NCBI GenBank assembly: GCA_964558555.1
Contig: CAZLEO010000008.1
Coordinates: 61-64,060 of the forward strand
From: an uncultured Rickettsiales bacterium
GTDB taxonomy: Bacteria; Myxococcota_A; UBA796; UBA9615; CAYRNR01
DNA: 64,000 nucleotides
Direction: 5' to 3'
Below are positions 1 through 64,000 of this stretch, in pieces. Within the stretch, counting starts at the first letter, position 1; each line of letters begins with the position of its first letter. The translations under genes and the position numbers were made by a program. Under the pieces are notes generated by a model that was given only the letters and a program-made list of their open reading frames with translations, did not search any database and was not told the DNA's origin.

Positions 1-236
1 GTGGGGCGGGGCCTGGGGGGCGTTGAGTGGCTCGGGATGCGCGAGCGCTCACAACTCGCGGGGTTGGCCTCAACCGGCCGAGATGTGAGCGGTATCCGTT
101 CATAACTCCAGGGGTTCTCGAGAACCCTCCCAGATATGAGCGACATCCGCTCATAACGTCCGGGGTTGATGCCAACCCCGGGAGATATGAGCGCTGAGCG
201 GCATCTCGGTCACGACTTGGGATGTGGGCCCGAGGC
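1..236. repeat. Copy 1 of a ~230-bp composite palindromic array (BIME/REP-like). Four units, each made of hairpin A (GATATGAGCG-n5-CGCTCATAAC) and hairpin B (GGGGTT-n6-AACCCC). It probably continues upstream of the window.
   Basis: Read directly: alternating near-perfect inverted repeats, e.g. gatatgagcgacatccgctcataac and ccggggttgatgccaaccccgg. The element is duplicated at 482-712 with >90% identity. Confidence 0.7.
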
Positions 237-481
237 ACGACGCTGATGAGCAAGGTGCCGCTGGGTGAGGTGGAGACCTATCGGTAGGGCTTCGACCGCC
301 CGTCGCCTGGTGAGCGTGCCCCGGTGCTCGACCGCGTCAAGGGCGAGTCGCTCCGCGACTCGTCGGCTTCGCCGATGTCGCCTTCGGCTCCACCCCTGAC
401 CCGGTCTGCGCTCCGGGGCCTGTGGGTGGGTGGCGACGGGGGAAGGATGGCTGATCTTGGCTCGGGAGGGATGGATGGGGG

Positions 482-712
482 GGTGGGGCCTGGGGGGCGT
501 CATGAGGCTCAGGATGCGCGACCGCTCACAACTCGCGGGGTTGGCCTCAACCGGCCGAGCTGTGAGCGGTATTCGCTCACAACTCCAGGGGTTCTCGAGA
601 ACGCTCCCAGATATGAGCGATATTCGCTCATAACGCCCGGGGTTGATGCCAACCCCGAGAGATATGAGCGTTGAGCGGCATCTCGGTCGCAACTTGGGAT
701 TTGGGCCCTCAG
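482..712. repeat. Copy 2 of the composite palindromic (BIME/REP-like) array.
   Basis: Near-identical to 1-236. It sits between ~150-bp imperfect inverted-repeat arms (328-480 and 780-935). The outer 24 bp of those arms, GTGCTCGACCGCGTCAAGGGCGAG, are a perfect reverse-complement pair at 328-351 and 912-935. Confidence 0.7.
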
Positions 713-1026
713 ACCCTCCGCCGACGGGGTCTCCAGTCGACCAACCAGGCCTTCGCCCTCCAAGCCACGAATCACCCCCCAAGGCCACCCCCCATCCATC
801 CACCCAGAGCTTGATCTCGCCATCCCTCCCCCCGTCGCCTGCAATCCACAAGCCTTGGCGCGCAGGCCGGGTCAAGGGTCGCCGCGGAGCGGCGACGGGC
901 GGAGCCCGCTCGCCCTTGACGCGGTCGAGCACCATGGCACCCTGTCACGGCGACGGGCGGCCGCCGCTCGAGCCTTCGCCCCACATGGAATGCTATCGTC
1001 CAGGTACCCGGGGAGGAGGTGGTCGG

Positions 1027-2079
1027 ATGTGTGAGGGGATGCGGTGGGTGGCTGCCTTCGCCCTGGCTCTGGGGGTGGCGGGGTGCTCCGATTCAGATGC
1101 TCGCGGTCCGATCGTGACTGACGACGATGACTCTGGCGACGACGTCGATGATGACGACGACGAGACAGGTGACGACGATCTGGCCGACGACGACTCTGGC
1201 GACGACGATTCGGGTGACGACGATTCGGGCGACGACGACGCTGTTGAATGTGCGCCGTGTGTCGGGGATTTCACGGTCCTCGACGAGATGGACCTGGCGA
1301 CGCTGGCCCGTTGTTCGAGCGTGACGGGAACCCTGGACATCATCGATCAGCAGTGGCTGACCGAGGTGGATCTGCCGTGCCTCGAGTCGGTGGATGGGGA
1401 TGTGAACATCACGGACAACTGGGATCTCGGCAGCCTGAGCTTGCCGAGCCTCACGTGCGTGGGCGGCGGCATGGGCATCGCTGACAGCTACTTCTTGACG
1501 AGCATCGACCTCGGTAGCCTCACGACGGTGGAGTACTCACTGAGCCTGGCCAACGTGATCGATCTCCAGAGCCTGGATCTCCATGGACTGGAGGCCGTGG
1601 GTTGGGACCTGTCCATTCACGGAGCCGACGAGCTCACGGTAGTCAGCCTCCCCGCGCTCGAATCCGTGGGCTGGGGGCTCTACGTGGGTAGCAACGACTC
1701 TATCCACACCATCGACGGAATGAGCGGTCTGACCACGGTGTGGATACTCTCCCTCACCCATAATCCGGCGCTGACCGATCTCGAAGCTCTTGCGGGCCTC
1801 GAGTCCCTGCCCGGATACATGACCATCCACGCGAACGACACCCTGATAGACCTTCGAGGTCTCGAGGGCATCGAGACCATTGGCGGACTGCTGTCCATCT
1901 CCGAAAACGATCTACTTCGCGACCTCAGTCAGCTTTCGAGCCTGACGTCCGTGGATGACCTGTACATCTACGACAATCCCTGCCTGAGTCAGTCCGATGC
2001 AGAGTCCTTTGCGAACGGACTCCAGGTCGCCGGCGAGATCGAGATCTACGACAACGGCGCAGCCCACCCCTGTCCATGA
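1027..2079 (+). CDS. Lipoprotein with an Asp-rich acidic linker and a leucine-rich-repeat / receptor-L-like repeat domain.
   Basis: Signal peptide with lipobox (MRWVAAFALALGVAGC). GGAGGAGG lies 9 nt upstream of the ATG. D-rich 21-bp DNA repeats (DDDSGDD x3), then repeated L-x-x-L-x-L-x-x-L/V blocks. The annotated 5' extension back to 643 overlaps the repeat array and is probably not translated. Confidence 0.6.
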   Translation: MCEGMRWVAAFALALGVAGCSDSDARGPIVTDDDDSGDDVDDDDDETGDDDLADDDSGDDDSGDDDSGDDDAVECAPCVGDFTVLDEMDLATLARCSSVTGTLDIIDQQWLTEVDLPCLESVDGDVNITDNWDLGSLSLPSLTCVGGGMGIADSYFLTSIDLGSLTTVEYSLSLANVIDLQSLDLHGLEAVGWDLSIHGADELTVVSLPALESVGWGLYVGSNDSIHTIDGMSGLTTVWILSLTHNPALTDLEALAGLESLPGYMTIHANDTLIDLRGLEGIETIGGLLSISENDLLRDLSQLSSLTSVDDLYIYDNPCLSQSDAESFANGLQVAGEIEIYDNGAAHPCP

Positions 2080-2095
2080 CAGGGAGCGTCTCTGC

Positions 2096-2479
2096 TCAGA
2101 TCATCATCGGCAGGAACGACACGATCGCCACGGCGATGGCGCCCAGCAGGATCAGGTTCGCCGGGACGATGTGTCGGGAGACCAGACCCGAGCGTGGCGA
2201 GGACTTGCCCGACTTGACGCGGGAGAGGTCGACCGCGGCGAGCAGCAGCGACAGCGGGGTCGCCAGGAGCGCGAGGGGGCCGGTGAAGGCGCCGAAGAGG
2301 CCGATGGCGGCCGCGGCAGCGGCGAGGGGAGAGGCCTTCTGGTCCCGGTCGTCGGCGCCGAGGTAGCGCATCAGCGCCAGGATGTAGATGAAGATCCAGA
2401 CGAGCGCGGCCAGGGACAGGACGACCGAGCCGATGACGGCGCCGGTGATCTCGAGGGGCCCCAGGGCTTGCTGTTCCAT
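2096..2479 (-). CDS. Small polytopic membrane protein, hypothetical.
   Basis: 127 aa with 3-4 hydrophobic helices. It is convergent with the upstream lipoprotein gene. Confidence 0.45.
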   Translation of the reverse strand: MEQQALGPLEITGAVIGSVVLSLAALVWIFIYILALMRYLGADDRDQKASPLAAAAAAIGLFGAFTGPLALLATPLSLLLAAVDLSRVKSGKSSPRSGLVSRHIVPANLILLGAIAVAIVSFLPMMI

Positions 2480-2503
2480 GTCTATCCTCGGGGCGGCGCC
2501 CGC

Positions 2504-3295
2504 CTACCAGATCTTCCACCAGGGTTTCTTCTCGCCGGCCTCCCCGTCGGCCTCCTTCGGCATCGCCGAGAGTCGCCGCGGCGCCTTGCCGGTGACCTGG
2601 CAGTTCCGGCCGGGGACGATGCAGCGGTCGAAACCCTCGGCGTCGAGGACGTCGAGCAGGGCGTCGGTGCCCTGTTCGAGCTTCAGGGCGCATTCCGGGG
2701 TGGTGATGGGCACCATCCACAGTAGATGGATCGGGTCCCCCTCGGAGACGATGGGACTCAGCGGCGGTTCCTCGAGCACGGGTTCGAGGAAGAGGACGGT
2801 GCTCAGCAGGGTGGAGGGCACGTAGGGCGTGGGTGGATCGCCGTTGGGGATGGTGTGGCCGGGCCCGAGCCAGGTGTTGTACTCGTGGGGGAAGCGGGCG
2901 AGGAACTTGGCGTTGCGGAACGGCCACCAGTCCTCTTCGCGGCTGTCGGAGCCTTCGGGCAGGGGCCAGTCGGGGGGCAGGTAGAACAGGATCTCGGCGA
3001 AGCGGCGTTCCTCGAGCTCGTCGGGGACGGTCATGGGGCGGTCGCTCAGGCCCATGGTGACCACCGTGGTCCAGTCGCGCTCCGCGGTGGGCGGGTAGAT
3101 GTAGAGATCCACGTGGACCGTCTCGGAGATGATCTCGTGAAACACGCTCGGCTCGGCGCCGAGGGCAGCTTCCAGGGCCGCCTCGAGGGCCTCGCGGCGG
3201 CGAGGATCCACGTCGTCGGGGAGGCGGCCGTCCGAGGTCGGTCCCTGGTCGTGGCGATAGAGCTTGGAGCCTCCGGGTGAGTCCTGTTCGGTCAT
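2504..3295 (-). CDS. Suppressor-of-fused (SUFU)-like domain protein.
   Basis: DWTTVVTMGLSDRPM and surrounding motifs are typical of the bacterial SUFU-like family. There is a 4-nt overlap with the upstream gene. Confidence 0.6.
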   Translation of the reverse strand: MTEQDSPGGSKLYRHDQGPTSDGRLPDDVDPRRREALEAALEAALGAEPSVFHEIISETVHVDLYIYPPTAERDWTTVVTMGLSDRPMTVPDELEERRFAEILFYLPPDWPLPEGSDSREEDWWPFRNAKFLARFPHEYNTWLGPGHTIPNGDPPTPYVPSTLLSTVLFLEPVLEEPPLSPIVSEGDPIHLLWMVPITTPECALKLEQGTDALLDVLDAEGFDRCIVPGRNCQVTGKAPRRLSAMPKEADGEAGEKKPWWKIW

Positions 3296-4386
3296 GGTGT
3301 GTCCCCTCGGGTGAGTGAGAACGATACCTCAGCCTTGCCGACCCCGTTGACGATCACGGCCAGCCCGTGTTCGCCGGGGTAGTGTTTGCGGGTGGACAGA
3401 TCGGCCAGGGAGAGCTTGCGCTTGACCAGGTGTGCGCCGGGTTCGAGCACGGCTTCCTTGATCTGGAAGATCTTGCCGGAGCGCTTGCCGCGCGCCTTGA
3501 CGTAGTCGACGCGGTATTCGAGGCGGACCTTGCGGGCGGCGTCCTCGTCGTTGTGCAGGTCGAAGGTGAAGTGGAGGTGGCCGCCGATGGGGACGCTGTC
3601 CGCGCTGAGGGAGAGCTGCTCGACGCGCAGGCTGGCGGGATCGGCGAAGCCGAAGATGCGCATGGCGCGGGGATCGCCGGCCTTGAGCAGCGTGCGGCAG
3701 GCGTGCTTGACGATCCAGTCGGTGCGGTCGGAGCTGCCGATCCAGCGCGCGGCGATGTCGAGGACGAGGTCGGGGTGGTCCTTGGAGATGTCGTTGAGGT
3801 TGTTGGCCACGGACCGGCGGACGTAGTCGGCCGGGTCGTCCTTGAGGGCCTCGAGGACGGGCAGGATCGGCGCGGGATCGGCCTTGAACGCCGGCAGGGC
3901 GGGGGCCCAGGGCAGGCGGGGCCGACACCCCTCGCTGGCGAGCCGGCGCACGTGCTCGTTGTCGTCGCGGGTCCACTCCAGCATCACCGCCATGGTCGCC
4001 GCGGTGTCCGCCTGGATGAACGGGCGGATCGCGAACTCGCCGCTGCCGTAGCGGGTGAACAGGCGCAGCGCCGGCAGGGAGAGATCCGGGCGGCCCTGTC
4101 CGAAGCAGAAGACATACTCGCTGAGCACCATGCCCATGAAGCCGTCGGTCTGCTCGGCGGTCCGCGCGAGGACGTCCAGGGCGCGTCCGTAGTCGTCGAA
4201 GACCTCGCCCAGGCCCAGGGCCAGGTGTCGCATCCGCTCCTTGAGCTCGCGGTCGGCCCAGCGTCCGTCGAGGACGAAGGCGATGTAACGGTCCCGGTCG
4301 AAGGTGGGCTCGGCCGCGGCCAGGCCGTCGGCGAAGCGGTGGACGTCGGGGGGGAGGAGGAGCTTGTCCTTGAGTTTCTGTGCCAT
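3292..4386 (-). CDS. DNA alkylation repair enzyme (AlkD/AlkC-like HEAT-repeat glycosylase family) with a C-terminal extension.
   Basis: VRRSVANNLNDISKDHPD-type HEAT motifs. A GGAG Shine-Dalgarno sequence precedes the ATG. Confidence 0.5.
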   Translation of the reverse strand: MAQKLKDKLLLPPDVHRFADGLAAAEPTFDRDRYIAFVLDGRWADRELKERMRHLALGLGEVFDDYGRALDVLARTAEQTDGFMGMVLSEYVFCFGQGRPDLSLPALRLFTRYGSGEFAIRPFIQADTAATMAVMLEWTRDDNEHVRRLASEGCRPRLPWAPALPAFKADPAPILPVLEALKDDPADYVRRSVANNLNDISKDHPDLVLDIAARWIGSSDRTDWIVKHACRTLLKAGDPRAMRIFGFADPASLRVEQLSLSADSVPIGGHLHFTFDLHNDEDAARKVRLEYRVDYVKARGKRSGKIFQIKEAVLEPGAHLVKRKLSLADLSTRKHYPGEHGLAVIVNGVGKAEVSFSLTRGDTP

Positions 4387-4408
4387 GGGGGACTCCGGGT
4401 GGTGCGCG

Positions 4409-5032
4409 TCAGAGTAGCCCGTACCCCAGCCGGGACGCCACGTTGCACAACATGAAGTGGAAAGCAGGGTCGTCGAGGCGGCGGTTGATCTCTGGATGGG
4501 CGGGTAGGGCGTCCTCGGCCCGCTCGCACAGAGCCGCGGAGGGGCGATTGGCGGCCATGGAGGAGGGATAGAGGACGCCGTCGACGTCCGGGTAGGCGGC
4601 GTGAATCCGCCTGGACCAGCGCCGGGATCGCGGGCGCGGACCCGTACTCAGGGCCATGGAGGCGCCTACACGTGTGGGCCAGGGCCCGGTGAGGTCGAGC
4701 AGCGTCACGTCGCGCGCGAGTCCAAATCCGGCGAGCCACGGGTTGGCGCGCGTCCGCTGGATGACCCGTGTGTCCTGGAAGACCTCGGCCAGGCAGGTCG
4801 GACCTTCCCCGGCGGCGTAGAGGATGCTCCGATCCTGGTCGTGAGCAGGCGGCTCGTGGTGATCGAACCGGCTGTGGGTCGGCCCCCAGGAGCGGAAGCG
4901 ATTCCAGAACGTGGGGTGACGGCCTCCCTGGAAGTAGATCCTCCACAGGAGGGTGCCCCGGGGCAGGATGTGGACCGCGGCCGGGATCTCCGCCAGATCG
5001 GCCGCCGGCGGGGGTTCGGGGAACTTCGCCAT
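4409..5032 (-). CDS. RES-domain toxin of a RES-Xre toxin-antitoxin pair.
   Basis: RES domain signature (LWRIY...R, FDHH, ILYAAGE, TCLAE). It starts 2 nt after the upstream HTH gene. Confidence 0.75.
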   Translation of the reverse strand: MAKFPEPPPAADLAEIPAAVHILPRGTLLWRIYFQGGRHPTFWNRFRSWGPTHSRFDHHEPPAHDQDRSILYAAGEGPTCLAEVFQDTRVIQRTRANPWLAGFGLARDVTLLDLTGPWPTRVGASMALSTGPRPRSRRWSRRIHAAYPDVDGVLYPSSMAANRPSAALCERAEDALPAHPEINRRLDDPAFHFMLCNVASRLGYGLL

Positions 5033-5033
5033 G

Positions 5034-5627
5034 TCAGAGGCTGGCGGCGATGGAGACGACCGGCTCGACCGGCAGCCTGAGGCGGAGCCAGGTCAGGGGA
5101 CTCAACGGCGCGGGCCGGTCCTCGTGCCGCAGATCCGGGCACGCGGTGGTGATCCAGCGGTAGACCGAGACCAGGTCCAGCTCGGGATCGAGCGCGGCGA
5201 CGACCTCTTCCATGCCGGGCACGAGGCCGTCGTCTTCGAACTGGAAGGCGGGGAACCGCCAGCCGCGACTCGCGCGGACACCGTAGAGCGTCCGTGGCTT
5301 CGACCCCACGCGCTGACGGATACGGCTCGGATTTACGCCGAGCTGGCTGGCGGCCTCGGCCGTGGTCAGGCTGGTGCGCAGCAGCGCCGCCAGCTCGGCC
5401 ACGGTCTCCGCGAGCACCCGGTCCGAGTCTGCGGGCTCGAGATCAAAGCCGCCGCGCTCCAGGGTAGCGGCCTCGTGTCTGGAGAGACCCGCGGCCGGCC
5501 TCTCCGGGACGAGCGCGACGGGTAGTTGATCGACGGCCTCGCGGACCATGAGTCCGAGCTCGTCCGGAGACACGCCGATACCGTGGACGTGCAGGTAGGC
5601 GCGGGTCGAGGGATCGGACGGTGGCAT
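5034..5627 (-). CDS. HTH-containing putative antitoxin (Xre/MbcA-like) cognate to the RES toxin.
   Basis: HTH segment AEAASQLGVNPSRIRQRV. Immediately upstream of the RES gene and tightly coupled to it. Confidence 0.6.
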   Translation of the reverse strand: MPPSDPSTRAYLHVHGIGVSPDELGLMVREAVDQLPVALVPERPAAGLSRHEAATLERGGFDLEPADSDRVLAETVAELAALLRTSLTTAEAASQLGVNPSRIRQRVGSKPRTLYGVRASRGWRFPAFQFEDDGLVPGMEEVVAALDPELDLVSVYRWITTACPDLRHEDRPAPLSPLTWLRLRLPVEPVVSIAASL

Positions 5628-5713
5628 GTTCGGCTCCGTTAACGGTGATTATCGACGTTAGATCTCGTTAACAACGTAACACGGAACCGGAAATCGGAGA
5701 AGGAGAACGTGCC
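5628..5713 (-). promoter_or_regulatory. AT-rich leader with a repeated palindromic CGTTAAC(G) motif. Candidate promoter/operator of the TA operon.
   Basis: ccgttaacggtgattatcgacgttagatctcgttaacaacgtaac carries two GTTAAC palindromes ~25 bp apart in an otherwise GC-rich genome. Confidence 0.4.
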
Positions 5714-6790
5714 TCAGTCCGTCCTTCCATCCCCCCGCTGGGCGATCCGGGAGGCCCTCATCAACGCCTCGAAGACCTCGGTGACGCCGCCGGGAGCGAG
5801 GTTGTGGGTCTCTCCCCAGGTGCGGCGGTCCTCGAGCATGCGGCGCTCCCGATCGGGATCGAGGACGCGGCGTCCGGTGGCGGCCTTGGCCGCCCCGGCC
5901 TGGCGGGCGAGCTGCACCCGGCGACCCATGAGCACGACGATGGCCTCGTCCACCTCGTCGATCAGGGTGCGGGCCTCCGCGAGGTCAGGGGAGGCCTCGC
6001 CGAGATCGGGGATGGCCAGGGCCCGGCGGGTCTCCAGGGTCGTGTCGGCGGAGGGTTCGGCGAGGGCGGCCTCCTCGAGCTCGTCGTCGATGTTCTGCAG
6101 CGCGTCGATGAATGCGCGCCGCGCGGCCGCGGCGTGGGGGTTCTCCAGCTGGATGGCCGCGAACAGGTGACCGGCGTCCCAGCGCACCGTCTCCACGGTG
6201 CGGTTCATCGCCTTGTACGACGGCGGCGAGAACGGGACGGCCTCGTCCGCGTCCGTGTCCAGCGCCAGCAGCCCCTTGGCCAGGAAGAACGCCAGGGCGT
6301 GGGTGCGGGCCATGAGCCGGTCGTGGGTGTCCGCGTCGGTCTCGACCACCTGGCATTCGATGGACTCGAGGAAGGTCCGCGCCTGCGTTGCCGCGTCGGG
6401 GTGGACCGGGTTGGGGCAGACCACCACCTCCAGCGGCCGCTCGCCGCGGGACAGCGACGCCGGCCCGAACAGCGGGTGCGTGCCGATCCAGGGGATGTCT
6501 CCGCCCAGGGCCCGCTCCATGGCCTGGATGGGCTCCACCTTGACGCTGGCCACGTCGATCACGAGCTGAGCCGGGTTCAGCGCGGGGCGAAGCTCCGTCA
6601 GGACCGGCCCCATGACCCCGATGGGCACGGCGACCACCACCAGCTGCGCGCCGTCCACGGCGGCCTCGAGCGTGGGCGCCATGGCCGACTCGGCCCCTGG
6701 ATCGTAGGCGGTGAAGGTGTGACCGGCCCGCACGATCAGGCCGGCGAAGGCGCGGCCGAAGCGGCCGTATCCGATGAGCGCGATGTGCAT
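5714..6790 (-). CDS. tyrA: Bifunctional prephenate dehydrogenase / chorismate mutase.
   Basis: N-terminal NAD-binding GYGRFGRAF and a prephenate dehydrogenase core. The C-terminal chorismate mutase helices include EAIVVLMGRRVQLARQAG. Confidence 0.85.
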   Translation of the reverse strand: MHIALIGYGRFGRAFAGLIVRAGHTFTAYDPGAESAMAPTLEAAVDGAQLVVVAVPIGVMGPVLTELRPALNPAQLVIDVASVKVEPIQAMERALGGDIPWIGTHPLFGPASLSRGERPLEVVVCPNPVHPDAATQARTFLESIECQVVETDADTHDRLMARTHALAFFLAKGLLALDTDADEAVPFSPPSYKAMNRTVETVRWDAGHLFAAIQLENPHAAAARRAFIDALQNIDDELEEAALAEPSADTTLETRRALAIPDLGEASPDLAEARTLIDEVDEAIVVLMGRRVQLARQAGAAKAATGRRVLDPDRERRMLEDRRTWGETHNLAPGGVTEVFEALMRASRIAQRGDGRTD

Positions 6791-6842
6791 GGGGGATCGT
6801 GTACCAAGTCGCTGCCTAAATGACCATGCGGGAGCTTCGGAT

Positions 6843-8090
6843 TCACGCCGCCCGGCGTACGGAGGCCGGCAGCGCCTCGGGCAGGTCCACCGCCTCGCCG
6901 AACCACGTGGGATCGGACGGCCGCAGGCCGGCGTCGCGGGCGAGCTGCTCGACGATGCGCATGTTGTCCATGTCGATGTCGCCGGTGAGCCTCAGACCCT
7001 GCAGCGTGCGGGCGAGCTCGGGGCGGGTGGCGAGCGCCCAGCCCAGCGCGAGGCCCTCGGAGCCGCACGCGAAGAGGTGGTGGGGCGGCAGGGGAAGGGG
7101 GAAGCCGCCGAAGCCGCGGTGCAGGTGATCCGACGAGAGGATGGACAGCTCGGCGGCGACCGTGGGGGCGCGCCGGGCCACGTCGCGGGCCAGGTTGTTG
7201 GGCTGGGAGGCGTCGCCCCACAGGGAGCCGTCCGGGCACAGCTGGTCGGCGCGGACGAGCTCTCCGGGGTGGCTGGTGCACAGGGCGCCCAGGCGCACCT
7301 CGGGGAGCATGTCGGTGAAGCAGGGGAACTCGTCGCGGCCGTCCCACGACGCCAGGTCCACGTCCAGACCCTGCAGGCGTAGCTCGGCGCGCAGGCGGCG
7401 GATCTTGGCGCTGGTGCGACCCACCGCGACCAGGCCTCCGTCGTGGTCTGCGTACCAGCGGACGAAGGCGCGTCCGATGATGCCTGTGGCGCCGACCACG
7501 GCCAGGCGCTCGCCGCGCATGTCGTAGCGGTCGATCAGCCGCTCGAGCTGCCGGCAGCCGGCCAGGGCGCTGAGGCTGTCGCCGTGGGAGACGATGACCG
7601 TGCGCAGCCGCGGGCACGCCCAGCCGAACAGACCGCCCAGCGCAGCGAACATCGTGCGGACGTCCTCGCCGTCGTGGGTCAGCGGCGACGTGTACGCCCC
7701 CAGCACGACCACGTCGGCGCCGCGCACCATCACGGCCCACAGGCACGCCGCCATCACCCGCAGCTGGGTCAGCCGCGGGTGGGCCTTCATCTGGTCGGCC
7801 ACCATCATCACGAAGTGGGTGTGGAAGCGGACCTGGCCGCGGTAGACGTCGCGTCCGGCGAGGAACGAAGACAGACCGCACAGCGGCAGCAGCCACAAGA
7901 CGGTGAACCGCAGCGCCGCCGTGGCCGCGCGATGCAGGCCCGGCCGGTGCGCCTTCCAGCGCCTCAGCGCCGGCAGCAGGATGGCGAAGTCGGCGTCGCG
8001 CCGCATGTTCACGATGAAGGCCACGGTGGTCCGGGGGTCGCTGTGCATCGTCGTTCCTCCCTCGCTCGGTTCACCCAGGGAGGTTTGCAT
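6843..8090 (-). CDS. NAD(P)-dependent oxidoreductase related to cyanobacterial acyl-ACP reductase (AAR) and the shikimate-dehydrogenase-like family. It has an N-terminal hydrophobic extension.
   Basis: LAVVGATGIIGRAFVRWY aligns with AAR's VAVVGATGDIGSAVCRWL. GCRQLERL aligns with AAR's ICRQVEAA. VVLGAYTSPL aligns with AAR's SALGGFTSI. The true start may lie downstream of 8090. Confidence 0.5.
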   Translation of the reverse strand: MQTSLGEPSEGGTTMHSDPRTTVAFIVNMRRDADFAILLPALRRWKAHRPGLHRAATAALRFTVLWLLPLCGLSSFLAGRDVYRGQVRFHTHFVMMVADQMKAHPRLTQLRVMAACLWAVMVRGADVVVLGAYTSPLTHDGEDVRTMFAALGGLFGWACPRLRTVIVSHGDSLSALAGCRQLERLIDRYDMRGERLAVVGATGIIGRAFVRWYADHDGGLVAVGRTSAKIRRLRAELRLQGLDVDLASWDGRDEFPCFTDMLPEVRLGALCTSHPGELVRADQLCPDGSLWGDASQPNNLARDVARRAPTVAAELSILSSDHLHRGFGGFPLPLPPHHLFACGSEGLALGWALATRPELARTLQGLRLTGDIDMDNMRIVEQLARDAGLRPSDPTWFGEAVDLPEALPASVRRAA

Positions 8091-8254
8091 CGGGCGTGCC
8101 AGTGTCGCCGACCGCGGCCTTTATGTAGTGAAATCAGGAAGTTACAGATGGTGCCCCGTCGGCGCGGGCGGGCGGGGTTGTCGGGCGCACATTACACCCT
8201 GGAAAGTGGTTGTCGTGGGTACAAATGGAGGTGTCGGCGTCGCGCCGGGGCCCC

Positions 8255-8821
8255 TCACTGCGCCGTGGTGCACGCCCCGTTGCGGCACTTGCCGCCGGCA
8301 CACTCGGAGTCGGAGTAGCAGCGCCCTCCAGCGGTGGTGCACTGGCCGTTGCGGCACTTGCCGCCGGCACACTCGGAGTCGGAGTAGCAGCGCCCACCGG
8401 CGGTGGTGCACTGGCCGTCGCGGCACTTGCCGCCGGCGCACTCGGAGTCGGAGTAACAACGGCCGCCAGCGGTGGTGCATTCGCCGTTACGGCACTTTCC
8501 ACCGGCGCACTCGGAGTCGGAGTAGCAGCGGCCGCCAGCGGTGGTGCATTCGCCGTTGCGGCACTTGCCGCCGGCGCATTCGGAGTCGGAGTAGCAGCGG
8601 CCTCCAGCGGTGGTGCACTCGCCGTTGCGGCACTTGCCGCCGGCGCATTCGGAGTCGGAGTAGCAGCGGCTCGGTGCGGGCTCGCACTTGCCCTGCTTGC
8701 AGCGCCCGTCATCGCAGTCTGCGTCCGTGGTGCAGGGTGGGGGATCGGCGGCGCGGGGCATTCCGGGGAGGAGGAGCACGGCCAGGAACAGGCCGGCGGC
8801 GAGGGTCCAGGGACATCTCAT
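8255..8821 (-). CDS. Secreted cysteine-rich repeat protein (Myxococcus-type Cys-rich repeat; 7 tandem 20-aa repeats).
   Basis: Signal peptide MRCPWTLAAGLFLAVLLLPG. GGGGAG Shine-Dalgarno sequence. Seven copies of GGRCYSDSECAGGKCRNGECTTA, encoded by 60-bp DNA repeats. Confidence 0.7.
   Translation of the reverse strand: MRCPWTLAAGLFLAVLLLPGMPRAADPPPCTTDADCDDGRCKQGKCEPAPSRCYSDSECAGGKCRNGECTTAGGRCYSDSECAGGKCRNGECTTAGGRCYSDSECAGGKCRNGECTTAGGRCYSDSECAGGKCRDGQCTTAGGRCYSDSECAGGKCRNGQCTTAGGRCYSDSECAGGKCRNGACTTAQ
8258..8665. repeat. Seven tandem 60-bp coding repeats inside the Cys-rich protein gene.
   Basis: The repeat unit is near-identical at the DNA level, so it is recently expanded or homogenised. 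Confidence 0.8.
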
Positions 8822-8882
8822 GGCGGTCTCCCCGGTCAGTGTACCGCGTCGCGCTGCCGGCGGGCGCAGACGCCCAGCCGTC

Positions 8883-9344
8883 CTACCAGCCGGGATCGCA
8901 GTCGGAGTTGCTGACCGTGCCCTCCAGGCGCCACATGGGCGCGCCGAAGAAGCAGCACAGCTCGTCGTCGAACTCGTCGAACTCGAACGTGGCGCTGTCG
9001 GGGCCATACGTGTCGCCGAAGTAGGTGTCCATGGACGACCAATCGATGTCTACGGTGCCGTCGTCGTGCGCGGTCCAGGTGCCCTTGTCGAGGAAGGTCC
9101 AGCCGTCGATCTCCGAGAACCCGTACATCCGGTTGTCGGCGCACAGGGTCCAGCCGACCTCCACGTACTCGCCGGACGCCAGCGTACCGGCGATGTACCA
9201 GGCGCCGACCACCGAGTTCTCGATGGACTCCTCCTCGTAGTATTCGCCCTCCTCGCCTTCGCCGCCTTCGGGGTGGGGGGGGCAGCCCAGGGCCAGGGTC
9301 AGGATGGAGCAAGCGATGAGGGTGATGAGAGTCTTGGGATGCAT
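8883..9344 (-). CDS. Hypothetical lipoprotein.
   Basis: MHPKTLITLIACSILTLALGC lipobox signal. GGAGG Shine-Dalgarno sequence. Acidic GEGEEGEYYEEE linker. Confidence 0.55.
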   Translation of the reverse strand: MHPKTLITLIACSILTLALGCPPHPEGGEGEEGEYYEEESIENSVVGAWYIAGTLASGEYVEVGWTLCADNRMYGFSEIDGWTFLDKGTWTAHDDGTVDIDWSSMDTYFGDTYGPDSATFEFDEFDDELCCFFGAPMWRLEGTVSNSDCDPGW

Positions 9345-9506
9345 GATGTGAACCTCCGGGGATTGTTGTGGCGACCTTCGATTGCCGCCTTCTGGTCCCT
9401 GGGTGCGGTGGGCCATCAGTCCGTCACAAGAAAGGCTGTCTTTTTTTTGGATCGAGCCGACGTGACCCGTTCGTGGGGCGGGCCGGAGGGGGCGGAGGGC
9501 GGTGAG

Positions 9507-12500
9507 TTACCGCTTGCAGGGGTGGTCGGGTGCGGGATCGGACACGACTGGACCCCCGTCTCGCCAGACCACCGGGACGCTGGACCAGACGTCCTCGACG
9601 ACGTCGCAGTACGGGCGTTCGAAGGTCCGCAGATCCACGATCTGGGCGTCGCCGAGCTCGGTGGCGGCGTGCAAAGTCGGGCCGTCGATCCGCAGGTGGG
9701 TGACCGCGCCGTGTAGCTTCTCGGTGTGGAGCCGAGCGCCGTCTCGGAGGCTCCACAATCCGAGGGTCCCGTTGCCGAAGCCGGCCACGAGGGTGTCCAT
9801 CGGTCCCGTGCGCAGGGAGGTCACGGGGCTGGAGGGCAGGTCCTCCAGCTCCAGAGTCGGGCCGTGGGCGGAGGCTCCCGACGTGCGCACCGCGATCGCG
9901 CCGTCCCGATAGCCCTGGACGCTCGTCCCGTCCACCCGATGCACCGCGGTCAGCCCCGTGCCGACGTCCCACTGCGAGAGCTGGGCCCCGTCGGTGCCCA
10001 GGAGGTGGGCGCGGTCGTCTGCGATGGCCAGGACCCCCTCGGGATCCCCGGAGATCGCCGAGACCCCGGACAGCGCCCTGGTCCAGCGGCCATCGAGGGA
10101 CAGCGTGTGCACCTCGCCGGCGGCGTCGAGGACCGCGCAGCCGCCCGCGTGTGCCACCAGCGCGGTGGCCGGAGGAGCCCGGTCGTCCGCATGGGGGCGA
10201 TCGGCGGCGGTGTCCCAGATCCACAGGCGTCCGTCCTCCGAGTAGGAACAGACGTGAGAGGCGTGGGACGCCGCGAGCACTGCGTCGGACTGGACGTGGT
10301 CGCGCCAGGCCGCGCTGGGGGGCGCGGAGCCGGGCTCGTCGGGGCGCTGCCAGCCGCGGTGGGTCAGCAGCTCGACCGGGGAGTCCATCATCAGCCGGGT
10401 CCACCAGGCCGGTCGGCCGTCCTCGGTGTGCCACAGGCGGACGGTGCCCTCGTCTCCGGCGGTCGCCGTCCAGTCGCCGTCGGGGCTGAATGCGAGGTCG
10501 ACCACGTCGCGCAGGTGCCCCCGCATGATCGTGGACTCCGATCCGTCGAGCGGCACGACCGCCGCGGTCCCGTCCCCGCAGGCCACGCCCACGCGCTGGT
10601 CGTCGGGGTGGTAGGTCACGGTCCAGTTGACGTGCGGTAGGCCGGTGTCGGCGCGCAGCTCGACGCGACCGTCGCCGTGAGTGTCGAGGATGCTCAGCAC
10701 GTCCCCTTCTCCGCTCACGGCCAGGTGAGAGCCGTCCTCGCTGAACTCCACGTGCACGGGCCAGGGGCCCACGTCCACGGCGCGCATGTGCCGGCCTCCG
10801 TCGATCCGCCAGAGGTGCACCTTTCCGTCGGTCGCCGCGCCGGCGAGGAGGCGCCCGTCCGGACTGACGTCGATCCCCCAGACTCCCGCCCCGCCCGTAT
10901 CCAGTGAGAGCCCCCGCTCGAACGCCGGGAGGCTCCACTGGTGGATCTCTCCAGACCACCCGCTGGAGTACAGCGTGTCACCGCCATCGGCGAAGCGGAC
11001 GTCGTACGCGCCCGACTCCCGCGCGGGGGACCGGGCGAGGAGTTCGCCGGAGTCGAGGTCCCACAGGTACACCACGCCGTCGAGGCCGGCGGCCACGACC
11101 CTGCGGCCCGTCGGGTCGACTCGCACGCGCGCGAAGCCGTCCTCCGGACCCGCGAGACTGCGCAGCTGTTCGCCGGTTTCCACGTCCCAGATCCGCACCG
11201 TTCCGTCGTAGCTCGACGAGAGCAGCCATCGGCCGTCCGCGGAGAAGGCCACGCCGTCGACCGTGCTGTCGTGGCCGCGGGCCGTGGTCGGCGCGGGTGT
11301 ACGGTCCAGGTCCCACAGCCGCACGGTCTGGTCCCGACCGCTCAGCGACGCGACGTGGCGGCCGTCCGGCGCGAAGACGACGCGCCGAATCCAGCCGTCG
11401 TGGCCCGCCACCGTGCGCCGGAGCTCGCCGGTGGTGACGTCCCAGATGTGGATGGCCCGGTCCTGGCCGCCCGTGGCCAGCTCGCGGCCGTCCGGCGAGA
11501 ACGACACCCCCCACAGGATGTCCGTGTGGCCCTCCAGATCGAGGCGCAGTTCCCCGGTCTGGGGGTTCCAGAGCTTGACGACATGGTCGCGGCCCAGGGA
11601 GGCGAGCTGCTCGCCGTCGGGGCTGAACCGGACCATGTGGATGCGCTGGGAATGTCCTTCGAGCGCGCGGATCTGGGCGCCGGTGGCCGCATCCCACAGG
11701 CGCACGGTGGCGTCCGAGCTGGCCGTGGCGATCCAGCGCCCGCGGGGGTCGAAGTCCACCGTGTGCGCGATGTCCTCGTGACCGACGAGATCCAGCCGCG
11801 CCTCGCCCGTGTCCGTGTGGAAGATCCGCGCGCGCTCGGACCAGCCGACGACCCCCAAGGACGCGCCGTCAGCGGAGAACCGCAGGTCGTTGATCTCGCC
11901 GAGCTCGGTGTCCACGGTGCGTGTGTCGCCGCCGGCGAGGTCGCGCAGGATGACGGTGCCCAGGCTCGTCCCGGACGCCAGCCAACGACCGTCCGGAGAG
12001 TAGGCGACGGCCATGTACAGCGCGTCGATGTCGCGCAGGATCTCCGACTGGCCGGAGGAGACGTCGAAGACCTGCACTGCGCCGTCGGCGCGGCACACGG
12101 CGACGGAACCCCCGTCCGGTGAGAACGCCAGGTCGTATGGGGCCGCCGGCAGCTCGTGATGCCAGACGAGGGGCTGTCGGCTCAGGCTCCACCACAGCGC
12201 TCGGGCCGTGGCCGAGTCACGGGTCTCCAGGGCGTTTCGCAGCCTGGCGCGGGCTTCCAGGAGGTCGCCACGCAGGTTCGCCGTCCGGGCGCCCTCGAGC
12301 ATGGCCGTGGCCTGACCCTCCTGGGCCAGGTCCCGCTGGCGGGCCGTGCGGTGATTCATCCATCCCAGCACGGCGGCGAGCGCGATCAGCGCGGCGAACC
12401 CAGCCACCAGGAGGCTCCGCCGTCGTCTCACACGCGCCCGCTCCTGGCGGCTGCCGACCACGAGGAACTCCATCGCCACGTGGGGCAGGCCGGACATCCG

Positions 12501-15107
12501 CCGTGCCCGCCGGTCGGCGTCGCGGAGGGCGTCCCCGGTCCAGACCTCGCTTGCCAGACGCCCGCGCCTCGCCCAGAGCTGGGCGGCCTGCGTCAGCTCG
12601 CTCGCGAACGCCCGGTCCGCGTGGCTCTCGTCGAGCCAGCGACGGAGCCGATCCCACTCTCCGACGAGGGACTCGTGGACCAGCTCGAGGGTGGCCTTCT
12701 CGTCCACGGATTCCTGTGCGCCGTCGCCACCTTCGGTCGCTACGCCATCGCCCCGGCTCCCCATCGATCGCTGGACGAGGACCAGTCTGCCCGTGACGAG
12801 CCGAACGAGCACGCCGCCAGCCTCCTCGGGTAGGTCCGCGAGCAGGTCGGAGCGAGTGACGACCCTTCTTGTCCCGTCGGGCCGCACCAGTCGCAGGAGG
12901 ATGTCCCGCGCCCACCCCAGCTGTTCTCCGTGCAGGCCGGCGAGGACGGCGTCGGCGTGGTGTGCCAGCGCGCCGGCCATGCCGCCCATGGACTCGTACT
13001 CACTGCGCAGCAACAGCCGAGCCTGGGTGTCGCGGTGGAGCCACAGGTGCTTGCCCACGACCTGTAGCAGCGGCAGCGCCGCGGCCTCGCCTCGGACGGC
13101 GTCGACCATCTCACCGACCAGGGCCGGGTCGTCGTAGGCATAGCCCGCGAGTTCGACGGGTCGGATGAGGATCTCCCGCAACCCCGCAGAGCCCGGAGGC
13201 CGTATCACAACCACCCGCGCCATCGCCGCCCGCGCGGCGGGGCCGATGGCGACGCGGGCGAGGAAGTCGTCGCGCAAGGTCGCGATCATCCGCACGGGGC
13301 CGTCGGGATCGTCGGCGGCGAGACAGATCGCCTCCATGAACACCCGGCGCTCGCGCTCGTCGTCCACCAGCGTGCACAGCTCCTCGAGCTGATCCACGAA
13401 CAACAGCACGCGGACCGGTCGGTCGTCCCCGGCGGCGGCTCCGAACGGGTCGCGAGTGGGCTGCGATCGGCCGGCGAACTCGCTCAGGCGCAACGCCAGC
13501 CTCGATGGGGATTCGTGAAGATCGCGGGCGAGCTCGGCGCGTAGCGCATCCACCTCCCCTGGAGTCGGCCGCCTGTGCGGCGTTGCCGGTCCGAGCTCTC
13601 CTTCGGTCGGCGGAATGCTCGAGCGGCTCGAACTCAGCGTCCACGTGCGTTCGTCCCCGGTCAGCAGCCGCTCGGCCAACGAACGCATCGGATCGCGCCC
13701 GGGCCGGAGCTGCAGCACGATCCAGCGACCCTGGTCCCGCAGCTTGGGGATGATCCCCGCCTGGACGAAAGAGCTCTTGCCGGATCCCGAGGCCCCCAGA
13801 ACGGCAATCGTCGACTCCTCGCGGAGACGCTCGAGGAGGGAGGCGATCTCCGCGTTCCTGCCGAAGAAGCGTTCAGCGTCCTTCTCCACGCAGGGCAGCA
13901 GCCCCCGGAAGGGGGGCTCCTCGACGGAGCGTCCCGTTCGCGCCACGGCGGCGAACTGCGCCAGTGACTCGGCGAGCTCGGAGATCGCGGGCCGTCGCCG
14001 GGGATCCCGGTCCATGCAGCGAGCCACGGTCTGGGCCAGCTGGGAGGGGAGCCCTTCCTCGTCCAGAGGAGCGAAGGGCTTGCGGGTGACCCGCATGGCC
14101 ATGGTCAGCCCGGGCATCCCCGCGAGAGGGTGCTCGCCGGCCAGCAGCTCGTACAGGATCATCCCCAACGCCCACACGTCCGTCGCGCTGCTGACGTCCT
14201 CTTCGAGCCACTGTTCCGGCGCCATGTACGGCGGCGTGCCCCGCAGACCCCGGGCGTGGGACTCGAACGTGCCCATCAGGTTGTCGTCCGTGGGCAGGGC
14301 CTGGGATCGGGCGTGCGGTTCCACACGCCCGGACTCCTCCACCGGCACGAGTTTGGCCAGACCGAAGTCCAGCACGCGCACGGTCCCGTCCTTGACGAGC
14401 ATCACGTTGTCGGGCTTGAGGTCCCGGTGGAGGATGCGGTGACGGTGCGCCTCGACCAGCGCCTCGGCGATGGCGAGCCCGATGCGGAGGATGTCTCGCA
14501 CGCCGACGCGCTCCTCGGTCATCCTCCTGCGCAGGGTCATCCCCTCCAGGTACTCGAGCGCGACGTATGGATTCTCTCCGTACTCACCCACCGCATGGAT
14601 GGTGACGATGTTGGGGTGATTGAATCTTGCGGTTGCACGCGCCTCGAATATGAACCTCTCGATGGCGCGCCGCGAGCCCATGTCCCGAGGCCGCAGGACT
14701 TTCAGCGCCACCTTTCGGCCGAGTCTCGTGTCCCGAGCCAGGTAGACCTCGCCCATGCCACCGCCGCCGAGTCGCCGCAGGATCTGGAGGTGGTCGACCC
14801 GCACACCGGGCTCCAGGGGCTGCGTCGGCGCTCCGGGTGGATCGAGTGCCCTCTCTCGGGCCGAGCCGCCACTGTCCACCTCGGTGTCGAAGGTGCCGGA
14901 CGCCTGCAGGCTCGCCGATAGGGACTGGCCGACGCTCCACAACAGGGTCCGCGCGTCGTGGATACCTGGGACGCTCTCCGGTTCCAGCTCCATCGCCTCG
15001 CGCAGCAACCGAGCACCCACCCGGCACTTCGGGCACGCGGAGAGGTGAGCCTGCACGGCCTCGGCCGGGGTGGGGTCGAGGAGCTCCTCGTCCGTACAGT
15101 GGCGCAT
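9507..15107 (-). CDS. Giant signalling protein of ~1867 aa. It has an N-terminal anti-sigma (zf-HC2) domain, a Ser/Thr protein kinase, a NACHT/AAA+ STAND ATPase, a transmembrane-like segment and ~14 WD40 repeats.
   Basis: N-terminus MRHCTDEELL...HLSACPKCR. Kinase motifs GGGGMGEVY, VALK, HRDLKPDN, DFGLAK. P-loop GASGSGKSS. Repeated WD motifs (LWD/IWD/VWD). The supplied 2391-aa ORF extends through the ECF gene in another frame; the real start, with signal-free ATG at 15105-15107, is placed 5 nt after the sigma stop. Confidence 0.8.
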   Translation of the reverse strand: MRHCTDEELLDPTPAEAVQAHLSACPKCRVGARLLREAMELEPESVPGIHDARTLLWSVGQSLSASLQASGTFDTEVDSGGSARERALDPPGAPTQPLEPGVRVDHLQILRRLGGGGMGEVYLARDTRLGRKVALKVLRPRDMGSRRAIERFIFEARATARFNHPNIVTIHAVGEYGENPYVALEYLEGMTLRRRMTEERVGVRDILRIGLAIAEALVEAHRHRILHRDLKPDNVMLVKDGTVRVLDFGLAKLVPVEESGRVEPHARSQALPTDDNLMGTFESHARGLRGTPPYMAPEQWLEEDVSSATDVWALGMILYELLAGEHPLAGMPGLTMAMRVTRKPFAPLDEEGLPSQLAQTVARCMDRDPRRRPAISELAESLAQFAAVARTGRSVEEPPFRGLLPCVEKDAERFFGRNAEIASLLERLREESTIAVLGASGSGKSSFVQAGIIPKLRDQGRWIVLQLRPGRDPMRSLAERLLTGDERTWTLSSSRSSIPPTEGELGPATPHRRPTPGEVDALRAELARDLHESPSRLALRLSEFAGRSQPTRDPFGAAAGDDRPVRVLLFVDQLEELCTLVDDERERRVFMEAICLAADDPDGPVRMIATLRDDFLARVAIGPAARAAMARVVVIRPPGSAGLREILIRPVELAGYAYDDPALVGEMVDAVRGEAAALPLLQVVGKHLWLHRDTQARLLLRSEYESMGGMAGALAHHADAVLAGLHGEQLGWARDILLRLVRPDGTRRVVTRSDLLADLPEEAGGVLVRLVTGRLVLVQRSMGSRGDGVATEGGDGAQESVDEKATLELVHESLVGEWDRLRRWLDESHADRAFASELTQAAQLWARRGRLASEVWTGDALRDADRRARRMSGLPHVAMEFLVVGSRQERARVRRRRSLLVAGFAALIALAAVLGWMNHRTARQRDLAQEGQATAMLEGARTANLRGDLLEARARLRNALETRDSATARALWWSLSRQPLVWHHELPAAPYDLAFSPDGGSVAVCRADGAVQVFDVSSGQSEILRDIDALYMAVAYSPDGRWLASGTSLGTVILRDLAGGDTRTVDTELGEINDLRFSADGASLGVVGWSERARIFHTDTGEARLDLVGHEDIAHTVDFDPRGRWIATASSDATVRLWDAATGAQIRALEGHSQRIHMVRFSPDGEQLASLGRDHVVKLWNPQTGELRLDLEGHTDILWGVSFSPDGRELATGGQDRAIHIWDVTTGELRRTVAGHDGWIRRVVFAPDGRHVASLSGRDQTVRLWDLDRTPAPTTARGHDSTVDGVAFSADGRWLLSSSYDGTVRIWDVETGEQLRSLAGPEDGFARVRVDPTGRRVVAAGLDGVVYLWDLDSGELLARSPARESGAYDVRFADGGDTLYSSGWSGEIHQWSLPAFERGLSLDTGGAGVWGIDVSPDGRLLAGAATDGKVHLWRIDGGRHMRAVDVGPWPVHVEFSEDGSHLAVSGEGDVLSILDTHGDGRVELRADTGLPHVNWTVTYHPDDQRVGVACGDGTAAVVPLDGSESTIMRGHLRDVVDLAFSPDGDWTATAGDEGTVRLWHTEDGRPAWWTRLMMDSPVELLTHRGWQRPDEPGSAPPSAAWRDHVQSDAVLAASHASHVCSYSEDGRLWIWDTAADRPHADDRAPPATALVAHAGGCAVLDAAGEVHTLSLDGRWTRALSGVSAISGDPEGVLAIADDRAHLLGTDGAQLSQWDVGTGLTAVHRVDGTSVQGYRDGAIAVRTSGASAHGPTLELEDLPSSPVTSLRTGPMDTLVAGFGNGTLGLWSLRDGARLHTEKLHGAVTHLRIDGPTLHAATELGDAQIVDLRTFERPYCDVVEDVWSSVPVVWRDGGPVVSDPAPDHPCKR

Positions 15108-15112
15108 GCCGC

Positions 15113-15748
15113 TCACCGGGTCTCCCACACGAAGGACGTGCCGTGGCCCAGCTGGGCCAGCCGGGCTTTCAGCTCGGCCTTGAGCTTGCGCCGGCAGCGC
15201 TGGAGCAGGCCGCGCGCGCCGGACGCGGTGGTCAGCCCGAGCAGGTCCGTGATCCGGTCCTGGGGCATCTGTTCGACGTAGCGCAGATACACCGCCTCTT
15301 GCTCCTGCTCCTCCAGCACGGCGGCAGCGGCGCTCCTGAGCAGCTCTTCGCGCTCTTGCCGCCCAAGAGCCGAGAGCGCCCCCTTCTCGTCGGAGGTCGG
15401 GTCGAGCAGACCGTCGACGGAAAGCAGGTCCTGCTTGCGCCGGAAAGCGCCATAGCAAACCCTCTTGGCGATGCCGTACAGCCACGTGCTGAAGGCGGAG
15501 TCCCCCCGGAACGTCGGGAGCCTGCGCCAGGCGGTCAGCAACGTCTCCTGGGCCAGGTCGCGCGCCTTCTCGGGGTCGCCGGCGAAGCGGTAGCAGATGG
15601 CGTAGACGCGGTCCTGATGGCGGGCGAAGAGCTGCTCGAGGTCGGCGGAGAGGGATGCAGAGGCGGACCCCTCGCCCTGCGCAACGAGCCGCACGCGCTT
15701 CAGCAGCGCCTCCTCGTCGCGAGCCTTGCGGTCCCCTGGCCTGTTCAT
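15113..15748 (-). CDS. ECF (sigma-70 family) RNA polymerase sigma factor.
   Basis: Region 2 (YAICYRFAGDPEKARDLAQETLLTAWRRL) and region 4 (EAVYLRYVEQMPQDRITDLLGLT). Confidence 0.85.
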   Translation of the reverse strand: MNRPGDRKARDEEALLKRVRLVAQGEGSASASLSADLEQLFARHQDRVYAICYRFAGDPEKARDLAQETLLTAWRRLPTFRGDSAFSTWLYGIAKRVCYGAFRRKQDLLSVDGLLDPTSDEKGALSALGRQEREELLRSAAAAVLEEQEQEAVYLRYVEQMPQDRITDLLGLTTASGARGLLQRCRRKLKAELKARLAQLGHGTSFVWETR

Positions 15749-15930
15749 GGCGATCCCTGCCCCACTCTCGAGCGCCTCGCCGCGAGCCTAGCACAGCCTC
15801 GGCGCCCCGCGAATGTACGCGCGAGGATGCCATCGCCCACGTGACGGCCACGACGGGTACAATCTGTGGTTGAGTGCCCGGATTGATGCGGCACCGGGGG
15901 CCGAAGCATCGTCCTGGCAAAGGAGGGAAC

Positions 15931-17211
15931 GTGAGACGCTCGATCCGACGCTCTGCGGTGTTGCGGCCGGCTCGACTCCTGATCGCCCTCGCGGTGCTGG
16001 GGACGGGCGGCACTGCCGCGGCCGGAGAGGCGTGCGGCATCTTCGAGCTGGCTGCCAGCGGCTCCAAGGCGACCAAGAACGTGGTGGTGAACCTGACCTC
16101 GCTGCTGGCCTCCGAGGTGGAGGCCACCGGCAAGTGCAGCTCCATCGCCATGTTCGCCGCAGAGGACTTCGAGCAGGGCTGCGGCGCGGACCCCGCGTGC
16201 GTGACGGAGTTCGCCGAGTACGACGAGCTGGACCTGATGATCACCGGCACGGTGCGGTTCGAGGCCGACGGGACACGGGTCAAGCTGCGGCTGCTGGATG
16301 CGGCCAGGGGCCGGTTCGTCAGCACCCTCGAGCGCGAGGCCGAGGGCGATCCCGACCGCCTCATGGAGCGCATGGCCGAGTTCGCGGCCGATCTGATGAG
16401 GGACCAGCGGGCCGTCGTGGTGGCAGAGGAGCCGAGCGAGCTGGACCTGATCGGCGACCTGGATCTGGTGGACGACCTCGACGACCCAGGCAGCGCCGAG
16501 GACGACTCCATCGTGGTGGAAGCCGAGGGGGCGGACTGGGAGGACGTGCCCATCGACGAGGTGGTCCGGCCCGTGGAGGAGGGGCCCATCGAGCTGGAGG
16601 TGTCGACCCTCGAGGAACGTGAGCGGATTGCCGTGGAGGAGGGGGATCTCGCCGACGCCGAGGACATGCCAGGGGCCTCCACCCTGCTCGGTCATGACTC
16701 CACGGGCCCCGAGCTGCTGTTCCGCATCGATCCCCGCCTGGGCATCAAGGCCTTTGGCGGGGTCGCGTTCTGGCAGGAGCCACACGGCGAGTTCGGGCTG
16801 GACTTCTCCATACACGTCAAGCCCCAGGCCTTCTTCGATGTGGAGGTCGGCACCTGGATCGGCACCAAGCATCAGCCGGGCAGCGATGACCTGTGGACCT
16901 ACGCGCTGTTGCCGTTCTCCATCGGGTTCGGCGCCAAGGGGCAGCGGCTGCCCCTGGTCCATCCCTACGTGGTCGGGGCGGCGATGGGTATCGTGTACTT
17001 CGTCAGCCCCAACAACGGCCTTCCCCAGCTGGCCTTCGGTGGCTGCGTCAAGGGCGGCATCGACCTGATGATCAAGCAGCGTTTCGGTCTGTTCGTCGAG
17101 GGGAGCGTCGGCGGGGTCTACGCGGGACACATCACGTCCGTGGTGGACGAGGACTACTGGCCGGGGCACGTCGTGTTGTCGCTGAACACCGGCGTGATCC
17201 TGCAGTTGTGA
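15931..17211 (+). CDS. Secreted hypothetical protein. The C-terminal part is beta-rich and may be an outer-membrane barrel.
   Basis: AGGAGGG then a GTG start. Signal peptide RRSAVLRPARLLIALAVLGTGGTAAAG. Acidic linker. Alternating hydrophobic beta strands at the C-terminus. Confidence 0.5.
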   Translation: MRRSIRRSAVLRPARLLIALAVLGTGGTAAAGEACGIFELAASGSKATKNVVVNLTSLLASEVEATGKCSSIAMFAAEDFEQGCGADPACVTEFAEYDELDLMITGTVRFEADGTRVKLRLLDAARGRFVSTLEREAEGDPDRLMERMAEFAADLMRDQRAVVVAEEPSELDLIGDLDLVDDLDDPGSAEDDSIVVEAEGADWEDVPIDEVVRPVEEGPIELEVSTLEERERIAVEEGDLADAEDMPGASTLLGHDSTGPELLFRIDPRLGIKAFGGVAFWQEPHGEFGLDFSIHVKPQAFFDVEVGTWIGTKHQPGSDDLWTYALLPFSIGFGAKGQRLPLVHPYVVGAAMGIVYFVSPNNGLPQLAFGGCVKGGIDLMIKQRFGLFVEGSVGGVYAGHITSVVDEDYWPGHVVLSLNTGVILQL

Positions 17212-17222
17212 GGAGGCCGGGC

Positions 17223-17768
17223 ATGACGCGTACAGTCTTTTCGGTGGTGCCGCTGCTCCTGGCCGTGCCCTTCTGGACGGTGGGGTGCATCGACATGATG
17301 GGGTTCCCGCCGGCGGAGTTCTACGAGGATCCGCTGGAAGCAGAAGGGAGCTTCTTCGAGGATTCGGGGGAGCCCGACGAGTGCGAGATCCCCGAGACCG
17401 AGCCCAACGGTCTGGACGATTCGTACGAGTTCGACACGATCGGTGCCCTGCTCGAGGGACAGAGCGCGACGGTGTGTGGGCGGATCTCCAGCACGGGAGT
17501 GGACGGCGAGGGGTACTTCGACGGGGACTACGACTACTACCTCTTCGAGCTGCTGCATCAGGAACGCGTGACGGTGGAGCTGCGATGGGAGGGCAGCACG
17601 GGGTTCGAGATGATCCTCCTCTCCTGGTCCGGCAGCTACTCGGAACAGACCTGGGGCGACGAGCCGCTTCGGATCAGTGACACCGTGCCTGCGGGGTACT
17701 ACGCGGTTCTGGTGGTGGCCGGGAGCGGCTCGGCGACCGACTACCAGCTGCTCCTCGAGGTGGATTGA
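17223..17768 (+). CDS. Lipoprotein with a PPC (pre-peptidase C-terminal)-like beta-sandwich domain.
   Basis: Lipobox LLLAVPFWTVGC with a GGAGG Shine-Dalgarno sequence. DGDYDYYLFEL...YYAVLVVAGSGSATDYQLLL resembles PPC/collagenase-type domains. Confidence 0.5.
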   Translation: MTRTVFSVVPLLLAVPFWTVGCIDMMGFPPAEFYEDPLEAEGSFFEDSGEPDECEIPETEPNGLDDSYEFDTIGALLEGQSATVCGRISSTGVDGEGYFDGDYDYYLFELLHQERVTVELRWEGSTGFEMILLSWSGSYSEQTWGDEPLRISDTVPAGYYAVLVVAGSGSATDYQLLLEVD

Positions 17769-17769
17769 C

Positions 17770-18891
17770 TCAGGAGTCTTCCTCGTCTTCCTCGTCTTCC
17801 TCGCCGCCGCCTTGTTCGCAATCGGCCGGATCGGGACAGTACAGGAAGTAGCCGATCGCGCGCTGATTCAACTCGGTGTAGTAGTCCAGCACCCAGAGGT
17901 GGATGCGCGGTCCGATGGCCCTCGCCGCGACCATCTGGGCGTCCCCGTCGAGCGTGGTGTTGAGGGGAAGGAAGCCGCCGTGTTGCCGGTTCCACGCGTC
18001 GTCGCCGGGCCCCTTGGACGCCAGCCCTACGTACGAATCACTCACCGAGCGCACGTTGCCCTGGTCGATCCACTCGCCGAAGCCCACGTAGAACATGTAG
18101 TCGTGGTCGTCCAGTTCGACGATGGAGATGTCCACGAAACCCTCGTCGTCCCACTCGCCGTCGGAGCCTGCCTTGAACACGCGGGAAGCATCGACGGCCC
18201 AGTTCTCGGGATCGTCGGTGGAGAGCCGATACACGTTGATTGACCCCTCCTCGACGCTCCCCCCGAGGTAGGCATCGTAGTTGCTCGCGCCGATGTTCAG
18301 CGCCAGGGGCCACGCGTAGTCGACGCCCTCGTAGGTCAGGCCGAAGTCGATGACTGGATTGTTGGGGGACAGCTCCCAGTTCAACCCGTCGTGGGAGGCG
18401 GCCAGCCCGGCGCCGAAGAACGACTTGTCCTCGTCGATACCGCCGTAGAGCATGACGTAGCCGTCCATGTTCACGTCCCAGGCCACCTCCAGGGCCTGGA
18501 CCTTGCCCCCGTCCCAGTCGCTGTTCGAGCGCGAGGGCCAGCCCGGGTTGTCCGGGTGGGGGGTCCACTCGGTCCCGCTGTCGCTGATGGCGTAGCCCAT
18601 GTCGAAGTCACCGCCTTCACTGGGGGAGCCCGCGTACCACAGCTGGTAGAACGGGTGTCCGGCCACCTCGGTGTGCCCGAAGGTGCTGAACGACAGGGTC
18701 TCGGCCCAGTCCTCGCCGGTGGTGGTGAACACGGGATTGCAGTCGTAGCGGTACAGCTCGTCGATGGCCGTGGGCACGAAGGGACACTCGGTGACCTCGT
18801 CGGGGTGCACGTTCACCGCGTGGAGCTGATACTCGCTGCAGGCTGCCAGGCCCAGGCAGACCAGGGTGAGCGGTAGGACGGCCCTACTCAT
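17770..18891 (-). CDS. Lipoprotein, probably a beta-propeller (GH32/43/130-like or BNR-like fold); function unknown.
   Basis: Lipobox LTLVCLGLAAC. Repeated W/Y-G-G-x-D blades. Acidic C-terminal tail. 8-nt overlap (ATGAGTAG) with the upstream gene. Confidence 0.45.
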   Translation of the reverse strand: MSRAVLPLTLVCLGLAACSEYQLHAVNVHPDEVTECPFVPTAIDELYRYDCNPVFTTTGEDWAETLSFSTFGHTEVAGHPFYQLWYAGSPSEGGDFDMGYAISDSGTEWTPHPDNPGWPSRSNSDWDGGKVQALEVAWDVNMDGYVMLYGGIDEDKSFFGAGLAASHDGLNWELSPNNPVIDFGLTYEGVDYAWPLALNIGASNYDAYLGGSVEEGSINVYRLSTDDPENWAVDASRVFKAGSDGEWDDEGFVDISIVELDDHDYMFYVGFGEWIDQGNVRSVSDSYVGLASKGPGDDAWNRQHGGFLPLNTTLDGDAQMVAARAIGPRIHLWVLDYYTELNQRAIGYFLYCPDPADCEQGGGEEDEEDEEDS

Positions 18892-19204
18892 CGTCGTCCC
18901 CCTCTTCGTCGACGGCGTGGTCGGAGCCGCCGTAGGCCCTGGCGCATTGCAGGATCACGAATGCGTCGCATTCGGCGTCGAGCACGCACTCGGTCAGGGG
19001 AGCCACGGCCGCGCCCCGCTCGGCCTTGTCGTACATGCAGCCGTCGTAGCAGGACCCGGGCTGGTCCGCGGGGAAGGCCTCGAACTGGCATTCGTCCACC
19101 AGCTCGTTGCACAGGTCCGTGCAGAGACCTTCCGAGTCCACGTTACAGCCCAGTGGGGTCGAGAGAAGCCCCAGTACCCCCAGGAGAAACAACGTCCGTC
19201 GCAT
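18884..19204 (-). CDS. Small Cys-rich lipoprotein (106 aa).
   Basis: MRRTLFLLGVLGLLSTPLGC. GGAGGG Shine-Dalgarno sequence. 10 Cys residues in 80 aa. Confidence 0.5.
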   Translation of the reverse strand: MRRTLFLLGVLGLLSTPLGCNVDSEGLCTDLCNELVDECQFEAFPADQPGSCYDGCMYDKAERGAAVAPLTECVLDAECDAFVILQCARAYGGSDHAVDEEGDDDE

Positions 19205-19352
19205 CCTCGTGCGCCCTCCAGGGGAGCCATCGTACGGTCGACCCGGGGGGGCGTCAACGTGGCGCGCCCGCCCCCCGTGCGTGGCTTGGACTATGATCGT
19301 GAGTCGTCCCATCCCTGGGACGACCCACTGCGTCGGGAACGGGGGTGATTGG

Positions 19353-20288
19353 GTGAGATCACGACGGTGGATCGAACGCACGGTGTGGGTGATCGCGTGC
19401 TGTCTCGCCGCGGCGTCCTCGCCTGCATGGGCCGAGGACGTGCCGCTGAAGATCAAGTTCTCGTCGCCGCGAGGTGGATCGTGGAATGGGCACCGCCTCG
19501 CCGTGGCCTTCGACGACCGGCGGTCGTCGCACCTCGGCGGCGGCACGGCCGACGTGATGGGCGTGGTGGGTGAGAACAAGGAAGTGACGCTGGTTCTCAA
19601 GCGGCTCACCGTCGAGGACGTGTTCTACGAACTGACCGAGGATGCGCTGAATGCCGCGGGCTTTCGTGCAGTCCAGGGGCGAGAAGACGGCCTTCCCACG
19701 CTGCTGGTGGTCCTGGAGGACCTCGAGGTGGAGGGCTTCACCGAGTACACGGTGAGCCTGTACCTGGAGTTCGAGCTGCTCTCGTCCGGGGACGAAGAGC
19801 TGCTGTGGGACGGCTCGGCAGCAGCCGAAGGAGAGGTGCGGCTCCAGTGGGGGGTCGGAGAGCTGTGGAAGGGCTACCGGGGGGCGTTCGAGGAGGCCCT
19901 GGACATCATGACTCGCCACTTCGAGAGCTCGGAGTTCCTCGAAGGACTGCCCGTCCAGAGCGAGCCTGCTGCCGTCGTCGAGGACGTCGTCGAGGACGTC
20001 GTCGAGGAGGCGCCGGTGGTGACCCCGCCCGTTGAACCCGTCGACACTCCGCTCCTGGCGGTGGTGCAGACGTACTACGCCTACCAGGGCACGACGATGA
20101 CCGACGATCAGCGCGAGGCGGGCGAGGACGCCGTGCGTCAGCTCCTGGCAGAGGGATTCGTCGCAGCCGGGCTGGAGAGGGCCGTGGTCCAGGTCCACCG
20201 GGAGATCCCCGGAGCCAGGACCATGGACTTCGAGCGCATCGTCCCCGCCTACGTGCGGGCGATGGGAGACACGTTCAAGGGACCGTAG
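19353..20288 (+). CDS. Secreted protein; paralogue P1 carrying an unrecognised ~70-aa C-terminal YY-x-QG...REIPGA domain.
   Basis: GTG start after GGGGG. Signal VRSRRWIERTVWVIACCLAAASSPAWA. The C-terminal domain is shared with P2 and P3. Confidence 0.5.
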   Translation: MRSRRWIERTVWVIACCLAAASSPAWAEDVPLKIKFSSPRGGSWNGHRLAVAFDDRRSSHLGGGTADVMGVVGENKEVTLVLKRLTVEDVFYELTEDALNAAGFRAVQGREDGLPTLLVVLEDLEVEGFTEYTVSLYLEFELLSSGDEELLWDGSAAAEGEVRLQWGVGELWKGYRGAFEEALDIMTRHFESSEFLEGLPVQSEPAAVVEDVVEDVVEEAPVVTPPVEPVDTPLLAVVQTYYAYQGTTMTDDQREAGEDAVRQLLAEGFVAAGLERAVVQVHREIPGARTMDFERIVPAYVRAMGDTFKGP

Positions 20289-20294
20289 GTCGGA

Positions 20295-21200
20295 TCAGAA
20301 GCGTGCGTGCAGGGTGAAGCCGGCGCTACGTGGGGTGAGCGCAGGTAGCACGGTCACCTGCGGGCGGTGGGTGTCCAGGTGGCTCCGGCGCCGGCTGTCC
20401 CGCTTGGGCGCGGCTGCTCCGACGATGATCAGCGTGATCCCTGCGACCTCCAGCACGGTCAGCGCCACGGCAAAGGGGACGTAGTAGTCGGTCACCGCCT
20501 GGCTGCACTCGGTCCCGCCCCAGTAGGCGTGGGAGGCGCCGGGGCCGATGATCGGGATCGCGCCGATCAAGGGGGCGCCGCCCGGCCAGAAGTTGCAGGC
20601 GTATCCGTGGGAGACGCCCAGAGCCATGCCGCCGATCATCCCACCGCCGAGCAGTCCGATTCCCGTGCCGATGAGTGCGTTCTTCTGCTTCTTCTTCAGG
20701 CCCTTGGGAGAACGGGATCTGCGGCGGGGCTCCTCGTCGATGTCGGCCACGGTGCGGGGCTGTTGCTCGGGTTCGTCCTCCGGCTCGACTTCCACCACGG
20801 GCTCGGTCTCGACTACGGGCTCGGTCTCGACTACGGGCTCGGTCTCGACTACGGGCTGAGGCGCCACCCACGCGGCCTTCCCACGGATCTGGGCGGAGCG
20901 CTCGTACGCCCAGCCCGGGACCACCTGCTCGAAGGGCGCCCAGGCCGCCGTCGGGTTTTCGCGGACGAGGTGGATCAGGGCACTCTCGAGTTGCTCGCGC
21001 GAGAATCCGGCATCGAACAGATCCAGGGCCGCCGGGATCCCGTCCACGAGCTGTCGAGCCGTGGCGTCGAGGCCCTGGAAGGTGTAGTAGGCCTCGACCA
21101 GCCTCGCGGCGTCCGTGGTGTCGGACGCCCGGGCCCCGGAGGCGGGGAGGAGCAATACGACCAGCAATCCCCATCGCGCGGCGGCCAGGATGACGTCCAT
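20295..21200 (-). CDS. Membrane protein, paralogue P3. Signal peptide, shared N-terminal domain, (EPVVET)x4 linker, then a Gly-zipper transmembrane C-terminus.
   Basis: GGGGAGGAAGG Shine-Dalgarno sequence. MDVILAAARWGLLVVLLLPASGARA. C-terminus LIGTGIGLLGGGMIGGMALGVSHGYACNFWPGG... Confidence 0.55.
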   Translation of the reverse strand: MDVILAAARWGLLVVLLLPASGARASDTTDAARLVEAYYTFQGLDATARQLVDGIPAALDLFDAGFSREQLESALIHLVRENPTAAWAPFEQVVPGWAYERSAQIRGKAAWVAPQPVVETEPVVETEPVVETEPVVEVEPEDEPEQQPRTVADIDEEPRRRSRSPKGLKKKQKNALIGTGIGLLGGGMIGGMALGVSHGYACNFWPGGAPLIGAIPIIGPGASHAYWGGTECSQAVTDYYVPFAVALTVLEVAGITLIIVGAAAPKRDSRRRSHLDTHRPQVTVLPALTPRSAGFTLHARF

Positions 21201-21215
21201 GAGCCTTCCTCCCCT

Positions 21216-22166
21216 CTAGAAAGCGACCGACATCATCAACACCGCGGGACCCTCCGTCGAGGCGGGGAGCACGGCGGTTGTCGGAGTCCAGCGCCGCGGC
21301 GTCTGCCCCACGGCCTCGCTCACCGCCAGGGCCTGATCCCACTTCGGCCGCACCGACAGCAGGTTGATCCCCTCGAGGACCAGCACCGTCGCGCCGGCGA
21401 TCACACCGCCGATGAGGGGCAACGTCCAGGCGCCGATGCCCAGGGCGATGCAGATCCCCGTGAGCGTCCAGGAACCCGCCATGTGCTTCTTCACCGGTCG
21501 ATAGCCCGCCCTCACGTACGCTCCGTGCTTGTCGGCCATGGCGATCGTGCCGATGATCGAACCTAGGGTGGTGAAGGTGGAGCCGATGACCATCACCAGC
21601 CCCACGACGCCGAAGCCGGCGCTGCTGGCCGCCGTGGAGGCCAGGAAGGTCGCGTAGCCCACGAGGTCGAAGATGGCGCAGGTGACGAGCCCGCCGCGCC
21701 CCCGTGCCCGGAGCCTGGCCGCCTCGGTGGTCGGCGGCGGCATCACCGGGGTCAGGGTCGTGTTCATGCGGGTCGAGGTCGCGGTGGCCGGAGCGCGGGT
21801 TTCCGGCGTCACGACCGCGGCTGTACCCGGCGTGGCCGTGGCGCGCACGAACGGTGGGAAGATCAGCTCGAAGGCCCCTGTCGCGGCCCCGGGGATCTCG
21901 CGGTGAACCTGGACCACGAGGTCGGTCATCGTGTCGACGTCGTATCCCGCGGCCATCAGCTCCAGGGCAGCCATCAGCCCCGCGTCCCGTTGTTCGTCGC
22001 CGACCTCGGTCGTGCCCTGCATGACGTAGTAGAGATCCACGACGCCCAGGGCGTCGTCGGTCACCGAAGCCCATACCCCTCCAGGGACGGCCAGGATCAG
22101 GCCCAGCGCCAGGGCGGTCAGGAGTCGGCCTCGGCGCTGGACAGGACTGTACGGAAGAGCATGCAT
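21216..22166 (-). CDS. Membrane protein, paralogue P2, with the same architecture as P3.
   Basis: Signal MHALPYSPVQRRGRLLTALALGLILAVPGGVWA. Domain VVDLYYVMQGTT...VVQVHREIPGAATGAFELIFPPFVRA. Gly-rich TM region GVIAGATVLVLEGINLL. Confidence 0.55.
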   Translation of the reverse strand: MHALPYSPVQRRGRLLTALALGLILAVPGGVWASVTDDALGVVDLYYVMQGTTEVGDEQRDAGLMAALELMAAGYDVDTMTDLVVQVHREIPGAATGAFELIFPPFVRATATPGTAAVVTPETRAPATATSTRMNTTLTPVMPPPTTEAARLRARGRGGLVTCAIFDLVGYATFLASTAASSAGFGVVGLVMVIGSTFTTLGSIIGTIAMADKHGAYVRAGYRPVKKHMAGSWTLTGICIALGIGAWTLPLIGGVIAGATVLVLEGINLLSVRPKWDQALAVSEAVGQTPRRWTPTTAVLPASTEGPAVLMMSVAF

Positions 22167-22234
22167 GGCGTCGTCCCTTCTCGTTCCCCAAAACGGGTAC
22201 GAACCCGATTCGAGATCCCCGCAGACCTTCGATC

Positions 22235-23587
22235 CTAGTCCACGCAGCGCAACCAAACGTTGTACTGGTCGTCGTTGCCGTAGACGACCCAGGCGCGTCC
22301 CTCGTCGTCCACCGTCACGTCGGAGAACAGCCAGTCCTGAGAGTCCAGCGTCCAGGTGTCGTATTGACCAGCTCGAAAGTCGTCCTCGATGTAGTACGCG
22401 ACGTCGTTGTCGTGGACGTAGGTGAAGTGACCCAGTTCGCCTTCCGAGAAGGCGGCCCCGCCCAGCCAGGAGAACCCGTTGTAGGGGAGGGTGGGGAAGG
22501 TCGAGCTGGAGGACCAGCTGTCGTTGTCGCACCAGTTGCGCTTGACCACGGCGTCCTCCTCCCAGCTGTCCTGGTGGTGGTAGAGCACGTAGGGCTCACC
22601 GCCGTACCTCGATCCTGCCCCGACGAAACCGCTGGGGTCCGAGTCGATCACCTGGGTGGACGTGAAGGAGGCGTCGGACACGTCGAACACTCGGCTGACG
22701 ATGCCGTCGGGGTCGTTGACGATGAGGACGAGTTCGTCGTTGGACCTGCATGAAAGGGCGAGGTCGCTGATCGAGTCGGCCTCGTAGAAGTAGCCATCCC
22801 AGTCACCGTTGTCCGGGACGTAGAAGTGGAGCGTATCGTTCGCGACCCAGCCGACGAACGGCTGGTCCGCCGGGCCGGGTGAGCAGATATCGAGGCCGTC
22901 CACGTAGTAGCTGGACTCGTTCACCCACTCGTCGTAGGCCCAGCTCGTCTCCGAGGTGTTCGTCGGGTAGATCCACAGGATGCGGTTGGAGTACGCGTAG
23001 GTGAGGATGTGGGGGGTTCCGCTGGCATCCAGCCACAGCTTCATGCTGTCGCCGGTGTGGACGTGCCCTTCGGGAACGGTGTCCACGTCGTCGAGCAGGT
23101 CGAGCGACTCGTCGAAGGTGCGATAGGCGATGTGATCGTCCTCTGTGGTCTGACCGCCGTAGCTCCAGGCGAAGGCGGTCTTCAACAGCCGGTCCTCCTC
23201 GTCGAAGAGGATGTCCACGACGGCGGTCTCCTGCCCTCCCGCGTTGAACGAGGCGATGAGCCCTTCGTCGTTGTCCCCGTCGGCGCAGTCCTCGTCCACC
23301 CCGTTGCAGGGGATCTCCGTTGCCCCGGGGTGGATGTTGGGGTTGCTGTCGTTGCAGTCGCCACCGGCTTCGGTCCAGCCGTCCCCGTCGGCGTCCGTGA
23401 CGGCATCGTCGTCGTCGCCGACCTGGTCGTCGTCGTCGCCGACCTGGTCGTCGTCGTCGTCAGAGACGAAGTCGTCGTCGTCCCCCTTCGTGTCGTCGTC
23501 GTCCCCGAGAGGGACAGGGGCGCAGCTGGCCAACAGCATGGAGGATGCGGTGAACAGTGAGATCCAGATGGGCGCACGTGTGAACAT
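22235..23587 (-). CDS. Lipoprotein with a poly-Asp linker and a MopE-type putative metal-binding motif.
   Basis: Lipobox MLLASC. DDDDTKGDDDDFVSDDDDDQVGDDDD linker. DGDGW..GGDCNDSNPNIHPGATEIPCNGVDEDC motif. Confidence 0.6.
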   Translation of the reverse strand: MFTRAPIWISLFTASSMLLASCAPVPLGDDDDTKGDDDDFVSDDDDDQVGDDDDQVGDDDDAVTDADGDGWTEAGGDCNDSNPNIHPGATEIPCNGVDEDCADGDNDEGLIASFNAGGQETAVVDILFDEEDRLLKTAFAWSYGGQTTEDDHIAYRTFDESLDLLDDVDTVPEGHVHTGDSMKLWLDASGTPHILTYAYSNRILWIYPTNTSETSWAYDEWVNESSYYVDGLDICSPGPADQPFVGWVANDTLHFYVPDNGDWDGYFYEADSISDLALSCRSNDELVLIVNDPDGIVSRVFDVSDASFTSTQVIDSDPSGFVGAGSRYGGEPYVLYHHQDSWEEDAVVKRNWCDNDSWSSSSTFPTLPYNGFSWLGGAAFSEGELGHFTYVHDNDVAYYIEDDFRAGQYDTWTLDSQDWLFSDVTVDDEGRAWVVYGNDDQYNVWLRCVD

Positions 23588-23714
23588 GGCTCTCCCCCTT
23601 CGAGGTCAGAATCTTGCCACGTTCCCTACGCTTGTCGGGGTAAAAAAACGGGTGAGACGCGGATCCGGCGATGGGCGTGGGCCTCGTCGGAACGGCGGCT
23701 CTCGGCGGGGCAGG

Positions 23715-23801
23715 TCAGCCGCCGGCCGGCGCGCAGACCATCGGGTTGATCACGAACACGTACAGCGCCGCGAGGGCGATCAGGCCGGCGAGGCCGGCCA
23801 T
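23715..23801 (-). CDS. Candidate 28-aa hydrophobic small protein (MAGLAGLIALAALYVFVINPMVCAPAGG).
   Basis: The ATG is 18 nt downstream of the ICMT stop. GAAGGAG lies 12 nt upstream. One predicted TM helix. Confidence 0.3.
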   Translation of the reverse strand: MAGLAGLIALAALYVFVINPMVCAPAGG

Positions 23802-23818
23802 GTAGAGGCCGAACTCCT

Positions 23819-24418
23819 TCACTTGCGGCTCCTCTCGGCGAAGTAGCGTCGGAAGCGGCTGAACCTGGGGATGAACATCGGCACCTCCTTGCGGTAGCGC
23901 TCGTAGGCCTCGCCCAGGTTCTGCAGGCAGTAACGCTCCTGGATGGCGACGTTGGTGATGTACGAGTACAGCAGCAGGATGGGGATGAAGATCGCCAGGA
24001 ATGCCAGCGACCGCATCAGGAAGCCCAGACCGATCACGCCGATGAGCTTGCCGATCACGGAGGGGTGGCGGATCCAGGAGTAGATGCCGGTGTCGACGAG
24101 GTTGGTGGTGTAGCCCATGTGGGAGCCGGGGCTGCCGGCGCCCTTGAGGTAGAGGTAGCCGTAGGAGTACCACACGACAAAGCCGCCGAGGGCCCAGCAG
24201 CCGGCGCAGATCACCACGTTCCAGGGCAAGCCCACGGTGGGGGCCCAGCCCCAGGACTGGTCCAGGCGCTGGGCGAACCACGCCAGCAAGGTGGCCGCGG
24301 GCACGAGCACGAAGACGTGGACCGCCATGTTGCCGTACAGCTCCTTGTGGCGGAGCGTGGCGAAGATCTCCCAGACAGTGGGTTCGCGGTCCACGGGCTG
24401 TGGGGATTCGTTGGTCAT
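23819..24418 (-). CDS. Membrane methyltransferase of the ICMT / phospholipid methyltransferase family (SrsB-like).
   Basis: Five TM helices. The C-terminal EYERYRKEVPMFIPR motif is typical of isoprenylcysteine carboxyl methyltransferase-family enzymes. Confidence 0.7.
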   Translation of the reverse strand: MTNESPQPVDREPTVWEIFATLRHKELYGNMAVHVFVLVPAATLLAWFAQRLDQSWGWAPTVGLPWNVVICAGCWALGGFVVWYSYGYLYLKGAGSPGSHMGYTTNLVDTGIYSWIRHPSVIGKLIGVIGLGFLMRSLAFLAIFIPILLLYSYITNVAIQERYCLQNLGEAYERYRKEVPMFIPRFSRFRRYFAERSRK

Positions 24419-24428
24419 GAATGGGACA

Positions 24429-25880
24429 CTATATCTTAGATTGACCGGCCTTTAGCAGCTCCATGCGGCCGAGCTGGAACCCGCCGAGCAGCACGTTCTT
24501 GAGCTCGGCGCGGGTGCGGATCTTGGAAAACGTCCGCGCCAGCGTGCGCGGATGGAAGTAGAAGGCCCGGTTGACCTTCTTGAACAGCTCGAGCAGTTCC
24601 TCCTTGGACAGGTGCTCCTCCCAGGCGGTGGGCAGGTCGTAGCCCTCGTCCGGATCGAGCATGAACCGTTCCCAGCAGTCCGCCGGCCACAGCCCCTTGT
24701 CGGTGCCCTCGGCGAAGATGGGGGCGTCGGGGTAGGGGGTGAACAGGGAGTACACGACGTAGTCGGGGGCCAGGTCGTGCATGAACGGGATCACGTCGAG
24801 GATCTGCTGGGCGTTCTCCTCGTGGGGGTTGCCCATGATCATGTAGGCGATGGCCTTGACCCCCTCGGACTGGGTCATGCGGAAGATGTCCTTGATCTCC
24901 GCCACCGTGGCCTTCTTGTTGAGCGCCTTGAGGCCGTGGTCGGTGAAGGTCTCCACCCCGTAGTGCATGCGGTAGCAGCCGGCGCGCTTGGCCAGCTTGA
25001 CCATCTCGCGGGTGGTCTGGCGGATGGACGCCTTGTACCCCCACCAGATCTTGAGGTTGCGCTGCAGGATCAGCTCGCTGATGGCCATGACCCGCTCGGG
25101 CGAGGCGTTGAACAGGTCGTCGACGAAGTGGATGTCCTGGATGCCGTGGCGGTGCACGCACTCGGCCATCTCGTCCACCACGCGCTCGGGGCTGTGGGGG
25201 CGGTAGGCGTGGGGCACGTTGCAGAACACGCAGCGGTGGGGGCAGCCGCGCGAGGACATCATGGTGGTGGTGTGGGCGCCGCGCATGCCCGGGGTGTAGT
25301 ACCTGCCCGGGGGGAAGAAGTCGCGGTCGGGGAAGGGCAGGGTGTCCAGGTCGTGGGTGGGGTCGCCCTTCTCGCCCTGGTAGACGCTGCCGTCCTCGCG
25401 CTGGATGACGATGGAGGGCACCGTGTCGATGTCGCCGCCCTCCTCGAGGGTGTCCAGCAGCTGCACCAGCGGCTTCTCGCCGTCGCCCTGGATGCACGCG
25501 TCCACGCCGCGCAGCCGCGCGCCGATCTCCGGGAACGAGGTGACGTGGGCGCCGCCCATGACCACGAACACGTCGGGCAGCACGCGCTTCACCGCGTCGA
25601 TGCAGCGGGCCACGTTGATGAGGTTGTGCGAGGCCGTGGCCGACACGCCCACCACGTCGGGGCGGACGCGGGCCGCGTGGGCCTCGATGTCGCCAAAGCT
25701 CATGTCCTCGACCACGCAGTCCAGGGTGTGGACCTCGTGATGGGAGTGCTCCTTGAGCCACGCCGACAGGCTCATCACGGCCAGGGGTGGGAACAGGTAG
25801 GCGTACTTGTCGTTGAACACCGACGGCACGCCCGCCCACACCTGGTAGGTCTTGGGGGGATGGATCAGCAGGATGCGCAC
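24429..25880 (-). CDS. B12-binding radical SAM enzyme.
   Basis: N-terminal cobalamin-binding Rossmann region (RILLIHPP...). CPHRCVFC radical SAM cluster motif. A GTG start at 25880 is preferred over the ATG at 25940, which would overlap the upstream gene by 76 nt. Confidence 0.75.
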   Translation of the reverse strand: MRILLIHPPKTYQVWAGVPSVFNDKYAYLFPPLAVMSLSAWLKEHSHHEVHTLDCVVEDMSFGDIEAHAARVRPDVVGVSATASHNLINVARCIDAVKRVLPDVFVVMGGAHVTSFPEIGARLRGVDACIQGDGEKPLVQLLDTLEEGGDIDTVPSIVIQREDGSVYQGEKGDPTHDLDTLPFPDRDFFPPGRYYTPGMRGAHTTTMMSSRGCPHRCVFCNVPHAYRPHSPERVVDEMAECVHRHGIQDIHFVDDLFNASPERVMAISELILQRNLKIWWGYKASIRQTTREMVKLAKRAGCYRMHYGVETFTDHGLKALNKKATVAEIKDIFRMTQSEGVKAIAYMIMGNPHEENAQQILDVIPFMHDLAPDYVVYSLFTPYPDAPIFAEGTDKGLWPADCWERFMLDPDEGYDLPTAWEEHLSKEELLELFKKVNRAFYFHPRTLARTFSKIRTRAELKNVLLGGFQLGRMELLKAGQSKI

Positions 25881-26578
25881 GGTTCGCTCTTTCTCGCGGG
25901 GTGGTTGACCCGCTCGCACCGGACCAGGTCCAGGTGCCACACCAGCATGGGCTTGCCGTAGAAACGGAAGCGGCCGGCGCGCTCGAAGCCCCAGGAGGTC
26001 AGCTGGCGCACGGCGCCGGCGTTGTCCTCCTCGGTGGTGATCTTGACGTGATCGTGGCCGCGCGCGGCCAGCTCGTCGAAGAGCACCTTGTTGATCAGCC
26101 CGGCCACCTTTTTACCCCGCAATCCCGGCTCGAACGAACAAAACATGGACTCCGCCTTCACGTCGGGGCCCTCGTCGGTCCGCGTGAGGGTGTGGTAGCG
26201 GAAGGTCTCGGCCAGGGGCAGGGCCGCGCCGGGGCGCCCCACGAGGCCGCGCGCGGTGGACAGGGCCAGGGCCGGAGCGTGACGCGTGAACGTCTCGCGT
26301 AGCATGCGCGGTCCGTCCTCCGTCCCCGCGATGAACCCCTGCACGCGCCCGTCGTCCACGAAGACCCAGGCCAGGAAGTCGGGGTGCTCCAGCAGGGCCT
26401 TGTAGATACGCGCGAGGAACCGCGGCCCCAGCTGGGCCCACAAGGAGTGACCCATGGCCGCGGTGTGCAGGCGGACCACCCCGGGGACGTGGGCCCGGTT
26501 CATCCGGTGGATGCGGGCCCGCACCTCGGGGTCGACGGGGAAGGGCGCGAGGCGCCCGTTCGGGGACGGCTCGGCCAA
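25865..26578 (-). CDS. GNAT-family N-acetyltransferase.
   Basis: Acetyl-CoA-binding motif (AARGHDHVKITTEEDNAGAVRQLTSWGFE). TTG start, 2 nt after the crotonase stop. Confidence 0.65.
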   Translation of the reverse strand: MAEPSPNGRLAPFPVDPEVRARIHRMNRAHVPGVVRLHTAAMGHSLWAQLGPRFLARIYKALLEHPDFLAWVFVDDGRVQGFIAGTEDGPRMLRETFTRHAPALALSTARGLVGRPGAALPLAETFRYHTLTRTDEGPDVKAESMFCSFEPGLRGKKVAGLINKVLFDELAARGHDHVKITTEEDNAGAVRQLTSWGFERAGRFRFYGKPMLVWHLDLVRCERVNHPARKSEPCASC

Positions 26579-26580
26579 GC

Positions 26581-27351
<771 letters not shown>

Positions 27352-27370
27352 GGAATCCTCCCCAGAGGGG

Positions 27371-28435
27371 TTACCAGCGAAGCAGGCCGGTCTCGATGGA
27401 GATGCCCGGGCCCATGGCGATGGTCACGCCGTAGTCCCCGGCGTGCACCACGTCCTCGTGCTTGAGCTCCTGGAAGGAGAACAGGAACGCGCCCGACGAC
27501 AGGTTGCCGTAGTCGCGCAGGATGGACTTGGTGTGGCGCACGTCGTGCTCGGTCAGGCCAAGGTTGTACTTGATGGCGTCGATGACCTTCTTGCCGCCGG
27601 AGTGGATGATCCAGTGGCGGATGTCGCGCTGTTTGAGGCCGTTGTCCTTCAGCAGCTTGCCCACCGGGGTGTTGATGGTCTCGCCGATGAGGTAGGGGAT
27701 GTCGCGGCCGAGGTAGAAGCTGAACTTGCCCTCCTCGAAGTCGAACCGCATCTCGGCCATGGCGTGGGCGACCATGATCGACTCGAAGCCCAGCACCTGG
27801 GGGCCCTCCGCCGCGGTGAGCTCGTCGCCCGACACCAGCAGCACGGCCGCCGCGCCGTCGCCGAACAGGGAGTTGACCACGCCGGTGCGCACGGTCATGT
27901 CGAACACGTAGGCCGCCGAACACACCTCGCAGGTCAGCAGCAGGGCCGGCTTGCCCGGGTTGGCTGCGGCGAACGAGGTGGTGGCCATCAGGCCGTTCAT
28001 GCCGCCGTTGCAGCCCATGCCCACCAGGTCGATGCGGTGGACGTTGTCGCGCATGCCCGAGTCGCGGGCGATCATGGCCGACAGGCCGGGGCACAGGAAG
28101 CCGGTGGAGGTGACCACGGCGAAGAACTCGATGTCCTCGGGGCCGTAGGGGCTGTCCTTGAGGCACCGCTCGACCGCCTCGCAGCCGATGGTGATGGAGA
28201 CGTCGGTGTGCTTGCCCAGCAGCTCCTCGCCGCTCTCGTCGGGCATGATCCCGTCCTCGCCGGGATCGGGCAGCACCAGGTGGCGGGTCTTGATGTGGGA
28301 GTTGGTGAAGAACCGCCGGATGATCTTCACCTCGCACTGGAACAGGTCGAGCAGCTCGGCCTGCGTGTAGCGGCGCGGCGGGTTGGCGGTGCCCACCGAC
28401 AGGATTCGGGGAGCGAGCGGGCGTTCCATGGCCAT
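27371..28435 (-). CDS. Type III polyketide synthase (chalcone/stilbene synthase superfamily).
   Basis: Cys-His-Asn catalytic triad contexts (GMGCNGG, IHSGGKKV, GNLSSG). GAGAGG Shine-Dalgarno sequence. Confidence 0.85.
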   Translation of the reverse strand: MAMERPLAPRILSVGTANPPRRYTQAELLDLFQCEVKIIRRFFTNSHIKTRHLVLPDPGEDGIMPDESGEELLGKHTDVSITIGCEAVERCLKDSPYGPEDIEFFAVVTSTGFLCPGLSAMIARDSGMRDNVHRIDLVGMGCNGGMNGLMATTSFAAANPGKPALLLTCEVCSAAYVFDMTVRTGVVNSLFGDGAAAVLLVSGDELTAAEGPQVLGFESIMVAHAMAEMRFDFEEGKFSFYLGRDIPYLIGETINTPVGKLLKDNGLKQRDIRHWIIHSGGKKVIDAIKYNLGLTEHDVRHTKSILRDYGNLSSGAFLFSFQELKHEDVVHAGDYGVTIAMGPGISIETGLLRW

Positions 28436-28653
28436 GGTCCTACCTCTCGTCGGGCGGCTCGCGAGCGTCGGAGCGCAGCCCAGGCATTCTCTATAGCCTA
28501 GGTTCGTCCATCGCCAGGAGGAATGCCGCGCCCGAGTCGCCGCATTATAGCATCAGGGTTCCGGGTCGCCCCCCCCTCGAAAGCCAGCGATATCGCTGGC
28601 TTGACATCGGTAGGGGTGGTCTCTACGGTGCCGGAGGAAGAACGGAGCACACC
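28436..28653. promoter_or_regulatory. Divergent intergenic control region. A perfect 20-bp palindrome AGCCAGCGATATCGCTGGCT (28582-28601) abuts a sigma70-like -35 TTGACA (28601-28606). A TACGGT -10 follows at 17-nt spacing.
   Basis: Read directly from the sequence. The predicted transcription start is ~18 nt upstream of the PP-loop gene ATG at 28654. Confidence 0.5.
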
Positions 28654-29427
28654 ATGGCCCCCAAGCCCGATCGAAGCGACGGCGACCGCAGGATGGCCCT
28701 GTTGTTCTCCGGTGGCCTGGACACCACGCTGGAGGTGGTCGAGCGGCTCAAGGAGTACGACGCCGTCGATCTACTCACCTTCGACAACGGCTACTGCATC
28801 AACATGCGCGGCGCGCGCCGGCGCGTGCGCGAGCTGCGCGACCTGCTGGGTCCAGACCGCATCCACCACGTGGAGGTCGAGACCAAGGAGCTCATCGACA
28901 TCCTGCTGCGCGACGGCGACCAGCTGTGGCGCGAGTACCGATCCCCGCTGATCTTCGACATGGCCTGCAAGGTGTCCTCCGTCACCGAGCTCATCTACTA
29001 CGCCCGCACCCACGGCATCACCGATCTGAGCGACGGCGCCGCGCTGGAGCAGACCGAGATCTTCTTGCAGCACCGCGACTTCTCCGCCGAGGTCAAGCCG
29101 TACCTGGAGAGCTACGGGCTGGTCTACCGCGAGGCCATCCAGTACGAGTGGTCCCGCGACGAGAAGCAGCGGATGATCGAGCAGCAGGGCCTGAGCTCCG
29201 GCGTGCCCTTGCTCGAGAAGTTCTCCATCGGCAGCCACATCGCCCACCAGCCGTTCTGCCTGCGCGGCGCCGTCACCTTCTTCTTCACCTCGCCGACCCG
29301 CCACCTCGGTCCGGTCAAGCGCTACGCCCTGCCCATGAACCGCGCCATCGCCCTGTGGAAGCGGCTGCTGCCCACGGCGAAGGACTACCTGGACGAGCGG
29401 TTGCGGGGGGCGGGGATCGAGGTCTAG
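28654..29427 (+). CDS. PP-loop ATP pyrophosphatase superfamily protein (QueC/ExsB-like).
   Basis: LFSGGLDTT PP-loop (SGGxDS-like). LLTFDNGYC resembles QueC's ITFDYGQRH. The QueC C-terminal Zn-Cys motif is absent. Confidence 0.55.
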   Translation: MAPKPDRSDGDRRMALLFSGGLDTTLEVVERLKEYDAVDLLTFDNGYCINMRGARRRVRELRDLLGPDRIHHVEVETKELIDILLRDGDQLWREYRSPLIFDMACKVSSVTELIYYARTHGITDLSDGAALEQTEIFLQHRDFSAEVKPYLESYGLVYREAIQYEWSRDEKQRMIEQQGLSSGVPLLEKFSIGSHIAHQPFCLRGAVTFFFTSPTRHLGPVKRYALPMNRAIALWKRLLPTAKDYLDERLRGAGIEV

Positions 29428-29458
29428 CGGGGATCCTGGAGCAGGGGCGGGAGCGGGA

Positions 29459-29965
29459 CTACTCGGCCTTCTTCGGCGCGGCCTCTGCGGCCGGCGGCGC
29501 GCTATCGCCGGCGGGCTTGTCGCCTTCGGCCTTCTCGCCTTCCGCGGGCGGCGCGGCCTCCTCGCCCTCCTTCTTCTCGGGCGCGGGGGCGGCCTCGGGC
29601 AGATCCAGGGCGGCGGCCCAGGTGATGAGCTCGTCGGTGGCGCCGGCCTTCTTGAGCATCTCCTTCTCGGCGTCGGTCAGTCCGGTGGCGCCTCCGAGCT
29701 GGTCGTTCTCGACGCCCTCGGTGGCCTTGGCGCGGATCTGCTCCTCGGTCAGGCCGATCTCGATCCACTCGGCGATGTGGCTCGCCAGGGCCCGCGGGGG
29801 ATCGGGGGCCGTGTTGGCGTCGGCGGACTTCGTGTTGTCGGCCGGCGGCGGCGTCCAGGCGGCGTCCGTCGGCTTGTCCGAGGCGTTCGTGGGCGCGGCG
29901 GGTCGGCAGGCGGGGAGCATCAGGGCCAGGACGATCACCGTGATCGCGAGGGTGTGGATCTTCAT
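29459..29965 (-). CDS. Ala/Pro/Glu-rich lipoprotein, hypothetical.
   Basis: Lipobox LALMLPAC. Low-complexity C-terminus. Confidence 0.5.
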   Translation of the reverse strand: MKIHTLAITVIVLALMLPACRPAAPTNASDKPTDAAWTPPPADNTKSADANTAPDPPRALASHIAEWIEIGLTEEQIRAKATEGVENDQLGGATGLTDAEKEMLKKAGATDELITWAAALDLPEAAPAPEKKEGEEAAPPAEGEKAEGDKPAGDSAPPAAEAAPKKAE

Positions 29966-30115
29966 GGGGGACATCTCCAGGTCGTCGCGCCGGTTCGCCC
30001 GGCGGCGTGTGCGCAGATGTTACCGATGGGTTTCGAAGGCGGTCAAGGCGCGCGTGTGCGGCGCGCGTGTGCCGGCGTCCTTGTGCGTGGGCGCGGACGG
30101 GGCAATAGTAGGGCC

Positions 30116-31357
30116 ATGCGTGGACTCCCGATTGCAGGTGTGTGTGTGGCGGTGTCGCTGGCCGGGCTGGCGGCCGCGCCCGGTTGTGGCGGCGATCAGA
30201 CGGTGGACCCGGACGCGGCGCGCCTCGCCGCGATCGAGCAGGAGGCGCGGGAGCGCAAGGACGACGGTGCGCCGCCCTTGAGGCCCCTCGATACGCCGAT
30301 CCTCAACGCCCACCCGGCCGGCGAGGGGTGCACGGCGCACGAGAGCATGACCATCCTGCTGGACGGCGACCAGATCGCCGATCCGCATTACCACAGCGAC
30401 GGCCAGCAGCCCTCGGTGGTGATCGGTCTGACCGACCACGACGGCGTCAGCGGCGTGCTGGTGGAGGATCTGGGCGACTACGCCCCGGCCATGGACTACA
30501 ACCTCGACGCCTGGCTGACCCGCTGGCGCATCGAGGAGACGACCTACCCGCGCCGGGCCCTGCTGATCTCCCACCCCCACACCATCGGCCGGATGATCCT
30601 GCCGGGGAAGATCACCCAGCCCGTGGAGGAAGGCCCAGCGGTCATCGACGAGACCCTGCGGCGGCTGGGTCACGCGTCCCTGACGAGTCCCAACTTCCAG
30701 AACCTGTGCGACGAGGCGCGGCGCGATCCCAACTGGCCGGTGGCGCCGGTATGCGAGCGGCCGGTCCACGACCTCGAGACCGGGCTGGAGCCGCTGGTGT
30801 GGGGGGACGGCACGAAGTCCGGGCGGGTGTTCCTGTACACCTATGCCATCGCGCCGGAGGAGCTGGACAAGATCCCGTTCCAGCCGCTGGAGACCGTACT
30901 GATCGTCCAGGCGGACCCCGGCTACCTGGTGTACAGCGTGTGCTCGCACCTGCCCAACCACCCCGACGAGGGGCACGTCGCGCCGTTCCACGTGGCCTAC
31001 GAGATCAAGGCGCTGATGGATGCGGGCAAGCTCGAGCCGGGCCCCATCCACACCGTGGTCACCGGCACCTGCGGAGTGCTGCGCACCTTTGACATGCAAG
31101 GCGGCAAGACCGAGCAGGGGGTGTTCGACACGCCGGGCTTCCAGAGCCGCGTCCAGCAGATGCGTGACGACCTGGGCATCCAGCGGCTGTTCCTGAGCCA
31201 CTGCGCCCTGCGGCGCACCTCCCAGCACTCCCTGCGGCCCTTCTACGAGGTGTTCCGCGAGGGGGTCCAGCTGGCCTACCCGGGGGCGTGTATTCCGCTA
31301 TCACCCCCCGCGGCGGTCCCCCAGGCCGAGGCGCCGACCGACCATCCCGCCCACTGA
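30116..31357 (+). CDS. Hypothetical lipoprotein (413 aa).
   Basis: MRGLPIAGVCVAVSLAGLAAAPGCGG. No recognisable domain. Confidence 0.5.
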   Translation: MRGLPIAGVCVAVSLAGLAAAPGCGGDQTVDPDAARLAAIEQEARERKDDGAPPLRPLDTPILNAHPAGEGCTAHESMTILLDGDQIADPHYHSDGQQPSVVIGLTDHDGVSGVLVEDLGDYAPAMDYNLDAWLTRWRIEETTYPRRALLISHPHTIGRMILPGKITQPVEEGPAVIDETLRRLGHASLTSPNFQNLCDEARRDPNWPVAPVCERPVHDLETGLEPLVWGDGTKSGRVFLYTYAIAPEELDKIPFQPLETVLIVQADPGYLVYSVCSHLPNHPDEGHVAPFHVAYEIKALMDAGKLEPGPIHTVVTGTCGVLRTFDMQGGKTEQGVFDTPGFQSRVQQMRDDLGIQRLFLSHCALRRTSQHSLRPFYEVFREGVQLAYPGACIPLSPPAAVPQAEAPTDHPAH

Positions 31358-31399
31358 ACTTGATATGGTGGGGATTCCTCTACCCTAGGGGGTACTCCG

Positions 31400-32617
31400 A
31401 TGTCCGTAGCGAGGTTCCGGCCCTCCCTGTCCCTGCGCGAGGCCGCGCACTTCGTGGGCGCCGGCCTGCCCGGCAAGCCGGCGCTGACGCGTGAGTTCGA
31501 GCGGGCCTTCGGCCGGGAGGTGCTGGGCAACCGCACCGTGATCCTGGCGCCGTCGGGCCGCATCGCCCTGTACTGGATCCTCGAGGCCCTGGACATGGGC
31601 CCTGGCGACGAGGTGGTCACCCAGGCGTTCAACTTCACCGCCGTGCCCGCGGCCATCGAGGCGGCCGGGGCGAAGCCGGTGTTCGTGGACGTGGCCCGGG
31701 ACGGGTTCGGCCCGGACCCGCGCAAGCTCGCCGAGGTGGTGGGGCCGCGCACGCGCGCCGTCCTGTTGACCCACCTGTACGGCAACCCCGCCGACGTGGG
31801 CGGCGTCAGCGCGGTGTGCGAGGAGCACGGCATCCCCCTGATCGAGGACTGCGCCCAGGCCGTGGGCGCCACGTACGAGGGGCGCACGCTGGGCACCTTC
31901 GGGCTGGCCACGTTCTTCACCTTCGGCCCCACCAAGAACTTCACGCTGCTCGGCGGCGGGGCCGTGGCCACCGCCGATCCGGAGATGGGTCAGCGCATGG
32001 CCGAGCTGGCGCGCCGCCACCGCCGCGTGGGGGCCCGCAAGTCCCTGCGCATGGCCGCCATGGCGGCGGTGATCACCGCGGCGACGAGCCCGCTGCCGTT
32101 CCAGCTGGCCACCTTCCCCGCCATCCGCCTGCTCAGCGCGCGCGGTGGCGATCCGGTGCACAAGGTCATGGCCGAGCCCGACAGCCCCCTGCGGGACGTG
32201 GAGGCCTACCGGGCTCCATCGGGGGCCATGGCCGCGGTGGGTATGGCCCAGCTCAAGCGCTACGTGGAGCTCAACCGCGCCCGCGAGCGCAATGGCTGGG
32301 AGCTGTACGACCGGCTGCGGCAGGTGGACGGCATCACCGTGCCGTTGTCCCGCGAGGGCAACATCTTCCTGAGCTTCCCGGTGTTCCACCCGCGGCGGAA
32401 GGCCTTTGCCGCGGCCCTGCGGAGTCGGGGCGTGGACACGGACCTGGGGTTCATGTGTGACTGCGCGTCCCACCCCATGTTCCCCGACGCGGCCGCCGAC
32501 TGCCCGGAGTCGATCCGGGCCGCGGACGAGATCGTGCACCTGCCGGTCCATCCGTACCTGGGCCAGCGCGGTCGCGACCGCATCGTCGAGGCCGCGAAGG
32601 AGGCCGCGAGCGTTTGA
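31400..32617 (+). CDS. DegT/DnrJ/EryC1/StrS-family PLP-dependent aminotransferase.
   Basis: Family motifs DCAQAVGATYEG and FSFGPTKNF-like (TFGPTKNFT). Confidence 0.8.
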   Translation: MSVARFRPSLSLREAAHFVGAGLPGKPALTREFERAFGREVLGNRTVILAPSGRIALYWILEALDMGPGDEVVTQAFNFTAVPAAIEAAGAKPVFVDVARDGFGPDPRKLAEVVGPRTRAVLLTHLYGNPADVGGVSAVCEEHGIPLIEDCAQAVGATYEGRTLGTFGLATFFTFGPTKNFTLLGGGAVATADPEMGQRMAELARRHRRVGARKSLRMAAMAAVITAATSPLPFQLATFPAIRLLSARGGDPVHKVMAEPDSPLRDVEAYRAPSGAMAAVGMAQLKRYVELNRARERNGWELYDRLRQVDGITVPLSREGNIFLSFPVFHPRRKAFAAALRSRGVDTDLGFMCDCASHPMFPDAAADCPESIRAADEIVHLPVHPYLGQRGRDRIVEAAKEAASV

Positions 32618-35600
32618 TCCACGAGGTCCCGGCTCAGCGGTCTCGGTGGCCTGGCCTCGCGGCCGCGGGGCTGGCCCTCGCCCTGCTGGCCGTCCCCGGC
32701 GTCGGCCGCGCCACCCTCACCGACCTGCCGCGGGACTTCGAGCTGTCCGAGGTGGCCTGGGGCGGCCTCGGCGGCGGCGAGGCGCGGACCGACTGCGGTG
32801 AGCTGCGCCATCACCCGGTGATCCTCGTCCACGGCGATGGCGAGGGGCCCGAGGCGTGGATCGCAGGGGAGGACGGCGGCGCGGTCGGCGCGCTGCGCGC
32901 GGCCGGGTTCGGTCCGTGCGAGGTGTGGGCCCTGCGGGTGGGCGAGGCGGGCAAGCCCATGCGCTCGCTGGAGGAGCTCACCGACGACGTCAAGGTCTTC
33001 ATGTACGCGGTGCTGTCGTACACCGGCGCGCCGCGGGTACAGATCGTGGCCGACGACGAGGGAGCCGTGCTCGTCCACGCCACCCTGGTCAAGTACGGCC
33101 TGCACAACCTCGTGCACGCCCTGGTCTACCTGGACGCGCCCTTCGGCGGCGAGCCGGGCTGCAACGACGACCGCTGCTTTGCCGGCGAGGTGATGTGCTG
33201 CACCCTGCGCCGGAAGTCCGGCTTCCTCGACCGTACGTTGCTGCCCGTGGAGACCCCCCACGCCCTCTCGGCGGTGCCGGACGGCAGGCGGACCGGCCAC
33301 ATCCGGTACCTGACCGCGGGCCCCACCCCGGCGGTGGCGCTGAAGGACCGCACCGACGTCCACGGCGGCTGGATGCTCGACGGCGCCTGGAACCTGTCCT
33401 ACCCCGGGCTGGCCGCGAAGCCGGCGCACCACGTGCCGGAGCTCTGGGGTGTGATCGTGCGGACCCTGTCCGACCCGGCGGCGGCGTGCCAGCGCGCCGA
33501 CGACGCGGACGGGGACGGATACTGCGCCACGGCCGCGGGCGGCAACGACTGCGACGACGCGAACCCGGCGATCTACCCGGGCGCGCCCGAGGTGCAGGCC
33601 GACGGCATCGACCAGGACTGCAACCTCCACGATCTGGACCGCAGCATCGTCGGCTGGAAGTGCGAGCGACCCCTCGGCGATCCGGTGGGCCCCACCGTGC
33701 TGGGCCCGCGGGCGACGACGACCGAGGAGGAGGACGGGGACTGGAGCTGGCAGGAGTGGGTGGTCGTGGCCGCCCTGTCGGCGTTGCTGCTGCCCATCGG
33801 GTGGGTGGCGTACGGCGCGTTCGGGCGGCGCTGGTTCAAGCGGATGCGGCGCCGGGCGCGGCGCGGGGCCCTGTCGGCGCCGGCCGCTGACGAGGAACCC
33901 GTCGCCGAGGAGACCCCGGATCGTCCGTGGCGCGCGAGGTTGCTCGAAGGGGCGGTCGTGGCCGCCGTGTTCGCTGCGGTCGTCACCGCGGCCCTGTTCA
34001 CCCGCGGGTTCGATCCGGCGCTGCACTACGTGGGCGGCAACTACGAGTTCGTGGGCTGGAACCTGGTGGACTGGAACGTCCACTACTGGTCCATGTGGGA
34101 CTTCCGTCACGTCTACCTGGGCCTGGACAACCCCCTGCGCTCGGTGCACGAGTTCTACCCCGAGGGCCTGCTCACGGTGACCGTGCGCGGCGACCTGGCG
34201 ATGATGGCCATCGCCGGGGTGGTGGGCCTGTTCTGCTCCCCGGACACCACCTACCTGCTCATGCTGGTGTTCATCCTCGCCGGCAACGGCCTGGGGGGCT
34301 TCGTGCTGGTGCGCACCCTCACCGGCAGCCGCCTGGCCGGCCTGGCCGTGGGGGTGGTCTTCTGCTTCGCCGGGGTCACGTCCTGGGCCCTGAACACGGG
34401 CAACCTCGAGTACGGCCTGTGGTTGTGGATCTGCCTGTACTTCGCCGCGCTGGTGCAGGTGCTGCGCCACGGGGGCCGCAAGCGCGCGGTGATCGCGGGG
34501 GTGTTCGGGCTGCTGGCCATCTACTCGAACTTCCTGTTCATCTACCACCTCGCCGGGGTCAGCGCGGTGCTCCTGGCCTTCCGGGCGCGCCAGCTGGACA
34601 CCCGCCGCTGGATCTCCCTGGGCGTGCTGGTGGCCACGATCCTGTCGCTGCTGCTGCCGTTCGCCATCTACTTCCGCTACGAGGGCAAGGACCAGGGGCA
34701 GGTCCTGCTGCCCAACGCCGACGAACTCAGCGACGACCAGGGCACGGGTCAGATGCGTCGCAACAACAGCTACGCCCTGTCCGACTACCTGCCGTGGAAG
34801 CGCGGCTACACCCGCGAGCACGGCGAGTACCTGCACTTCGACCGCAACGACGCCGACACGTACTACCTGCTGTTCGCGGCGGTGGTGCTGGGGCTGATCG
34901 TGGCGCCGCGGCGCAGCCTGCCGTGGCTGGTGGCCGGTGGTGTGTTCCTGTCGCTGTCCCTGGGGCCGGACTGGACGATCGGGACGGCCGAGGACCCGAC
35001 GCGCGTGCCGCTGCCGTACACCCTGGCGGTGCGGATCGTGCCGCTGTTCTACCGCATCTACTTCCCCCACCGGATCTTCACCTTCGCCATGATCTGCGCC
35101 GGCGTGGTCATGGGCTACGCCATCGCGTGGCTGCTGCAGCGGGCCGGCCGGCCCGGGTCGATCCGGCTGTCCGGCGGCAAGCAGCGCATGCGCGTCGGCG
35201 GGCGGCGCATGCGCACCCTGGTGGGGATCGCCGTGGTCTTCGCGGTGTTCATGGAGCTGCACGGTGCGTGGGGCATCCGCACCTTCTGGAAGCACGAGGT
35301 GCACCCCTTCTACCAGCAGCTGGGCGAGGACCACGAGCAGTACGCCATGGTGGTGTTCCCCATGGACTACGGCGTGTTCGACGCGCGCTACCTGTACTTC
35401 CAGACCGTGCACCACAAGCCGCTGTTCAACGGCACGGTGCCCCGTTACTTCGGCATCTACGGCATCCCCAACTACGAGATGCTCGAGGAGAACTCGATCC
35501 TGCGGCGGGCCTACCAGCTGCAGATGGAGCACATGCCGCGCACGGTCACCGCGGCCATGATCGAGATCGGCGGCGCCTCGTTCGCCCTGGACCGGCCCAC

Positions 35601-35811
35601 CCTCGACCAGGGCATCATCGACCTGCTGCGCGAGGGCTTCCGCTACGTGGTCCTGCACCGCCGGGTGGTGTGGGACTCGGGGCTGAGCTTCGAGATGCCC
35701 CGGGACACCGAGCTGGAGCTGTTCCTCGTGGACGCCCTGGGCAAGCCCGCGTACGAGGACGCCGAGATCGTCGTGTTCGACCTGCGCGCCACCGGAAGGA
35801 CCGGAAATTGA
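32614..35811 (+). CDS. Large fusion protein. Signal peptide, alpha/beta-hydrolase (lipase-like) domain, MopE metal-binding motif, then a ~700-aa polytopic membrane domain.
   Basis: ILVHGDGEG lipase-type motif. DADGDGYCATAAGGNDCDDANPAIYPGAPE motif. More than 12 predicted TM helices. 4-nt overlap with the aminotransferase gene. Confidence 0.55.
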   Translation: MIHEVPAQRSRWPGLAAAGLALALLAVPGVGRATLTDLPRDFELSEVAWGGLGGGEARTDCGELRHHPVILVHGDGEGPEAWIAGEDGGAVGALRAAGFGPCEVWALRVGEAGKPMRSLEELTDDVKVFMYAVLSYTGAPRVQIVADDEGAVLVHATLVKYGLHNLVHALVYLDAPFGGEPGCNDDRCFAGEVMCCTLRRKSGFLDRTLLPVETPHALSAVPDGRRTGHIRYLTAGPTPAVALKDRTDVHGGWMLDGAWNLSYPGLAAKPAHHVPELWGVIVRTLSDPAAACQRADDADGDGYCATAAGGNDCDDANPAIYPGAPEVQADGIDQDCNLHDLDRSIVGWKCERPLGDPVGPTVLGPRATTTEEEDGDWSWQEWVVVAALSALLLPIGWVAYGAFGRRWFKRMRRRARRGALSAPAADEEPVAEETPDRPWRARLLEGAVVAAVFAAVVTAALFTRGFDPALHYVGGNYEFVGWNLVDWNVHYWSMWDFRHVYLGLDNPLRSVHEFYPEGLLTVTVRGDLAMMAIAGVVGLFCSPDTTYLLMLVFILAGNGLGGFVLVRTLTGSRLAGLAVGVVFCFAGVTSWALNTGNLEYGLWLWICLYFAALVQVLRHGGRKRAVIAGVFGLLAIYSNFLFIYHLAGVSAVLLAFRARQLDTRRWISLGVLVATILSLLLPFAIYFRYEGKDQGQVLLPNADELSDDQGTGQMRRNNSYALSDYLPWKRGYTREHGEYLHFDRNDADTYYLLFAAVVLGLIVAPRRSLPWLVAGGVFLSLSLGPDWTIGTAEDPTRVPLPYTLAVRIVPLFYRIYFPHRIFTFAMICAGVVMGYAIAWLLQRAGRPGSIRLSGGKQRMRVGGRRMRTLVGIAVVFAVFMELHGAWGIRTFWKHEVHPFYQQLGEDHEQYAMVVFPMDYGVFDARYLYFQTVHHKPLFNGTVPRYFGIYGIPNYEMLEENSILRRAYQLQMEHMPRTVTAAMIEIGGASFALDRPTLDQGIIDLLREGFRYVVLHRRVVWDSGLSFEMPRDTELELFLVDALGKPAYEDAEIVVFDLRATGRTGN

Positions 35812-37646
35812 GCTGGCGTGCCCCGCGCGGCGGCTCCTTACGACTGCGCGGCCGCCACGCCTTCGGCGCCCTGTCCGCGCTGGGGGTGATCGCCTACCTG
35901 GCGGTCAACGTGCACTGGATCCAGCACAACGGCGACTACATCCAGTTCGACGTGGCCCACCACCTCAACGAGGCCGTGGACTTCGAGAACACGGCCCTGG
36001 CGATCCTGCACCACGATCAGGGATTCACCGCCAAGGTCGGCGATCTGGTCCAGCTGCTGAACAACCGCGCCGGGCTCAAGATGATGTGGCCGCGGCTGGT
36101 GTACGCGGTGACCGCGGCGTGGTCCATCTTCGTGGGCGGCGGCGACCGGGCGCCGTTCTACTCCAACCTCGCGTTCCTCATGGCCTGGATCGCGGGCGCG
36201 GCCGTGGCCATGCGGCGGCTGGTGGGCCGCAAGCTGGGCTGGGAGGGGTTCTTCTACGCGCTGGTGATCGGGCTGCTGTTCCCGGCCACGTACGGGCCGA
36301 TGCGCCTGTACGGGCTGGACTTCCCCCTGGCGTGCGGGGTGTGCCTGAGCCTGGGCCTGCTGATGGCGTCGCGGGGGTTCTCGCGTCCGGTGGCGACGTT
36401 GCTGTTCGGCCTCGTGGCCGGGCTGAGCCTGCTGATCAAGGCCCACTTCGCCTTCTACCTGATCTTCGCGCTGCCGTACGCCCTGGGCCAGCTCGTGGCG
36501 CGGGCGCCGTCGGGGCGCGACACCCGGCTGCGGCGGCTTGGCCTGCTCGCGGGGGCCACGGTGATCTTCGGCTTGATGGCGTACGTCTGGCTCGCAGGCA
36601 GCATCGGCGCCATCGTCCACGACCTGGCCATCCACACGGTGCCGCAGCTGGTGCCGTCGGCCGAGGGCAGCTACACCGAACCCCACTCCGAGGCGTTCCC
36701 CAAGTACTCGCTGGCGTGGTGGACGTACTACGTCAAGGCCGGCGTCCTGGACATGGGCATCGCCGGCACGCTGGCGCTGATCCTGGGCATCGTCTCGCTG
36801 GTGATCTGCCGCAAGGAGCTGCCGCGGGGCCTGCGCCACGACCGCCGCCTGCTCTACCTGGCCGCGGGCGGCGTGATGTTCGCCCTGTCGGTGTTGCCCA
36901 TCAAGGACACCCGCTACCTGTTCCCGGCCTTCCCGTTCTTCGCCCTGATCGCGGCCACGGGGCTGATGACCATGCGGCGACGCCCGCGGCGCCTCTTCGC
37001 CGGCATCGCCCTGGTGGTGGGCGTGGCCACCCTCGGCGGCATCTCGTACAACCGCAAGCTGTCGGACCGGCTGCACCACGAGCTGATGCACAACGTGGGC
37101 TGGGAGGAGGGCAACCTCTGGGCCCGGTCCACGGGCGAGGAGCGGTTCGAGGGTATGGCGTCGAACGTGGCGGCCACCCTCATGGACGAGCCCAGCCAGC
37201 GCGGGGCCAACGTGGGCTTCATCGTCGTGCCCCAGGGCCACCCCATGGCCGGCTACCACATCGACCTGGCGCGCCTGGATGCGTACCGCCTCAAGCGGCG
37301 GCTGGGGTGCGTCGGTCGCAAGAACCCCGACCTGTTCGACACGGCCATGCTCGACGCCCTGTGTTACGTCGAGACCGTGGACATGCGCTTCTACAGCCCC
37401 ACCTACTTCGAGATCGAGGCCATGCACCTCGACGCCTTCGTGGTCTACCACTGCGTGGGCAGCTACGACGGCTTCGAGCCGCCGTACATGTCGTATTACG
37501 GCGAGCCCATGCCCGACCTGGTGTTCTCGCGCACCGTCGAGGAGATCGACGAGCGCATGCCGCGCCGCTACGACCGCATCGCCGAGTACGACTACGCCTC
37601 GGGGGGCCAGCAGGTGCCGGCGCTGGTGTACCTGTACGAGAAGTAG
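35808..37646 (+). CDS. GT-C-fold membrane glycosyltransferase-like protein (GT39/ArnT/PMT-like), 612 aa.
   Basis: N-terminal polytopic region with a C-terminal soluble domain. The start is uncertain: a TTG at 35808 overlaps the upstream stop as TTGA; the first in-frame ATG is at 36079. Confidence 0.4.
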   Translation: MSWRAPRGGSLRLRGRHAFGALSALGVIAYLAVNVHWIQHNGDYIQFDVAHHLNEAVDFENTALAILHHDQGFTAKVGDLVQLLNNRAGLKMMWPRLVYAVTAAWSIFVGGGDRAPFYSNLAFLMAWIAGAAVAMRRLVGRKLGWEGFFYALVIGLLFPATYGPMRLYGLDFPLACGVCLSLGLLMASRGFSRPVATLLFGLVAGLSLLIKAHFAFYLIFALPYALGQLVARAPSGRDTRLRRLGLLAGATVIFGLMAYVWLAGSIGAIVHDLAIHTVPQLVPSAEGSYTEPHSEAFPKYSLAWWTYYVKAGVLDMGIAGTLALILGIVSLVICRKELPRGLRHDRRLLYLAAGGVMFALSVLPIKDTRYLFPAFPFFALIAATGLMTMRRRPRRLFAGIALVVGVATLGGISYNRKLSDRLHHELMHNVGWEEGNLWARSTGEERFEGMASNVAATLMDEPSQRGANVGFIVVPQGHPMAGYHIDLARLDAYRLKRRLGCVGRKNPDLFDTAMLDALCYVETVDMRFYSPTYFEIEAMHLDAFVVYHCVGSYDGFEPPYMSYYGEPMPDLVFSRTVEEIDERMPRRYDRIAEYDYASGGQQVPALVYLYEK

Positions 37647-37658
37647 GTCCGCGGCGCG

Positions 37659-38987
37659 TCACTTCACCTGCATGTCGATCACGACGGTGATCTCGTCGCG
37701 GGCGCGCAGCAGCACCACCACCAGCTGACGGCCCACCGCGCCGCGGGCGATGGCGGCGCGCATGTCCGCCACCGAGGCGACGGGGGCGGTGGAGTCCGCG
37801 TCGATGCCGGCGCGCAGGACCTGATCGCCGGCGTAGATGCCGGCAGCCTCGGCCGGTCCGCCCCGGTCGATGCCCACCACCATCAGCCGCGACGACTCCT
37901 TGATGTCCGGGGCCACGGACAGGCCCAGGTACAGCTCGCCGGGCACCGAGCCCAGCGAGACCGCGACCGCGAGGTCGTTGCCGGCGCGGCGGATGCCGAA
38001 CAGCACCTCCTCGCCGGGCAGGCGGTGGAAGGTCACCTCGCGCTGGAAGTCTCGCCTCGAGCCCATGGTCCGGCCGTCCACGGTCAACAGCAGGTCGTCG
38101 GGCAGGATGCCGGCGTGGGCGGCCGGGGAGTCGTCCTCCACCGCGTGCACGAGCAGGCCGGCGGGCAGGGCAAGGGCGAGCTTGGTGGCCTGGGGGATCG
38201 GCTCGAGGGTGACGCCGGCCCAGGGGTGGACCACGTTGCCGTGGTCGCGCAGCTGCTGGGCGACCCACATGGCCGCGTTGATGGGGATGGCGAAGCCCAG
38301 GGACTGGGGCGGGACCGGCGAGTTGCCCGTGCGGCCGATGATCCAGGTGTTGATGCCCACCACCTGGCCGCACAGATCCACCAGCGGCCCGCCGCTGTTG
38401 CCCAGGTTGATGGCCGCGTCGGTCTGAACGTAGTCCTCGTACGAGGCGATGCCGAACCCGGACCGGCCCAGGCCCGACACGATGCCCACGCTGGCGGAGA
38501 ACTCCAGGCCCATGGGATGACCGATGGCCACCACCTCCTCGCCCACCACCAGCCCTGCGGAGTCCCCCATGGGCGCGGGTCGCAGCTCCTGCAACGGCGG
38601 CCGCTCCAGCACCTGTAGCAGCGCCAGGTCCAGGTCCTCGTCCAGGCCCACCACCATCGCCCGCGCCACGCCGCCGTCGCGCAGGGTCACCGCCAGGTCC
38701 ACGGCCCGCTCCACCACGTGGGCGTTGGTCAGCACGTAGTCCCCGTCGTACACCACCACCCCCGTGCCGATGCCCGTGGCCTTGTCGTCCAGCTCCGCGC
38801 CCAGGTCGTCCTCGATGGCCCGCGCCGACAGGGGTGTGATCGCCACCACCGAGTGGGACATCTGCTCGACGATGGCCGTGTACGGCTGGGCGCACGACAG
38901 GGCCGGGCGGTGCTCGGCCTGGGCTCCGGCGACACACGCCCACACCACCGCCAATGTGGCAGCCAGCCCGGGCAGCATGCGTCTCAT
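37659..38987 (-). CDS. htrA: HtrA/DegP-family periplasmic serine protease (trypsin domain + 2 PDZ).
   Basis: Catalytic His, Asp and GNSGGP Ser motifs. Two PDZ-like segments. Signal peptide. Confidence 0.85.
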   Translation of the reverse strand: MRRMLPGLAATLAVVWACVAGAQAEHRPALSCAQPYTAIVEQMSHSVVAITPLSARAIEDDLGAELDDKATGIGTGVVVYDGDYVLTNAHVVERAVDLAVTLRDGGVARAMVVGLDEDLDLALLQVLERPPLQELRPAPMGDSAGLVVGEEVVAIGHPMGLEFSASVGIVSGLGRSGFGIASYEDYVQTDAAINLGNSGGPLVDLCGQVVGINTWIIGRTGNSPVPPQSLGFAIPINAAMWVAQQLRDHGNVVHPWAGVTLEPIPQATKLALALPAGLLVHAVEDDSPAAHAGILPDDLLLTVDGRTMGSRRDFQREVTFHRLPGEEVLFGIRRAGNDLAVAVSLGSVPGELYLGLSVAPDIKESSRLMVVGIDRGGPAEAAGIYAGDQVLRAGIDADSTAPVASVADMRAAIARGAVGRQLVVVLLRARDEITVVIDMQVK

Positions 38988-38991
38988 GGGA

Positions 38992-39594
38992 CTACAGCGG
39001 CACCGCCGGCCCGTCGGCCGGGTCGTCCTCGGGGAGCGTCTCGTCGAGCTCCTGCATCAGGCCGGGGTCGTGCAGCAGCTCCATCAGCAGTTCCGTGAAC
39101 TCGTCGGCCTTGTCCACGCAGAAGTACATGTTGCCGAGGAACTCTTCGCGGTCGATGAGGGCCGTGGGGAACTCCAGCGACACCACCGGCTCGAACGTCT
39201 CGTCCAGCCCCACCTTCACCTGGTTCCAGTTGAAGTTCATCCGCCCGATCACCGCGAACAGCGCCAGGTTCAGCCGCTCGTTGCGCTCCCCCAGCAGCTG
39301 GGTCACCGGCCGCAGCCAGACCACGTACGTCGTGAACGTCTCCTCGAACTCCACGTACACGTCCCACGACCGGTCCTCGACGTCGCTCGCGAACGGCAGC
39401 TTCCACAGCCCGTACTGCGCCTTCACGTCCACCCGTTGCCGCTCGTAATGCAGGTCCTGCTCGTCCATCCACCCCTCGAGCAGCTCCACACTCGGCGTCG
39501 GCTTCGCCTCCCGCAGATTCTTCCGCGTCACCCCACACCCCACCAGCAGCGGCACCACCACCACCACGGCCATCCACCTCGCCGGAATCCTCAT
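38992..39594 (-). CDS. Hypothetical lipoprotein, co-directional with and upstream of htrA.
   Basis: MRIPARWMAVVVVVPLLVGC. GGAGGGAGG Shine-Dalgarno sequence. Confidence 0.5.
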   Translation of the reverse strand: MRIPARWMAVVVVVPLLVGCGVTRKNLREAKPTPSVELLEGWMDEQDLHYERQRVDVKAQYGLWKLPFASDVEDRSWDVYVEFEETFTTYVVWLRPVTQLLGERNERLNLALFAVIGRMNFNWNQVKVGLDETFEPVVSLEFPTALIDREEFLGNMYFCVDKADEFTELLMELLHDPGLMQELDETLPEDDPADGPAVPL

Positions 39595-39699
39595 CGCCAG
39601 CCTCCCTCCGAGGGAGTGCAGAACCAGGGCAGGAACACGAGACCCTCTCCCCTTCAACGTAGCATTCGGCCCCCTGTCCCCCAAAAACACCCCCCATGC

Positions 39700-39890
39700 C
39701 AACTAACTCCCGAGATGGCCGGCATCTCGCCCACAAGTTGGCATCGATGGGGGGAAGGGTATGGATAGTGCCCGAGCTGTGGACAACCCTGCGGGTTGCC
39801 CCCAGCTCGTTGGATAACCCCTTCGGGGTTACCCACACTCTCCACACCCTCGACGACTACAAAAAAAAAGAAAAAATGAGCTCTAGGGAA
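39700..39890. repeat. REP-like hairpins downstream of the RAYT gene, plus an atypical A-rich tract.
   Basis: ATGCCAACT/AGTTGGCAT inverted repeat. Hairpins caaccctgcgggttg and aaccccttcggggtt. acaaaaaaaaagaaaaaatg occurs in a ~70% GC background. Confidence 0.45.
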
Positions 39891-39977
39891 TCGTCGTCGC
39901 GGCGGTGGGCATGTGGGAAACCACGGAGAAAAGCGGCGTGACACGCCATGTCCACGGCCGATCCCCCAAGCCTTCGG

Positions 39978-40748
39978 TCACCCCAGCCGCGCCACCGCCA
40001 CCTCGATTCCCATCCGCAGCAACACCGCCTCGAGTTCCCGTTCCTCGACGGGTCGCTTCGACAGCTTCCTCGCGGCTTCGCGGGAGATGTGGAGGGCTGC
40101 CGTGACATCCCGGGTCGGGAGGCCAGCCTCTCGGCCGAGCGCCACGACCAGGGCCTTAGCGTGGGTCTCGGGTGCGGTGCGGCCGGAGAGGTCTGGTGGC
40201 GCGTTGGCCACGAATGACGCCGCAGCGGTCAGGGACTCGACATCGGCGCCGCGCAGCTGTCTCACGTCGAGCTGGCGGACTCCTTGGGGATTCAAGCCGG
40301 CCGATCTCCAGGCCTCGGCCGGCCGGTACCTCGGCAACACATCGGGGATGCGCAGCTCACAGATGACCCGCGCACCGACGATGTCCGGGAACGCACTGCC
40401 CGACCACAGCGCCGGGTGCGCGTCGAGGCCGTGCTTGGCTGGCTGCTCGATGGTGTAGCCAACGAGCCTGAGCAGGTGGGCCCGGCTTTCCACCGGCTTG
40501 ATGTACGGTTGCTCGAATTCCCTCCCGGCGATCGGCCGCAAGCCCAGGAGCAGGGCCCGCGACAACTTGCCCGCTGTCGCTCGGTCGCAGACCACCACCA
40601 CGTGCAGGTGGTCGTCGACGATGCCGAATGTGATCAGATGGGGGCCGGCCCGCTGGACCACGACGGCGACGGCAGCTCTCCGCTGACGCTCCGTGGGGAA
40701 CAGGGGGTGGCGGCCGTCCGAGGAGAACCTCAGATGCCAGATTTCCAT
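39978..40748 (-). CDS. REP-associated tyrosine transposase (RAYT; IS200/IS605 Y1 HUH family) with a C-terminal HTH-like extension.
   Basis: HUH motif DDHLHVVVV. Catalytic Tyr motif GYTIEQPAKHGL, compared with E. coli RAYT YIYINPVKHGWV. Confidence 0.65.
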   Translation of the reverse strand: MEIWHLRFSSDGRHPLFPTERQRRAAVAVVVQRAGPHLITFGIVDDHLHVVVVCDRATAGKLSRALLLGLRPIAGREFEQPYIKPVESRAHLLRLVGYTIEQPAKHGLDAHPALWSGSAFPDIVGARVICELRIPDVLPRYRPAEAWRSAGLNPQGVRQLDVRQLRGADVESLTAAASFVANAPPDLSGRTAPETHAKALVVALGREAGLPTRDVTAALHISREAARKLSKRPVEERELEAVLLRMGIEVAVARLG

Positions 40749-40893
40749 GGGTACTTCTTTCCCCGTGGGGGCGAGGGCGAAGGGAATCTAGTCACGACGC
40801 CGAGGGGCACAAGTAGGGAAGGATGTAGCCGTTCCAGGGCCTTGGAAAAGATGGTCCGTGATATGAACGGAAAGACAAGGGGGTGCCGGACGC

Positions 40894-41838
40894 ATGCGAT
40901 GGGAACCGTTTCTCATTCTCTATGTCCTCGGCTCGCTCGGTTGTTCGGCCGGCGATGTGCCAGCGGGTGCTGACGACGACGTCGTTGACGACGACGACAG
41001 CGACGCGCTCGAGTCGGGTGAGTGGAGAACGGTGCAGGCGTCATACGTGTTCTCGTGCGGCCTGCGGACTGAAGGACGCGTCGAATGCTGGGGATTGGAG
41101 AGCGAGGGAGAGTGCGCGCCGCCCCTGGGGCTCTATCGAGAGATCAGCGTGGGGATGAACCACAGCTGCGGCATCCTCGACGGCGGCCAGGTGGTCTGCT
41201 GGGGTAGCAATGCCGTCGGTCAGAACGACGTTCCTGACGGTGAGTTCTCCATGGTCGTTGCCGGCCTCGGCAGTTTCTCGTGCGGGCTGGAACCTGCCGG
41301 GAGCGCGCGATGCTGGGGAGCCGTCCAGTTCGACGGGTTGGAGGAGTATCCATTGGCCGCGCTGACGACCCTGAGCGCGGGATCGGCGCACGTGTGCGGC
41401 TTGACCGCGGAGGGCGAGGCCGTGTGCTGGGGCTGTGACGGCCCGACCTATCACCATAACGGGCAGTGCACACCGCCTGCGGGTGCCTTCAGGCAAGTGT
41501 CGGCCGGGAACTACCACACCTGCGGGATCGCCCAGGATGGCCAGCTGGGCTGCTGGGGCTGCTGGGACCCGGATCGGAACCATGGGCAATGCGCCCCCCC
41601 CTCAGGAACCTTCGAGTACGTCGACTGCGGGGTGGACGCCTGCTGCGCCATCGACGACGGGCAGACCATCCATTGCTGGGGCCGGGCCAACGTGGGACAG
41701 GGGGAGATCATCCCCTCGCTGGCAGCGCTGTCCTATCGCCAGGTCCATGTGGGCGTGGAGCACTCCTGCGCCGTGCACACCACAGGTGAGGCCGTGTGCT
41801 GGGGGTACAACTGGTACGACCAGTGCGACGTCCCGTGA
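40894..41838 (+). CDS. Lipoprotein with RCC1-like repeats (beta-propeller).
   Basis: Lipobox LGSLGC. Asp-rich linker. Repeated HxCG..DG..xCWG blades (RCC1-like). Confidence 0.65.
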   Translation: MRWEPFLILYVLGSLGCSAGDVPAGADDDVVDDDDSDALESGEWRTVQASYVFSCGLRTEGRVECWGLESEGECAPPLGLYREISVGMNHSCGILDGGQVVCWGSNAVGQNDVPDGEFSMVVAGLGSFSCGLEPAGSARCWGAVQFDGLEEYPLAALTTLSAGSAHVCGLTAEGEAVCWGCDGPTYHHNGQCTPPAGAFRQVSAGNYHTCGIAQDGQLGCWGCWDPDRNHGQCAPPSGTFEYVDCGVDACCAIDDGQTIHCWGRANVGQGEIIPSLAALSYRQVHVGVEHSCAVHTTGEAVCWGYNWYDQCDVP

Positions 41839-41862
41839 TTGGGGACGCGCCCGCCCGGGGCT

Positions 41863-44800
41863 CTACGGCCGGCGACGAATCCTTGCCTTGAACATCCCCG
41901 AGTACGCCAGCTCGACGCCGACGATGGTGCTCAGCCCCGGGTCGGAGGTGGCGTCGACCTTGCCGCGGTAGGCGAGGAGGTCGGCGTAGACCTTGAGGTG
42001 GAGGTGGCCGAGGAGGACGACGCCGAGCTCGGAGCGGAAGTTGGCGGAGATGAGGAGGTCCTCGTCGGTGTCGTCGCGGTGGGGGAACCAGCCGGAGAGG
42101 ACGAGGGTGTTGGCCCACTTGAGGGGGCCGCGGGAGACCTCCTGGGCGATGTCGAGGGAGATGCCGGCCTCGAGGGCGCCGGAGTCGGCGGAGAGGTCGT
42201 ACTCGATGAAGGGGCCGGTCTTGATGGTCTTGACGGTGGGGATGAGGTTGGAGGCGGTGGCGCCGGCGGTGCCGCGCAGATCCTTCTGGCGGGGCTGCTG
42301 GCCGATGACGGCGCCGTCGTCGGCGAGCTCGTCGGCGCGGAGGAACTCGGTGTCGTAGGAGGCCTGGAGGAAGGGGTAGACCGGGGCCTTGCGGATGGAC
42401 AGGGCCTTGAGGCCGAGGTCGGCGGAGAGCAACAGGTCGTCCTCGAGCTCGGTGGGGTCCTCTTCGCCGATGGTGTTGAGGGTGAGCACGGCCTTGCCGC
42501 GGGTCTCGAAGACGAGGTTGCGGGTGTCGATGCCCAGGGTGCCGTCGGCGCGCAGGCCGAAGGTGAAGGAGCCGGGGGTGGTGATGCGGCTCTCGCGGAC
42601 GTTGGCGTAGGGCTCCTGGTCGCCGTTGACCATGTAGCGGGTGAGCACGACGCCGAGGTTGTCGGCGCGGGCGTAGAACATGGGGTGGATGGTCTCGCCG
42701 CGCTCGCGCAGCCAGTCCGACAGCTGGGCGCGGTAGGCCTCGTCGAAGCCGTCGTGGGTGTCGCGGGCGTCGTGGAGTCCGCGCAGGACCTGCGCCCGCA
42801 GGGTCAGGGGCTGGCCGTGCAGGGTGGGGCGGAAGCCGCGGTCGGTGGTGCGGAAGCGCGTCTTGGGCTTGGCGCCGCCGATCACCGACGTGACCGATGC
42901 GTAGTCGCGCAGCTTCGAGGTGGTCAGCACGCGGTAGGTGTCGCCGCCGACCAGGGGCCGCCCGCCGACCTTGCCGTGGGTCGGGTCCAGGCCGGCGACC
43001 CAGGGCGCGCCGGTCCGCTTCTCGGACTCCACGTCGCCGCGGGTGGCGGTGCGGCGCGGGGCGCTGCGCGGTGCGTTGCGGGCGTCGCCGGTGAGGCGGA
43101 CCAGCTCCTTGAGCTGGGCGCCGGTGAGCTCCATCAGCTGCAGCTCGTCGGGCACGGCGAGGTAGGCCGACGCGTACATGTCGCGGGTCGCGCCGGAAAG
43201 GTCGACGGGCCACGGCAGGGGCGGCAGCACGACCACGTCGGCGCCGCTGCGCTCGAGCAGCACGTTGGCCGAGAGGTTGGCGAACAGGCTGCGGGTCATG
43301 CGCAGCTGCAGCCGCTCCACGGCCAGGGTGCCCGTGGCCATCTCCACCTCGATGACCCGCTGGTACGGCTGGCCCTGCACCAGGAACTGCAGGCGGTTGA
43401 CGTCCTCCTCGACCAGGGTGCGCAGGTCGGGGATGAGCACCGGCTCGCCGTCGAGGTAGACCGACTGGCGGATCTCCATGACCCGCGCCAGGCCCTCGGG
43501 ATCGGGCGGCAGCAGCTGGGTGATCGGCGTGGTGTTCAGCGCCAGCTCGGCCAGCCGGCCGTCGTCCATGCGCACGTCCAGCTGGCCGGTCTCCACACCC
43601 GACGCGTGGACCACCAGCAGGGGCGGGGGGTCGGGCGCGTACAGCCGCGCCGGCGCGGGGCGGACCGTCTGCTCCTGGGCGCGCGGCACCGCCGCGTGGA
43701 AGTCCCCCACGACCACGTCCACGTGGGCCAGGCGCGCCACGAGGTCGCCGAAGGTGTCCGGCTCGAACCCGGCCAGCAGCACGGTCAGATCGGGGTCGCG
43801 GCCCTCCCGCGCCCTGAGGGAATGCAGCGCCCGCTCCACGGCCGGGGCCGGGGATTCGATGTCCAGGCCGCTGCGCGCGGTGGAGTCCAGCTGCGCCTCG
43901 ATCGCCGGGTCCACCACGCCGATGAACGCCACGTCCACGTCGCCGAGCTGGATCATCTGCGCGCCGTCGAAGGGGTGATCCCCGGCGGCGTCGGTGAGGT
44001 TGGCGGCGATCACGGTGATGCCCGCCTCTTCGGCCTCGGTGGTGAGGTGATCCAGCCCCAGCATCAGCTCGGGCAGCCCCGGTGACAGCAGCCGCAGCCC
44101 GGCCTCACCCAGGCTGTCCCAGGACAGGGGGCGGTGCAGGCTGGCGTCCTGGCCCGGCACGAAGGAGCGCCCCTCCACCACGCCGCCGCTGGAGACGTAG
44201 ACCGCCGGCGCGTCGGCCCGTTCGATCAGCCCGCGCGTCAGGGCCATGCGACGCGTGCCCTCGCCCACCATGCGCGAGAGCTGGTGCAGGGTCCGCTGCT
44301 GGCCGGACTGCTCCACCACCACGGTTTCCTGGCTGCGCACCTCCCAGGTCGTGAACTCCTGTTCCAGGGGGGCGTCGGGGGGCATGCCCGGTCCCTGGGC
44401 CACCCACGCCTCGGCCCCGTCGGAGTTGCGGTAGCGGGTGAGCACACCCTGCAGGCGGATGGCGTCGCCGTACCCGTGGCGTTCGCCCATGGCGCGCTCG
44501 AGGTGGTCCAGCAGCTCCAGGTCCGGGTCGTGGACCCCCTGCACCAGCACGGCCAGGTCGGTGCGGATCACCGGCGCCGGGTCCACCCGCTCGACCACCT
44601 CGAAGCCCCCCGCCGGCAGGAACGTGATCGCGCTGGACAGCAGCCCGTCGTCGGTCCACAGGTAGCGCCCCTCGCGGTACAGCGCCCCCATGCCCGACTG
44701 CACCGACACGATGCGCCCGCCCTCCTGCTCCAGGTAGTCGAACAGCAGGTCGCCGAACCCCAGCTCCATGCGGCCGCTGCTCACGCCGCCGGTGTTGCCG

Positions 44801-44964
44801 TCGAAGACGATGCGGCAGTCCGGCGGCGGCTCGCCGATCTCGCCGGCCAGCTCACCCTCGTCCATCAGGTCGGGCTCGAGGAGTGGGGGATCTGCGGCGA
44901 GGGCGGGCAGGGCGGTGCCGAGGGTGAGGGCGAGGGTCAGAGCTGGGATATTGAAGGGACGCAA
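41863..44964 (-). CDS. Large secreted protein (1033 aa). Central region resembles 5'-nucleotidase/metallophosphoesterase domains; the C-terminus is beta-rich (possible outer-membrane domain).
   Basis: Signal peptide MRPFNIPALTLALTLGTALPALA. Apparent TTG start with an AGGGA Shine-Dalgarno sequence. The domain call is weak. Confidence 0.4.
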   Translation of the reverse strand: MRPFNIPALTLALTLGTALPALAADPPLLEPDLMDEGELAGEIGEPPPDCRIVFDGNTGGVSSGRMELGFGDLLFDYLEQEGGRIVSVQSGMGALYREGRYLWTDDGLLSSAITFLPAGGFEVVERVDPAPVIRTDLAVLVQGVHDPDLELLDHLERAMGERHGYGDAIRLQGVLTRYRNSDGAEAWVAQGPGMPPDAPLEQEFTTWEVRSQETVVVEQSGQQRTLHQLSRMVGEGTRRMALTRGLIERADAPAVYVSSGGVVEGRSFVPGQDASLHRPLSWDSLGEAGLRLLSPGLPELMLGLDHLTTEAEEAGITVIAANLTDAAGDHPFDGAQMIQLGDVDVAFIGVVDPAIEAQLDSTARSGLDIESPAPAVERALHSLRAREGRDPDLTVLLAGFEPDTFGDLVARLAHVDVVVGDFHAAVPRAQEQTVRPAPARLYAPDPPPLLVVHASGVETGQLDVRMDDGRLAELALNTTPITQLLPPDPEGLARVMEIRQSVYLDGEPVLIPDLRTLVEEDVNRLQFLVQGQPYQRVIEVEMATGTLAVERLQLRMTRSLFANLSANVLLERSGADVVVLPPLPWPVDLSGATRDMYASAYLAVPDELQLMELTGAQLKELVRLTGDARNAPRSAPRRTATRGDVESEKRTGAPWVAGLDPTHGKVGGRPLVGGDTYRVLTTSKLRDYASVTSVIGGAKPKTRFRTTDRGFRPTLHGQPLTLRAQVLRGLHDARDTHDGFDEAYRAQLSDWLRERGETIHPMFYARADNLGVVLTRYMVNGDQEPYANVRESRITTPGSFTFGLRADGTLGIDTRNLVFETRGKAVLTLNTIGEEDPTELEDDLLLSADLGLKALSIRKAPVYPFLQASYDTEFLRADELADDGAVIGQQPRQKDLRGTAGATASNLIPTVKTIKTGPFIEYDLSADSGALEAGISLDIAQEVSRGPLKWANTLVLSGWFPHRDDTDEDLLISANFRSELGVVLLGHLHLKVYADLLAYRGKVDATSDPGLSTIVGVELAYSGMFKARIRRRP

Positions 44965-44982
44965 AGCGTCCCTGGTTATAAC

Positions 44983-45090
44983 GTTCCCACGGGGACCGTG
45001 GGAACGAGGAATCTGGGAATGGGGACCGTGGGAACGAGGAATCTGGGAATGGGGACCGTGGGAACGAGGAAATAGGAGAGGAATGGGGGA
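44983..45090. repeat. Perfect palindrome GTTCCCACGG-GG-ACCGTGGGAAC followed by three tandem 30-bp direct repeats (GGGGACCGTGGGAACGAGGAATCTGGGAAT).
   Basis: Read directly from the sequence. Located between the tatC stop and the start of the large secreted-protein gene. Confidence 0.8.
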
Positions 45091-45091
45091 A

Positions 45092-45877
45092 TCAGTCGGT
45101 GTCGTCGTCGGGCGGCTCCACCCACTTCACCAGCACGATGCCCAGCTCGTACAGCACCATCAGCGGCAGCCCCAGCGCGATCTGGGTCACCACGTCCGGG
45201 GGCGTGATCAGCGAGGCGAGCACGAACACGCCGATCAGCGCGAACGGTCGCGCCTTGCGCAGCAACGGGGTCCGCACGAACCCGATCTTGCCGAGGAACA
45301 TCATCGCCAGCGGTAGCTCGAACACGACCCCGAAGGCCAGCAGCAGCCGCGTGCTGAACGACAGGTACTCCCCGATGGTCAACATCGGCGCGGTCGTCTC
45401 GTTCCCGTAGCCCAGGAAGAACTTGCACGCCCACGGCAAGACGGCGAAGTAGCACGCGGCCGCGCCCGCGACGAACAGCGCGGTGCTGAACAACACGAAC
45501 GGCACCACGAGCTTGCGTTCCCTGGCGTACAGCCCCGGCGCGACGAACCGCCACCCCTGGTAGAAGAGCACCGGCGAGGCGACGAACACCGAGGCCAGCA
45601 GCGAGACCTTGAGGTAGGTCAGGAACGCCTCGGGGAGCTTGGTGTAGATGAACGTGGAGCCCTCGGGGAAGTAGGGCAGGGCCGGCAGGATCAGCAACTG
45701 GAAGAGCCGCTTGGAGAACAGCAGGCACACGCCCAGGGCCAGGGCATAGGCGATCATCCCGTGGATCATCCGCTTGCGGAGCTCTTCGAGGTGCTCCAGC
45801 AGCGGCATCCTGTATCCGTCGACCTCGTCGAGCAGGCCGTCCGGTCCCCCGCCGTTGGAGGCCGTTGCCGTGCTCAC
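45092..45877 (-). CDS. tatC: Twin-arginine translocase subunit TatC.
   Basis: Six-TM TatC signature (FSKRLFQLLILP...PLAMMFLGKIG). Confidence 0.9.
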   Translation of the reverse strand: MSTATASNGGGPDGLLDEVDGYRMPLLEHLEELRKRMIHGMIAYALALGVCLLFSKRLFQLLILPALPYFPEGSTFIYTKLPEAFLTYLKVSLLASVFVASPVLFYQGWRFVAPGLYARERKLVVPFVLFSTALFVAGAAACYFAVLPWACKFFLGYGNETTAPMLTIGEYLSFSTRLLLAFGVVFELPLAMMFLGKIGFVRTPLLRKARPFALIGVFVLASLITPPDVVTQIALGLPLMVLYELGIVLVKWVEPPDDDTD

Positions 45878-46161
45878 TCGTCTGCCCCAGGCTGCTCGGC
45901 GGATTCAGCGGCGTCGGGCGGTGTCATCGCCGGCGACCGCGACGGTCGGGCCACGAAGCGCCGCTTCTGGCCGGCGGGCCGCCTTGGGCTGTGGTCGGTC
46001 CCCTCGAGGATCAGGTTGCTCTTGAGGTCGTCCGTGACGCGCTTCGCCTCGGACATGGTTCGGAACAGGGTGCGGGCCACCTGCGGGAGCTTGTCGGGGC
46101 CGACGAACACCAGGACCAGCACGAGGATCACGGCGATCTCGGTGAAGCCTATGCTGGGCAT
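45874..46161 (-). CDS. tatA: Twin-arginine translocase TatA/TatB-family protein.
   Basis: GFTEIAVILVLVLVFVGPDKLPQVAR. GGAGG Shine-Dalgarno sequence. 4-nt overlap with tatC. Confidence 0.85.
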   Translation of the reverse strand: MPSIGFTEIAVILVLVLVFVGPDKLPQVARTLFRTMSEAKRVTDDLKSNLILEGTDHSPRRPAGQKRRFVARPSRSPAMTPPDAAESAEQPGADE

Positions 46162-47168
46162 GGCGGAGCCTCCTGATCCTCGCTGTCATCGGATGGTGGG
46201 CGAAGCTGGCAGTGCTGCTCGATGAACTCGACCATGGGGCCGGGATCGTCCAGTGGGAACCTCGGCCAGTCGCCGTCCACGCGCGAGTCCCCGACGACCG
46301 CCACCGTCGTGGACGGGGGGACGTGGGGTGGGGACGGGGCTCCCTCGCGGGTGATCAGGACGACCGGGACTCCTGCGTCCCGGTATCCCTCGATCAAGAC
46401 GATGTCCACGTCTCCGAGGAGGGGGACGAGGTCGGGCAGGGTCGTGTCGGACGGCAGGTCGCCGTGGGCGCCGACGCGGCCGTCGCCGGCGATGACGACC
46501 CGGGTGGAACCCGCCTCCCTGAGGCGGTACGAATCCTTGCCCTCGTGATCGATGTCGAACTCGTGGGCGTCGTGCTTGATCGTCCCCACCCGATACCCGC
46601 GGTCGGCCAGCGCGCGGATGAGGGTTTCGAGGTAGGTCGTCTTGCCGGTGCCCGAGGGCGCGACGAACGAGATCCTGGGCGCCTCGGGGTTGCGGTAGTG
46701 GCCACTGCGACCGCCGGACTTCTCCAGCAGCCGGACCCGGGACAGGACCATGGAGCGGTCCATGGACTTGCACATGTCGTACACCGTCAGGGCGGCCACG
46801 GTCGCGGCGGTGATGGCCTCCATCTCCACGCCGGTCCTGGCGAACGTCCTCGCCGAGGCCTCGATGGCGACCGCCCGGTCCAGCAGCCGGCACCGGACGT
46901 CCAGGTGGTCCAGCAGCAGGGGATGGCACATGGGGATCAGCTCGGCGGTCTTCTTGGCGGCCTGGATGCCGGCGATGCGGGCCGTCTCGAGGACGGGCCC
47001 CTTGGCCATGGCGCCGTCGCGGATGCGACCGATGACCTCGCGCGTGGTGAACACCCTCGCCGCCGCCCGCGCGAACCGCACGGTCTGCTCCTTGCCCGAG
47101 ACGTCCACCATGCGCGCTCGGCCCTGGCGATCGACGTGGGTGAAGTCACCCACTGCGGTCGCCGCCAC
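46149..47168 (-). CDS. moaC: MoaC (cyclic pyranopterin monophosphate synthase accessory protein) fused to MobB (molybdopterin-guanine dinucleotide biosynthesis adaptor GTPase).
   Basis: MoaC motifs THVD..MVDVS, MCHPL, YDMCK. MobB Walker A VAPSGTGKTT. The GTG start at 47168 is approximate. Confidence 0.75.
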   Translation of the reverse strand: MAATAVGDFTHVDRQGRARMVDVSGKEQTVRFARAAARVFTTREVIGRIRDGAMAKGPVLETARIAGIQAAKKTAELIPMCHPLLLDHLDVRCRLLDRAVAIEASARTFARTGVEMEAITAATVAALTVYDMCKSMDRSMVLSRVRLLEKSGGRSGHYRNPEAPRISFVAPSGTGKTTYLETLIRALADRGYRVGTIKHDAHEFDIDHEGKDSYRLREAGSTRVVIAGDGRVGAHGDLPSDTTLPDLVPLLGDVDIVLIEGYRDAGVPVVLITREGAPSPPHVPPSTTVAVVGDSRVDGDWPRFPLDDPGPMVEFIEQHCQLRPPSDDSEDQEAPPCPA

Positions 47169-48354
47169 GGATGAGCTGGAAGTGGACCTCCTCGCCGGCG
47201 CGCAGGGCGTGCTCGCCCGCGGGCAGGGGCACCAGCGCGTTGGCCGCGGCCGTGGCGAAGACATCCGCCGAGCCGCTCCCCGGGCGAGCCGTGACCTCGT
47301 AGTGGTCGTCGCACCACCGCGCGGTCACCAGCGCGAACAGTTCTCGCTTGCTCTGGTACCACGCGTCGTCGCTCAGCACCCCCCGATGTCGTGGGGGCGC
47401 CGGGACGTGGCCCGTCATCTTGGCCACGGCCGCGGAGACGTACACCTGGAACGCCACCACCGTCGCGAGGGGATTGCCGGGCGCGCCGAAGACCAGGGTC
47501 CGGCCCCGCGTGCCGAACCACAGCGGTTTGCCGGGCTTTTGCAGCACCCTGTGGAAGCAGCACTCGACGCCCAGCTCCTCCAGGGTGTCCGGCACGAGAT
47601 CGTACTTGCCCCGCGACACACCTCCGGCGATCACGACCACGTCGCTCGCCAGCGCGTCTTGCAGGGTGGTCCGGAGTACGTCCGGATCGTCCGTCGCGCG
47701 CAGCAAGGTGATCTTGTCGAGCCCCAGGCAGCGCGCCTGCGCGGCCAGGGACACCCCGTTGGAGTCCCGGATCTGATGGGGGCCGGGCTCGCTGTCGATG
47801 GAGACCAGCTCGTCGCCGGTGGTGACCACCGCCAGGGACGGGGTCCGCCGGACGCGCACGAGGGTGCGGCCCTCGGCGGCCAGCGCCGCGATCCCGATGG
47901 GGGTCACGACGGCGCCCTCCGGCAGGATCACCTCACCTTCGGCCGTGGAGCTGCCCCTTCGAGCCACGTGCTGTCCGGCCTTGACCTCGTCTGCGAAGTG
48001 GATCGCGTCTCCGCTGCGCGAGGTCATCTCCACCGGGACCACGGCGTCTGCGCCATCGGGGAGGGGGCCACCAGTCATGACCTCCATGCACGCGCCGGAT
48101 CGCACGTGGGTGATCGCGACCGCTCCGGCCGGGCACTCTCCGATCCGCAGCAGGGTCACCCCGGCCCGGACCTCCGCGGAGCGCACCGCGTACCCGTCCA
48201 TCATCACCTTGTCGAACGCCGGGTGGGAGGACGAGGTGACGAGCGCCTCGCTCAGGACGCGGCCGACCGCACAGTGGATGGGGATGACGATGTTGCCGAG
48301 GGTCTCCGGACAGGCGGCGAGGACCTCCTCGAGGGCTTGTTCGACGGTGATCAT
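47146..48354 (-). CDS. moeA: Molybdopterin molybdenumtransferase MoeA.
   Basis: MoeA N-terminal and MoCF-binding motifs (DGYAV, GGVSRGKYD). Confidence 0.85.
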   Translation of the reverse strand: MITVEQALEEVLAACPETLGNIVIPIHCAVGRVLSEALVTSSSHPAFDKVMMDGYAVRSAEVRAGVTLLRIGECPAGAVAITHVRSGACMEVMTGGPLPDGADAVVPVEMTSRSGDAIHFADEVKAGQHVARRGSSTAEGEVILPEGAVVTPIGIAALAAEGRTLVRVRRTPSLAVVTTGDELVSIDSEPGPHQIRDSNGVSLAAQARCLGLDKITLLRATDDPDVLRTTLQDALASDVVVIAGGVSRGKYDLVPDTLEELGVECCFHRVLQKPGKPLWFGTRGRTLVFGAPGNPLATVVAFQVYVSAAVAKMTGHVPAPPRHRGVLSDDAWYQSKRELFALVTARWCDDHYEVTARPGSGSADVFATAAANALVPLPAGEHALRAGEEVHFQLIRGGDRSG

Positions 48355-49607
48355 GCGTACTCCTCAGACGTGGCCTCGTCGGCCGGCTCCGATGCCGACG
48401 TCTCCGGTAACAGCGGCAGGAGCTTGATTCCCAGGACGAACAGCGCAGCACCCAGCGCCAGGATCCCGCCCGAGACGAGCCACTCGAAGAGGCTGGGGAA
48501 GTACTCGAAGACCGCGCGCTGCGAGTGATAGGCCTCGGCCAGGCCCTCCATCATGGGCTGGGTCAGGGGCGGCACCACGAGGTTCAGCCGCACCGACAGG
48601 AAGGTCACGGCCACCAGGCCGCCCGCGAGGGCCACGGCGCCGGGCTTTCGCGGCAGCCAGACCAGCAGCGCCACCGGGACGACGACGCCCAGCGCCAGGT
48701 GGAAGATCCAGAAGTTCCACCAGTACGGGCCGAACAGCAGGTGATGGAAGATCTCGGATTCGTGGCTGATGCCCTGCCACAGGGGGGTGGAGAACTCGGC
48801 CCACTCCAGCAGGCTGTCGGCCAGCACCAGCACCAGGACCAGCCGGCCGAGCATGACCAGGGTCTCGCGGAACCGGGCACCCCGGTCGGGCCACACGATG
48901 TAGTAGATCGCCGCCAGCCCGCCGCAACCCGAGGCCAGGGCGCCGACCAGGAAGATGATCGGGAACAGGGGCTGGTGCCAGTACATCCGCGCGCCGATGG
49001 TGGCGAACAGCGCTCCCACGCCGCCGTGGAAGGCGATGGCGAGGGGGACGCCGATCATGCCCAGGCGGTGGAGCCAGCGTTCGGCAAAGGGCTCGGGGAT
49101 GCGCGTGACCTGACGGGCCATGAAGCCCGTCAGCCCCCTCTTGTCACGCCAGGGCACCAGCCGGGGGACCAGGGCCAGGAGGTTCTCGACCAGGATCACG
49201 CCGAAGTAGGTGGAGTACAGGAAGATCATCCACGCCATCATCGAGCGGAAGTTGGCGTGGAGCATGACCTGGATGGAGCGGTTCATGTGGCCCAGGTCCA
49301 TGGCGATGGACAGCAGCGCCATGACCAGGGTGACCGCCGCGGTGAACAGGGCCAGCGGCGCCAGGGGCGCCAGCTTCTCCACGCGTCCGACGTAGACCAC
49401 GGACGAGAGGATGAACGAGCCCGCGGACAGGCCGATGAAGTAGATGTAGAAGGCGACCCACAGGCCCCAGGGGATGTAGTTGTTGTAGTCGGCGAGCTGG
49501 TGGCCGGTGCTCAGCCTCAACCAGACCCCCCAGACCCCGGTGACGGCGAGGACCGCCCAGAGCAGGAAGAAGACGATCTTGGCGAGCCGGATCATGGTGC
49601 TCTCCAT
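48351..49607 (-). CDS. NrfD/PsrC-family polytopic membrane anchor subunit (quinol-interacting).
   Basis: ~10 TM helices with the NrfD family pattern. An alternative start at 49595 (MIRLAK) is preceded by GGAGAG. Confidence 0.75.
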   Translation of the reverse strand: MESTMIRLAKIVFFLLWAVLAVTGVWGVWLRLSTGHQLADYNNYIPWGLWVAFYIYFIGLSAGSFILSSVVYVGRVEKLAPLAPLALFTAAVTLVMALLSIAMDLGHMNRSIQVMLHANFRSMMAWMIFLYSTYFGVILVENLLALVPRLVPWRDKRGLTGFMARQVTRIPEPFAERWLHRLGMIGVPLAIAFHGGVGALFATIGARMYWHQPLFPIIFLVGALASGCGGLAAIYYIVWPDRGARFRETLVMLGRLVLVLVLADSLLEWAEFSTPLWQGISHESEIFHHLLFGPYWWNFWIFHLALGVVVPVALLVWLPRKPGAVALAGGLVAVTFLSVRLNLVVPPLTQPMMEGLAEAYHSQRAVFEYFPSLFEWLVSGGILALGAALFVLGIKLLPLLPETSASEPADEATSEEYA

Positions 49608-51827
49608 CTACAGGCGGTCACACGAGCCGCGCTTGCTGGCCAGCAGCTCGGCGAGGGTCCGCCGCGGTTCGGGGTCGGCCGGGTGGACCGTGACGGCTCC
49701 GGATTCGCCGCGCAGCGAACCCACCTCGGCCCCGAACGTCCGCCGCGGATCGGGCTGGACCGCGGCTCCGTCGATGGTCATGCGTCCATCGAACCCCTCG
49801 GTGTGCCCGTACCCCACGGCGGCGGCGACCACACCGGGGCGGACGGCCTCGGTCTCGACCACGTTGATCTCCCGGTGCGCGCGATCCGCCTCCAGCTCGA
49901 CGCGGTGCCCCCGTCGGACCCCGACCTCGGCGAACGTGCTCGGGTGGACCCAGGCCTCGTTCTCGGCCCTCAGGGACGGCGTGGCCCAGTACTGGGCCGT
50001 GGAGTCCACGAAGCCGCCGAAGCTCTCGCGGTAGGTCACCAGCGCCACCCCCTCGATGGGATCCCCGGGGGATCGGACCGCGCTGGGACGGAACGCTTCG
50101 GGTTTGGGCGGCGTGACAGGGCTGCGGCGGGCTTCGAGCCAGCCCCGGTGCTGGAGCCTGGCCGGGTTCGGGGTCGCGGCGATGGCCGCTTCCAGGACCG
50201 CGTGACTGTCCAGCGTCTCACCGGCGAGCGCGGCGAGGGTCTCGAGCAGGCCCTCGAGCCCACGGCTCCAGGGCGCCTCCAGCCCGGCCTCGCTCATCAC
50301 CGAGCCGACCGTCGGCTGGACCAGCGAGATGCCGTCCCAGCGCTCGACGAGGCCGAACCGCTCGTGCTCGGTCACGTCCGGGACGATCCAGTCGGCCAGG
50401 GCGGCCACGGGGTTCATGACCGTCGTGACGACCACGAGGTTGCGCACGCGGGCGGGGTCGGCCAGGGCCTCGAGCAGCTCGGCGTGGTGGGGGCCGTCGG
50501 TGATCCCTCCGTCCCCCACGACGATCAGGGTCTCGAGGGTCTCCCTGGCGGCCAGGCGTTGTTGCAGCGCGAGGTCGGCACGCTCCCCGAGGGGAACGGG
50601 CGACAGCGCCGGCTCCATGGCCCCACCGACGCCCGTGGCCCCGGACAGGACCGCCAGCCGCAGGATGGCCTCGCAGACCTCGGCGCCGTCGGGGCGCTCC
50701 CCCACGCCGCCGCCCACCCGCACGGTCAGACCATCACCCATCTCCGCGAGCCGGTCGGCGGTGCGCCGGACGACCATCTCACCCAGCCCCGACCGCGGCT
50801 CTAGGTCCTTCCACGGCCGCGCGGCGATCTGGTCGAGCCACTCGTCGGGCGGCTCGACGACACCGTCGTCCACCCAGGCCCTGAGCAGCATCCACGCCAG
50901 GGCCATGTCGCCGCCTGGGCGCACGGGCAGCCAGACGTCGGCCATCCCGGCGACCTCGGACAGCCGCGGATCGACCACGACCAGGGCGCCCGTCCCGTGG
51001 CGCTCACGCAGCCGGAGCAGCTCCCGCGAGTCCCCGATGGGATCCACACCGGACGCGATCGCGTCGGCCCCCCAGATCAACGCCCCCCGCGCGCGCTCGA
51101 GGCGCGGCTGCAGCGTCCAGCCGGGCTGTCCCATCATGGCGTCGCTGGCCGCGTTCACCCACGGGTTGGGCGTACCCAGGAGGACCTCGGCCCCCTCCAG
51201 CGTCTGCTGGAAGGCCTCCAGGACCGGGCGCCGGTCCAGCTGGCGCGGATCCACCGCGACGACGGTCCCGGATGGAGCGGTATCGGCGATCAGGTTTGCC
51301 GCTGCCGCGGCGGCGTCGCCGGGCTGGAGGGTCTGCCAGGCCCCCTCGCCGCGCTCGCCGAGCCTGGAGAGCGGCCGCACGATGCGGAAGGGGTCGTGGG
51401 TGTTCTGCAGCCGCGCCTGGCCGCGGGCGCAGCAGGCTCCTCGCAGGGTCGCGGCGTCGGCGGCCGTGACCGGGAGGGGGCCGCCGTGGACCCTCGGGGA
51501 CCAAGGGTTGCCGTCGATCTTGGCCAGCACCCCACCTTCGGTGGCCACCCGCACGGGGCACGCGCCGTGGCACCCCAGACAGGTGGACAGGACGATGGAG
51601 CCGGGATCATCGAGGGGGTACTCGGCGCGGAAGATCGTGTCCGCGTCGGCAAAGTCGGGACGGCCGGGGCCGATGGCCAGCCCCGCGCGGGAGGCGGCCA
51701 GGGTTCCCAGCGCGCACCCGCCCAGCAGGGCGGTGAGACGACAGAACTGGCGGCGGTCCACGCCCTTTCGGGTGTCCCGGTCGGATCGGACCTCCGGATC
51801 AGCTCCTGTAGTAGACCGTCGGCTCAT
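49608..51827 (-). CDS. Molybdopterin (Mo-bisPGD) oxidoreductase catalytic subunit, Psr/Phs/Ttr-like, Tat-exported.
   Basis: Twin-arginine signal DRRQFCRLTALLGGCALG. N-terminal [4Fe-4S] motif CLGCHGACP. ~740 aa. Confidence 0.8.
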   Translation of the reverse strand: MSRRSTTGADPEVRSDRDTRKGVDRRQFCRLTALLGGCALGTLAASRAGLAIGPGRPDFADADTIFRAEYPLDDPGSIVLSTCLGCHGACPVRVATEGGVLAKIDGNPWSPRVHGGPLPVTAADAATLRGACCARGQARLQNTHDPFRIVRPLSRLGERGEGAWQTLQPGDAAAAAANLIADTAPSGTVVAVDPRQLDRRPVLEAFQQTLEGAEVLLGTPNPWVNAASDAMMGQPGWTLQPRLERARGALIWGADAIASGVDPIGDSRELLRLRERHGTGALVVVDPRLSEVAGMADVWLPVRPGGDMALAWMLLRAWVDDGVVEPPDEWLDQIAARPWKDLEPRSGLGEMVVRRTADRLAEMGDGLTVRVGGGVGERPDGAEVCEAILRLAVLSGATGVGGAMEPALSPVPLGERADLALQQRLAARETLETLIVVGDGGITDGPHHAELLEALADPARVRNLVVVTTVMNPVAALADWIVPDVTEHERFGLVERWDGISLVQPTVGSVMSEAGLEAPWSRGLEGLLETLAALAGETLDSHAVLEAAIAATPNPARLQHRGWLEARRSPVTPPKPEAFRPSAVRSPGDPIEGVALVTYRESFGGFVDSTAQYWATPSLRAENEAWVHPSTFAEVGVRRGHRVELEADRAHREINVVETEAVRPGVVAAAVGYGHTEGFDGRMTIDGAAVQPDPRRTFGAEVGSLRGESGAVTVHPADPEPRRTLAELLASKRGSCDRL

Positions 51828-52500
51828 TGCCGAGCTCCTCCTTGAGCCTGTGGCCGCCGTGGTGGGAGATGCTCTCCTGGACCAGGCTGTACGGGTCGTT
51901 GAGATCTCCGAAGACCAGGGCACCCGTGGGACAGGTGAGCACGCAGGCGGGCAGCGAACCGCGGGCGAGCCGGTGCATGCAGTGGTGGCACTTGCGGACG
52001 TTGCCCACGGGGCTCTCGTGGTGGTGGCGCGTCCACGGCCGGTCGTAGTCGGGCGACGGCCGCTGCTCGTAGGCCACCTCGCCGTGGCAGCCCTCGCCGT
52101 ACCGATCCCCCACGTCGAACGTGCGCGCCGAATAGGGGCACGCGGTCATGCAGTACCGGCAGCCGATGCACTTCATGTAGTCCATCACCACCGTCCCGTC
52201 CGGGGTCGAATAGGTGGCGGCGACGGGGCACACCAGCACACACGCGGGCGTGGCGCAGTGCATGCAGGGTTTGGGGCGGTAGGACCGCCGCGTGTGGGGG
52301 AACTTCCCGTGCAGCTCCTCGAGCACCATCATGTAGGTGATCGCCGGGGGCAGGTTGTTCTCGGCCTCGCACGCGACCTGGCAGGCGCGGCACCCGGTGC
52401 AGGCGTGCATGTCGATGAACATGCCCCACTGACGCCGGCCGTCGCGCCGCTGGAGGGCACGGGTCAGCTCCTCGGCCTGCCTGGCCTTGGCGTCGCTCAT
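51799..52500 (-). CDS. 4Fe-4S ferredoxin-type iron-sulfur subunit (PsrB/NrfC-like).
   Basis: Four Cys clusters (CTGCRACQVAC, CMHCATPACVLVCP, CIGCRYCMTACP, CHHCMHRL...CPTGA). GGGAGG Shine-Dalgarno sequence. Confidence 0.85.
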   Translation of the reverse strand: MSDAKARQAEELTRALQRRDGRRQWGMFIDMHACTGCRACQVACEAENNLPPAITYMMVLEELHGKFPHTRRSYRPKPCMHCATPACVLVCPVAATYSTPDGTVVMDYMKCIGCRYCMTACPYSARTFDVGDRYGEGCHGEVAYEQRPSPDYDRPWTRHHHESPVGNVRKCHHCMHRLARGSLPACVLTCPTGALVFGDLNDPYSLVQESISHHGGHRLKEELGNEPTVYYRS

Positions 52501-53072
52501 GGGGGGGCCTCCCGTTCGGGTTGCGAAGGGGGCCCTCGGTGGACCCGGTCGTGCATCGCGGTGTGGACGCGGACGCTGCGGTCGTGGAACGCCTCCACGT
52601 GGCAGTTGCGGCAGTGGAGGCCCTCGAAGGGCCGCTCCATCATCCGGTCGTGGTGGCAGGCCTCGCACCGCTCGGTGATGTCGATGTCGTGGGAGCCGTC
52701 GGCGTGACACCGGACGCAGTCGGTGCTGCCACGCCCGTGGGTCAGGTGGCACTCGAGGCAGCTCTGCTCCGCCACCACCGGGTTCTCCATCGACTCCATC
52801 CAGGATGGGACGTCGGCGCCGACCCGCAGCGTGGTGTACGACAGGTACTCCTTGATCGGGAGTACGTGGCAGACGTGGCAGCTGGCCGAGAAGGTTTCCG
52901 AGTGAGGAGGCGTGTCCAGGGCCTCGGCGTCGGAGGTGCCGTGGTGGCACGACACGCACAGGGCCTCGCGCGTATCGATCTGCTCGAAGCGGGCGCCACC
53001 GGCGAAGCCGCCGAGGAACAGCCCGATCACGGCAGGGGCGAGGGTGCGGGGTTGGATCAAGTTCCTCACCAC
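52497..53072 (-). CDS. Hexaheme c-type cytochrome (NrfB/ActA-like).
   Basis: Six CxxCH motifs (CVSCH, CHVCH, CLECH, CVRCH, CEACH, CRNCH) and an N-terminal TM/signal. Confidence 0.8.
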   Translation of the reverse strand: MVRNLIQPRTLAPAVIGLFLGGFAGGARFEQIDTREALCVSCHHGTSDAEALDTPPHSETFSASCHVCHVLPIKEYLSYTTLRVGADVPSWMESMENPVVAEQSCLECHLTHGRGSTDCVRCHADGSHDIDITERCEACHHDRMMERPFEGLHCRNCHVEAFHDRSVRVHTAMHDRVHRGPPSQPEREAPP

Positions 53073-53182
53073 ATGCCTCCGTGGGGGAGCACCACGGCGA
53101 GGAATCGCACCAGGAACATCAGCCAGTAGCCCAGCACCGCGCCGACCACGAGCATCCCTGTGCCGATGATCCAGCGCATCAT
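53066..53182 (-). CDS. Candidate 38-aa single-TM protein (MMRWIIGTGMLVVGAVLGYWLMFLVRFLAVVLPHGGMW).
   Basis: GAGGA Shine-Dalgarno sequence. Overlaps both flanking genes by 4-7 nt in the operon. Confidence 0.35.
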   Translation of the reverse strand: MMRWIIGTGMLVVGAVLGYWLMFLVRFLAVVLPHGGMW

Positions 53183-55743
53183 GGTGAATCCTCGCCCTGG
53201 TCCAGGGTCAGCCGGTACTCGTCCTCGTGGAAGAAGGTGAGCTGCGGCCTGCCCTCGAGGCCGTGGCACACCTCACAGAAGCGGACGATCTCGTCGGGAT
53301 CACGCAGGAAGCTGTTGAGCTCCGAGCCGTCCACCTCTCCGGGCCGGTCCTCGGCGTCGTGGCGCCAGCGGTGCGGGTCGTGGCAGGTCATGCACGTGAT
53401 CTCCCCCACCTGGCGGTTCTCGGTCTGCTCGCCGTCGGGGCCGTAGTAGGGCACGGGGCCGTCGTAGCGGAACGGCAGCCCGCCCACGGTGAGCATCAGC
53501 CGCTCGGGGTGGGTGTAGTGGTCCACTGGGGTGGCGTCGGTGGAGCCGTCGTGGCAGGCCAGGCAGCGACCGTTGGCGGGGTTGATCTCCCCGGCGCCGT
53601 CGTCGGCGAGCCCTGTCATCAGGTAGTCCAGATCCGATCCGTGGGCCGCGTGGCACGAGAGACAGGGCCGCCGCTCGCCGTCGACGGCCACGACGCTGGC
53701 GTCGTGATCCGTACCCAGCACCGCACCCTTGTCGGCGTGGCACTCGAGGCACAGGGGGCCGACGCCGTCGTCGCTCCTGAGCACGAACGCGGTACCCGCG
53801 TGGGCATCGTGGCAGGTGCTGCAGCCGAGCCGACCATCGTAGTCGGGCAGGTCGCCGTGCTCGCCGGGCTCGAGGTCCGTGCCCAGCGGATGGGAGGCTG
53901 CCAGGGAGATCTGCGGGTCCTCGCTGCCGTCGGTGTGGCAGTCCAGGCACTGATCGGGTCCCACGCCCTGGCGCCGCTGGCCGTCCCCGAAGCCCCCGGG
54001 CCGCGTGTGCATGCCGTGGCATTCCTGGCAGGCCGGCGCTCCGTGGCCGCCGGCCCGGATGGCGCGCGACTCGTCCACGTGGCAGGCGCGACAGGCGTCG
54101 GTGCCCGCCTGGTTCATCCGCAACAACGTGGCGCTGGTGGACTGGTGGGGATCGTGGCACGACAGGCAGGTCAGGTGGCCGTCGGGCGCGAAGGCCCCGC
54201 CCATGGACTCGACCCGGTTGAGGGTGATCCGGTCGACCTCCACGTCCACGGCGTGGCGGGAGAACCCGCTGGCGTGGTCCGCGTGGCACGACGTACACAG
54301 GTCGCCGTTGGACGCCGCCGAGATCAGCAGGGGGTCGGCGTGGGCGCCGTGGGGCGGATGGCAGCTCATGCACACCAGCCGCTCGCCCTCGAACCGCGCG
54401 CCCTCCCCGATCAGCTCCTCCGCGGCCGTGCCGGCCGGCGGCGCCAGCCCGATGGGGTGGCTCTTGCGGCGGTGCGAGGTCTCGGTGTCCAGGTAGTCGT
54501 CGTGGCACTCGACGCACAGATCGTTGCCCGGGAAGCGTGAGACCTGCTCCCCTTCGCGCGGCAATCCGAAGTCCACCACCTCACCCAGCGCGGCGGGCCC
54601 GGCGGAGGCGCCCATCTCCCTGTGCACGAAGTGGCAGGTGTGACAGGTCATGTCGCCGGACTCGGACGTGCGGAACCGCTCCGGGATCTCGTCGTCCTCC
54701 TCGAGCACGAGGGGATGGTTGGTGGCCCCTGGGTCCCAGTTGCCGGAAGCGAGCACCCTCGTGCCGTCGTGACACTGACGGCAAACGAAGGACGGGTCTG
54801 CGTCGCGGACCGTGGCGCTGCTGGCGAGCTCCCCTTCGGGCGGGAACCGCCCGTCCCGCCACGCGCTCCCCTGCGCGTCCAGGCGGTACGCCGAGGCGGA
54901 GCCCGCGTCCGTGACGTACAGGCTGCCCTCGTGTGCGGCGATGCCGATGGGGAAGGCGAACAGCAGCGGCTCGGCGGGCCCGGAGATCAGCTGCCGGAAC
55001 GTGCCGTCGCGCTCGAGGATCTGCACCGCGCCCTTGTGGCTGTCCACCACGGCCATCGCGCCGTCGGCGAGGACGGCCACGTCCTTGGGCTTGTAGAAGC
55101 GGCCCTCCCCCGGTCCCCACTCCCCGAAGGCCCCACGCAGGGTCCCGTCGTCGGCGAGATGGAGCACGCGGCCCGCCAGCGTCTCGGTGACGAGGACCCC
55201 GCCGTCGCCGTCCGAGACGAGGCCACGGGGACCTTCCAGCGGCGTACCGTCGATCGCGTCGATGTCCGCCTCCACCGCACCGGCGGAGTCCAGGACCAGG
55301 ATGCGATTCTGGGGCGTGAGGGCGACCCACAGCCTGCCGTCCGCGGCGACACAGACGTCGATGGGCTCGGTGTGCTCGTCGAGGATGATCTCGTCCTGTT
55401 GCCGGCCGTCGGCGGGGGACAGGAGCACGAGCCGATGGTTGCCTGCGTCGGCGATCCAGATCCCCTCGTCTGCCACGCCGATCCCCGATGGGTGATCGAG
55501 GTCCTGGGACACGCGCCAGCGGATCTTCCCCATGGGTCCGACCGCCATCACGACGTCCCTGGCGATGTCGGCGATCACGACGGTCCCGTCGGCGAGGACG
55601 TCCACGGCCGCGGGCTCGGCCAGGCCCGCCTGCCAGGTGGAGCCGATGACGAAGCCCGTGGTCGTACCCGGGCCGGCGAGCACCCCCCCGGCGAGGGCGC
55701 ACAGGAGCCCCAGGCCGGCCGCGACGAGGAGTAGGCGCTTCAT
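53179..55743 (-). CDS. Fusion protein: N-terminal NHL-repeat beta-propeller followed by a 15-heme c-type cytochrome domain.
   Basis: Signal MKRLLLVAAGLGLLCALAGG. NHL-like repeats. 15 CxxCH motifs. Confidence 0.8.
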   Translation of the reverse strand: MKRLLLVAAGLGLLCALAGGVLAGPGTTTGFVIGSTWQAGLAEPAAVDVLADGTVVIADIARDVVMAVGPMGKIRWRVSQDLDHPSGIGVADEGIWIADAGNHRLVLLSPADGRQQDEIILDEHTEPIDVCVAADGRLWVALTPQNRILVLDSAGAVEADIDAIDGTPLEGPRGLVSDGDGGVLVTETLAGRVLHLADDGTLRGAFGEWGPGEGRFYKPKDVAVLADGAMAVVDSHKGAVQILERDGTFRQLISGPAEPLLFAFPIGIAAHEGSLYVTDAGSASAYRLDAQGSAWRDGRFPPEGELASSATVRDADPSFVCRQCHDGTRVLASGNWDPGATNHPLVLEEDDEIPERFRTSESGDMTCHTCHFVHREMGASAGPAALGEVVDFGLPREGEQVSRFPGNDLCVECHDDYLDTETSHRRKSHPIGLAPPAGTAAEELIGEGARFEGERLVCMSCHPPHGAHADPLLISAASNGDLCTSCHADHASGFSRHAVDVEVDRITLNRVESMGGAFAPDGHLTCLSCHDPHQSTSATLLRMNQAGTDACRACHVDESRAIRAGGHGAPACQECHGMHTRPGGFGDGQRRQGVGPDQCLDCHTDGSEDPQISLAASHPLGTDLEPGEHGDLPDYDGRLGCSTCHDAHAGTAFVLRSDDGVGPLCLECHADKGAVLGTDHDASVVAVDGERRPCLSCHAAHGSDLDYLMTGLADDGAGEINPANGRCLACHDGSTDATPVDHYTHPERLMLTVGGLPFRYDGPVPYYGPDGEQTENRQVGEITCMTCHDPHRWRHDAEDRPGEVDGSELNSFLRDPDEIVRFCEVCHGLEGRPQLTFFHEDEYRLTLDQGEDSP

Positions 55744-56732
55744 GGTTGCTGTCCCTGCAGTTCGGCGTCCACCTCTGCGGCGGGGTGGCATGCCTTGCAC
55801 AGCTGGCCGTCACTCAGGGGCAGACGCAGGTAGTCGGGCTCGGTCGTGTGCAGGACCGGGGACTCCCCCTCCTCCGCGTCCACGGCCACGCCCAGGACCT
55901 CCTCGGCCCAGTCCGGCGGCATCACGAGGCCGCCCAGGGCCTGGGCGCGCCCGCTCTCCTGTTCGATGCTGCCGGCGGGGTGGGGATCGTGGCAGGTACC
56001 GCAGTACACCTTGCCCTGATCCAGCGGGAGGCCTGCCGCCTCGGCGCGGGTGATCCCGTCTGCGTCCAGCTCGACGAGGTGCTCGGCGGAGCTGGTGTGG
56101 ATGCCCTCCTCCCGGTGGCATCCCTCGCACATCTGCGGTGCGGCGACCTTGAGGTCGTCCATGTCGGCCTCGGTGACCGTGGCGTCCTGGTGACAGAACT
56201 CGCAGATGGACGTGGCCTCCGGACGCTCCTTCATGTCCTCGTGGGGGTCGTACTTGCCCAGCTGCTCCACCGTGTGGCACCGGGCGCAGAACTCGCCGAT
56301 GGTGCCGTAGGGGCCGCCACGGAGGAAGTAGGGGTTGTCGGGGGCCATGGGAGCCCCGTCGCAGGCCGGCTCGTCGTGACACGTCAGGCAGGCGACCCGG
56401 CCATCGTCCAGAGGCCATGTCTCCGGGAGTTCGGCGTGCTCGCCCGTCCCGTCGTCCTCCAGTACGGGCTCCATGCCGACCTCGTGGGGGCCCTCCTCGT
56501 GGCAGTACAGGCACGCCGCGTCGGAAGAACCCCGGGCGAACGTCGTCCCGGCGGATGCGGGGACACCCTCGCCGTCGGAGTGACAGCCCGTGCAGGACGA
56601 GGGCACGCCGTGGGGCGACTCCTCGTCGGCGCCCGGGGCGGCGCCGAGCAGGGCGGCGAGGGCCAGCGCCGAGACGCCCAACGCGACGTTCCGGTCGGCA
56701 GGGCGACCCCTCGGTGGTTGGACTGGCGTCAC
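55740..56732 (-). CDS. Octaheme c-type cytochrome.
   Basis: Eight CxxCH motifs. Signal peptide ALGVSALALAALLGAAPGA. The GTG start overlaps the upstream stop as GTGA. Confidence 0.75.
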   Translation of the reverse strand: MTPVQPPRGRPADRNVALGVSALALAALLGAAPGADEESPHGVPSSCTGCHSDGEGVPASAGTTFARGSSDAACLYCHEEGPHEVGMEPVLEDDGTGEHAELPETWPLDDGRVACLTCHDEPACDGAPMAPDNPYFLRGGPYGTIGEFCARCHTVEQLGKYDPHEDMKERPEATSICEFCHQDATVTEADMDDLKVAAPQMCEGCHREEGIHTSSAEHLVELDADGITRAEAAGLPLDQGKVYCGTCHDPHPAGSIEQESGRAQALGGLVMPPDWAEEVLGVAVDAEEGESPVLHTTEPDYLRLPLSDGQLCKACHPAAEVDAELQGQQP

Positions 56733-57034
56733 GGCAGCACTCCGTTGGAGCCGTGGCAGTCGGAGCAGCTGTCGTAGCCCTCCGTCCGCACCAGGGTCTC
56801 CAGTTCCAGGTAGTCCACGCCCGTCGTGCACTCGCGCTGGTGGACCACCGCGAGGACGTGGCAGGCCGCGCAGTCGTCCCGGCCCCAGCCATCGGCGTGC
56901 TCCGAAGGGGTCACGACGAGCCCCTCCTCCGACTGGCCGATGGGGACCTCCAGGTCCTCGCACGGCGTCAGAGAGGCGCACGACAGCCCGAGGACGGCGA
57001 GCCCCAGGGAGACCAGGACGTGGCGCGCTACCAT
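56729..57034 (-). CDS. Diheme c-type cytochrome lipoprotein (101 aa).
   Basis: Lipobox LGLAVLGLSC. CAACH and CSDCH. GGAAGG Shine-Dalgarno sequence. Confidence 0.7.
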   Translation of the reverse strand: MVARHVLVSLGLAVLGLSCASLTPCEDLEVPIGQSEEGLVVTPSEHADGWGRDDCAACHVLAVVHQRECTTGVDYLELETLVRTEGYDSCSDCHGSNGVLP

Positions 57035-57633
57035 GGCGACCTTCCGTTGCTGTGACAGCGCGTACACGAGTCGCCGGAGTGGCACGTGACGCAGGACTGG
57101 GGATCGAAGCGGGCCTCGATGCCGTGGAGCGCGCCCCACCCCGGCGGGTGATTCGAGCGGGTCAGGGCGCCGCGGTTCTCGTGGCAGGTGAGGCAGCGGC
57201 CGGTGTCGTGGCATTCGTGACAGCCAGGGCGGATCATCCTGACCTCGCTGCCGTGGAACCTGGCCCAGCCCGGCCCGTGGGAGTCGGGGGAGAACCCCTC
57301 GCCGTGACAGATCTGGCACCCCTCGGGACCCACGGCGGCGCGGGTGTCCGTGGCCTTGTGACAGTAGTGGCAGCTGGCAGGGGGCGGCGACAGGAACGCG
57401 TCGTCCAGGACCTCGGCGTCCCCGGGTTCCTCCAGGCGCGTCCCGACCAGGTGACAGGCGACGCACGCGACGTTCTGCTCGGTGAAGGTCTCGACGTGCT
57501 CCTCGTGCAGGAACTCGTCGAAGATCAGCTGCACCTCCTCGGACGTGAGGGACTCCTCGGCCCCACCCCCGACCATCGTGGCCGAGGCGCCCAGCAGGAT
57601 CACCACCAGCGGCGTCGCGACGATGGCCCTCAC
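57028..57633 (-). CDS. Heptaheme c-type cytochrome.
   Basis: Seven CxxCH motifs. GTG start after AAGGGAGGGG. Signal peptide. Confidence 0.75.
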   Translation of the reverse strand: MRAIVATPLVVILLGASATMVGGGAEESLTSEEVQLIFDEFLHEEHVETFTEQNVACVACHLVGTRLEEPGDAEVLDDAFLSPPPASCHYCHKATDTRAAVGPEGCQICHGEGFSPDSHGPGWARFHGSEVRMIRPGCHECHDTGRCLTCHENRGALTRSNHPPGWGALHGIEARFDPQSCVTCHSGDSCTRCHSNGRSPW

Positions 57634-59009
57634 AGCGCCCCCCTCCCTTGGCCCACGCGGGCCTGCAAGGCCACGCCCGCACGCCACCAGGGGGACAGCA
57701 GACGGTCCGTGCCCACGGCGGTGCGGAAGACGATGCCCAGTTGACCCCACTTGGGCCGCACGGGAAGGACCAGGCTCCCCTGGAACCGGGCCTCCCCGAC
57801 GGTGGCCTGGGTCCCATCCAGGCCCTGGAAGCGATAGATCCCGGCCTCACCCCAGAGGTGGACCGGGCCGACCTGGTGGCGCATCCCCACGCCGCCGCCG
57901 GCGTACCACGATGCGCCCACGGACGTGCCGGTGCCGTAGAGGCCCAGTCCGGACCAGTCGAAGGCCAGCTTTGCGGTGCCGCCGACCGCGACTCCCGTCT
58001 CCACACCCGGGGGGATCTCGGAGTCCTCGGCCACGACCTCGTAGCCCTCGGTCTGCTGCCCGATGGTGGGGCCGCCCTCGACACGGAGGCTCAGGTCGTT
58101 GGCGGGCCGGAGCTCGAACGAGACCTCGGCCACGCCGTAGTCCTCGGGGCGGAGGGTCTCCACGATCGAGGCGGCGGACCAGGGCACCGTGATGGGGGGC
58201 AGGCCGTAGTAGCGCCCGCCCAGCCTCAGCCTCGCGCGCGTCCCCAGCGGGAGCGAGGACTGGACGCGCGCCGCGAATCCAACCCCCCCGGAGTCCTCGA
58301 CCCCCTCGGTCTCGCCGTCGATGCCGAGCTCGCCCAGCGCCAGCAGGGACACCCCCCGGCTGCTGCGCAGGGTCGTGCTCAGGTGGATGCGGTGGGTCAG
58401 GTTCACCGGCGTGCGGCGAATGTCGTACCCGGCGGCGAGGCCGAACGCCCCCGGTGAGATGCGGAACTGCGCGCCGCCGCCCACGTCTCCGCCGATGTCG
58501 ATCGCCTCCGGGTGGCCCACGCGGCCGCCCCACAGCGACACCCCCACCGGATCGTCCATGCCGAGGTTCAGCAGGACGCCGTCCACGCGGGTCAGGCCGA
58601 GGGTCCCGGCGTGGACGTACCGGCCGGCCGTGATCGACACCTTGGGGCCGTTGTACTGCACGGCCAGGCGCTGGATGCTCGCCTCGTCCCAGGCGTACAC
58701 GTCGGTGGTGGCCAGGGGGATCAGCAGCTGGCCGTCGGCGATCACCCGGAAACGCGGTGAGAAGCCTGCGGTGAGCGACAGCCCATGGCGCATCCGGGCC
58801 CAGGTGTCGCCGTTGGACTCCGGCAGGACCTCGATGGACGAATGGCCCTCGGCCTGGCTCTGGCTCGCAAATGTACCCGCGCTGGCCAAAGAGGCAAAAG
58901 CCAGCAGGGGGACCAGCACCAGGCCGAAGGCCCACCGTCCGGAGCGAGTGGGCGCGCTCCGGAGCAGAGTTCGCCGTGGTTGCAAGAGGCGCACGGCCCT
59001 ACTCCTCAT
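57630..59009 (-). CDS. Porin-like outer-membrane beta-barrel protein (MtrB/PioB/OmbB-like context).
   Basis: Signal peptide. Glycine/aromatic-rich alternating beta-strand pattern throughout. No cofactor motifs. Flanked on both sides by cytochromes. Confidence 0.6.
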   Translation of the reverse strand: MRSRAVRLLQPRRTLLRSAPTRSGRWAFGLVLVPLLAFASLASAGTFASQSQAEGHSSIEVLPESNGDTWARMRHGLSLTAGFSPRFRVIADGQLLIPLATTDVYAWDEASIQRLAVQYNGPKVSITAGRYVHAGTLGLTRVDGVLLNLGMDDPVGVSLWGGRVGHPEAIDIGGDVGGGAQFRISPGAFGLAAGYDIRRTPVNLTHRIHLSTTLRSSRGVSLLALGELGIDGETEGVEDSGGVGFAARVQSSLPLGTRARLRLGGRYYGLPPITVPWSAASIVETLRPEDYGVAEVSFELRPANDLSLRVEGGPTIGQQTEGYEVVAEDSEIPPGVETGVAVGGTAKLAFDWSGLGLYGTGTSVGASWYAGGGVGMRHQVGPVHLWGEAGIYRFQGLDGTQATVGEARFQGSLVLPVRPKWGQLGIVFRTAVGTDRLLSPWWRAGVALQARVGQGRGAL

Positions 59010-59277
59010 CCTCGAGGTGGACTGGCGGGTAGGCGTGGCACAGGGAGCAGTGGTAGACCGACGTACCCTCGATCCGTCCGTCCTCGTCCTCGGCGTGGCA
59101 CTCGAAGCAGGCGGTGTCGTCCTCCTCGACGTCCTCCATGTGCAGGCGCGAGTACCCTTCGGGATGGGGGAATCCTCCCGATCCGTACCCCTCGGTGACG
59201 TCCACGGGCACGCCGCAGCTCCCCACGGCCAGCCCGAGCGCGCACGCCAGCAGGGTCCTGGAAATCCAGCGAGTCAT
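58999..59277 (-). CDS. Diheme c-type cytochrome lipoprotein.
   Basis: MTRWISRTLLACALGLAVGSC lipobox. CFECH and CSLCH. GGAG Shine-Dalgarno sequence. ATGA overlap with the upstream gene. Confidence 0.7.
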   Translation of the reverse strand: MTRWISRTLLACALGLAVGSCGVPVDVTEGYGSGGFPHPEGYSRLHMEDVEEDDTACFECHAEDEDGRIEGTSVYHCSLCHAYPPVHLEDEE

Positions 59278-59837
59278 CGATGCGCTCCACGCGGTGGCGG
59301 GGTGCGCCGGACCAGCAACCACAGGATCAGCAGATACGACGGCCAGGGCGCCGAGACATCGCCGGCGAGCGAGTACACGCAGCTGGCGGGAGCTTCGTCC
59401 TCGCCGGCGGAGTCGTCGTCGTCGGAGATGTCCGCGCACTCGTAGACCGGCAGCTCTTCGAGGACACTGAGATCATCCCCCGGGTTGCTGGTCTCCTCGA
59501 ACGCGGCGTCCTGGCCGTAGGTCCATTCGCCGCAGGGATCGCCGAGCTCCTCGCCGTTGGTCTGACCGTCGTCGTCGGAGTCGAGTGCGTACACCGCGGG
59601 CCAGATGGGTTTCGGGTTGACGTAGTCGTCGTAGGTCAGCGCGACGTCGACCCCGAACCAGGTGAGGTTCAGGGCCCTGTCGATGTCGATGTGACAGGCG
59701 CCGCAGTCGTGCGTGGCGCCGTTGGGGATCTCGGTGCTGAACAGGTTCCGCGCCTCGGCCGGGGCGGCCGGGAGCAGCGCGAGGAGGCACACCACCGCCA
59801 TGGCACGGGGTGCGGCACATGGCGGTCTGGTGCTCAT
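59274..59837 (-). CDS. Monoheme c-type cytochrome with a C-terminal TM anchor.
   Basis: Signal MAVVCLLALLPAAPAEA. Single CGACH. C-terminal hydrophobic helix. Acidic region. Confidence 0.6.
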   Translation of the reverse strand: MSTRPPCAAPRAMAVVCLLALLPAAPAEARNLFSTEIPNGATHDCGACHIDIDRALNLTWFGVDVALTYDDYVNPKPIWPAVYALDSDDDGQTNGEELGDPCGEWTYGQDAAFEETSNPGDDLSVLEELPVYECADISDDDDSAGEDEAPASCVYSLAGDVSAPWPSYLLILWLLVRRTPPPRGAHR

Positions 59838-60496
59838 GTGCCGCTGGCCCCGTGCCGCGCACCCTCTTCCTCGAGCAAGACCTCGGTGAGGCGCGCCAGC
59901 TCGGCGTAGAAGGGTCGCCGTGCCGCTTGCCGCACCTTCCGACAGAATGGGGGAACCCAGCGAGAGAGATCCTGTCGGTAGAGGTAGCGTTCGGAGTTGA
60001 GGATGCGCTCGGCTCGTTCGTCGTCTCCGTCCTGTAGTGCCCCGGCCTGGCTCTCGAGGAGCTTGGCGTACAGCTCCAGCTCGTGGGCGACGTGGTCCGG
60101 GATTCCGTCGTAGCTCTGTCCGCCGAACTCCAGGCCGTGGTCCTTGGCGAACCGACGGATGCGGCTCGTGGTATTGCCCCAGAGGTTGCCCTGCCTGGTG
60201 TCGTCCGGGTGGTGGACCGATCCGTAGGGCGGCACGTGCTTTCCCGGCCCCAGGAAGACCCTGGAGTACTCCCGGCGGATGGCCGTGAGCTCGTCCGCGT
60301 CCGCCAGGGCCTCCTGCTCGAGGTCGAAGCCCTCGCGCTGCAGCAGCCCCAGCGTTCCCGAGCTCGCCAGCTTGTCGCCCAGCTCCTCGGTGACCTCGCT
60401 GCGGTACAGCGTCGCCATGAGTCGGTACAGGGCCGCCCGCTCGATGAGAGCCAGGGGTTGTGTCGTCGTGCTGTCGGACATGTCACAGCTCTCCAT
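59834..60496 (-). CDS. TorD/DmsD-family redox-enzyme maturation chaperone (REMP).
   Basis: TorD-like helical protein (REYSRVFLGP...PPYGSVHH motif region). Confidence 0.7.
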   Translation of the reverse strand: MESCDMSDSTTTQPLALIERAALYRLMATLYRSEVTEELGDKLASSGTLGLLQREGFDLEQEALADADELTAIRREYSRVFLGPGKHVPPYGSVHHPDDTRQGNLWGNTTSRIRRFAKDHGLEFGGQSYDGIPDHVAHELELYAKLLESQAGALQDGDDERAERILNSERYLYRQDLSRWVPPFCRKVRQAARRPFYAELARLTEVLLEEEGARHGASGT

Positions 60497-60552
60497 TGCC
60501 GGCCCGGAGGCCGGGCCGGCTCGAGTTCGGGGTTGAGGTGCCTGTCGCTGCG

Positions 60553-63429
60553 TCAGGCGGGCGAAACGCTGACCACCGTGTCCATGAACCGCAGCCCGCC
60601 GCCGATGGGGTCACCAGCGTTGGGCATGATCCAGTTGGGCCGGAAGCCCTTGCTGTTCCACCAGATCTCGTCCTTGTCCACGTCGTTGGCGCCGTGGTCG
60701 GTGTAGTCCGCGTCGTCGCCCAGCGGGTGGGTCTCCTCACCCGCCGTGGCGTAGCGTCCGTAGGCCCAGTGATCGAAGTGGTGGGACACGGCGATCACCT
60801 TGGGGTGGATACCCTGGACGACCTTGGCGGTGACCGTGATGGAGGACCGGGCGGTCCCTTCGGTCACGATCATGTCCTTGTCGTTGATCAGCTCCGCGGT
60901 GCGCGTGATGGTGATCTCGTCGCCGTCGGCGATCCCCAGGGACGCGGCCGTGGACGCGTTGATCCAGGCACCCTCGGAGTGATCGAGCTCGCTGAGGTAC
61001 TTGCAGTTCTGGCTGCGCGAGTGGATCTGCGTGGCCAGCTTGAACGTGGTCAGGATGAGCTCGTCGGCGCCCATCTCGTCGTGCTCGGGGATGCGCATCC
61101 ACACGGGCAGACCCGGGTAGTGGCCCATCTCCATGATCACGGACTGGAGCTCGAAGAAGCCCGACTTGTTGATCTTGTCGGGCGCGAACCCCTCGTACAC
61201 CGTCCCCGAGTCGTCGATCACCTGGCCGACGTAGTGCTTGTACGACTTGGAGGTGTTGCGGTAGCCGTCGTTGAACTCGGCCTTGGTGCACTCCCAGACG
61301 ATGCCCTCCTCGTCCATGAAGACGTAGTCGTCCTCGTCCTCGTCGTCGACGGTCTCGGGATCGGTCAGGTCCACGTCCACGACGTTGTCGTACTCGCCGT
61401 ACTTGGGTTCGGCGGACGGGTCGTGCCACGCCCCTTCGGCGGTCATGAAATCGAACCCGTTGGCGTATCCGGCGCTCGTGCCGGCGTTGTCCACGTCCTC
61501 GGTGTCGTTGCACGCGGCCTCGACGAAGTTCTCCATGCTGCCCACGGCGGCCACGTCCTCGAGGGGATCGTCGCCACCTTCGCTGAGGCGGCCGGCCAGG
61601 TCGATGAGCACGTCCTGCATGTTGCGGACCTCGCCCAGCGGCGAGATCACCGGCTGGCGGATGTAGAACTCGGGGACCATGTCGTACGAGACCATGTCCT
61701 CCCAGTCCCAGCGCTCGAGGTACGTGGCGTCCGGCAGGATCAGGTCGGCGTACATGGCGGCCTCGGTGTACGCGACGTCGGACACCACGATGTACGGGAT
61801 CAGGCTCTCGTCCTTGAGGACGTCGATGTTGTCCTGCATGTCGCCGTTGGCGTAGGCCGGGGTGTAGCAGTACACCAGGTACACCATCGGGCGATCCTCG
61901 GGCGCGGCCGCGCGGATCTCCTTGAGCACCTGGTGACTGGCGTGATGCGACGGGGCCACGTAGGCGTCGTCGTTCTGGACCGACAGCCCGGTGGTGTCGT
62001 TGCTGGGCTTGGGGAAGGTCGAGGAGTACGACCAGCTGGCGCCCACGCCGTGGACGCGGCCGCCTTCGCGGTCGATGTTCCCACAGAGCCCCTCGAGCAT
62101 CTGCACGGCGTTCTCGGTCACGGTGCCGTTGAAGTGCATCACGGCGCCGCGGTAGCTGATGATGGTGCTGCCGGGGCTGCCGGCGGCGTAGGCCTCGGCG
62201 ACCATCTCGATGTCCGCCGCGGACACACCGCTGAGGCCCTCGGCCCACGCGGGCGTGAAGCCACCTGCGGGCTGGTCGTCGGGATCCCAGTAGTCGATCA
62301 TGTCGGGATCGGCGTCGCGGCAGGCCGAGATGTAGTCGGCCGGGTTCTCGAGCAGGTCACGCAGGCGCTCGAACTTGCTGTCGAAGCCCAGCGGATCGAC
62401 GTTCGACCAGTCGTTGATGAAGTCGATGCCCGCCTGGGGCGCCAGGTCGTTGGTGACGATGTGGTAGGTCATCGCCAGGACGACCGCCAGATCGGTGCCG
62501 GGCTTGATCGGCAGCCACTTGGTGGACTTGGCCGCGGTCTCGGAGAGCCGGACGTCGAAGGTGTAGGTCTCCGCGCCCTCGTGGATAGCCTCGCTGAGTC
62601 GCGTGGCGAACGGGATGTGGCTGGTGTGCGCGGCCAGCGGATTGGAGCCGAAGTTGACGATGACGCTGGAGTTGATCACGTCGTTGACGTCGTAGTGCTT
62701 GCCCCAGACCAGCTCCTGGCTCGTCCACTTGTTGGACTCGCAGATGGCGGTGTGCCCCGCATAGGACTTGGAGCCGAACGCGGGCAGGAAGTAGGACTTG
62801 GCCAGCTTGGACGACGAGCCCTTCATGCGTCCGTAATGGAACATGAAGTACTTGGGATCGGCGGCGCGGGCCTCGGCCATCTTCGCGGTCAGCTCGGTGA
62901 GGGCGTCGTCCCAGGAGATGCGCTCCCACTGGTGGTCGCCGCGAGCGGTCCCGGCGACGCGCCGCATGGGGAACAGCAGGCGATCGGGGTCGTAGACCTG
63001 ACCGATGCCACCCTGCCCCTTGGCGCAGATCTTCCCTCGGGTCTTCTGCGCCCTGGGGTTGCCCTCGATCTTGGCCAGGCGGCCGTCCTCGACGTAGCAG
63101 ATGATCCCGTCGCGGCAGACGCACTGCCAGCAAGCGCTGGGGATGGCGGTGCGCTCCTCGCCGGTGACGGGCGAGTAGTCTGTCATGGTGCCGTCGACCG
63201 TATCGCCGACGATCACGTCGTCGAACTGGACCGTGTCGTCCGGGCACTCCTCGGTCACGACATCGTCGTCATCGACGTCATCGGCGCATGCCGCGATCGC
63301 GGCGCCCACGCCGAACACCAGCGCGCTCTTGGCGCCCAGAGAGGTCAGCAACTCCCGACGCGACGACGCGCGCTCGGTCTCGGCACCCTCGGCGGTCAGC
63401 GCATCATTCTTCTTTGATTCGTCCTTCAT
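60553..63429 (-). CDS. Second molybdopterin oxidoreductase catalytic subunit (958 aa; TtrA/PsrA-like), Tat-exported.
   Basis: Twin-arginine signal SRRELLTSLGAKSALVFGVGAAIAACA. Cys motif CWQCVCRDGIIC. Mo-bisPGD domain architecture. AAGGAG Shine-Dalgarno sequence. Confidence 0.8.
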   Translation of the reverse strand: MKDESKKNDALTAEGAETERASSRRELLTSLGAKSALVFGVGAAIAACADDVDDDDVVTEECPDDTVQFDDVIVGDTVDGTMTDYSPVTGEERTAIPSACWQCVCRDGIICYVEDGRLAKIEGNPRAQKTRGKICAKGQGGIGQVYDPDRLLFPMRRVAGTARGDHQWERISWDDALTELTAKMAEARAADPKYFMFHYGRMKGSSSKLAKSYFLPAFGSKSYAGHTAICESNKWTSQELVWGKHYDVNDVINSSVIVNFGSNPLAAHTSHIPFATRLSEAIHEGAETYTFDVRLSETAAKSTKWLPIKPGTDLAVVLAMTYHIVTNDLAPQAGIDFINDWSNVDPLGFDSKFERLRDLLENPADYISACRDADPDMIDYWDPDDQPAGGFTPAWAEGLSGVSAADIEMVAEAYAAGSPGSTIISYRGAVMHFNGTVTENAVQMLEGLCGNIDREGGRVHGVGASWSYSSTFPKPSNDTTGLSVQNDDAYVAPSHHASHQVLKEIRAAAPEDRPMVYLVYCYTPAYANGDMQDNIDVLKDESLIPYIVVSDVAYTEAAMYADLILPDATYLERWDWEDMVSYDMVPEFYIRQPVISPLGEVRNMQDVLIDLAGRLSEGGDDPLEDVAAVGSMENFVEAACNDTEDVDNAGTSAGYANGFDFMTAEGAWHDPSAEPKYGEYDNVVDVDLTDPETVDDEDEDDYVFMDEEGIVWECTKAEFNDGYRNTSKSYKHYVGQVIDDSGTVYEGFAPDKINKSGFFELQSVIMEMGHYPGLPVWMRIPEHDEMGADELILTTFKLATQIHSRSQNCKYLSELDHSEGAWINASTAASLGIADGDEITITRTAELINDKDMIVTEGTARSSITVTAKVVQGIHPKVIAVSHHFDHWAYGRYATAGEETHPLGDDADYTDHGANDVDKDEIWWNSKGFRPNWIMPNAGDPIGGGLRFMDTVVSVSPA

Positions 63430-63442
63430 GATGCTTCTCCTT

Positions 63443-64000
63443 TCAGATGCTGGGGACGTCGAGCTGGCGACCTGCGTCGCCGCGGATGTCGTAGCCGGTG
63501 TCGTAGACGTCGGAGTCGAGGTCGATGTAGTACAGCGCCGGGTCGGTGCCCGAGCCGCCGAGCAACACGGTGACCCGGTCGCCCGCGGCCTCGATCTGCT
63601 GGCTGATCTCGCTGTTGGGATCATTGAGGTTGCCCGTGACGCGCGCGTTGGCCGGACAGGTGTTCACGCACGAGGGCACGATCCCGTTGGCCAGGCGGTG
63701 GATGCAGCTGTTGCACTTGTCCACGGGGTGGGGATCGCTGATGGACAGTCCGAACTCGGCGGGGTCCCCGCCGGCGGTCTTGGAGTAGTCGAGGAAGCGG
63801 GCGCCGTAGGGGCAGTCCGCGACGCAGTACCCGCAGCCGACGCAGCGGTCCTGGTCCACGTGGACCAGGCCGTCGGGGCGCTGGTAGGTGGCGCGAGCCC
63901 AGAACTGGGCCGTGCCCCCGCCGGGGAACTCGAGGTTGGCCATGATCGGCGTGGTCGGGCAGCGCTCGAGGCAGACCGGCTCACGGCAGTGGTTGCACCG
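63443..64000 (-). CDS. 4Fe-4S iron-sulfur subunit partner of the second molybdoenzyme. Partial: the N-terminus lies beyond the window edge.
   Basis: CVGCGYCVADCP and CNSCIHRL...CPANA clusters. Translating upstream of the internal Met gives CNHCREPVCLERCP, so the gene continues past 64000. Confidence 0.75.
   Translation of the reverse strand, partial: RCNHCREPVCLERCPTTPIMANLEFPGGGTAQFWARATYQRPDGLVHVDQDRCVGCGYCVADCPYGARFLDYSKTAGGDPAEFGLSISDPHPVDKCNSCIHRLANGIVPSCVNTCPANARVTGNLNDPNSEISQQIEAAGDRVTVLLGGSGTDPALYYIDLDSDVYDTGYDIRGDAGRQLDVPSI

Follow-up and report, generated by a model that had tools for sequence, protein, structure and literature searches.

Type III polyketide synthases (PKSs) are encoded together with ICMT-family methyltransferases in the SrsA/SrsB operon of Streptomyces and the BpsA/BpsB operon of Bacillus. 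Type III PKSs that form 3,5-dihydroxyphenylacetyl-CoA (DPA-CoA) are known from vancomycin-class antibiotic pathways. The DpgA-DpgB-DpgC-DpgD pathway to 3,5-dihydroxyphenylglycine (Dpg) occurs in glycopeptide, pheganomycin/resorcinomycin-type, and kendomycin-type clusters of actinomycetes, where, on the way to this amino acid, DPA-CoA is oxidised by DpgC. CysS, Fom3, and GenK represent the cobalamin-dependent radical SAM C-methyltransferases of natural-product pathways. We found no description of a DpgA-type PKS combined with an acyltransferase and methylating enzymes. A further relevant system is YcfA-YcfC of Erwinia amylovora, which forms a thioamide in 6-thioguanine biosynthesis (PMC12494993).

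Organisation of the locus

We analysed a 64-kb stretch of DNA (the window) and compared it with about 95 related loci. Five closely packed genes on the minus strand of the window encode a type III PKS (27371..28435, 354 aa), a crotonase (26581..27351, 256 aa), a GNAT-fold acyl-CoA acyltransferase (25865..26578, 237 aa), a cobalamin-dependent radical SAM enzyme (rSAM; 24429..25880, 483 aa), and a PEMT/ICMT-superfamily integral-membrane methyltransferase (23819..24418, 199 aa). Along this series the genes are separated by 19 nt and 2 nt, the start of the rSAM gene overlaps the stop of the GNAT gene by 16 nt, and a gap of 10 nt follows. A sixth minus-strand gene, a 35-codon micro-ORF with a single transmembrane segment (23715..23822; VKEFGLYMAGLAGLIALAALYVFVINPMVCAPAGG), lies 3′ of the methyltransferase gene and overlaps its stop by 4 nt. 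The PP-loop gene (28654..29427) is located upstream of the PKS gene on the plus strand, across a divergent intergenic region of 218 bp (28436..28653) presumed to hold the promoters. No match to the sigma-70 consensus was found in this region, and neither a promoter nor a terminator was identified.

The JGI gene calls for the source contig are identical, including the micro-ORF, which JGI also called in L011/L012. GC content at the third codon position is 0.93–0.97 in each gene, and the gene order recurs on independent contigs with 53–84% amino-acid identity. Such overlaps and narrow spacings speak for a single predicted operon of six minus-strand genes, and against the separate transcription that an earlier sequence-only reading had named as an objection to its own proposal. 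All six genes that it had listed exist, with some coordinates corrected: the start that it gave for the locus, 23715, marks not the end of the methyltransferase gene but that of the micro-ORF, which it had missed. The tight, co-directional packing it described also stands, but its range of 2–20 nt gives way to the values above.

The PKS-crotonase-GNAT core and its neighbours

The PKS carries the Pfam domains Chal_sti_synt_N and _C and matches the NCBIfam DpgA equivalog model NF042429 over its full length with 457.4 bits, above the cutoff of 425. It is 49–52% identical to actinomycete DpgAs, while its identity to every other type III PKS in the plasmid collection falls to about 31% or less. In a neighbor-joining tree it groups with DpgA, distant from the type III PKSs adjoining ICMT genes (Stenotrophomonas L101 and Phyllobacterium L102; about 27% identity). 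Its Cys/His/Asn motifs align with those of Pks11, a long-chain alkylpyrone synthase and its closest solved structure by sequence, at 154 bits only. By sequence, then, the PKS is a member of the DpgA clade, of the small-aromatic and not the phenolic-lipid type. Its intermediate is predicted to be DPA-CoA, with ca. 50% identity to DpgA not proving the same product.

The crotonase (ECHb; ECH_1, 133 bits) scored 119.7 bits against the NCBIfam DpgB model, under the cutoff of 140. Its top tblastn match within a dpg operon was DpgB (40% over 171 aa), with which it shares the motifs RWE..ERL and S-[YF]-E-[DE]-x-x-G-x-x-L-A-A, both lacking in DpgD. Because of these signature motifs, the crotonase looks like a DpgB-type aromatisation partner of the PKS, which makes the tailoring role assigned to it earlier unlikely. 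In relatives, a second crotonase encoded upstream resembles DpgD (36% identity and 124 bits to Nonomuraea DpgD), so that the dpgD/A/B set is reproduced.

The PKS, crotonase, and GNAT genes were contiguous and co-directional in 40 of the 46 informative metagenome loci, and likewise in L001, L009, L011, L013, L014, and L018; they constitute an invariant core. The hosts are uncultured non-actinomycetes, with metagenome-assembled genomes labelled Acidobacteriota, Myxococcota, Alphaproteobacteria, Rokubacteria, and Verrucomicrobiota. The third gene of this triad belongs to an unannotated family and scored only 17.6 bits against Pfam GNAT, under the cutoff, while remote relatives exceed the Pfam GNAT thresholds. 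Its AF2 model (pLDDT 90.6) matched GNAT structures in Foldseek with a probability of 1.0. E143-S-x-F-C147-S-F and R154-G..G160 are invariant in the family, which has a conserved CoA-binding-like motif, and the 451 homologues bear no functional name except a generic 'RimI-like' JGI label on some members. The GNAT gene holds the slot of actinomycete dpgC (dpgA-dpgB-dpgC versus PKS-DpgB-like-GNAT). It had previously been counted among the genes separating the PKS from the methyltransferase; as part of the invariant core, it is no insertion.

The rSAM belongs to an orphan class B subfamily (B12-binding, 75.5 bits; Radical_SAM, 70.9 bits) and carries the motif CPHRCVFC. Its best NCBIfam scores, 153 bits for BchE, 138 for the ladderane-type B12 rSAM, and 126 each for the RiPP C-methyltransferase and HpnJ, are all far under the respective family cutoffs. 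AprD4, TokK, TsrM, and OxsB are weak sequence relatives in PDB. Since BchE, OxsB, and AprD4 are not methyltransferases, these matches count against simply assuming methylation. The membrane methyltransferase passed the Pfam cutoffs for PEMT (32.2 bits; cutoff 25) and ICMT (24.5 bits; cutoff 24), matched the PDB ICMT with E = 4e-4, and gave weak scores, far under the cutoffs, against the NCBIfam models of LmtA, isoprenylcysteine methyltransferase, and MddA. It showed no BLASTP similarity (E > 3) to the SrsB/BpsB-type ICMT partners of type III PKSs, which are 36% identical to one another. Homologues of the micro-ORF were located directly 3′ of the PEMT gene in L001, L003, L004, L009, and L011; the loci compared contained them at no other position. 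In all seven loci with enough context, rSAM orthologues (64–84% identity) lay within 11 kb of the triad, and the triad occurred without the rSAM and methyltransferase genes in dozens of loci. The rSAM, methyltransferase, and micro-ORF are an addition in one sublineage, with a distribution such as a dependent tailoring module would show.

On the plus-strand side, the PP-loop protein (257 aa; adenine-nucleotide alpha-hydrolase type, SGGLDT motif) had no Pfam match above threshold, with QueC at E = 0.03 only. The divergent PP-loop ATPase of the sequence-only reading was confirmed at the level of fold: the AF2 model (pLDDT 83.4) had Erwinia YcfA as its top Foldseek match (E = 1e-11, TM 0.74/0.86, 17–18% identity). 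We found 49 homologues sharing contigs with the PKS family. The residues C48, C105, and C202 are invariant, which hints at metal or Fe-S binding or persulfide chemistry. The PP-loop gene lies within the cluster in L001, L013, L014, L015, and L043, and L009 has a distant copy. A DegT/DnrJ-family PLP aminotransferase gene (31400..32617, plus strand, 405 aa; Pfam DegT_DnrJ_EryC1, 226 bits) is a recurrent neighbour, adjoining the PP-loop gene or the rSAM gene in L001, L002, L005, L013, L014, and L043; the best PDB relatives of its product are WbpE, scyllo-inositol transaminase, and ArnB. Between the PP-loop and DegT genes are genes for two predicted lipoproteins of 171 aa (29459..29974, minus strand) and 403 aa (30146..31357, plus strand), with 41% and 48% identity to syntenic ORFs of L001, respectively, and no Pfam family was found for either. 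In L014, a gene of equal length (171 aa) adjoins the PP-loop gene.

Proposed pathway and alternative explanations

The model that we favour, and to which we give an even chance, is that the ancient core of the operon makes and spends DPA-CoA, with transfer by the GNAT followed by methylation at the membrane. The PKS would condense malonyl-CoA units to DPA-CoA, a step with strong homology support, and the crotonase would help with dehydration and aromatisation, in the manner known from the formation of Dpg for glycopeptides. From the GNAT fold, the operon position, and the strict co-conservation, we infer that the dedicated GNAT, in place of DpgC, may consume DPA-CoA by taking the thioester as acyl donor and passing the dihydroxyphenylacetyl group to a putative acceptor, probably an amine. 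A candidate acceptor is an amino-sugar or aminocyclitol from the neighbouring DegT aminotransferase. In the sublineage of the window, the rSAM would then most likely C-methylate an unactivated carbon, and the PEMT/ICMT-type enzyme, with the single-helix micro-protein as its partner, may methylate a phenol hydroxyl or another O/S nucleophile; a membrane methyltransferase step implies that the mature product would be membrane-associated. We are least sure about the YcfA-like PP-loop enzyme. It probably prepares the acceptor or the product for amidation or thiolation by adenylating a carbonyl group, for which this fold offers a precedent (PMC12494993).

Alternatively, two units could lie side by side, the triad serving one pathway and the rSAM, methyltransferase, and micro-ORF a separate membrane-lipid-modifying one. 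We consider this unlikely but deserving of weight. In most loci the triad occurs by itself, and the rSAM orthologue is directly downstream of it in only 1 of 47 metagenome loci; in L001, unrelated genes for an ArsC-like protein and an FG-GAP protein stand between the GNAT and rSAM genes, and in L004/L013 the two modules are ca. 11 kb apart, both of which also speak against our model. The rSAM and methyltransferase genes lie amid three to seven B12-rSAM paralogues in L003, L004, and L019, and the clusters of L009, L011, and L014 are flanked by more such paralogues, a phytoene-desaturase-like flavoprotein, and a Tes/GDGT-MAS (tetraether-synthase) homologue (114 bits to 7TOL). Given the paralogues and the Tes homologue, the pair could belong to a lipid pathway. 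However, no further B12-rSAM gene and no Tes or lipid gene lies near the pair in the window, rSAM orthologues never strayed from the triad where context allowed (7/7), and the junctions look translationally coupled, through the 16-nt GNAT/rSAM overlap in the window and the 4-nt overlaps in L011.

It is less probable still that the GNAT is an ordinary acetyltransferase, which would use acetyl-CoA for acceptor acetylation or self-protection and leave DPA-CoA to hydrolysis or another enzyme. Its nearest solved structures in Foldseek are N-acetyltransferases (BAR/PAT, RimI, puromycin NAT, and SpeG), which keeps acetyl-CoA a possible donor and agrees with the 'RimI-like' label. Yet neither a thioesterase nor DpgC nor any other enzyme that would consume DPA-CoA is encoded in the core, and apart from the crotonase gene, the GNAT gene, in the dpgC slot, is the sole one invariably linked to the PKS gene. 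Moreover, an insertion of ca. 40 residues (helices 89–131) and the invariant Cys147 are absent from the small acetyltransferases of 145–195 aa.

The sequence-only reading had placed the locus in an SrsAB/BpsAB-like frame, i.e., a phenolic-lipid pathway to alkylresorcinol/alkylpyrone methyl ethers that undergo additional tailoring. In its favour, the operon does pair a type III PKS with a methyltransferase of the PEMT/ICMT superfamily, the membrane methyltransferase and transmembrane micro-protein suggest a hydrophobic substrate, and Pks11 is the best solved relative of the PKS, if distant. This explanation was already disfavoured by the grouping of the PKS with the non-lipid DpgAs, its passing of the DpgA cutoff, and its far lower identity to the ICMT-followed PKSs; it is very improbable, since the methyltransferase also has no pairwise relation to their ICMT partners and is separated from the PKS by three genes, the crotonase resembles DpgB, and no fatty-acyl-AMP ligase or ACP is present among the called neighbours. 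The earlier interpretation thus survives in part: its inventory, its packing, and its idea that the product is a tailored resorcinol-type compound not yet described, all of which we judge right, are retained, while the SrsAB-like mechanism is abandoned. Canonical supply of Dpg for a non-ribosomal peptide with genes in another part of the genome is hardly tenable, because DpgA- and DpgB-like genes are present but no full-length DpgC homologue was found in the window or the about 95 related loci, the window gave no hit for an HpgT-type aminotransferase, and no NRPS was found among the genes scanned in its 64 kb.

Comparison with known systems

The PP-loop protein shares with the YcfA-YcfC system its best structural match, YcfA, the retained SGGxD[ST] motif, and a PLP-dependent enzyme as conserved neighbour. 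It differs in its low identity (17–18% only), three invariant cysteines, and a context free of guanine-nucleotide genes, and the PLP neighbour is a DegT-type sugar aminotransferase instead of a cysteine-desulfurase-like C-S lyase. The rSAM has the N-terminal B12-binding domain and CxxxCxxC core of cobalamin-dependent C-methyltransferases such as TokK and TsrM, with a weak sequence relationship; unlike these, it reaches no curated cutoff, and the BchE, HpnJ, and ladderane-type lipid models score as high.

In common with SrsAB/BpsAB, the operon combines a PKS with a PEMT/ICMT-superfamily methyltransferase, and O-methylation of a resorcinol hydroxyl is plausible. In contrast, the PKS is of another clade (about 27%), the methyltransferase is of another subfamily, the two genes lie apart, the core includes a crotonase and a GNAT, and malonyl-only chemistry is predicted instead of a fatty-acyl starter. 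The closest likeness is to the Dpg pathway, with a DpgA-clade PKS followed by a DpgB-like crotonase, a DpgD-like crotonase in relatives, and predicted DPA-CoA. The locus departs from that pathway in that DpgC is absent from all loci examined and a GNAT occupies the dpgC position, in the absence of an HpgT-type transaminase and NRPS from the window, in its non-actinomycete hosts, and in the tailoring by a B12-rSAM and a membrane methyltransferase.

Gene organization of the cluster

The GC content of the window is ca. 70%, and mechanical ORF lists were crowded with shadow ORFs. Using third-position GC (GC3) as a filter, we obtained a single clear gene per stretch, with a GC3 of 0.93–0.97 for all genes of the cluster. 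The operon, on the minus strand, consists of genes encoding a type III PKS (27371-28435; 354 aa; Pfam Chal_sti_synt_N and Chal_sti_synt_C), a crotonase (26581-27351; 256 aa), a GNAT (25865-26578; 237 aa), a B12-binding radical SAM enzyme (B12-rSAM; 24429-25880; 483 aa), and a PEMT/ICMT-type membrane methyltransferase (23819-24418; 199 aa), followed by a micro-ORF of 35 codons (23715-23822). The crotonase, B12-rSAM, and methyltransferase were also identified by Pfam, and the micro-ORF is a JGI gene call. Going from the PKS gene to the methyltransferase gene, the first two gaps are 19 nt and 2 nt, the GNAT and B12-rSAM genes overlap by 16 nt, and the last gap is 10 nt. A PP-loop protein gene (28654-29427, plus strand; 257 aa; SGGLDT motif) diverges from the operon. 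Scanning for promoters and terminators identified none. A JGI metagenome contig matching the window carries identical, independently made gene calls, including the 35-codon ORF. The gene inventory given by the sequence-only reading was confirmed with corrected coordinates; the left bound of 23715 is real, but it is the end of the micro-ORF, which overlaps the stop codon of the methyltransferase gene by 4 nt.

Genes for predicted secreted proteins or lipoproteins are located on each side of the cluster (22235-23587, minus strand; 32614-35811, plus strand). Their products contain MopE-type metal-binding motifs and long linkers rich in Asp, and similar MopE/FG-GAP proteins flank related loci. No Pfam family was found for the 403-aa and 171-aa neighbour proteins. 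Elsewhere in the window, a 2391-aa protein (9507-16682, minus strand) has a Ser/Thr kinase domain together with a STAND NTPase (nSTAND1) and several WD40 propellers. A respiratory-looking block (46149-51923, 53179-55800, and 60553-63624, minus strand) encodes a MoaC-MobB fusion, an NrfD-type membrane subunit, molybdopterin oxidoreductases, and an NHL-repeat protein of 873 aa that carries multihaem cytochrome c domains.

The type III PKS and its crotonase partner

The window PKS scored 457.4 bits against the NCBIfam DpgA equivalog model NF042429 (cutoff, 425), aligning over profile positions 1–350 of 350, compared with at most 78 bits against FabH-type NCBIfam models. Its GCNGG, HSGG, and GNLSS motifs aligned with the catalytic motifs of Mycobacterium Pks11, giving a Cys-His-Asn triad; Pks11 was the best relative of solved structure by sequence, at only 154 bits. 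When 72,556 plasmid records were searched by tblastn, the window PKS showed 50–52% identity with annotated Streptomyces dpgA and a Nonomuraea gerenzanensis locus, beyond which identity fell abruptly to ca. 31% or less for all other type III PKSs in these records. We used as references two annotated dpgA–dpgB–dpgC operons, the unannotated Nonomuraea locus, and two operons in which a type III PKS is linked to an ICMT, from Stenotrophomonas (L101) and Phyllobacterium (L102). The window PKS was 49–52% identical to DpgA of Streptomyces decoyicus, Streptomyces sp. NBC_00597, and N. gerenzanensis, and other type III PKSs were 27–31% identical. A neighbor-joining tree, built with no bootstrap and a small outgroup sample, placed the window PKS and its environmental relatives in one clade with actinomycete DpgAs, apart from the ICMT-linked type III PKSs. 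Some environmental relatives were 57–58% identical to Nonomuraea DpgA, above the identity of the window PKS itself.

These sequence comparisons indicate that the window PKS is a putative DpgA and not an alkylresorcinol synthase. The SrsAB-like alkylresorcinol/alkylpyrone methyl-ether logic that had been proposed for 23715-29427, together with a PKS phylogeny as its check, thus fails on the PKS clade and, as described below, on the subfamily of the methyltransferase and the function of the crotonase. DpgA converts four malonyl-CoA into 3,5-dihydroxyphenylacetyl-CoA (DPA-CoA), and DpgB/D are reported to enhance the rate. The residue that we take to be the equivalent of CHS position 197, placed by eye on the Pks11 alignment with presumed CHS numbering, is Tyr in the window PKS as well as in Pks11, a long-chain enzyme, and therefore does not discriminate starter size.

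Within the dpg operons, the best match of the window crotonase was DpgB (40% identity over 171 residues), followed by DpgD. The RWE..ERL motif and the C-terminal S-[YF]-E-[DE]-x-x-G-x-x-L-A-A motif are common to the window crotonase and DpgB and absent from DpgD. Since the score against the NCBIfam DpgB model was 119.7 bits, below the cutoff of 140, we term the enzyme DpgB-like rather than DpgB; from these features, it is predicted to be the DpgB-like partner of the PKS. A second crotonase gene, whose product best matched DpgD (36% identity, 124 bits), was located just upstream of the PKS gene in three related loci (L009, L011, and L014), and no DpgD-like gene was found in the window. The canonical pathway to 3,5-dihydroxyphenylglycine (Dpg) was rejected because a full-length DpgC homologue was absent from the window and ca. 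95 related loci, and the 64-kb window contained neither a match to an HpgT-like aminotransferase nor an NRPS.

The S. decoyicus locus (L016; plasmid NZ_CP108348.1, 125183-142223) served only as a DpgA/B/C reference. Its dpgA–dpgB–dpgC genes adjoin those for a glycine amidinotransferase, a PGM1-like peptide ligase, a P450, and a methyltransferase, an arrangement that resembles pheganomycin/resorcinomycin-type clusters.

The conserved triad and its lineage-specific add-on

The 237-aa protein scored 17.6 bits with Pfam GNAT, under the cutoff of 20.7. An alignment of 40 homologues showed an invariant E143-S-x-F-C147-S-F motif followed by R154-G..G160 after strand 4, and the AF2 model (pLDDT 90.6) matched dozens of GNAT structures in Foldseek with a probability of 1.0. 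An exhaustive profile search with the family collected 805 representative proteins at E ≤1e-10, and the remote relatives scanned were above the Pfam GNAT thresholds (Acetyltransf_1). The modelled fold and these motifs indicate that the protein is a predicted GNAT with a CoA pyrophosphate-binding motif.

Eighty metagenome loci were anchored on the GNAT, and 46 of them had at least 2 kb of upstream sequence. The crotonase and PKS genes were directly upstream of the GNAT gene on the same strand in 40 of these 46 loci, and three of the six exceptions had both genes with insertions. The homologue lists of the PKS and the GNAT share contigs and gave the same linkage picture. The GNAT is part of an invariant core, a PKS–crotonase–GNAT triad of ca. 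2.6 kb, which is widespread in uncultured bacteria, with MAGs labelled as five phyla other than actinomycetes. In actinomycetes (two annotated operons), dpgB is followed by dpgC, whereas the GNAT gene follows the DpgB-like crotonase gene in the window. GNATs transfer acyl groups from CoA, and DPA-CoA is such a thioester; on synteny, the GNAT would most simply use DPA-CoA as its acyl donor.

Most triad loci have unrelated neighbours (type B loci). In many loci, two genes diverge upstream of the PKS gene: one for a ca. 640-aa acidic, helical-repeat-looking protein (17 loci) and one for a ca. 496-aa protein bearing the HD-type motif ALFHDMGY (11 loci). L044, L054, L055, L063, L071, L075, L086, and L091 are examples of this divergent pair, near which there is often a 240-aa gene that, judging a CxxCxxC-type motif by eye, is Bpt/arginyltransferase-like. 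The pair may encode regulators or merely reflect lineage synteny. On one contig (Ga0233425_10001786; L015 and L043), the PKS, crotonase, PP-loop, and B12-rSAM genes are together at one site, and the opposite strand carries, at a distance of ca. 18 kb, genes for a DpgD-like crotonase, a GNAT, a DegT, and a second PP-loop homologue.

The window B12-rSAM has an N-terminal B12-binding domain (PF02310, 75.5 bits) and a radical SAM core (PF04055, 70.9 bits) with a CPHRCVFC motif (CxxxCxxC), as in class B (cobalamin-dependent) enzymes. It was below every curated NCBIfam subfamily cutoff, and the non-methylating BchE, AprD4, and OxsB were among its matches; methyl transfer to an unactivated carbon is its putative reaction. 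Downstream sequence was available for 47 metagenome loci, and an orthologue was located beside the GNAT gene in only one of them. Orthologues with 64–84% identity were within 11 kb of the triad in each of the seven loci with sufficient context (window, L001, L004/L013, L009, L011, L018, and L019). The B12-rSAM, the methyltransferase, and the micro-ORF are a lineage-specific add-on to the triad. Since the B12-rSAM was always near the triad and the triad mostly occurred without it, this pattern fits a tailoring module dependent on the triad product, as do the gene overlaps at the window and L011 junctions, although neither proves such dependence. In L001, the closest syntenic genome locus, an insertion between the GNAT and B12-rSAM genes (7362-10000) breaks the operon found in the window; it contains an ArsC/LMW-phosphatase-like gene, a gene for a secreted FG-GAP-repeat protein of 577 aa, and a small ORF on the opposite strand.

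The window methyltransferase scored above the Pfam PEMT and ICMT cutoffs and belongs to this superfamily. BLASTP detected no similarity to the ICMT partners of L101 and L102 (E > 3), two proteins that share 36% identity. Directly 3′ of the methyltransferase gene, a micro-ORF of 25–35 codons was present in six independent loci (window, 23715-23822, minus strand; L001, 12056-12163; L003, 6502-6579; L004, 9137-9244; L009, 14910-15002; L011, 14565-14663), often with a 4-nt overlap at the stop codon, and nowhere else among the loci compared. The deduced product is hydrophobic with a single transmembrane helix, a conserved start (M/V-K-E-F-G-L-Y-M-x-G-L), and, in most copies, a Cys near the C terminus. 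It is likely a membrane subunit, anchor, or partner of the methyltransferase. A RiPP precursor for the B12-rSAM is unlikely because the product is a hydrophobic transmembrane helix whose gene tracks the methyltransferase gene and not the B12-rSAM gene.

In L003, L004, and L019, the B12-rSAM and methyltransferase pair is found among several B12-rSAM paralogues. The cluster flanks in L009, L011, and L014 contain further B12-rSAM paralogues, a phytoene-desaturase-like flavoprotein, other rSAMs, and a homologue (Zn_ribbon_HMPTM domain; 114 bits to 7TOL) of Tes, the archaeal tetraether synthase (PMC9433317; PMC13459092). Large clusters around the triad (L009, 1-9155 and 14999-21062; L011, 204-7268 and 16173-19856; L014, 12060-20073; L015, 10806-16283; L019, 964-10951; L003, 3-10554) encode three to seven B12-rSAM paralogues, an HpnH-like rSAM, a 336-aa rSAM, a phytoene-desaturase-like flavoprotein, a DUF3604 protein, and a Tes/GDGT-MAS homologue. 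These look like lipid-modification clusters. A tblastn search of the window found neither other B12-rSAM paralogues nor the extra cluster genes.

The PP-loop protein has 49 homologues on contigs shared with the PKS family. The SGGLDT motif is at residues 19–24, with S19, G20, G21, and D23 invariant, and the family has three invariant cysteines. The closest Foldseek match of its model (pLDDT 83.4) was YcfA of the Erwinia 6-thioguanine pathway (E = 1e-11; TM 0.74/0.86). Assignment as QueC was rejected, the sole match being a 32-residue P-loop (E = 0.03), and QueC, argininosuccinate synthase, and TtuA were far weaker than YcfA by fold. YcfA activates a carbonyl by adenylation and attaches cysteine to it; the adduct is then cleaved to a thioamide by a PLP-dependent lyase (PMC12494993). 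No YcfC-like gene was found among the called neighbours of the window cluster. The cluster repeatedly has a DegT-family PLP enzyme as a neighbour, and the relatives of this enzyme are sugar and inosose aminotransferases; therefore, we rejected it as a YcfC-like C-S lyase partner and consider it likelier to make an amine acceptor, which leaves thioamide formation speculative.

Proposed product and comparison with known systems

Our favoured reading of the operon is a DpgA/DpgB module supplying DPA-CoA to a dedicated GNAT, followed in this lineage by tailoring by the B12-rSAM and the membrane methyltransferase. The only roles of DPA-CoA in the searchable literature are as precursor of the Dpg residue in vancomycin-class antibiotics and of the kendomycin starter unit, all in actinomycetes. 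The literature searched described no cluster of a type III PKS, crotonase, GNAT, and B12-rSAM, nor the use of DPA-CoA by an acyltransferase. It is a possibility, though a doubtful one, that the triad represents an unrecognised metabolite class in which the GNAT uses DPA-CoA as a donor, without oxidation to Dpg, to form dihydroxyphenylacetyl amides or esters, modified in the window lineage by orphan B12-rSAM C-methylation and by the membrane methyltransferase with its micro-protein subunit. Within such a class, the YcfA-like PP-loop enzyme might act later, activating or thiolating the product. Since relatives carry the module inside B12-rSAM/Tes-homologue clusters, that product could be a head-group or membrane-anchored part of a bacterial lipid system. 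If the operon model is right, DPA-CoA would have a second metabolic fate, leading to small aromatic conjugates of a new family. Other features of the cluster are an orphan B12-rSAM with a small polyketide-derived candidate substrate, a membrane methyltransferase with a conserved micro-protein as a candidate partner, and, in relatives, a physical link to tetraether-synthase homologues.

Compared with the YcfA–YcfC system, the window PP-loop protein has the SGGxD[ST] motif and, in its model, a YcfA-like fold. However, the partner of YcfA is a cysteine-desulfurase-like PLP C-S lyase, whereas the PLP neighbour in the window is a DegT-type sugar aminotransferase. As for SrsAB/BpsAB-type systems, represented here by L101 and L102, the window PKS was ca. 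27% identical to their ICMT-followed type III PKSs and was placed in a separate clade. The ICMT gene directly follows the PKS gene in L101 and L102, whereas three genes intervene in the window, and the window methyltransferase shares the PEMT/ICMT superfamily but no pairwise similarity with the ICMT partners compared. Neither an acyl-AMP ligase nor an ACP was found among the called neighbours of the window cluster. DpgA systems differ from the window in having the DpgC dioxygenase, the HpgT transaminase, and a Dpg-using assembly line; on the other hand, the fold, equivalog score, and clade of the window PKS, as well as its crotonase partner, all agree with those of DpgA systems.

Follow-up and report, generated by a model that had tools for sequence, protein, structure and literature searches.

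Molybdoenzymes wired to the cell exterior have a described precedent in DmsEFABGH, the extracellular DMSO/iodate reductase of Shewanella oneidensis, in which a Mo enzyme is joined to a porin-cytochrome module and a quinol-oxidising cytochrome of the inner membrane supplies the electrons (PMC11302344, PMC9048795). The Qrc and ACIII complexes link the quinone pool with cytochromes of the periplasm (PMC6303296), and the ArrXSR/ArxXSR systems combine a periplasmic sensor and a histidine kinase with a sigma54-dependent regulator and an RpoN-type promoter (PMC5908839, PMC6683785). Here we describe a 19-gene array that resembles each of these in part, found in a 64,000-nt stretch of DNA (the window) from an uncultured Rickettsiales bacterium.

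The array has the same parts list as DmsEFABGH: a Mo-bisPGD subunit, an FeS subunit, a TorD/DmsD-type chaperone, a barrel and a periplasmic multihaem cytochrome, in a single operon. Whereas the Shewanella system has a DmsA-type enzyme, one decahaem cytochrome and CymA as quinol dehydrogenase, the window operon has a predicted Cys-ligated, ArrA/PsrA-like subunit (MoA2), seven cytochromes with 41 haems and an operon-encoded quinol dehydrogenase of Qrc/ACIII type; its barrel has no detectable sequence relation to MtrB or DmsF, it has an additional NHL 15-haem surface protein, and its gene order and its XSR and sigma54 regulation are different. With ArrAB/ArxAB it shares a Cys Mo ligand, most of the ArrA active site (six of seven residues), an FeS partner subunit and a chaperone of TorD type, and with ArrXSR/ArxXSR an AioX/ArrX-type sensor with a complete pocket. 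However, MoA2 scores 168.6 against the ArrA equivalog (cut-off 1600), it has YGRMK in place of the (R/K)GRY and GRGWG signatures of Arr/Arx, its genes run B-A-D (B-C-A-D in the wider family) rather than arrAB or arxB2ABCD, and a link to a porin-cytochrome module is not known for Arr and Arx.

QrcABCD and ActABCDEF share with it a membrane-anchored hexa- or pentahaem cytochrome, a Mo-bisPGD-like subunit (here MoA1), a four-cluster FeS protein and an NrfD-type quinone subunit, but scores against the Qrc equivalogs are low (QrcB 55, cut-off 440; QrcC 147, cut-off 400; QrcD 58, cut-off 570), the order haem-FeS-Mo-NrfD differs from both, ActD, ActE and ActF genes are missing, and MoA1 retains its FS0 cysteines and, among chains in the PDB, is nearer by sequence to PsrA/ArrA than to those of Act or Qrc. 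As in MtrCAB and Geobacter Pcc and Ext, the barrel gene adjoins genes for periplasmic and lipoprotein multihaem cytochromes, and as in MtrCAB the large cytochrome carries the MtrC/MtrF domain II/IV signature (47.8 bits, cut-off 30). Unlike these conduits, the window operon has a barrel of about 22 strands from its own rare family (87 representatives), an N-terminal NHL propeller on the large cytochrome and a molybdoenzyme as part of the unit; the DmsE/MtrA-family equivalog was not matched in the operon (72.9 versus 192). The Uet cluster of Ca. Tenderia (10.1101/2022.05.06.490989) and ptdABCDEFG of ODZ Alphaproteobacteria (10.1101/2023.11.21.568154) also combine an uncultured marine host, a barrel and several multihaem cytochromes, Uet with NHL propeller proteins as well. 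Their gene sets are otherwise different, without a Mo-bisPGD enzyme, XSR sensor or Qrc-like module, and the Uet NHL proteins are separate from the cytochromes, whereas in the window operon the propeller is fused to one. An earlier sequence-only reading of this DNA knew of no system with this exact composition; we likewise found no description in the literature searched, although DmsEFABGH is a precedent for the pairing of Mo enzyme and porin-cytochrome module. If our reading is true, the cell could pass electrons between a Mo enzyme, the inner membrane and the outside.

Organisation and conservation of the array

The genes, in order from the window end, are:

63443..64000, minus strand: FeS2, four-cluster ferredoxin subunit, partner of MoA2; Pfam Fer4_11 and NCBIfam DsrO/TtrB-like partial matches
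60553..63429, minus strand: MoA2, catalytic Mo-bisPGD subunit (predicted), 958 aa; Pfam PF00384, PF01568, PF04879
59834..60496, minus strand: TorD-like, TorD/DmsD-family chaperone for MoA2 maturation; Pfam Nitrate_red_del, 75.2 bits
59274..59837, minus strand: monohaem, Temptin_C-domain protein with signal peptide; Pfam PF24784, 43.8 bits
58999..59277, minus strand: di2, dihaem lipoprotein, 92 aa; 2 CxxCH; ATGA overlap with monohaem gene
57630..59009, minus strand: barrel, outer-membrane beta-barrel, 459 aa, ~22 strands (model)
57028..57633, minus strand: heptahaem, cytochrome c with signal peptide; 7 CxxCH; GTGA overlap with barrel gene
56729..57034, minus strand: di1, dihaem lipoprotein, 101 aa; 2 CxxCH; lipobox kept in orthologues
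55740..56732, minus strand: octahaem, cytochrome c with signal peptide; 8 CxxCH; Pfam Cytochrome_C7, Paired_CXXCH
53179..55743, minus strand: NHL 15-haem, NHL beta-propeller fused to 15-haem cytochrome, 854 aa; 15 CxxCH
53066..53182, minus strand: 38-aa peptide, conserved, single TM segment, C-terminus HGG(M)W
52497..53072, minus strand: hexahaem, membrane-anchored cytochrome c; 6 CxxCH and N-terminal TM segment
51799..52500, minus strand: FeS1, four-cluster ferredoxin subunit of quinone module; ATGA overlap with hexahaem gene
49608..51827, minus strand: MoA1, divergent Mo-bisPGD homologue, 739 aa; Tat RR motif, FS0 cysteines
48351..49607, minus strand: NrfD, NrfD/PsrC-family integral membrane subunit, presumed quinone site; Pfam NrfD, 135.4 bits
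47146..48354, minus strand: MoeA, molybdopterin molybdotransferase, accessory, lineage-variable; Pfam MoeA_N, MoCF_biosynth, MoeA_C
46149..47153, minus strand: MoaC-MobB fusion, Moco biosynthesis, accessory (coordinates depend on the chosen start); Pfam MoaC 172.9, MobB 122.4 bits
45874..46161, minus strand: TatA/TatB-family protein, 95 aa, accessory; Pfam TatA_B_E, 38 bits
45092..45877, minus strand: TatC, accessory, last gene of the overlapping array; Pfam TatC, 228 bits

All 19 genes lie on the minus strand, from 64000 down to 45092, in the order and essentially at the coordinates that the sequence-only reading had listed. Four-nucleotide ATGA or GTGA overlaps occur at 11 of the 18 junctions (12 if the hexahaem gene starts at GTG 53069); other overlaps measure 7 nt (heptahaem/di1), 8 nt (moeA/moaC-mobB), 11 nt (di2/barrel), 13 nt (moaC-mobB/tatA) and 29 nt (FeS1/MoA1), the MoA1 and NrfD genes abut, and only two gaps were found, of 13 nt (FeS2/MoA2) and 56 nt (MoA2/TorD). 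The start of the operon lies some 370 nt outside the window. No sigma70-like or sigma54-like promoter was found inside the 45092-64000 array, and its one terminator-like site falls within the barrel gene, a count below that of shuffles. We infer that the array is a single transcript.

The gene order is repeated in independent metagenome assemblies at MoA2 identities of 62-92%, which bears out the proposal of a dedicated system, here seen to be conserved rather than a chance juxtaposition, and the order from FeS2 to hexahaem persists without insertion, alongside XSR genes, down to 34% barrel identity (L089). A 15-gene core is present in L035, L003, L083 and L085, and a 12-gene core is kept in L004, L006, L008, L089 and the P0017 contig. 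By this comparison the conserved unit comprises 12-15 genes, in an operon conserved in uncultured marine bacteria; the host of the window operon is itself probably related to Myxococcota.

MoA2-FeS2 as the probable catalytic unit

MoA2 matches the Pfam Molybdopterin (105.8 bits), Fe4S4 and Molydop_binding families, and carries the FS0 cysteines; at its N-terminus a Tat signal precedes a lipobox (AIAAC) and an acidic linker. FeS2, the first gene of the operon, is truncated by the window end; on the source contig (L001) it encodes 308 aa, including an RR motif of Tat type and a Cys that follows the signal peptide. MoA2 reaches no NCBIfam equivalog cut-off: the best curated HMM is PhsA (252, cut-off 694), dmsA_ynfE gives 202 (cut-off 777.7), and TtrA scores only 62 bits. 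Among solved structures the top score is that of Thermus PsrA (149 bits), effectively tied with ArrA (146). With curated scores this low, we base the arsenic assignment on matching residues and on the neighbouring genes. Cys230, the Mo ligand, aligns to PsrA Cys173 and ArrA Cys193, and R201/H226/T227/C230/K234/Y246, which are invariant across 118 relatives, align to ArrA R165/H189/S190/C193/K198/Y210, six of the seven residues in the published active-site list (PMC10654088). The seventh, ArrA Tyr166, is Met throughout the MoA2 family, which we count against the arsenic reading. By these comparisons MoA2 falls within the Psr/Arr group, in a Mo-bisPGD family that is uncharacterised and lies outside the curated ones; it is predicted to be the only clear enzyme of the array, and looks built for arsenic oxyanions, which are now favoured among the substrates listed earlier (S0/polysulfide, tetrathionate, As, Se, metal oxides).

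In the wider MoA2 family the gene order is FeS-NrfD-Mo-TorD, without cytochromes, and almost every related locus has the TorD-like gene after that for the Mo subunit. The NrfD gene that most members have between the FeS and Mo genes is absent there in the present clade, so its MoA2 needs another redox partner, and the best reading is that c-type cytochromes stand in for the usual NrfD anchor. A Tat-signal Mo-bisPGD enzyme within a porin-cytochrome-type module, as originally proposed, holds for MoA2, without an NrfD anchor of its own.

A predicted arsenic-type sensor beside the operon

A perfect TGGCAC-N5-TTGC element lies just outside the window. It precedes the probable FeS2 start (ATG 9094; ribosome-binding site GGAGG) by about 40 nt and adjoins a divergent NtrC-type regulator; six relatives have a similar -24/-12 element at the equivalent position, and the operon promoter is predicted to be sigma54-dependent. 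Also just outside the window is a sensor module of AioXSR/ArrXSR type. Promoter and module lay beyond the window available to the sequence-only reading and hence were not visible to it.

The X protein scores 159.7 bits for ArrX and 118 bits for AioX, against at most 62 bits for PtxB and PhnD, and its closest solved relative is the arsenate-binding ArrX. It retains all seven of the AioX pocket residues used for comparison (PMC5908839), as do 19 of the 22 X proteins adjoining MoA2-family genes; the remaining three (L033, L042, L043) lack the pocket Cys, a point against the arsenic reading. X, S and R were all found at 18 loci, and additionally at L089 and on the Azoarcus plasmid pAZKH, so that the module accompanies the MoA2 family across phyla. 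ACR3 or ars genes stand beside four MoA2 relatives: arsA and ACR3 adjoin the Azoarcus homologue, and in L070, L042 and L059 an ACR3 gene is found no more than 10 kb away. The operon thus appears, from its neighbourhood, to be controlled by a three-component arsenic-oxyanion sensor of AioXSR/ArrXSR type. Pocket residues do not settle ligand specificity in XSR sensors (PMC5908839), so the module of the new clade could sense another oxyanion, and the sensor kinase gene has a 1-nt frameshift on both source contigs, which counts against the reading we prefer.

Cytochromes and the barrel

The count of 41 c-type haems was reproduced as 1+2+7+2+8+15+6 CxxCH motifs. The protein at 57630-59009, earlier taken for an outer-membrane beta-barrel, models as one, a fold supported by the structure model and its fold neighbours, and is the presumed sheath of the conduit; all of its homologues with examined contigs occur in this gene context. 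The heptahaem gene adjoins the barrel gene in all relatives, making its product a candidate periplasmic or barrel-inserted wire. The NHL 15-haem protein (Pfam NHL 56.7, Paired_CXXCH 100 bits), for which lipoboxes are present in L004, L006 and L008, is a candidate outer-face component; the octahaem protein has a weak MtrC/MtrF II-IV match (26.2 bits). The di2 lipobox is kept in all seven orthologues examined. The monohaem protein ends in a sorting-tag-like tail (Cys-x-Tyr-Ser, a hydrophobic stretch, Arg) that is conserved in orthologues, whose tails score 19.9 for MYXO-CTERM (cut-off 20) and 17.1 for GC_trans_RRR (cut-off 15.85); the window copy's tail matches neither model. The protein is probably anchored at the cell surface.

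A probable quinone module with a divergent MoA1

Hexahaem, FeS1, MoA1 and NrfD correspond to the subunit list of Qrc/ACIII (PMC6303296). FeS1 matches DsrO (176 bits), ArrB (159) and QrcC (147), each under its cut-off, as are the DsrP and QrcD matches of NrfD. The hexahaem gene holds the same position in all relatives, including sister lineages that have the same upstream genes without the FeS1-MoA1-NrfD trio, one of which has a cytochrome b after hexahaem instead; we propose that hexahaem connects the periplasmic cytochromes with the quinone module. MoA1 belongs to a small, divergent family of about 27 members and reaches only 20.7 bits for Pfam Molybdopterin (cut-off 24). Its solved relatives by sequence, all weak, are limited to PsrA, ArrA, ethylbenzene dehydrogenase and acetylene hydratase. 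The position of the Mo ligand, invariantly Cys in the MoA2 family, was located in MoA1 by profile alignment to that family; in the family and profile alignments this column is variable or hydrophobic in 19 MoA1-family members. MoA1 retains ArrA-like WGADPxASG (GADP) and VVDPRLS (DPRLS) motifs in the cofactor region and, four residues ahead of the ligand column, a conserved Ser/Thr; its extra CxxCH belongs to the FS0 cluster motif (CLGCHGAC) and is not a haem site. Because it has no conserved ligand, sits in a Qrc/ACIII-like set and is absent with its trio from sister lineages, MoA1 is probably a non-catalytic scaffold in a quinone-coupling module, a role that we consider likelier than a second catalytic site.

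Proposed mechanism and alternatives

We give about even credence to an arsenic-oxyanion-regulated respiratory operon whose cytochromes join MoA2-FeS2 to quinones and the cell surface, much as in DmsEFAB. Gene content and order, haem counts, active-site and sensor-pocket conservation, barrel fold and promoter form its computed basis; subunit contacts, protein locations, substrate and electron direction we infer. NrfD would oxidise quinol and pass electrons to FeS1, which MoA1 would accompany as a scaffold that probably lacks the cofactor, and on to the membrane-anchored hexahaem, by analogy to ACIII or to Qrc in reverse. From there the periplasmic hepta- and octahaem cytochromes would supply the catalytic unit, MoA2-FeS2, its MoA2 Tat-exported, Cys-ligated and matured by TorD, which would reduce arsenate or a close analogue. 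A further branch might run across the 22-strand barrel to the cell-surface cytochromes (the lipoproteins and the NHL 15-haem protein), from which electrons could reach arsenate bound to minerals, the Fe/Mn oxide that carries it or, as in DmsEFAB, MoA2-FeS2 on the cell surface; MoA2-FeS2 could lie in the periplasm or at the surface.

The Arr/Arx family operates in both directions, and the same hardware run in reverse, which we hold to be possible though rather unlikely, would make MoA2-FeS2 an Arx-like anaerobic oxidase of arsenite or another reduced oxyanion, sending electrons into the cytochrome network and out by way of the barrel to Mn(IV)/Fe(III) oxides outside the cell or, alternatively, reducing quinone via the Qrc-like hexahaem-FeS1-NrfD module. 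Energetics weigh against this: the As(V)/As(III) couple has too high a potential to reduce menaquinone easily, and a periplasmic oxidase feeding an external acceptor directly conserves little energy. The X protein is also nearer to ArrX than to AioX, with no structure of ArxX to compare. Its appeal lies in the use of Arr/Arx-type enzymes both ways and the control of oxidases (Aio, Arx) as well as Arr by the XSR family (PMC5908839, PMC6683785), in the conserved arsenite-bonding pocket Cys of AioX, in the fact that Qrc, closest by subunit list, draws on cytochrome c to reduce menaquinone (PMC6303296), and in the origin of L006 (MAG OFTM289) in a MAG set from the Oslofjord subsea tunnel, where biofilms oxidise Fe and Mn (PMC10732223). 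Quite improbable is a sulfur-compound reductase of Psr/Phs/Ttr type (polysulfide, thiosulfate, tetrathionate, S0), with a conduit for insoluble sulfur reduction and an XSR that senses a sulfur oxyanion. PhsA is the best curated HMM for MoA2 and its relatives (252-394 bits), but every score is far under the cut-off; PsrA nearly ties with ArrA but has His/Gly, Ser and Val at the ArrA-like Arg201, His226 and Thr227 columns; and the FeS-NrfD-Mo order of the wider family is that of ttrBCA, yet the TtrA score is low. JGI automatic names (thiosulfate/polysulfide reductase) also favour sulfur. The neighbouring ACR3 and arsA are arsenic genes, and the sensor falls in the AioX/ArrX subfamily with its Cys-containing pocket, in which AioX and ArxX bound no other oxyanion tested, including tetrathionate and thiosulfate, and ArrX bound arsenate and phosphate only (PMC5908839).

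The sequence-only reading had counted two catalytic units; on such a view MoA1-FeS1-NrfD would be a complete, active Psr-like quinol:substrate oxidoreductase that has a substrate of its own, and MoA2 a second enzyme. MoA1 could be active, given its Tat signal, four of four FS0 cysteines, GADP/DPRLS motifs and Ser/Thr near the ligand column, with Moco biosynthesis genes directly downstream in the window and L083. We nevertheless regard two enzymes as unlikely, and the claim is not supported for MoA1: the ligand column and the sub-threshold Pfam match speak against it, cofactor-less homologues have precedents in QrcB and ActB (PMC6303296, PMC10100899), and since translational coupling joins the trio to hexahaem, an association also seen in Qrc and ACIII, and the trio is absent or replaced by cytochrome b in lineages with the same upstream 12 genes, a quinone coupler fits better than an enzyme with a separate substrate. 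That the array is a set of functionally uncoupled modules lying side by side (Mo enzyme, metal-reducing porin-cytochrome complex, ACIII-like complex, housekeeping Moco/Tat genes) seems very improbable. In its favour, the Moco and Tat genes are variable and the quinone module differs between lineages, but the uninterrupted FeS2-to-hexahaem order with its XSR genes, the frequent 4-nt overlaps, the lack of an internal promoter, a single terminator-like site inside a gene, the confinement of a rare barrel family to this context on the contigs examined and the need of MoA2 for another redox partner all argue for coupling.

Accessory genes and a small peptide

Moco and Tat genes are present in the array, as had been noted, but are not a fixed part of it: at the moeA position L083 has other Moco genes and L085 none. 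TatC passes the TIGR00945 cut-off (213.9 bits), while the TatA/TatB-family protein stays under that of NCBIfam TatB (46.5 bits). For the 38-aa peptide, a gene of 37-38 aa is called in L083, L085 and L089, tblastn identity is 66-76% in L003 and L035, and the C-terminal motif is also present in L006 and L008.

Gene content and layout of the operon

The window has a G+C content of about 70%, and the unbroken minus-strand gene series that the sequence-only reading had described between 64000 and 45092 was borne out, with a gene list matched by Pfam and NCBIfam. Gene starts were set from signal peptides and from the gene calls of relatives.

Genes of the minus-strand series, from 64000 down to 45092
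Gene 1 (-): FeS2, four-cluster ferredoxin partner of MoA2, truncated by the window end
Gene 2 (-): MoA2, Mo-bisPGD catalytic subunit, 958 aa
Gene 3 (-): TorD-family chaperone
Gene 4 (-): monohaem protein with a Temptin_C domain
Gene 5 (-): di2, dihaem lipoprotein, 92 aa
Gene 6 (-): predicted outer-membrane barrel, 459 aa, without a family match
Gene 7 (-): heptahaem cytochrome
Gene 8 (-): di1, dihaem lipoprotein, 101 aa
Gene 9 (-): octahaem cytochrome
Gene 10 (-): NHL-propeller 15-haem protein, 854 aa
Gene 11, 53066-53182 (-): transmembrane peptide, 38 aa
Gene 12 (-): hexahaem cytochrome, membrane-anchored
Genes 13-15 (-): FeS1, the divergent Mo-bisPGD homologue MoA1 (739 aa), and NrfD
Genes 16-19 (-): MoeA, MoaC-MobB fusion, TatA/B-like protein and TatC

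CxxCH motifs across the cytochromes total 41, the number of c-type haems first counted; MoA1 has one more CxxCH, which belongs to the motif of its FS0 cluster. A 4-nt ATGA/GTGA overlap occurs at 11 of the 18 junctions, overlaps of 7-29 nt at five, and one pair abuts; the only two gaps in the operon measure 13 and 56 nt. A scan of 44500-64000 revealed no sigma70-like or sigma54-like internal promoters above chance, and the operon region holds a single, weak terminator-like site, fewer than in shuffled sequence. From this arrangement we infer that the 19 genes are co-transcribed.

Other features of the window
22235-23587 (-) and 32614-35811 (+): two large secreted proteins or lipoproteins that contain the MopE 'putative metal-binding motif' and in which the lipobox Cys is followed by long poly-Asp linkers
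24429-28435 (-): small biosynthetic cluster of a type III polyketide synthase (chalcone/stilbene synthase domains), an enoyl-CoA hydratase and a B12-binding radical SAM enzyme
41863-44964 (-): secreted protein of 1033 aa, on the operon strand, 127 nt downstream of tatC

The 1033-aa protein has only a weak match to a 5'-nucleotidase C-terminal domain (20.5 bits), and its position is not conserved in the relatives L083 and L085.

Conservation across relatives

JGI metagenome contigs encode an identical MoA2. Scanning 185,579 species genomes with a MoA2 profile yielded 80 loci, which were annotated with the window proteins. The full 15-gene core from FeS2 to NrfD is kept in order in L035, L003, L083/L084 and L085/L086, whose MoA2 proteins are 92%, 86%, 78% and 68% identical to that of the window, respectively. 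A further set of loci, L004, L006 and L008 (MoA2 identity 62-71%) together with L089, retains the first 12 genes, from FeS2 to the hexahaem cytochrome, and the FeS1-MoA1-NrfD trio is absent from all four; the barrel of L089 is only 34% identical to the window barrel. Genes 3' of NrfD vary. Molybdenum-cofactor and Tat genes had been placed in the same operon, and moeA, moaC-mobB, tatA and tatC do follow NrfD in the window, but they are replaced by a radical-SAM gene and a MoeA-MobB fusion in L083 and by unrelated genes in L085.

At 43-50% identity, the wider MoA2 family extends to MAGs labelled Nitrospinota, Marinimicrobia, Planctomycetota, Omnitrophota, Aminicenantes, and Alpha- and Gammaproteobacteria, where MoA2 is accompanied by FeS, usually NrfD, and TorD genes and by no cytochromes. 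By this distribution, the version with cytochromes and barrel is a derived form that lost its NrfD anchor. The source organism itself is probably related to Myxococcota, an assignment that stays tentative given the conflicting automatic names among its closest MAGs; its Myxococcota-like traits include MYXO-CTERM-like tags and lipoproteins with the MopE motif.

MoA2 resembles ArrA at most active-site positions

All three Pfam domains are present in MoA2, along with the FS0 cysteines and a twin-arginine signal, and among solved structures it lies nearest to Thermus PsrA (149 bits) and Shewanella ArrA (146 bits). In keeping with the catalytic role that it had been assigned, Cys230 aligns with the molybdenum ligands of both, PsrA Cys173 and ArrA Cys193. 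Residues R201/H226/T227/C230/K234/Y246 of MoA2 align to ArrA R165/H189/S190/C193/K198/Y210 (ArrA numbering is chain index + 40), among which we take R165, from the ArrA structure, to be a substrate-binding residue. ArrA Y166 corresponds to Met202, and PsrA differs from MoA2 at several active-site columns. Each of these seven MoA2 positions, Met202 included, shows no or almost no variation across 118 full-length members of the family. The substrate contacts of ArrA are H189, S190, K198, Y166 and Y210 (PMC10654088).

MoA2 scores below every curated equivalog cut-off (PhsA, 252 vs 694; ArrA (NF041714), 168.6 vs 1600; TtrA, 62 vs 1750; dmsA_ynfE, 202 vs 777.7), and members of the wider family likewise reach no equivalog, scoring 176-209 bits with the ArrA model. 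An equivalog-based name was dropped for MoA2 and for MoA1, as neither reached a curated cut-off. Judged by its sequence, MoA2 is a genuine enzyme from a family that has no name.

Within the window lineage a Cys directly follows the Tat signal of both MoA2 (AIAAC) and FeS2 (AVGC) and is itself followed by an acidic linker, which suggests lipid anchoring of the two subunits; this lipobox is not conserved in L005, L006 and L008. Acidic linkers are shared by the MopE-motif proteins, MoA2, FeS2 and the monohaem protein, and look like a trait of the organism rather than of the operon.

Regulatory context and gene neighbours suggest a link of the MoA2 family to arsenic

In the source contig L001, which extends 10 kb past the window end, a perfect sigma54 element (TGGCACAGCTCTTGC) lies outside the window and directly upstream of FeS2, about 40 nt before its probable start, and adjoins a divergent gene for an NtrC-type response regulator. 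Past the regulator (R) lie a HAMP-HisKA-HATPase sensor kinase (S) and a membrane-anchored PhnD-like binding protein (X, L001 4994-5977). The X protein matches ArrX (PDB 6X6B), which senses arsenate in Chrysiogenes, with 159.7 bits, AioX with about 118 bits, and PtxB and PhnD with at most 62 bits. In AioX, ArxX and ArrX, the pocket comprises Tyr88, Cys106, Tyr131, Ser161, Ser163, His192 and Asp210, with Cys106 missing from PhnD; the ligand of each sensor is the substrate of its cognate molybdoenzyme, sensor specificity is not fixed by the pocket residues, and AioR works at an RpoN promoter (PMC5908839). All seven pocket residues are kept in the X protein of the window lineage, as they are in 19 of the 22 X proteins adjoining MoA2-family genes.

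This association recurs across the family. The complete set of X, S and R can be recognized in 18 of the MoA2-family loci examined, and at least one of the three in 27; in L089 the three genes directly precede the operon. A sigma54-type -24/-12 element stands at the same position in L003, L035, L006, L008, L009 and L020. The cultured Azoarcus sp. KH32C encodes, on its plasmid pAZKH, a homologue with 34% identity in an R-S-X / FeS-NrfD-Mo-TorD arrangement (L088, NC_020548.1 59931-65091) immediately beside arsA and an ACR3 arsenite pump, and ACR3 also occurs within 10 kb in L070, L042 and L059. Together, the XSR module, the sigma54 elements and the ACR3/arsA neighbours provide consistent, family-wide circumstantial evidence, short of proof, for an arsenic oxyanion as the substrate of the MoA2 family.

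Three X proteins depart from this pattern: in L033, L042 and L043, from Nitrospinota and Marinimicrobia MAGs, the pocket Cys is replaced by Gly and Asp210 by Lys, a hint that some members of the family may respond to, and perhaps act on, another oxyanion.

MoA1 and a putative quinone module

The hexahaem, FeS1, MoA1 and NrfD genes are conserved as a block in L003, L035, L083 and L085. About 27 clusters make up the small family of MoA1, beyond which similarity drops sharply to ordinary Psr-like proteins. Its members keep the Tat RR pair, the four FS0 cysteines and ArrA-like WGADPxASG and VVDPRLS segments, features that sit comfortably with the sequence-only reading of MoA1 as a second active enzyme, which we keep as a rival. 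The column matching the ligand Cys of MoA2, ArrA and PsrA, however, is variable in a sequence alignment to ArrA and hydrophobic in a profile-profile alignment; no conserved Cys, Sec or Asp occupies it, and the one conserved feature nearby is a Ser/Thr four residues upstream. The Pfam Molybdopterin score of MoA1 (20.7) is below threshold. On balance, we regard MoA1 as probably non-catalytic.

A search of PDB sequences with MoA1 returned only PsrA, ArrA, EbdA and acetylene hydratase, and no Act or Qrc chain; these matches, with a QrcB score of 55 vs 440, ruled out MoA1 as a QrcB/ActB orthologue. In composition, the block nevertheless recalls the quinone-cytochrome complexes Qrc and ACIII, which share a set of anchored penta- or hexahaem cytochrome, Mo-bisPGD-like, FeS and NrfD-type subunits. 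The 201-kb contig of P0017 carries a Ni_hydr_CYTB-type cytochrome b (weak Pfam match) after the hexahaem gene. Given this subunit list, the absence of the trio from sister lineages and the cytochrome b in one of them, we read the block as a coupler to the quinone pool.

The 38-aa transmembrane peptide is found in every relative between the NHL 15-haem and hexahaem genes, with an invariant C-terminal HGGW or HGGMW, and could be a small subunit of the hexahaem/quinone module that has escaped notice.

Orthologues of the 38-aa peptide
L083, 8634-8750
L085, 8691-8807
L089, 15807-15920

Barrel, cytochromes and a proposed electron path

The 459-aa product is predicted to be a large outer-membrane beta-barrel, in line with its original description. 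Searches of Pfam and NCBIfam left the barrel, di1, di2 and the 38-aa peptide without a match; what they returned for the hepta- and hexahaem proteins was weak and generic to cytochromes. The NHL 15-haem protein, which several relatives have as a lipoprotein, contains an MtrC/MtrF II-IV domain above threshold, and the tail of the monohaem protein resembles MYXO-CTERM or GlyGly-CTERM sorting signals in orthologues.

What the analysis shows are the genes and their order, the folds, the haem counts and the signals. We propose a path in which quinol would be oxidized at NrfD and electrons would pass through FeS1 to the anchored hexahaem cytochrome, where the 38-aa peptide might serve as a small subunit, and from there to the soluble hepta- and octahaem cytochromes. 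These could deliver electrons to MoA2-FeS2; a second branch could run through the barrel and reach, at the surface, the dihaem lipoproteins, the NHL 15-haem protein and the tagged monohaem protein. It is plausible, if speculative, that the purpose of such a branched path is to respire particle-sorbed arsenate together with its Fe/Mn-oxide carrier. The main rival runs the same components in reverse, with arsenite oxidized at the expense of extracellular acceptors or of quinone; reduction is favoured by a single hint, the X protein being nearer to ArrX than to AioX.

Comparison with known systems

The nearest working analogue is DmsEFABGH, the extracellular DMSO reductase of Shewanella, in which a barrel and a periplasmic multihaem cytochrome are likewise encoded with Mo, FeS and chaperone genes, and in which CymA, DmsE and the barrel DmsF feed DmsAB on the outer face (PMC11302344). 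The two differ in sequence (dmsA_ynfE, 202 vs 777.7; DmsB, 70.8 vs 214) and in the Cys ligand of MoA2. Mtr/Pcc conduits share the large outer-membrane barrel, but the MtrC/MtrF II-IV domain of the NHL 15-haem protein is the sole Mtr-type match to pass, with the DmsE family (72.9 vs 192) and OmcA/MtrC (38 vs 209) well below their cut-offs. The likeness to Qrc is one of subunit composition only (QrcB, 55 vs 440; QrcC, 147 vs 400; QrcD, 58 vs 570), the operon contains no further membrane subunits of the ActD/E/F kind, and the Mo-like subunits of QrcABCD and ACIII are cofactor-less (PMC6303296, PMC10100899). With Arr and Arx the operon shares the adjacent XSR module (AioX-subfamily protein, kinase and sigma54 regulator) and an RpoN promoter. 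It is unlike Psr/Phs in its PhsA score (252 vs 694), in a MoA2 without adjacent NrfD, and in a gene order of B-A-D rather than A-B-C. Different aspects of the operon recall the workings of DmsEFAB, Mtr/Pcc, Arr/Arx-XSR and Qrc/ACIII, while sequence places it within none of them.

The suggestion that no system of this composition had been described held in the literature searched, where none was found, the published arr-like sequences from oxygen-deficient zones lying outside the comparison. Saunders et al. reportedly described arsenic respiration in such zones in 2019, and the MoA2 family may already have been glimpsed among those 'arr-like' sequences. The matches found in the literature were other systems, namely ACIII-like clusters in Oslofjord MAGs (PMC10732223) and Psr-like clusters in Deferribacter (PMC13186404), and two other new conduits, ptd (10.1101/2023.11.21.568154) and the Uet cluster (10.1101/2022.05.06.490989).

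A possible fourth family of arsenic oxidoreductases

Tentatively, and as a possibility that we would not yet call probable, the MoA2 family, widespread in MAGs that include those of marine Alpha- and Gammaproteobacteria, could be a fourth, so far unrecognised bioenergetic family of arsenic-oxyanion oxidoreductases beside Aio, Arx and Arr, which in a Myxococcota-like clade was rewired onto an outer-membrane cytochrome conduit. If so, a system for arsenic respiration would for the first time be seen coupled to extracellular electron transfer, working either by reduction of mineral-bound arsenate or by oxidation of arsenite with solid Mn/Fe oxides. It would also reveal a large unannotated family of probable respiratory enzymes for arsenic or related metalloids, missed by the standard Arr, Arx and Aio models, in oxygen-poor oceans, where arsenic-based respiration has reportedly been proposed from marker genes alone. 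As a second independent case, after Shewanella DmsEFAB, of a molybdoenzyme for a soluble substrate on an outer-membrane conduit, it would suggest that this design is a general evolutionary solution; unlike DmsEFAB, the system described here would come with a quinone module of its own and a barrel from a new family. The relatives would further constitute a natural experiment in module exchange, the 12-gene core being paired with a Qrc/ACIII-like coupler or, in one sister lineage, with cytochrome b.

Confirmation of the arsenic link and of the conduit coupling would raise the standing of the finding. Expression and direct testing are within reach, given their small size, for the sensor protein, the enzyme and the barrel-cytochrome pair. 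The pAZKH cluster, annotated just as 'molybdopterin-dependent oxidoreductase', offers a tractable test system for the function of the family.

Flanking region of the source contig

L001 contains a second perfect sigma54 element at 3558-3572 (TGGCACCTTCCTTGC), about 70 nt upstream of an extra tatA (3639-3797), near which lie moaA (radical SAM and Mob_synth_C domains), a MOSC-domain gene and a gene for a 621-aa Rhomboid-domain protein, which came into consideration only as a conceivable rhombosortase for the tail of the monohaem protein. The extra tatA and the moaA near this element place Moco/Tat accessory genes on both flanks of the system. Between 7100 and 7420 of L001, the sensor kinase gene of the XSR module has, in comparison with L035 and L003, a 1-nt insertion (gtcttcAgatcc) that shifts the frame inside HATPase_c. 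The same insertion is present in the other source contig, L002; its occurrence in two assemblies from different JGI samples suggests that it may be a real inactivating mutation rather than an assembly error.

Follow-up and report, generated by a model that had tools for sequence, protein, structure and literature searches.

An NHL beta-propeller fused to a 15-heme cytochrome in a conserved multiheme gene cassette from uncultured bacteria

Organization of the locus

The window (the whole stretch of DNA analyzed, 64,000 nucleotides, G+C 69%) encodes an intact 854-amino-acid open reading frame on the minus strand, which runs from an ATG at 55743 to a stop codon at 53181-53179 with no internal stop and a uniform GC3 of 0.91. 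The coordinates given in the initial annotation (53179-55743) are exact. As that annotation described, the product is a single signal-bearing polypeptide of 854 residues, predicted to be secreted, in which NHL repeats are followed by 15 CxxCH motifs. Pfam families matched by the protein are NHL, Paired_CXXCH_1, Cytochrome_C7 and MtrC-II/IV. The plus-strand reading of the same interval contains stops, and the overlapping plus-strand ORFs were rejected as G+C-rich noise. The gene and its parts are as follows.

53179..55743, minus strand: NHL-15-heme cytochrome gene, 854 aa plus stop (ORF, GC3, Pfam, conserved family)
55675..55743, minus strand: predicted Sec signal peptide, residues 1-23 (by-eye sequence reading; AF2 helix at residues 2-21)
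54844..55662, minus strand: modelled six-bladed NHL beta-propeller, residues ~28-300 (AF2, Foldseek, profile match to PDB)
54784..54843, minus strand: linker, residues 301-320, short and partly conserved, leading to the invariant heme-1 motif CRQCHDGT (alignments, conservation)
53182..54783, minus strand: predicted 15-heme c-type cytochrome domain, residues 321-854 (CxxCH and His conservation, motif spacing)

Genes flanking the NHL-15-heme gene, listed in the direction of transcription, encode further cytochromes, a predicted barrel and two sets of molybdopterin-family and iron-sulfur proteins.

63443..64000, minus strand: four-cluster FeS partner (FeS1) of MoA, truncated by the window end (translation; full gene in locus L021)
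60553..63429, minus strand: MoA, accessory Psr/Phs/Arr-clade molybdoenzyme catalytic subunit, 958 aa (Tat motif SRRELL, lipobox IAAC)
59834..60496, minus strand: NarJ/TorD-family chaperone (Pfam Nitrate_red_del, E 7e-21)
58999..59837, minus strand: two small accessory cytochromes (translation, gene junctions)
57630..58994, minus strand: predicted 22-strand outer-membrane beta-barrel, 454 aa (AF2, Foldseek)
57028..57633, minus strand: heptaheme cytochrome, 201 aa (7 CxxCH; 7 hemes kept in L021, L022 and L026)
56729..57034, minus strand: small diheme protein with a lipoprotein-like N-terminus, 101 aa (translation; 2 hemes kept in the same three loci)
55740..56732, minus strand: octaheme cytochrome, 330 aa (8 CxxCH; Pfam Cytochrome_C7 and Paired_CXXCH; conserved)
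53066..53182, minus strand: 38-aa single-TM peptide (conserved C-terminal PHGG[M/A/L]W)
52497..53069, minus strand: hexaheme cytochrome with an N-terminal hydrophobic anchor, 190 aa (6 CxxCH; conserved; QrcA/ActA-like position)
51799..52500, minus strand: four-cluster ferredoxin subunit (FeS2), PsrB/QrcC/ActB2-like, 233 aa (four Cys-cluster motifs; Fer4 families)
49608..51827, minus strand: MoB, divergent Tat-signal molybdopterin-family subunit, 739 aa (weak Pfam Molybdopterin matches)
48351..49607, minus strand: NrfD-type integral membrane quinone-site subunit, 418 aa (Pfam NrfD, E 4e-39; DsrP and QrcD under cut-offs)

Kinase-STAND-WD40 genes and MopE-motif genes are also present, and are part of the grounds for placing the host as probably Myxococcota-related.

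Ten consecutive junctions, from the NarJ gene to FeS2, each consist of a 4-7-nt overlap or a 4-nt gap. The stop codon of the octaheme gene overlaps the ATG of the NHL-15-heme gene (ATGA), and the 38-aa peptide gene has 4-nt overlaps with both the NHL-15-heme stop and the start of the following gene. Within this run lies a translationally coupled cassette with the order predicted 22-strand barrel, 7-heme, diheme lipoprotein, 8-heme, NHL-15-heme, 38-aa membrane peptide and 6-heme, totalling 38 hemes (7/2/8/15/6). Three distant loci (L021, L022 and L026) have the identical order and heme counts, with protein identities of 30-47%. Based on the overlapping or near-abutting junctions together with the conserved order and heme counts, we assign the NHL-15-heme protein to this cassette, and the operon context carries most of the functional information about it.

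The AF2 model of the barrel has 22 long strands (mean pLDDT 71), and its top Foldseek matches are all outer-membrane barrels, but with low TM scores of 0.3-0.5. No Pfam or NCBIfam family matched this protein, and it has no sequence relation to MtrB. Its gene lies three genes upstream of the NHL-15-heme gene, and homologues were found in syntenic loci only. In L022 and L026, the products of the genes at the barrel position share no BLASTP-detectable homology with the barrel of the window; position and size alone are conserved. Of the two accessory cytochromes, one (59837-59274) is a monoheme, Temptin_C-like protein with a C-terminal hydrophobic tail, for which a search for a MYXO-CTERM-type sorting signal gave no NCBIfam match, and the other (59277-58999) is a diheme lipoprotein. 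The potential conduit components of the operon are the predicted barrel and periplasmic-type multiheme cytochromes, with two diheme proteins as the only lipoprotein cytochromes.

Downstream, the membrane-anchored hexaheme, the four-cluster FeS protein, the molybdopterin-family subunit and NrfD match the composition of Qrc and ACIII complexes. Scores do not reach Qrc equivalog level, at 54.6 versus 440 bits for QrcB and 58 versus 570 for QrcD. A low-confidence alignment of MoB with ArrA places an Asp at the presumed Mo-ligand Cys position, the aligned ArrA residue being, we assume, that enzyme's Mo-ligand Cys. MoB retains its Tat motif and a Cys motif resembling the FS0 cluster site, and it may therefore still bind cofactors. 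At the other end of the operon, MoA, FeS1 and NarJ are present in the window, in L001-L003 and in L021. MoA is absent from L022 and L026; L022 carries a CarboxypepD_reg-multiheme protein in place of MoA/FeS1/NarJ. From this gene content the terminal module, a molybdoenzyme or a surface multiheme protein, appears to be exchangeable. The closest relatives of MoA are uncharacterized proteins from many uncultured phyla, automatically named thiosulfate/polysulfide reductase, DMSO reductase or "selenocysteine-containing dehydrogenase". In L026, the barrel-position gene is present together with the 7-heme, diheme, 8-heme and NHL-15 genes and a 39-aa peptide; NrfD, FeS and Mo-like genes are missing.

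Domain structure of the fusion protein

The N-terminus (MKRLLLVAAGLGLLCALAGGVLA, with the putative cleavage before G) resembles a Sec signal peptide, and no lipobox was seen; the predicted localization is based on these signal sequences as read by eye. In the AF2 model, residues ~28-300 form 24 strands arranged as six four-stranded blades (pLDDT ~90), with blade 6 closed by the N-terminal strand. Foldseek matched this region to crystal structures of the NHL domains of TRIM71, TRIM2, Thin and Brat (E 1e-19, TMt 0.78-0.85), and a profile of the family matched NHL domains in the PDB at E 2.5e-42. The fold, as modelled, is a true six-bladed NHL propeller, which bears out the initial reading of the N-terminal repeats as a propeller. 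Profile searches likewise place NHL and multiheme domains in one polypeptide, with scores of 56.7 bits for Pfam NHL (PF01436; cut-off 20) and 100 bits for Paired_CXXCH_1 (PF09699; cut-off 20.6).

In the alignment of the protein with its homologues, the conserved propeller residues are the periodic NHL-consensus positions only, and no His, Cys, Asp or Glu cluster peculiar to one face or blade is conserved. Since conservation is confined to this consensus, we judge the propeller to be non-catalytic. Matches to Vgb_lyase (35 versus 50 bits) and SGL (17.7 versus 26.3) in the propeller fall under the Pfam cut-offs.

The 15 CxxCH motifs lie between residues 321 and 823 and contain 30 of the 32 cysteines of the protein; 5000 shuffles of the protein gave a mean of 0.06 motifs and a maximum of 2. 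The motifs are arranged as seven di-heme units of the form CxxCH…H…CxxCHxxH plus one further heme, with ~37 aa per heme. Across 24 homologues, with identities down to 28%, all 15 motifs and exactly 15 further His residues are kept, and no Met in the cytochrome domain is conserved at ≥80%. The 15 non-motif His residues for 15 motifs lead to the prediction that every heme is bis-His, low-spin and six-coordinate, which would suit an electron wire and not an enzyme. The protein scored 83.9 against TIGR01905 (cut-off 25.2). Against the MtrA/DmsE decaheme family TIGR03508 it reached 72.9 bits (E 2.7e-20), under the cut-off of 192.2 for membership, and this match was the strongest among the cluster cytochromes scanned (octaheme, 9e-6). 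The family profile also matched, weakly and in the heme domain, 6r2q chain A, which we take to be MtrA. The AF2 model of the heme domain has pLDDT <50 and was set aside.

Homologues and split forms

The same continuous ORF is found in 24 homologues with 28-77% identity, from different assemblies and sources. Because these full-length proteins (813-902 aa) share one architecture and come from independent assemblies, the fusion is not a frameshift artefact, and the concern that a hidden frameshift or stop might split the gene is put to rest. The fusion of an NHL propeller and a 15-heme domain is confirmed: the gene is genuine and conserved, and its product is predicted to be exported. Among the 150 best cluster representatives (50% identity) from an exhaustive search of a 1.84-billion-protein library, 34 have an N-terminal NHL propeller with 13-24 hemes, including proteins of Phycisphaerae MAGs. 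The architecture is therefore recurrent; the initial description of such fusions as uncommon gives way to that of a recurrent family, and one that is still unstudied. Most members have a plain signal peptide, while the distant 15-heme members P0058, P0148 and P0176 have N-terminal lipoboxes.

Constant neighbours in the wider family are 7-heme and 6-heme cytochromes, mostly with NrfD/FeS genes. NrfD/FeS genes adjoin the 13-heme paralogues, and the neighbours of 13- and 20-heme NHL fusions are NrfD/FeS or NapC/NirT plus cytochrome b genes. No 22-strand barrel was seen beside 13- or 20-heme fusions in the loci examined, from which it follows that the common role of the family may be periplasmic or at the inner membrane and not at the outer membrane.

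In L012 and L017, a standalone NHL propeller gene (305-313 aa) lies among multiheme cytochrome genes, ~3 kb from a 16-heme homologue of the heme domain of the fusion protein. The occurrence of a covalent fusion alongside a split form next to a homologous heme domain constitutes Rosetta-stone evidence of physical contact, and suggests that propeller proteins adjoining such cytochromes bind them. The idea, raised in the initial annotation, that the propeller positions a long heme wire fits the predicted bis-His hemes, the NHL-only conservation and the standalone NHL genes beside homologous cytochromes.

Proposed role and alternatives

We propose, with a probability of roughly 60%, that the NHL-15-heme protein serves as the long wire in an electron conduit spanning the cell envelope, with the propeller as its docking module. 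The protein would be exported by the Sec pathway, and its C-terminal ~530 residues would bind 15 c-type hemes, in seven MtrA/DmsE-like di-heme units and one further heme. Such a wire might be of the order of ~10 nm long, a rough guess made by analogy with MtrA. The propeller, joined to heme 1 by the 20-residue linker, would not be catalytic and would most likely hold one end of the wire, by docking or anchoring, on a partner subunit of the complex. That end may lie near a membrane, and the lipoboxes of the three distant members count in favour of this. The NHL-15-heme protein would be a stoichiometric subunit, and the cassette proteins together would form a 38-heme conduit by which respiratory electrons probably cross the cell envelope. 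At its inner end the conduit would connect with the quinone pool through the Qrc/ACIII-like FeS/Mo-like/NrfD module, and at its outer end it would serve the molybdoenzyme of the Psr/Arr clade, exported by the Tat pathway and lipid-anchored, in the way that DmsEF of Shewanella serves DmsAB. We infer heme occupancy, subcellular position, the cytochrome that occupies the barrel, the propeller ligand, the direction of electron flow and the substrate. Evidence against the conduit includes L026, which is without an NrfD module, and the barrel, which has weak TM scores and no known family.

A bolder version of the conduit, which we consider doubtful, has the 15-heme chain itself thread the 22-strand barrel. 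The NHL propeller, which in our judgement would not fit through such a barrel, would then be a periplasmic stopper and docking hub, and a single polypeptide would link the quinone module with a molybdoenzyme exposed at the surface. If true, this would be an undescribed architecture for extracellular respiration in uncultured Myxococcota-like bacteria, and would explain the recurrence of NHL propellers in unrelated EET clusters.

It is rather unlikely that the protein is instead an outer-surface or secreted terminal reductase or oxidase whose propeller, as an adhesion or substrate-binding domain, keeps another cell, a metal complex or a mineral in contact with the end of the heme chain. MtrC and OmcA are lipoproteins, as are the more distant 15-heme members, whereas in the protein of the window, as in most members, the signal peptide is plain, with no lipobox or other surface-sorting feature. 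The CarboxypepD_reg-multiheme neighbour in L022 is typical of surface proteins; at the window, the gene lies between those for periplasmic-type cytochromes and the inner-membrane-anchored hexaheme, joined by 4-nt overlaps, and no T2SS gene was seen in the annotated part. NHL proteins of EET clusters have been proposed in the literature to act in cell adhesion (Gmet_0556), and the top faces of NHL domains bind ligands in the matched structures (RNA in Brat and TRIM71), but the propeller here has no conserved patch beyond the NHL consensus.

Another reading confines the protein to the periplasm, as an electron distributor or store on the inner-membrane quinone module only. It would form a long QrcA/ActA-type extension with the propeller docked on the FeS/Mo-like subunits and no outer-membrane crossing. 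The constancy of the 7-heme, 6-heme and mostly NrfD/FeS neighbours, including at 13-heme loci where no barrel was noticed, is consistent with such a role, as is the position of the 38-aa TM peptide and the anchored hexaheme directly after the NHL-15-heme gene. We nevertheless regard it as improbable: the barrel gene belongs to the same run of overlapping genes, and L026 keeps the barrel-position gene, the 7-heme, diheme, 8-heme and NHL-15 genes and the 39-aa peptide without NrfD/FeS/Mo-like genes.

That the propeller is catalytic or bears a cofactor, with the 15 hemes feeding or draining its active site, is very improbable. Propeller-heme enzymes exist, among them cytochrome cd1 nitrite reductase, hydrazine synthase and the quinohaemoprotein dehydrogenases, and in the cd1 enzyme, the hydrazine synthase alpha subunit and quinohaemoprotein alcohol dehydrogenase the propeller and c-type heme(s) share one polypeptide. 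Those enzymes have an active site or cofactor in the propeller and 1-2 hemes, whereas the fusion protein has no candidate site and 15 hemes, all predicted to be six-coordinate, each with a conserved distal His inside the heme domain. Some NHL/SGL-fold proteins are enzymes, and heme 1, with its invariant motif, is only 20 residues from the propeller, but the weak Vgb lyase and SGL matches are sub-threshold and the conserved propeller residues form no face- or blade-specific cluster. Finally, an assembly or sequencing artefact joining two genes is as good as ruled out by the comparative data (24 independent homologues with the same continuous ORF), the lack of an internal stop and the uniform GC3, and no point was found in its favour.

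Comparison with known systems

The envelope-spanning conduit proposed here resembles MtrCAB and DmsEFAB(GH) of Shewanella oneidensis, in which a barrel-threaded decaheme serves a surface cytochrome or an extracellular DMSO- or iodate-reducing molybdoenzyme (PMC3282943, PMC11302344, PMC9048795). DmsEFAB is the precedent for a conduit that serves a molybdoenzyme (PMC11302344, PMC9048795, PMC9732548). The heme domain of the fusion protein is likewise built of paired-CxxCH units, with the DmsE decaheme as its best family match, and a barrel gene lies in its operon. As in dmsEFABGH, the operon also encodes a Mo-bisPGD enzyme, an FeS subunit and a TorD/NarJ-type chaperone. Several features set the fusion protein and its operon apart: 15 hemes instead of 10, a score under the TIGR03508 cut-off, a barrel predicted to have 22 strands and not homologous to MtrB/DmsF, additional cytochromes with 7, 8 and 6 hemes and two with 2, and an NrfD/FeS module in place of CymA as the quinol link. 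To our knowledge, neither MtrA nor DmsE has an N-terminal NHL propeller.

With Qrc and ACIII, the downstream genes share the same four-part composition, with scores far under the equivalog cut-offs. The qrcABCD gene order differs from that at the window locus, and we know of no NHL-multiheme subunit in either complex. In the Geobacter Pcc complexes (OmaB-OmbB-OmcB; ExtABCD), genes for a barrel, an octaheme-type periplasmic cytochrome and lipoprotein cytochromes are clustered. The window similarly has a mid-sized barrel (~430-460 aa in both), an octaheme-type cytochrome and lipoprotein cytochromes. It has no sequence family in common with these complexes, its lipoprotein cytochromes are only diheme, and it has the additional 15-heme NHL subunit.

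NHL genes beside multiheme cytochromes recur in the Uet, occ, D. ferrophilus, Geobacter and Dethiobacter clusters, where their role has only been proposed. These include the standalone propellers UetH and UetI of "Ca. Tenderia electrophaga" (bioRxiv 10.1101/2022.05.06.490989; PMC10734462), an NHL propeller gene in the occ cytochrome cluster of "Ca. Dechloromonas occultata" (10.1101/695007), DFE_0451/DFE_0463 in a D. ferrophilus cytochrome cluster (PMC9769857) and NHL genes in Dethiobacter cytochrome clusters (PMC10376724). Protein-protein interaction or complex stabilization has been proposed for the NHL proteins of these four. According to the literature descriptions, the clusters share NHL propeller and multiheme genes with the window, and Uet also a barrel; their split arrangement is that of L012 and L017. 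At the window, by contrast, propeller and cytochrome form one polypeptide, and the clusters have no NrfD/FeS/Mo-like module. The fusion offers a single-polypeptide system in which the role of the propeller can be tested. The cassette suggests that uncultured high-G+C bacteria, probably related to Myxococcota, have a respiratory conduit across the envelope of a kind not yet described; should the conduit model prove wrong, the proteins still make up a new and well-defined family of long multiheme cytochromes. No explicit NHL-multiheme fusion was found in the literature; the only trace is a remark on one Tenderia accession, to which the names pentaheme and NHL protein are both given.

The NHL-15-heme gene

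The NHL-15-heme gene is one intact open reading frame:
53179-55743, minus strand, 854 aa, ATG at 55743 and stop at 53181-53179, N-terminal NHL beta-propeller followed by 15 CxxCH motifs

The initial annotation described such a fusion in one protein, and uninterrupted translation confirms it. The protein has Pfam matches to NHL (56.7 bits, cut-off 20) and Paired_CXXCH_1 (100 bits, cut-off 20.6), with further matches to Cytochrome_C7 and MtrC/MtrF domain II/IV. The feature is real and conserved; the strand had been left unstated, and the gene lies on the minus strand. A plus-strand reading of 53179-55743 is ruled out, as its translation is interrupted by stops. The GC3 of 0.91 suits a genuine gene in DNA this rich in G+C (69% across the window). 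The CxxCH motifs span residues 321 to 823 and hold 30 of the 32 Cys residues, while shuffled versions of the protein contain 0.06 motifs on average and never more than 2. Read from the sequence alone, the N-terminus resembles a cleavable Sec signal peptide lacking a lipobox.

Structure of the propeller and heme domain

An AlphaFold2 model built on a 16-sequence family alignment places 24 beta strands in residues 28-300 (pLDDT ~90), forming six four-stranded blades, the last of which is completed by the N-terminal strand. Foldseek comparison with the PDB returned as top matches the NHL domains of Thin, TRIM71/Lin41, TRIM2/3 and Brat (E down to 1e-19, target TM-scores 0.78-0.85), and the family profile matched the same NHL structures by sequence. 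Because all three approaches give an NHL propeller, the earlier concern that the repeats might not fold as one falls away, and the proposed fold is upheld in prediction. The linker from propeller to heme 1 is only ~20 residues long and ends in an invariant CRQCHDGT.

The AlphaFold2 model of the heme domain (pLDDT <50) was left unused, and sequence conservation was used instead. Each of the 15 CxxCH motifs is 100% conserved across 24 full-length homologues with identities as low as 28%, and exactly 15 further His residues are conserved (343, 374, 429, 465, 497, 533, 567, 579, 618, 648, 680, 701, 745, 791 and 839). No Met in the cytochrome domain is conserved in at least 80% of these homologues. 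As there is one conserved distal His per heme, the pattern predicts bis-His ligation of every heme and no open site. CxxCH…H alternates with CxxCHxxH to give seven di-heme “paired CXXCH” units plus one, with ~37 residues per heme. Wires of the MtrA/DmsE type are built from the same alternating units. The best family match, to the DmsE decaheme family, scores 72.9 bits where the cut-off is 192.2; by sequence, NHL-15-heme is built like this family and is not a member.

Operon and conserved cassette

NHL-15-heme sits within a long minus-strand operon.

Genes of the operon, in order (window coordinates where given)
1: minus strand, FeS1, four-cluster FeS subunit, cut by the window end
2: 60553-63429, minus strand, MoA, molybdoenzyme, 958 aa
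3: minus strand, NarJ-like chaperone
4: 59274-59837, minus strand, monoheme Temptin_C-like protein
5: minus strand, diheme lipoprotein
6: minus strand, 454-aa protein of no known family (predicted barrel)
7, 8, 9: minus strand, heptaheme, 101-aa diheme lipoprotein and octaheme
10: 53179-55743, minus strand, NHL-15-heme
11: 53066-53182, minus strand, 38-aa TM peptide
12, 13: minus strand, anchored hexaheme and FeS2, four-cluster FeS subunit
14: 49608-51827, minus strand, MoB, divergent molybdopterin-family subunit
15 to 19: minus strand, NrfD, MoeA, MoaC-MobB, TatA and TatC

At each of the ten junctions from NarJ to FeS2, neighbouring genes overlap by 4 or 7 nt or stand 4 nt apart, with ATGA overlaps at both boundaries of NHL-15-heme. 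The 38-aa single-TM reading frame, MMRWIIGTGMLVVGAVLGYWLMFLVRFLAVVLPHGGMW, overlaps the NHL-15-heme stop and the hexaheme start by 4 nt each. It belongs to no known family, has an invariant C-terminal PHGG[M/A/L]W and is kept at the same site in four of the loci from other genomes or metagenomes (L021, L022, L023 and L026).

Synteny with the window extends over the whole cluster in L001-L003, L011 and L021. The more distant L022 (34% identity) and L026 (30%) keep the block that starts at the barrel position and ends with the hexaheme, including a 38-44-aa peptide, with identical heme counts of 7, 2, 8, 15 and 6. The flanks differ: L022 lacks MoA, FeS1 and NarJ and carries a CarboxypepD_reg-multiheme protein instead, and L026 lacks FeS2, MoB and NrfD. 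We conclude that this seven-gene cassette (52497-58994), from predicted barrel to hexaheme, is conserved and translationally coupled. A PhnD-like periplasmic binding protein and a HAMP/HisKA sensor kinase adjoin it at L021 (1-1657) and L026 (10189-13921), the latter also with a sigma-54 response regulator; these genes may form a dedicated regulator.

Predicted barrel, putative quinone module and molybdoenzyme

In the structure model of the 454-aa protein (mean pLDDT 71), 22 long strands run antiparallel, and every structural match, though of low TM-score, is an outer-membrane barrel (ushers, AlgE, OprD/Occ and MOMP). BLASTP detected no homology between this protein and those in the barrel position of L022 and L026.

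In subunit composition, the hexaheme, FeS2, MoB and NrfD together correspond to the quinone:cytochrome c modules Qrc and alternative complex III (ACIII). Qrc-type scores of these genes are far under the equivalog cut-offs. MoB retains a Tat motif and a Cys motif resembling the FS0 cluster site, and in a low-confidence alignment one Asp falls at the ArrA position that we take to be the Mo-ligand Cys. MoB may act as a second catalytic subunit or, like QrcB/ActB1, as a scaffold with no cofactor.

Within the Mo-bisPGD family, MoA belongs to the Psr/Phs/Arr region and carries long acidic insertions relative to PsrA and ArrA. Its twin-arginine motif directly precedes a lipobox (…SRRELLTSLG…AIAAC), so MoA would be a Tat-exported lipoprotein. 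Relatives at 45-50% identity come from many uncultured phyla and carry automatic names only, the nearest ones being uncharacterised. The monoheme protein (59274-59837) matches Pfam Temptin_C, has an acidic middle part and ends in a hydrophobic stretch followed by RR (…PWPSYLLILWLLVRR…). This tail looks like an anchor or sorting signal at the C-terminus; none of the NCBIfam sorting-signal models matched the protein.

Distribution of the fusion

The full-length relatives found by a word-indexed search number ~16, share 36-77% identity and are 741-862 aa long; all are metagenome- or MAG-derived and none has a functional name. When 1.84 billion cluster representatives were searched exhaustively by HMM, 99,277 matched, most of them proteins with the NHL part or the cytochrome part only. 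Of the best 150 matches, 34 join an N-terminal NHL propeller to 13, 15, 16, 18, 20, 22 or 24 CxxCH motifs. The fusion is therefore a recurrent architecture and no singleton, and its rarity had been overstated in the initial annotation. No published description was found in the literature searched, the nearest trace being a Tenderia accession termed both a pentaheme and an NHL protein.

Related propeller genes, by locus
L004, 10001-12070, and also L009: NHL propeller plus 13-heme paralogue, adjoining NrfD, 7-heme and 6-heme genes
L012, 5565-6503, and L017, 6161-7075: standalone six-bladed NHL propeller, 305-313 aa

The L004 paralogue is from the same MAG as L001, so a single genome can hold two different NHL-multiheme systems. 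One 20-heme fusion is a Phycisphaerae MAG protein annotated only as “cytochrome c3 family protein”. The neighbours of a 20-heme member include NapC/NirT-type, cytochrome b and cytochrome c biogenesis (Cytochrom_C_asm) genes. The standalone propellers at L012 and L017 are flanked on both sides by multiheme-cytochrome b561 fusions, and a 16-heme homologue of the target heme domain lies ~3 kb downstream, a split form of the architecture. These clusters are very heme-rich (7-, 7-, 9-, 6-, 3-, 16-, 14- and 10-heme genes).

Proposed role

We propose that NHL-15-heme would be the long wire of an electron conduit that links the quinone module in the inner membrane to the cell surface or outer membrane, with the propeller fixing the heme-1 end to a partner. 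In this genome the conduit may serve the lipid-anchored molybdoenzyme, by analogy with DmsEF, which serves DmsAB in Shewanella (PMC11302344, PMC9048795, PMC9732548); elsewhere it would serve surface cytochromes. Weak pointers place the propeller end at a membrane, since three distant NHL-15-heme members are lipoproteins, and mark NHL-15-heme as the most MtrA/DmsE-like cytochrome of the cassette. In function it is likened to the MtrA/DmsE-type wire of a porin-cytochrome conduit whose inner module is Qrc/ACIII-like, although by their family scores the protein and its neighbours fall outside the MtrA/DmsE and Qrc families.

That NHL-15-heme is instead a reductase exposed at the surface, with a propeller that binds cells or substrate, appears unlikely, and that it is purely a periplasmic extension of the quinone module rather less likely again. 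A catalytic propeller is very improbable: conserved positions follow the periodic NHL consensus, family conservation revealed no polar cluster suggestive of an active site or cofactor, and the domain, as judged from these alignments, lacks a candidate active site. With the propeller-heme enzymes cd1 nitrite reductase and hydrazine synthase, the domain pairing is the only common feature. An artefactual fusion can be dismissed as practically inconceivable.

The closest conceptual relatives of the proposed wire are extracellular-electron-transfer clusters with standalone NHL genes (Uet, occ, D. ferrophilus and Dethiobacter), from which it differs in covalent fusion, 15-heme length and association with an NrfD module and molybdoenzyme. 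The fusion is Rosetta-stone evidence on the role of NHL propellers in such machinery, and it opens the way to a 38-heme cassette that is so far undescribed.

Other genes in the window

Four further regions carry genes of interest.
41863-44964, minus strand: 1033-aa ORF immediately downstream of tatC, 84% identity in L002, no Pfam family and only faint UshA/5'-nucleotidase-like matches
24429-28435, minus strand: small biosynthetic group of a B12-binding radical SAM enzyme, an enoyl-CoA hydratase and a type III polyketide synthase
32614-35811, plus strand, and 22235-23587, minus strand: two large secreted-looking proteins with the MopE “putative metal-binding motif”
9507-16682, minus strand: 2391-aa protein with a Ser/Thr kinase domain, an nSTAND1 NTPase and a long WD40 array

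The MopE-motif and kinase-STAND-WD40 genes suggest a Myxococcota-type genome, and the cassette hosts are uncultured, probably Myxococcota-related bacteria.
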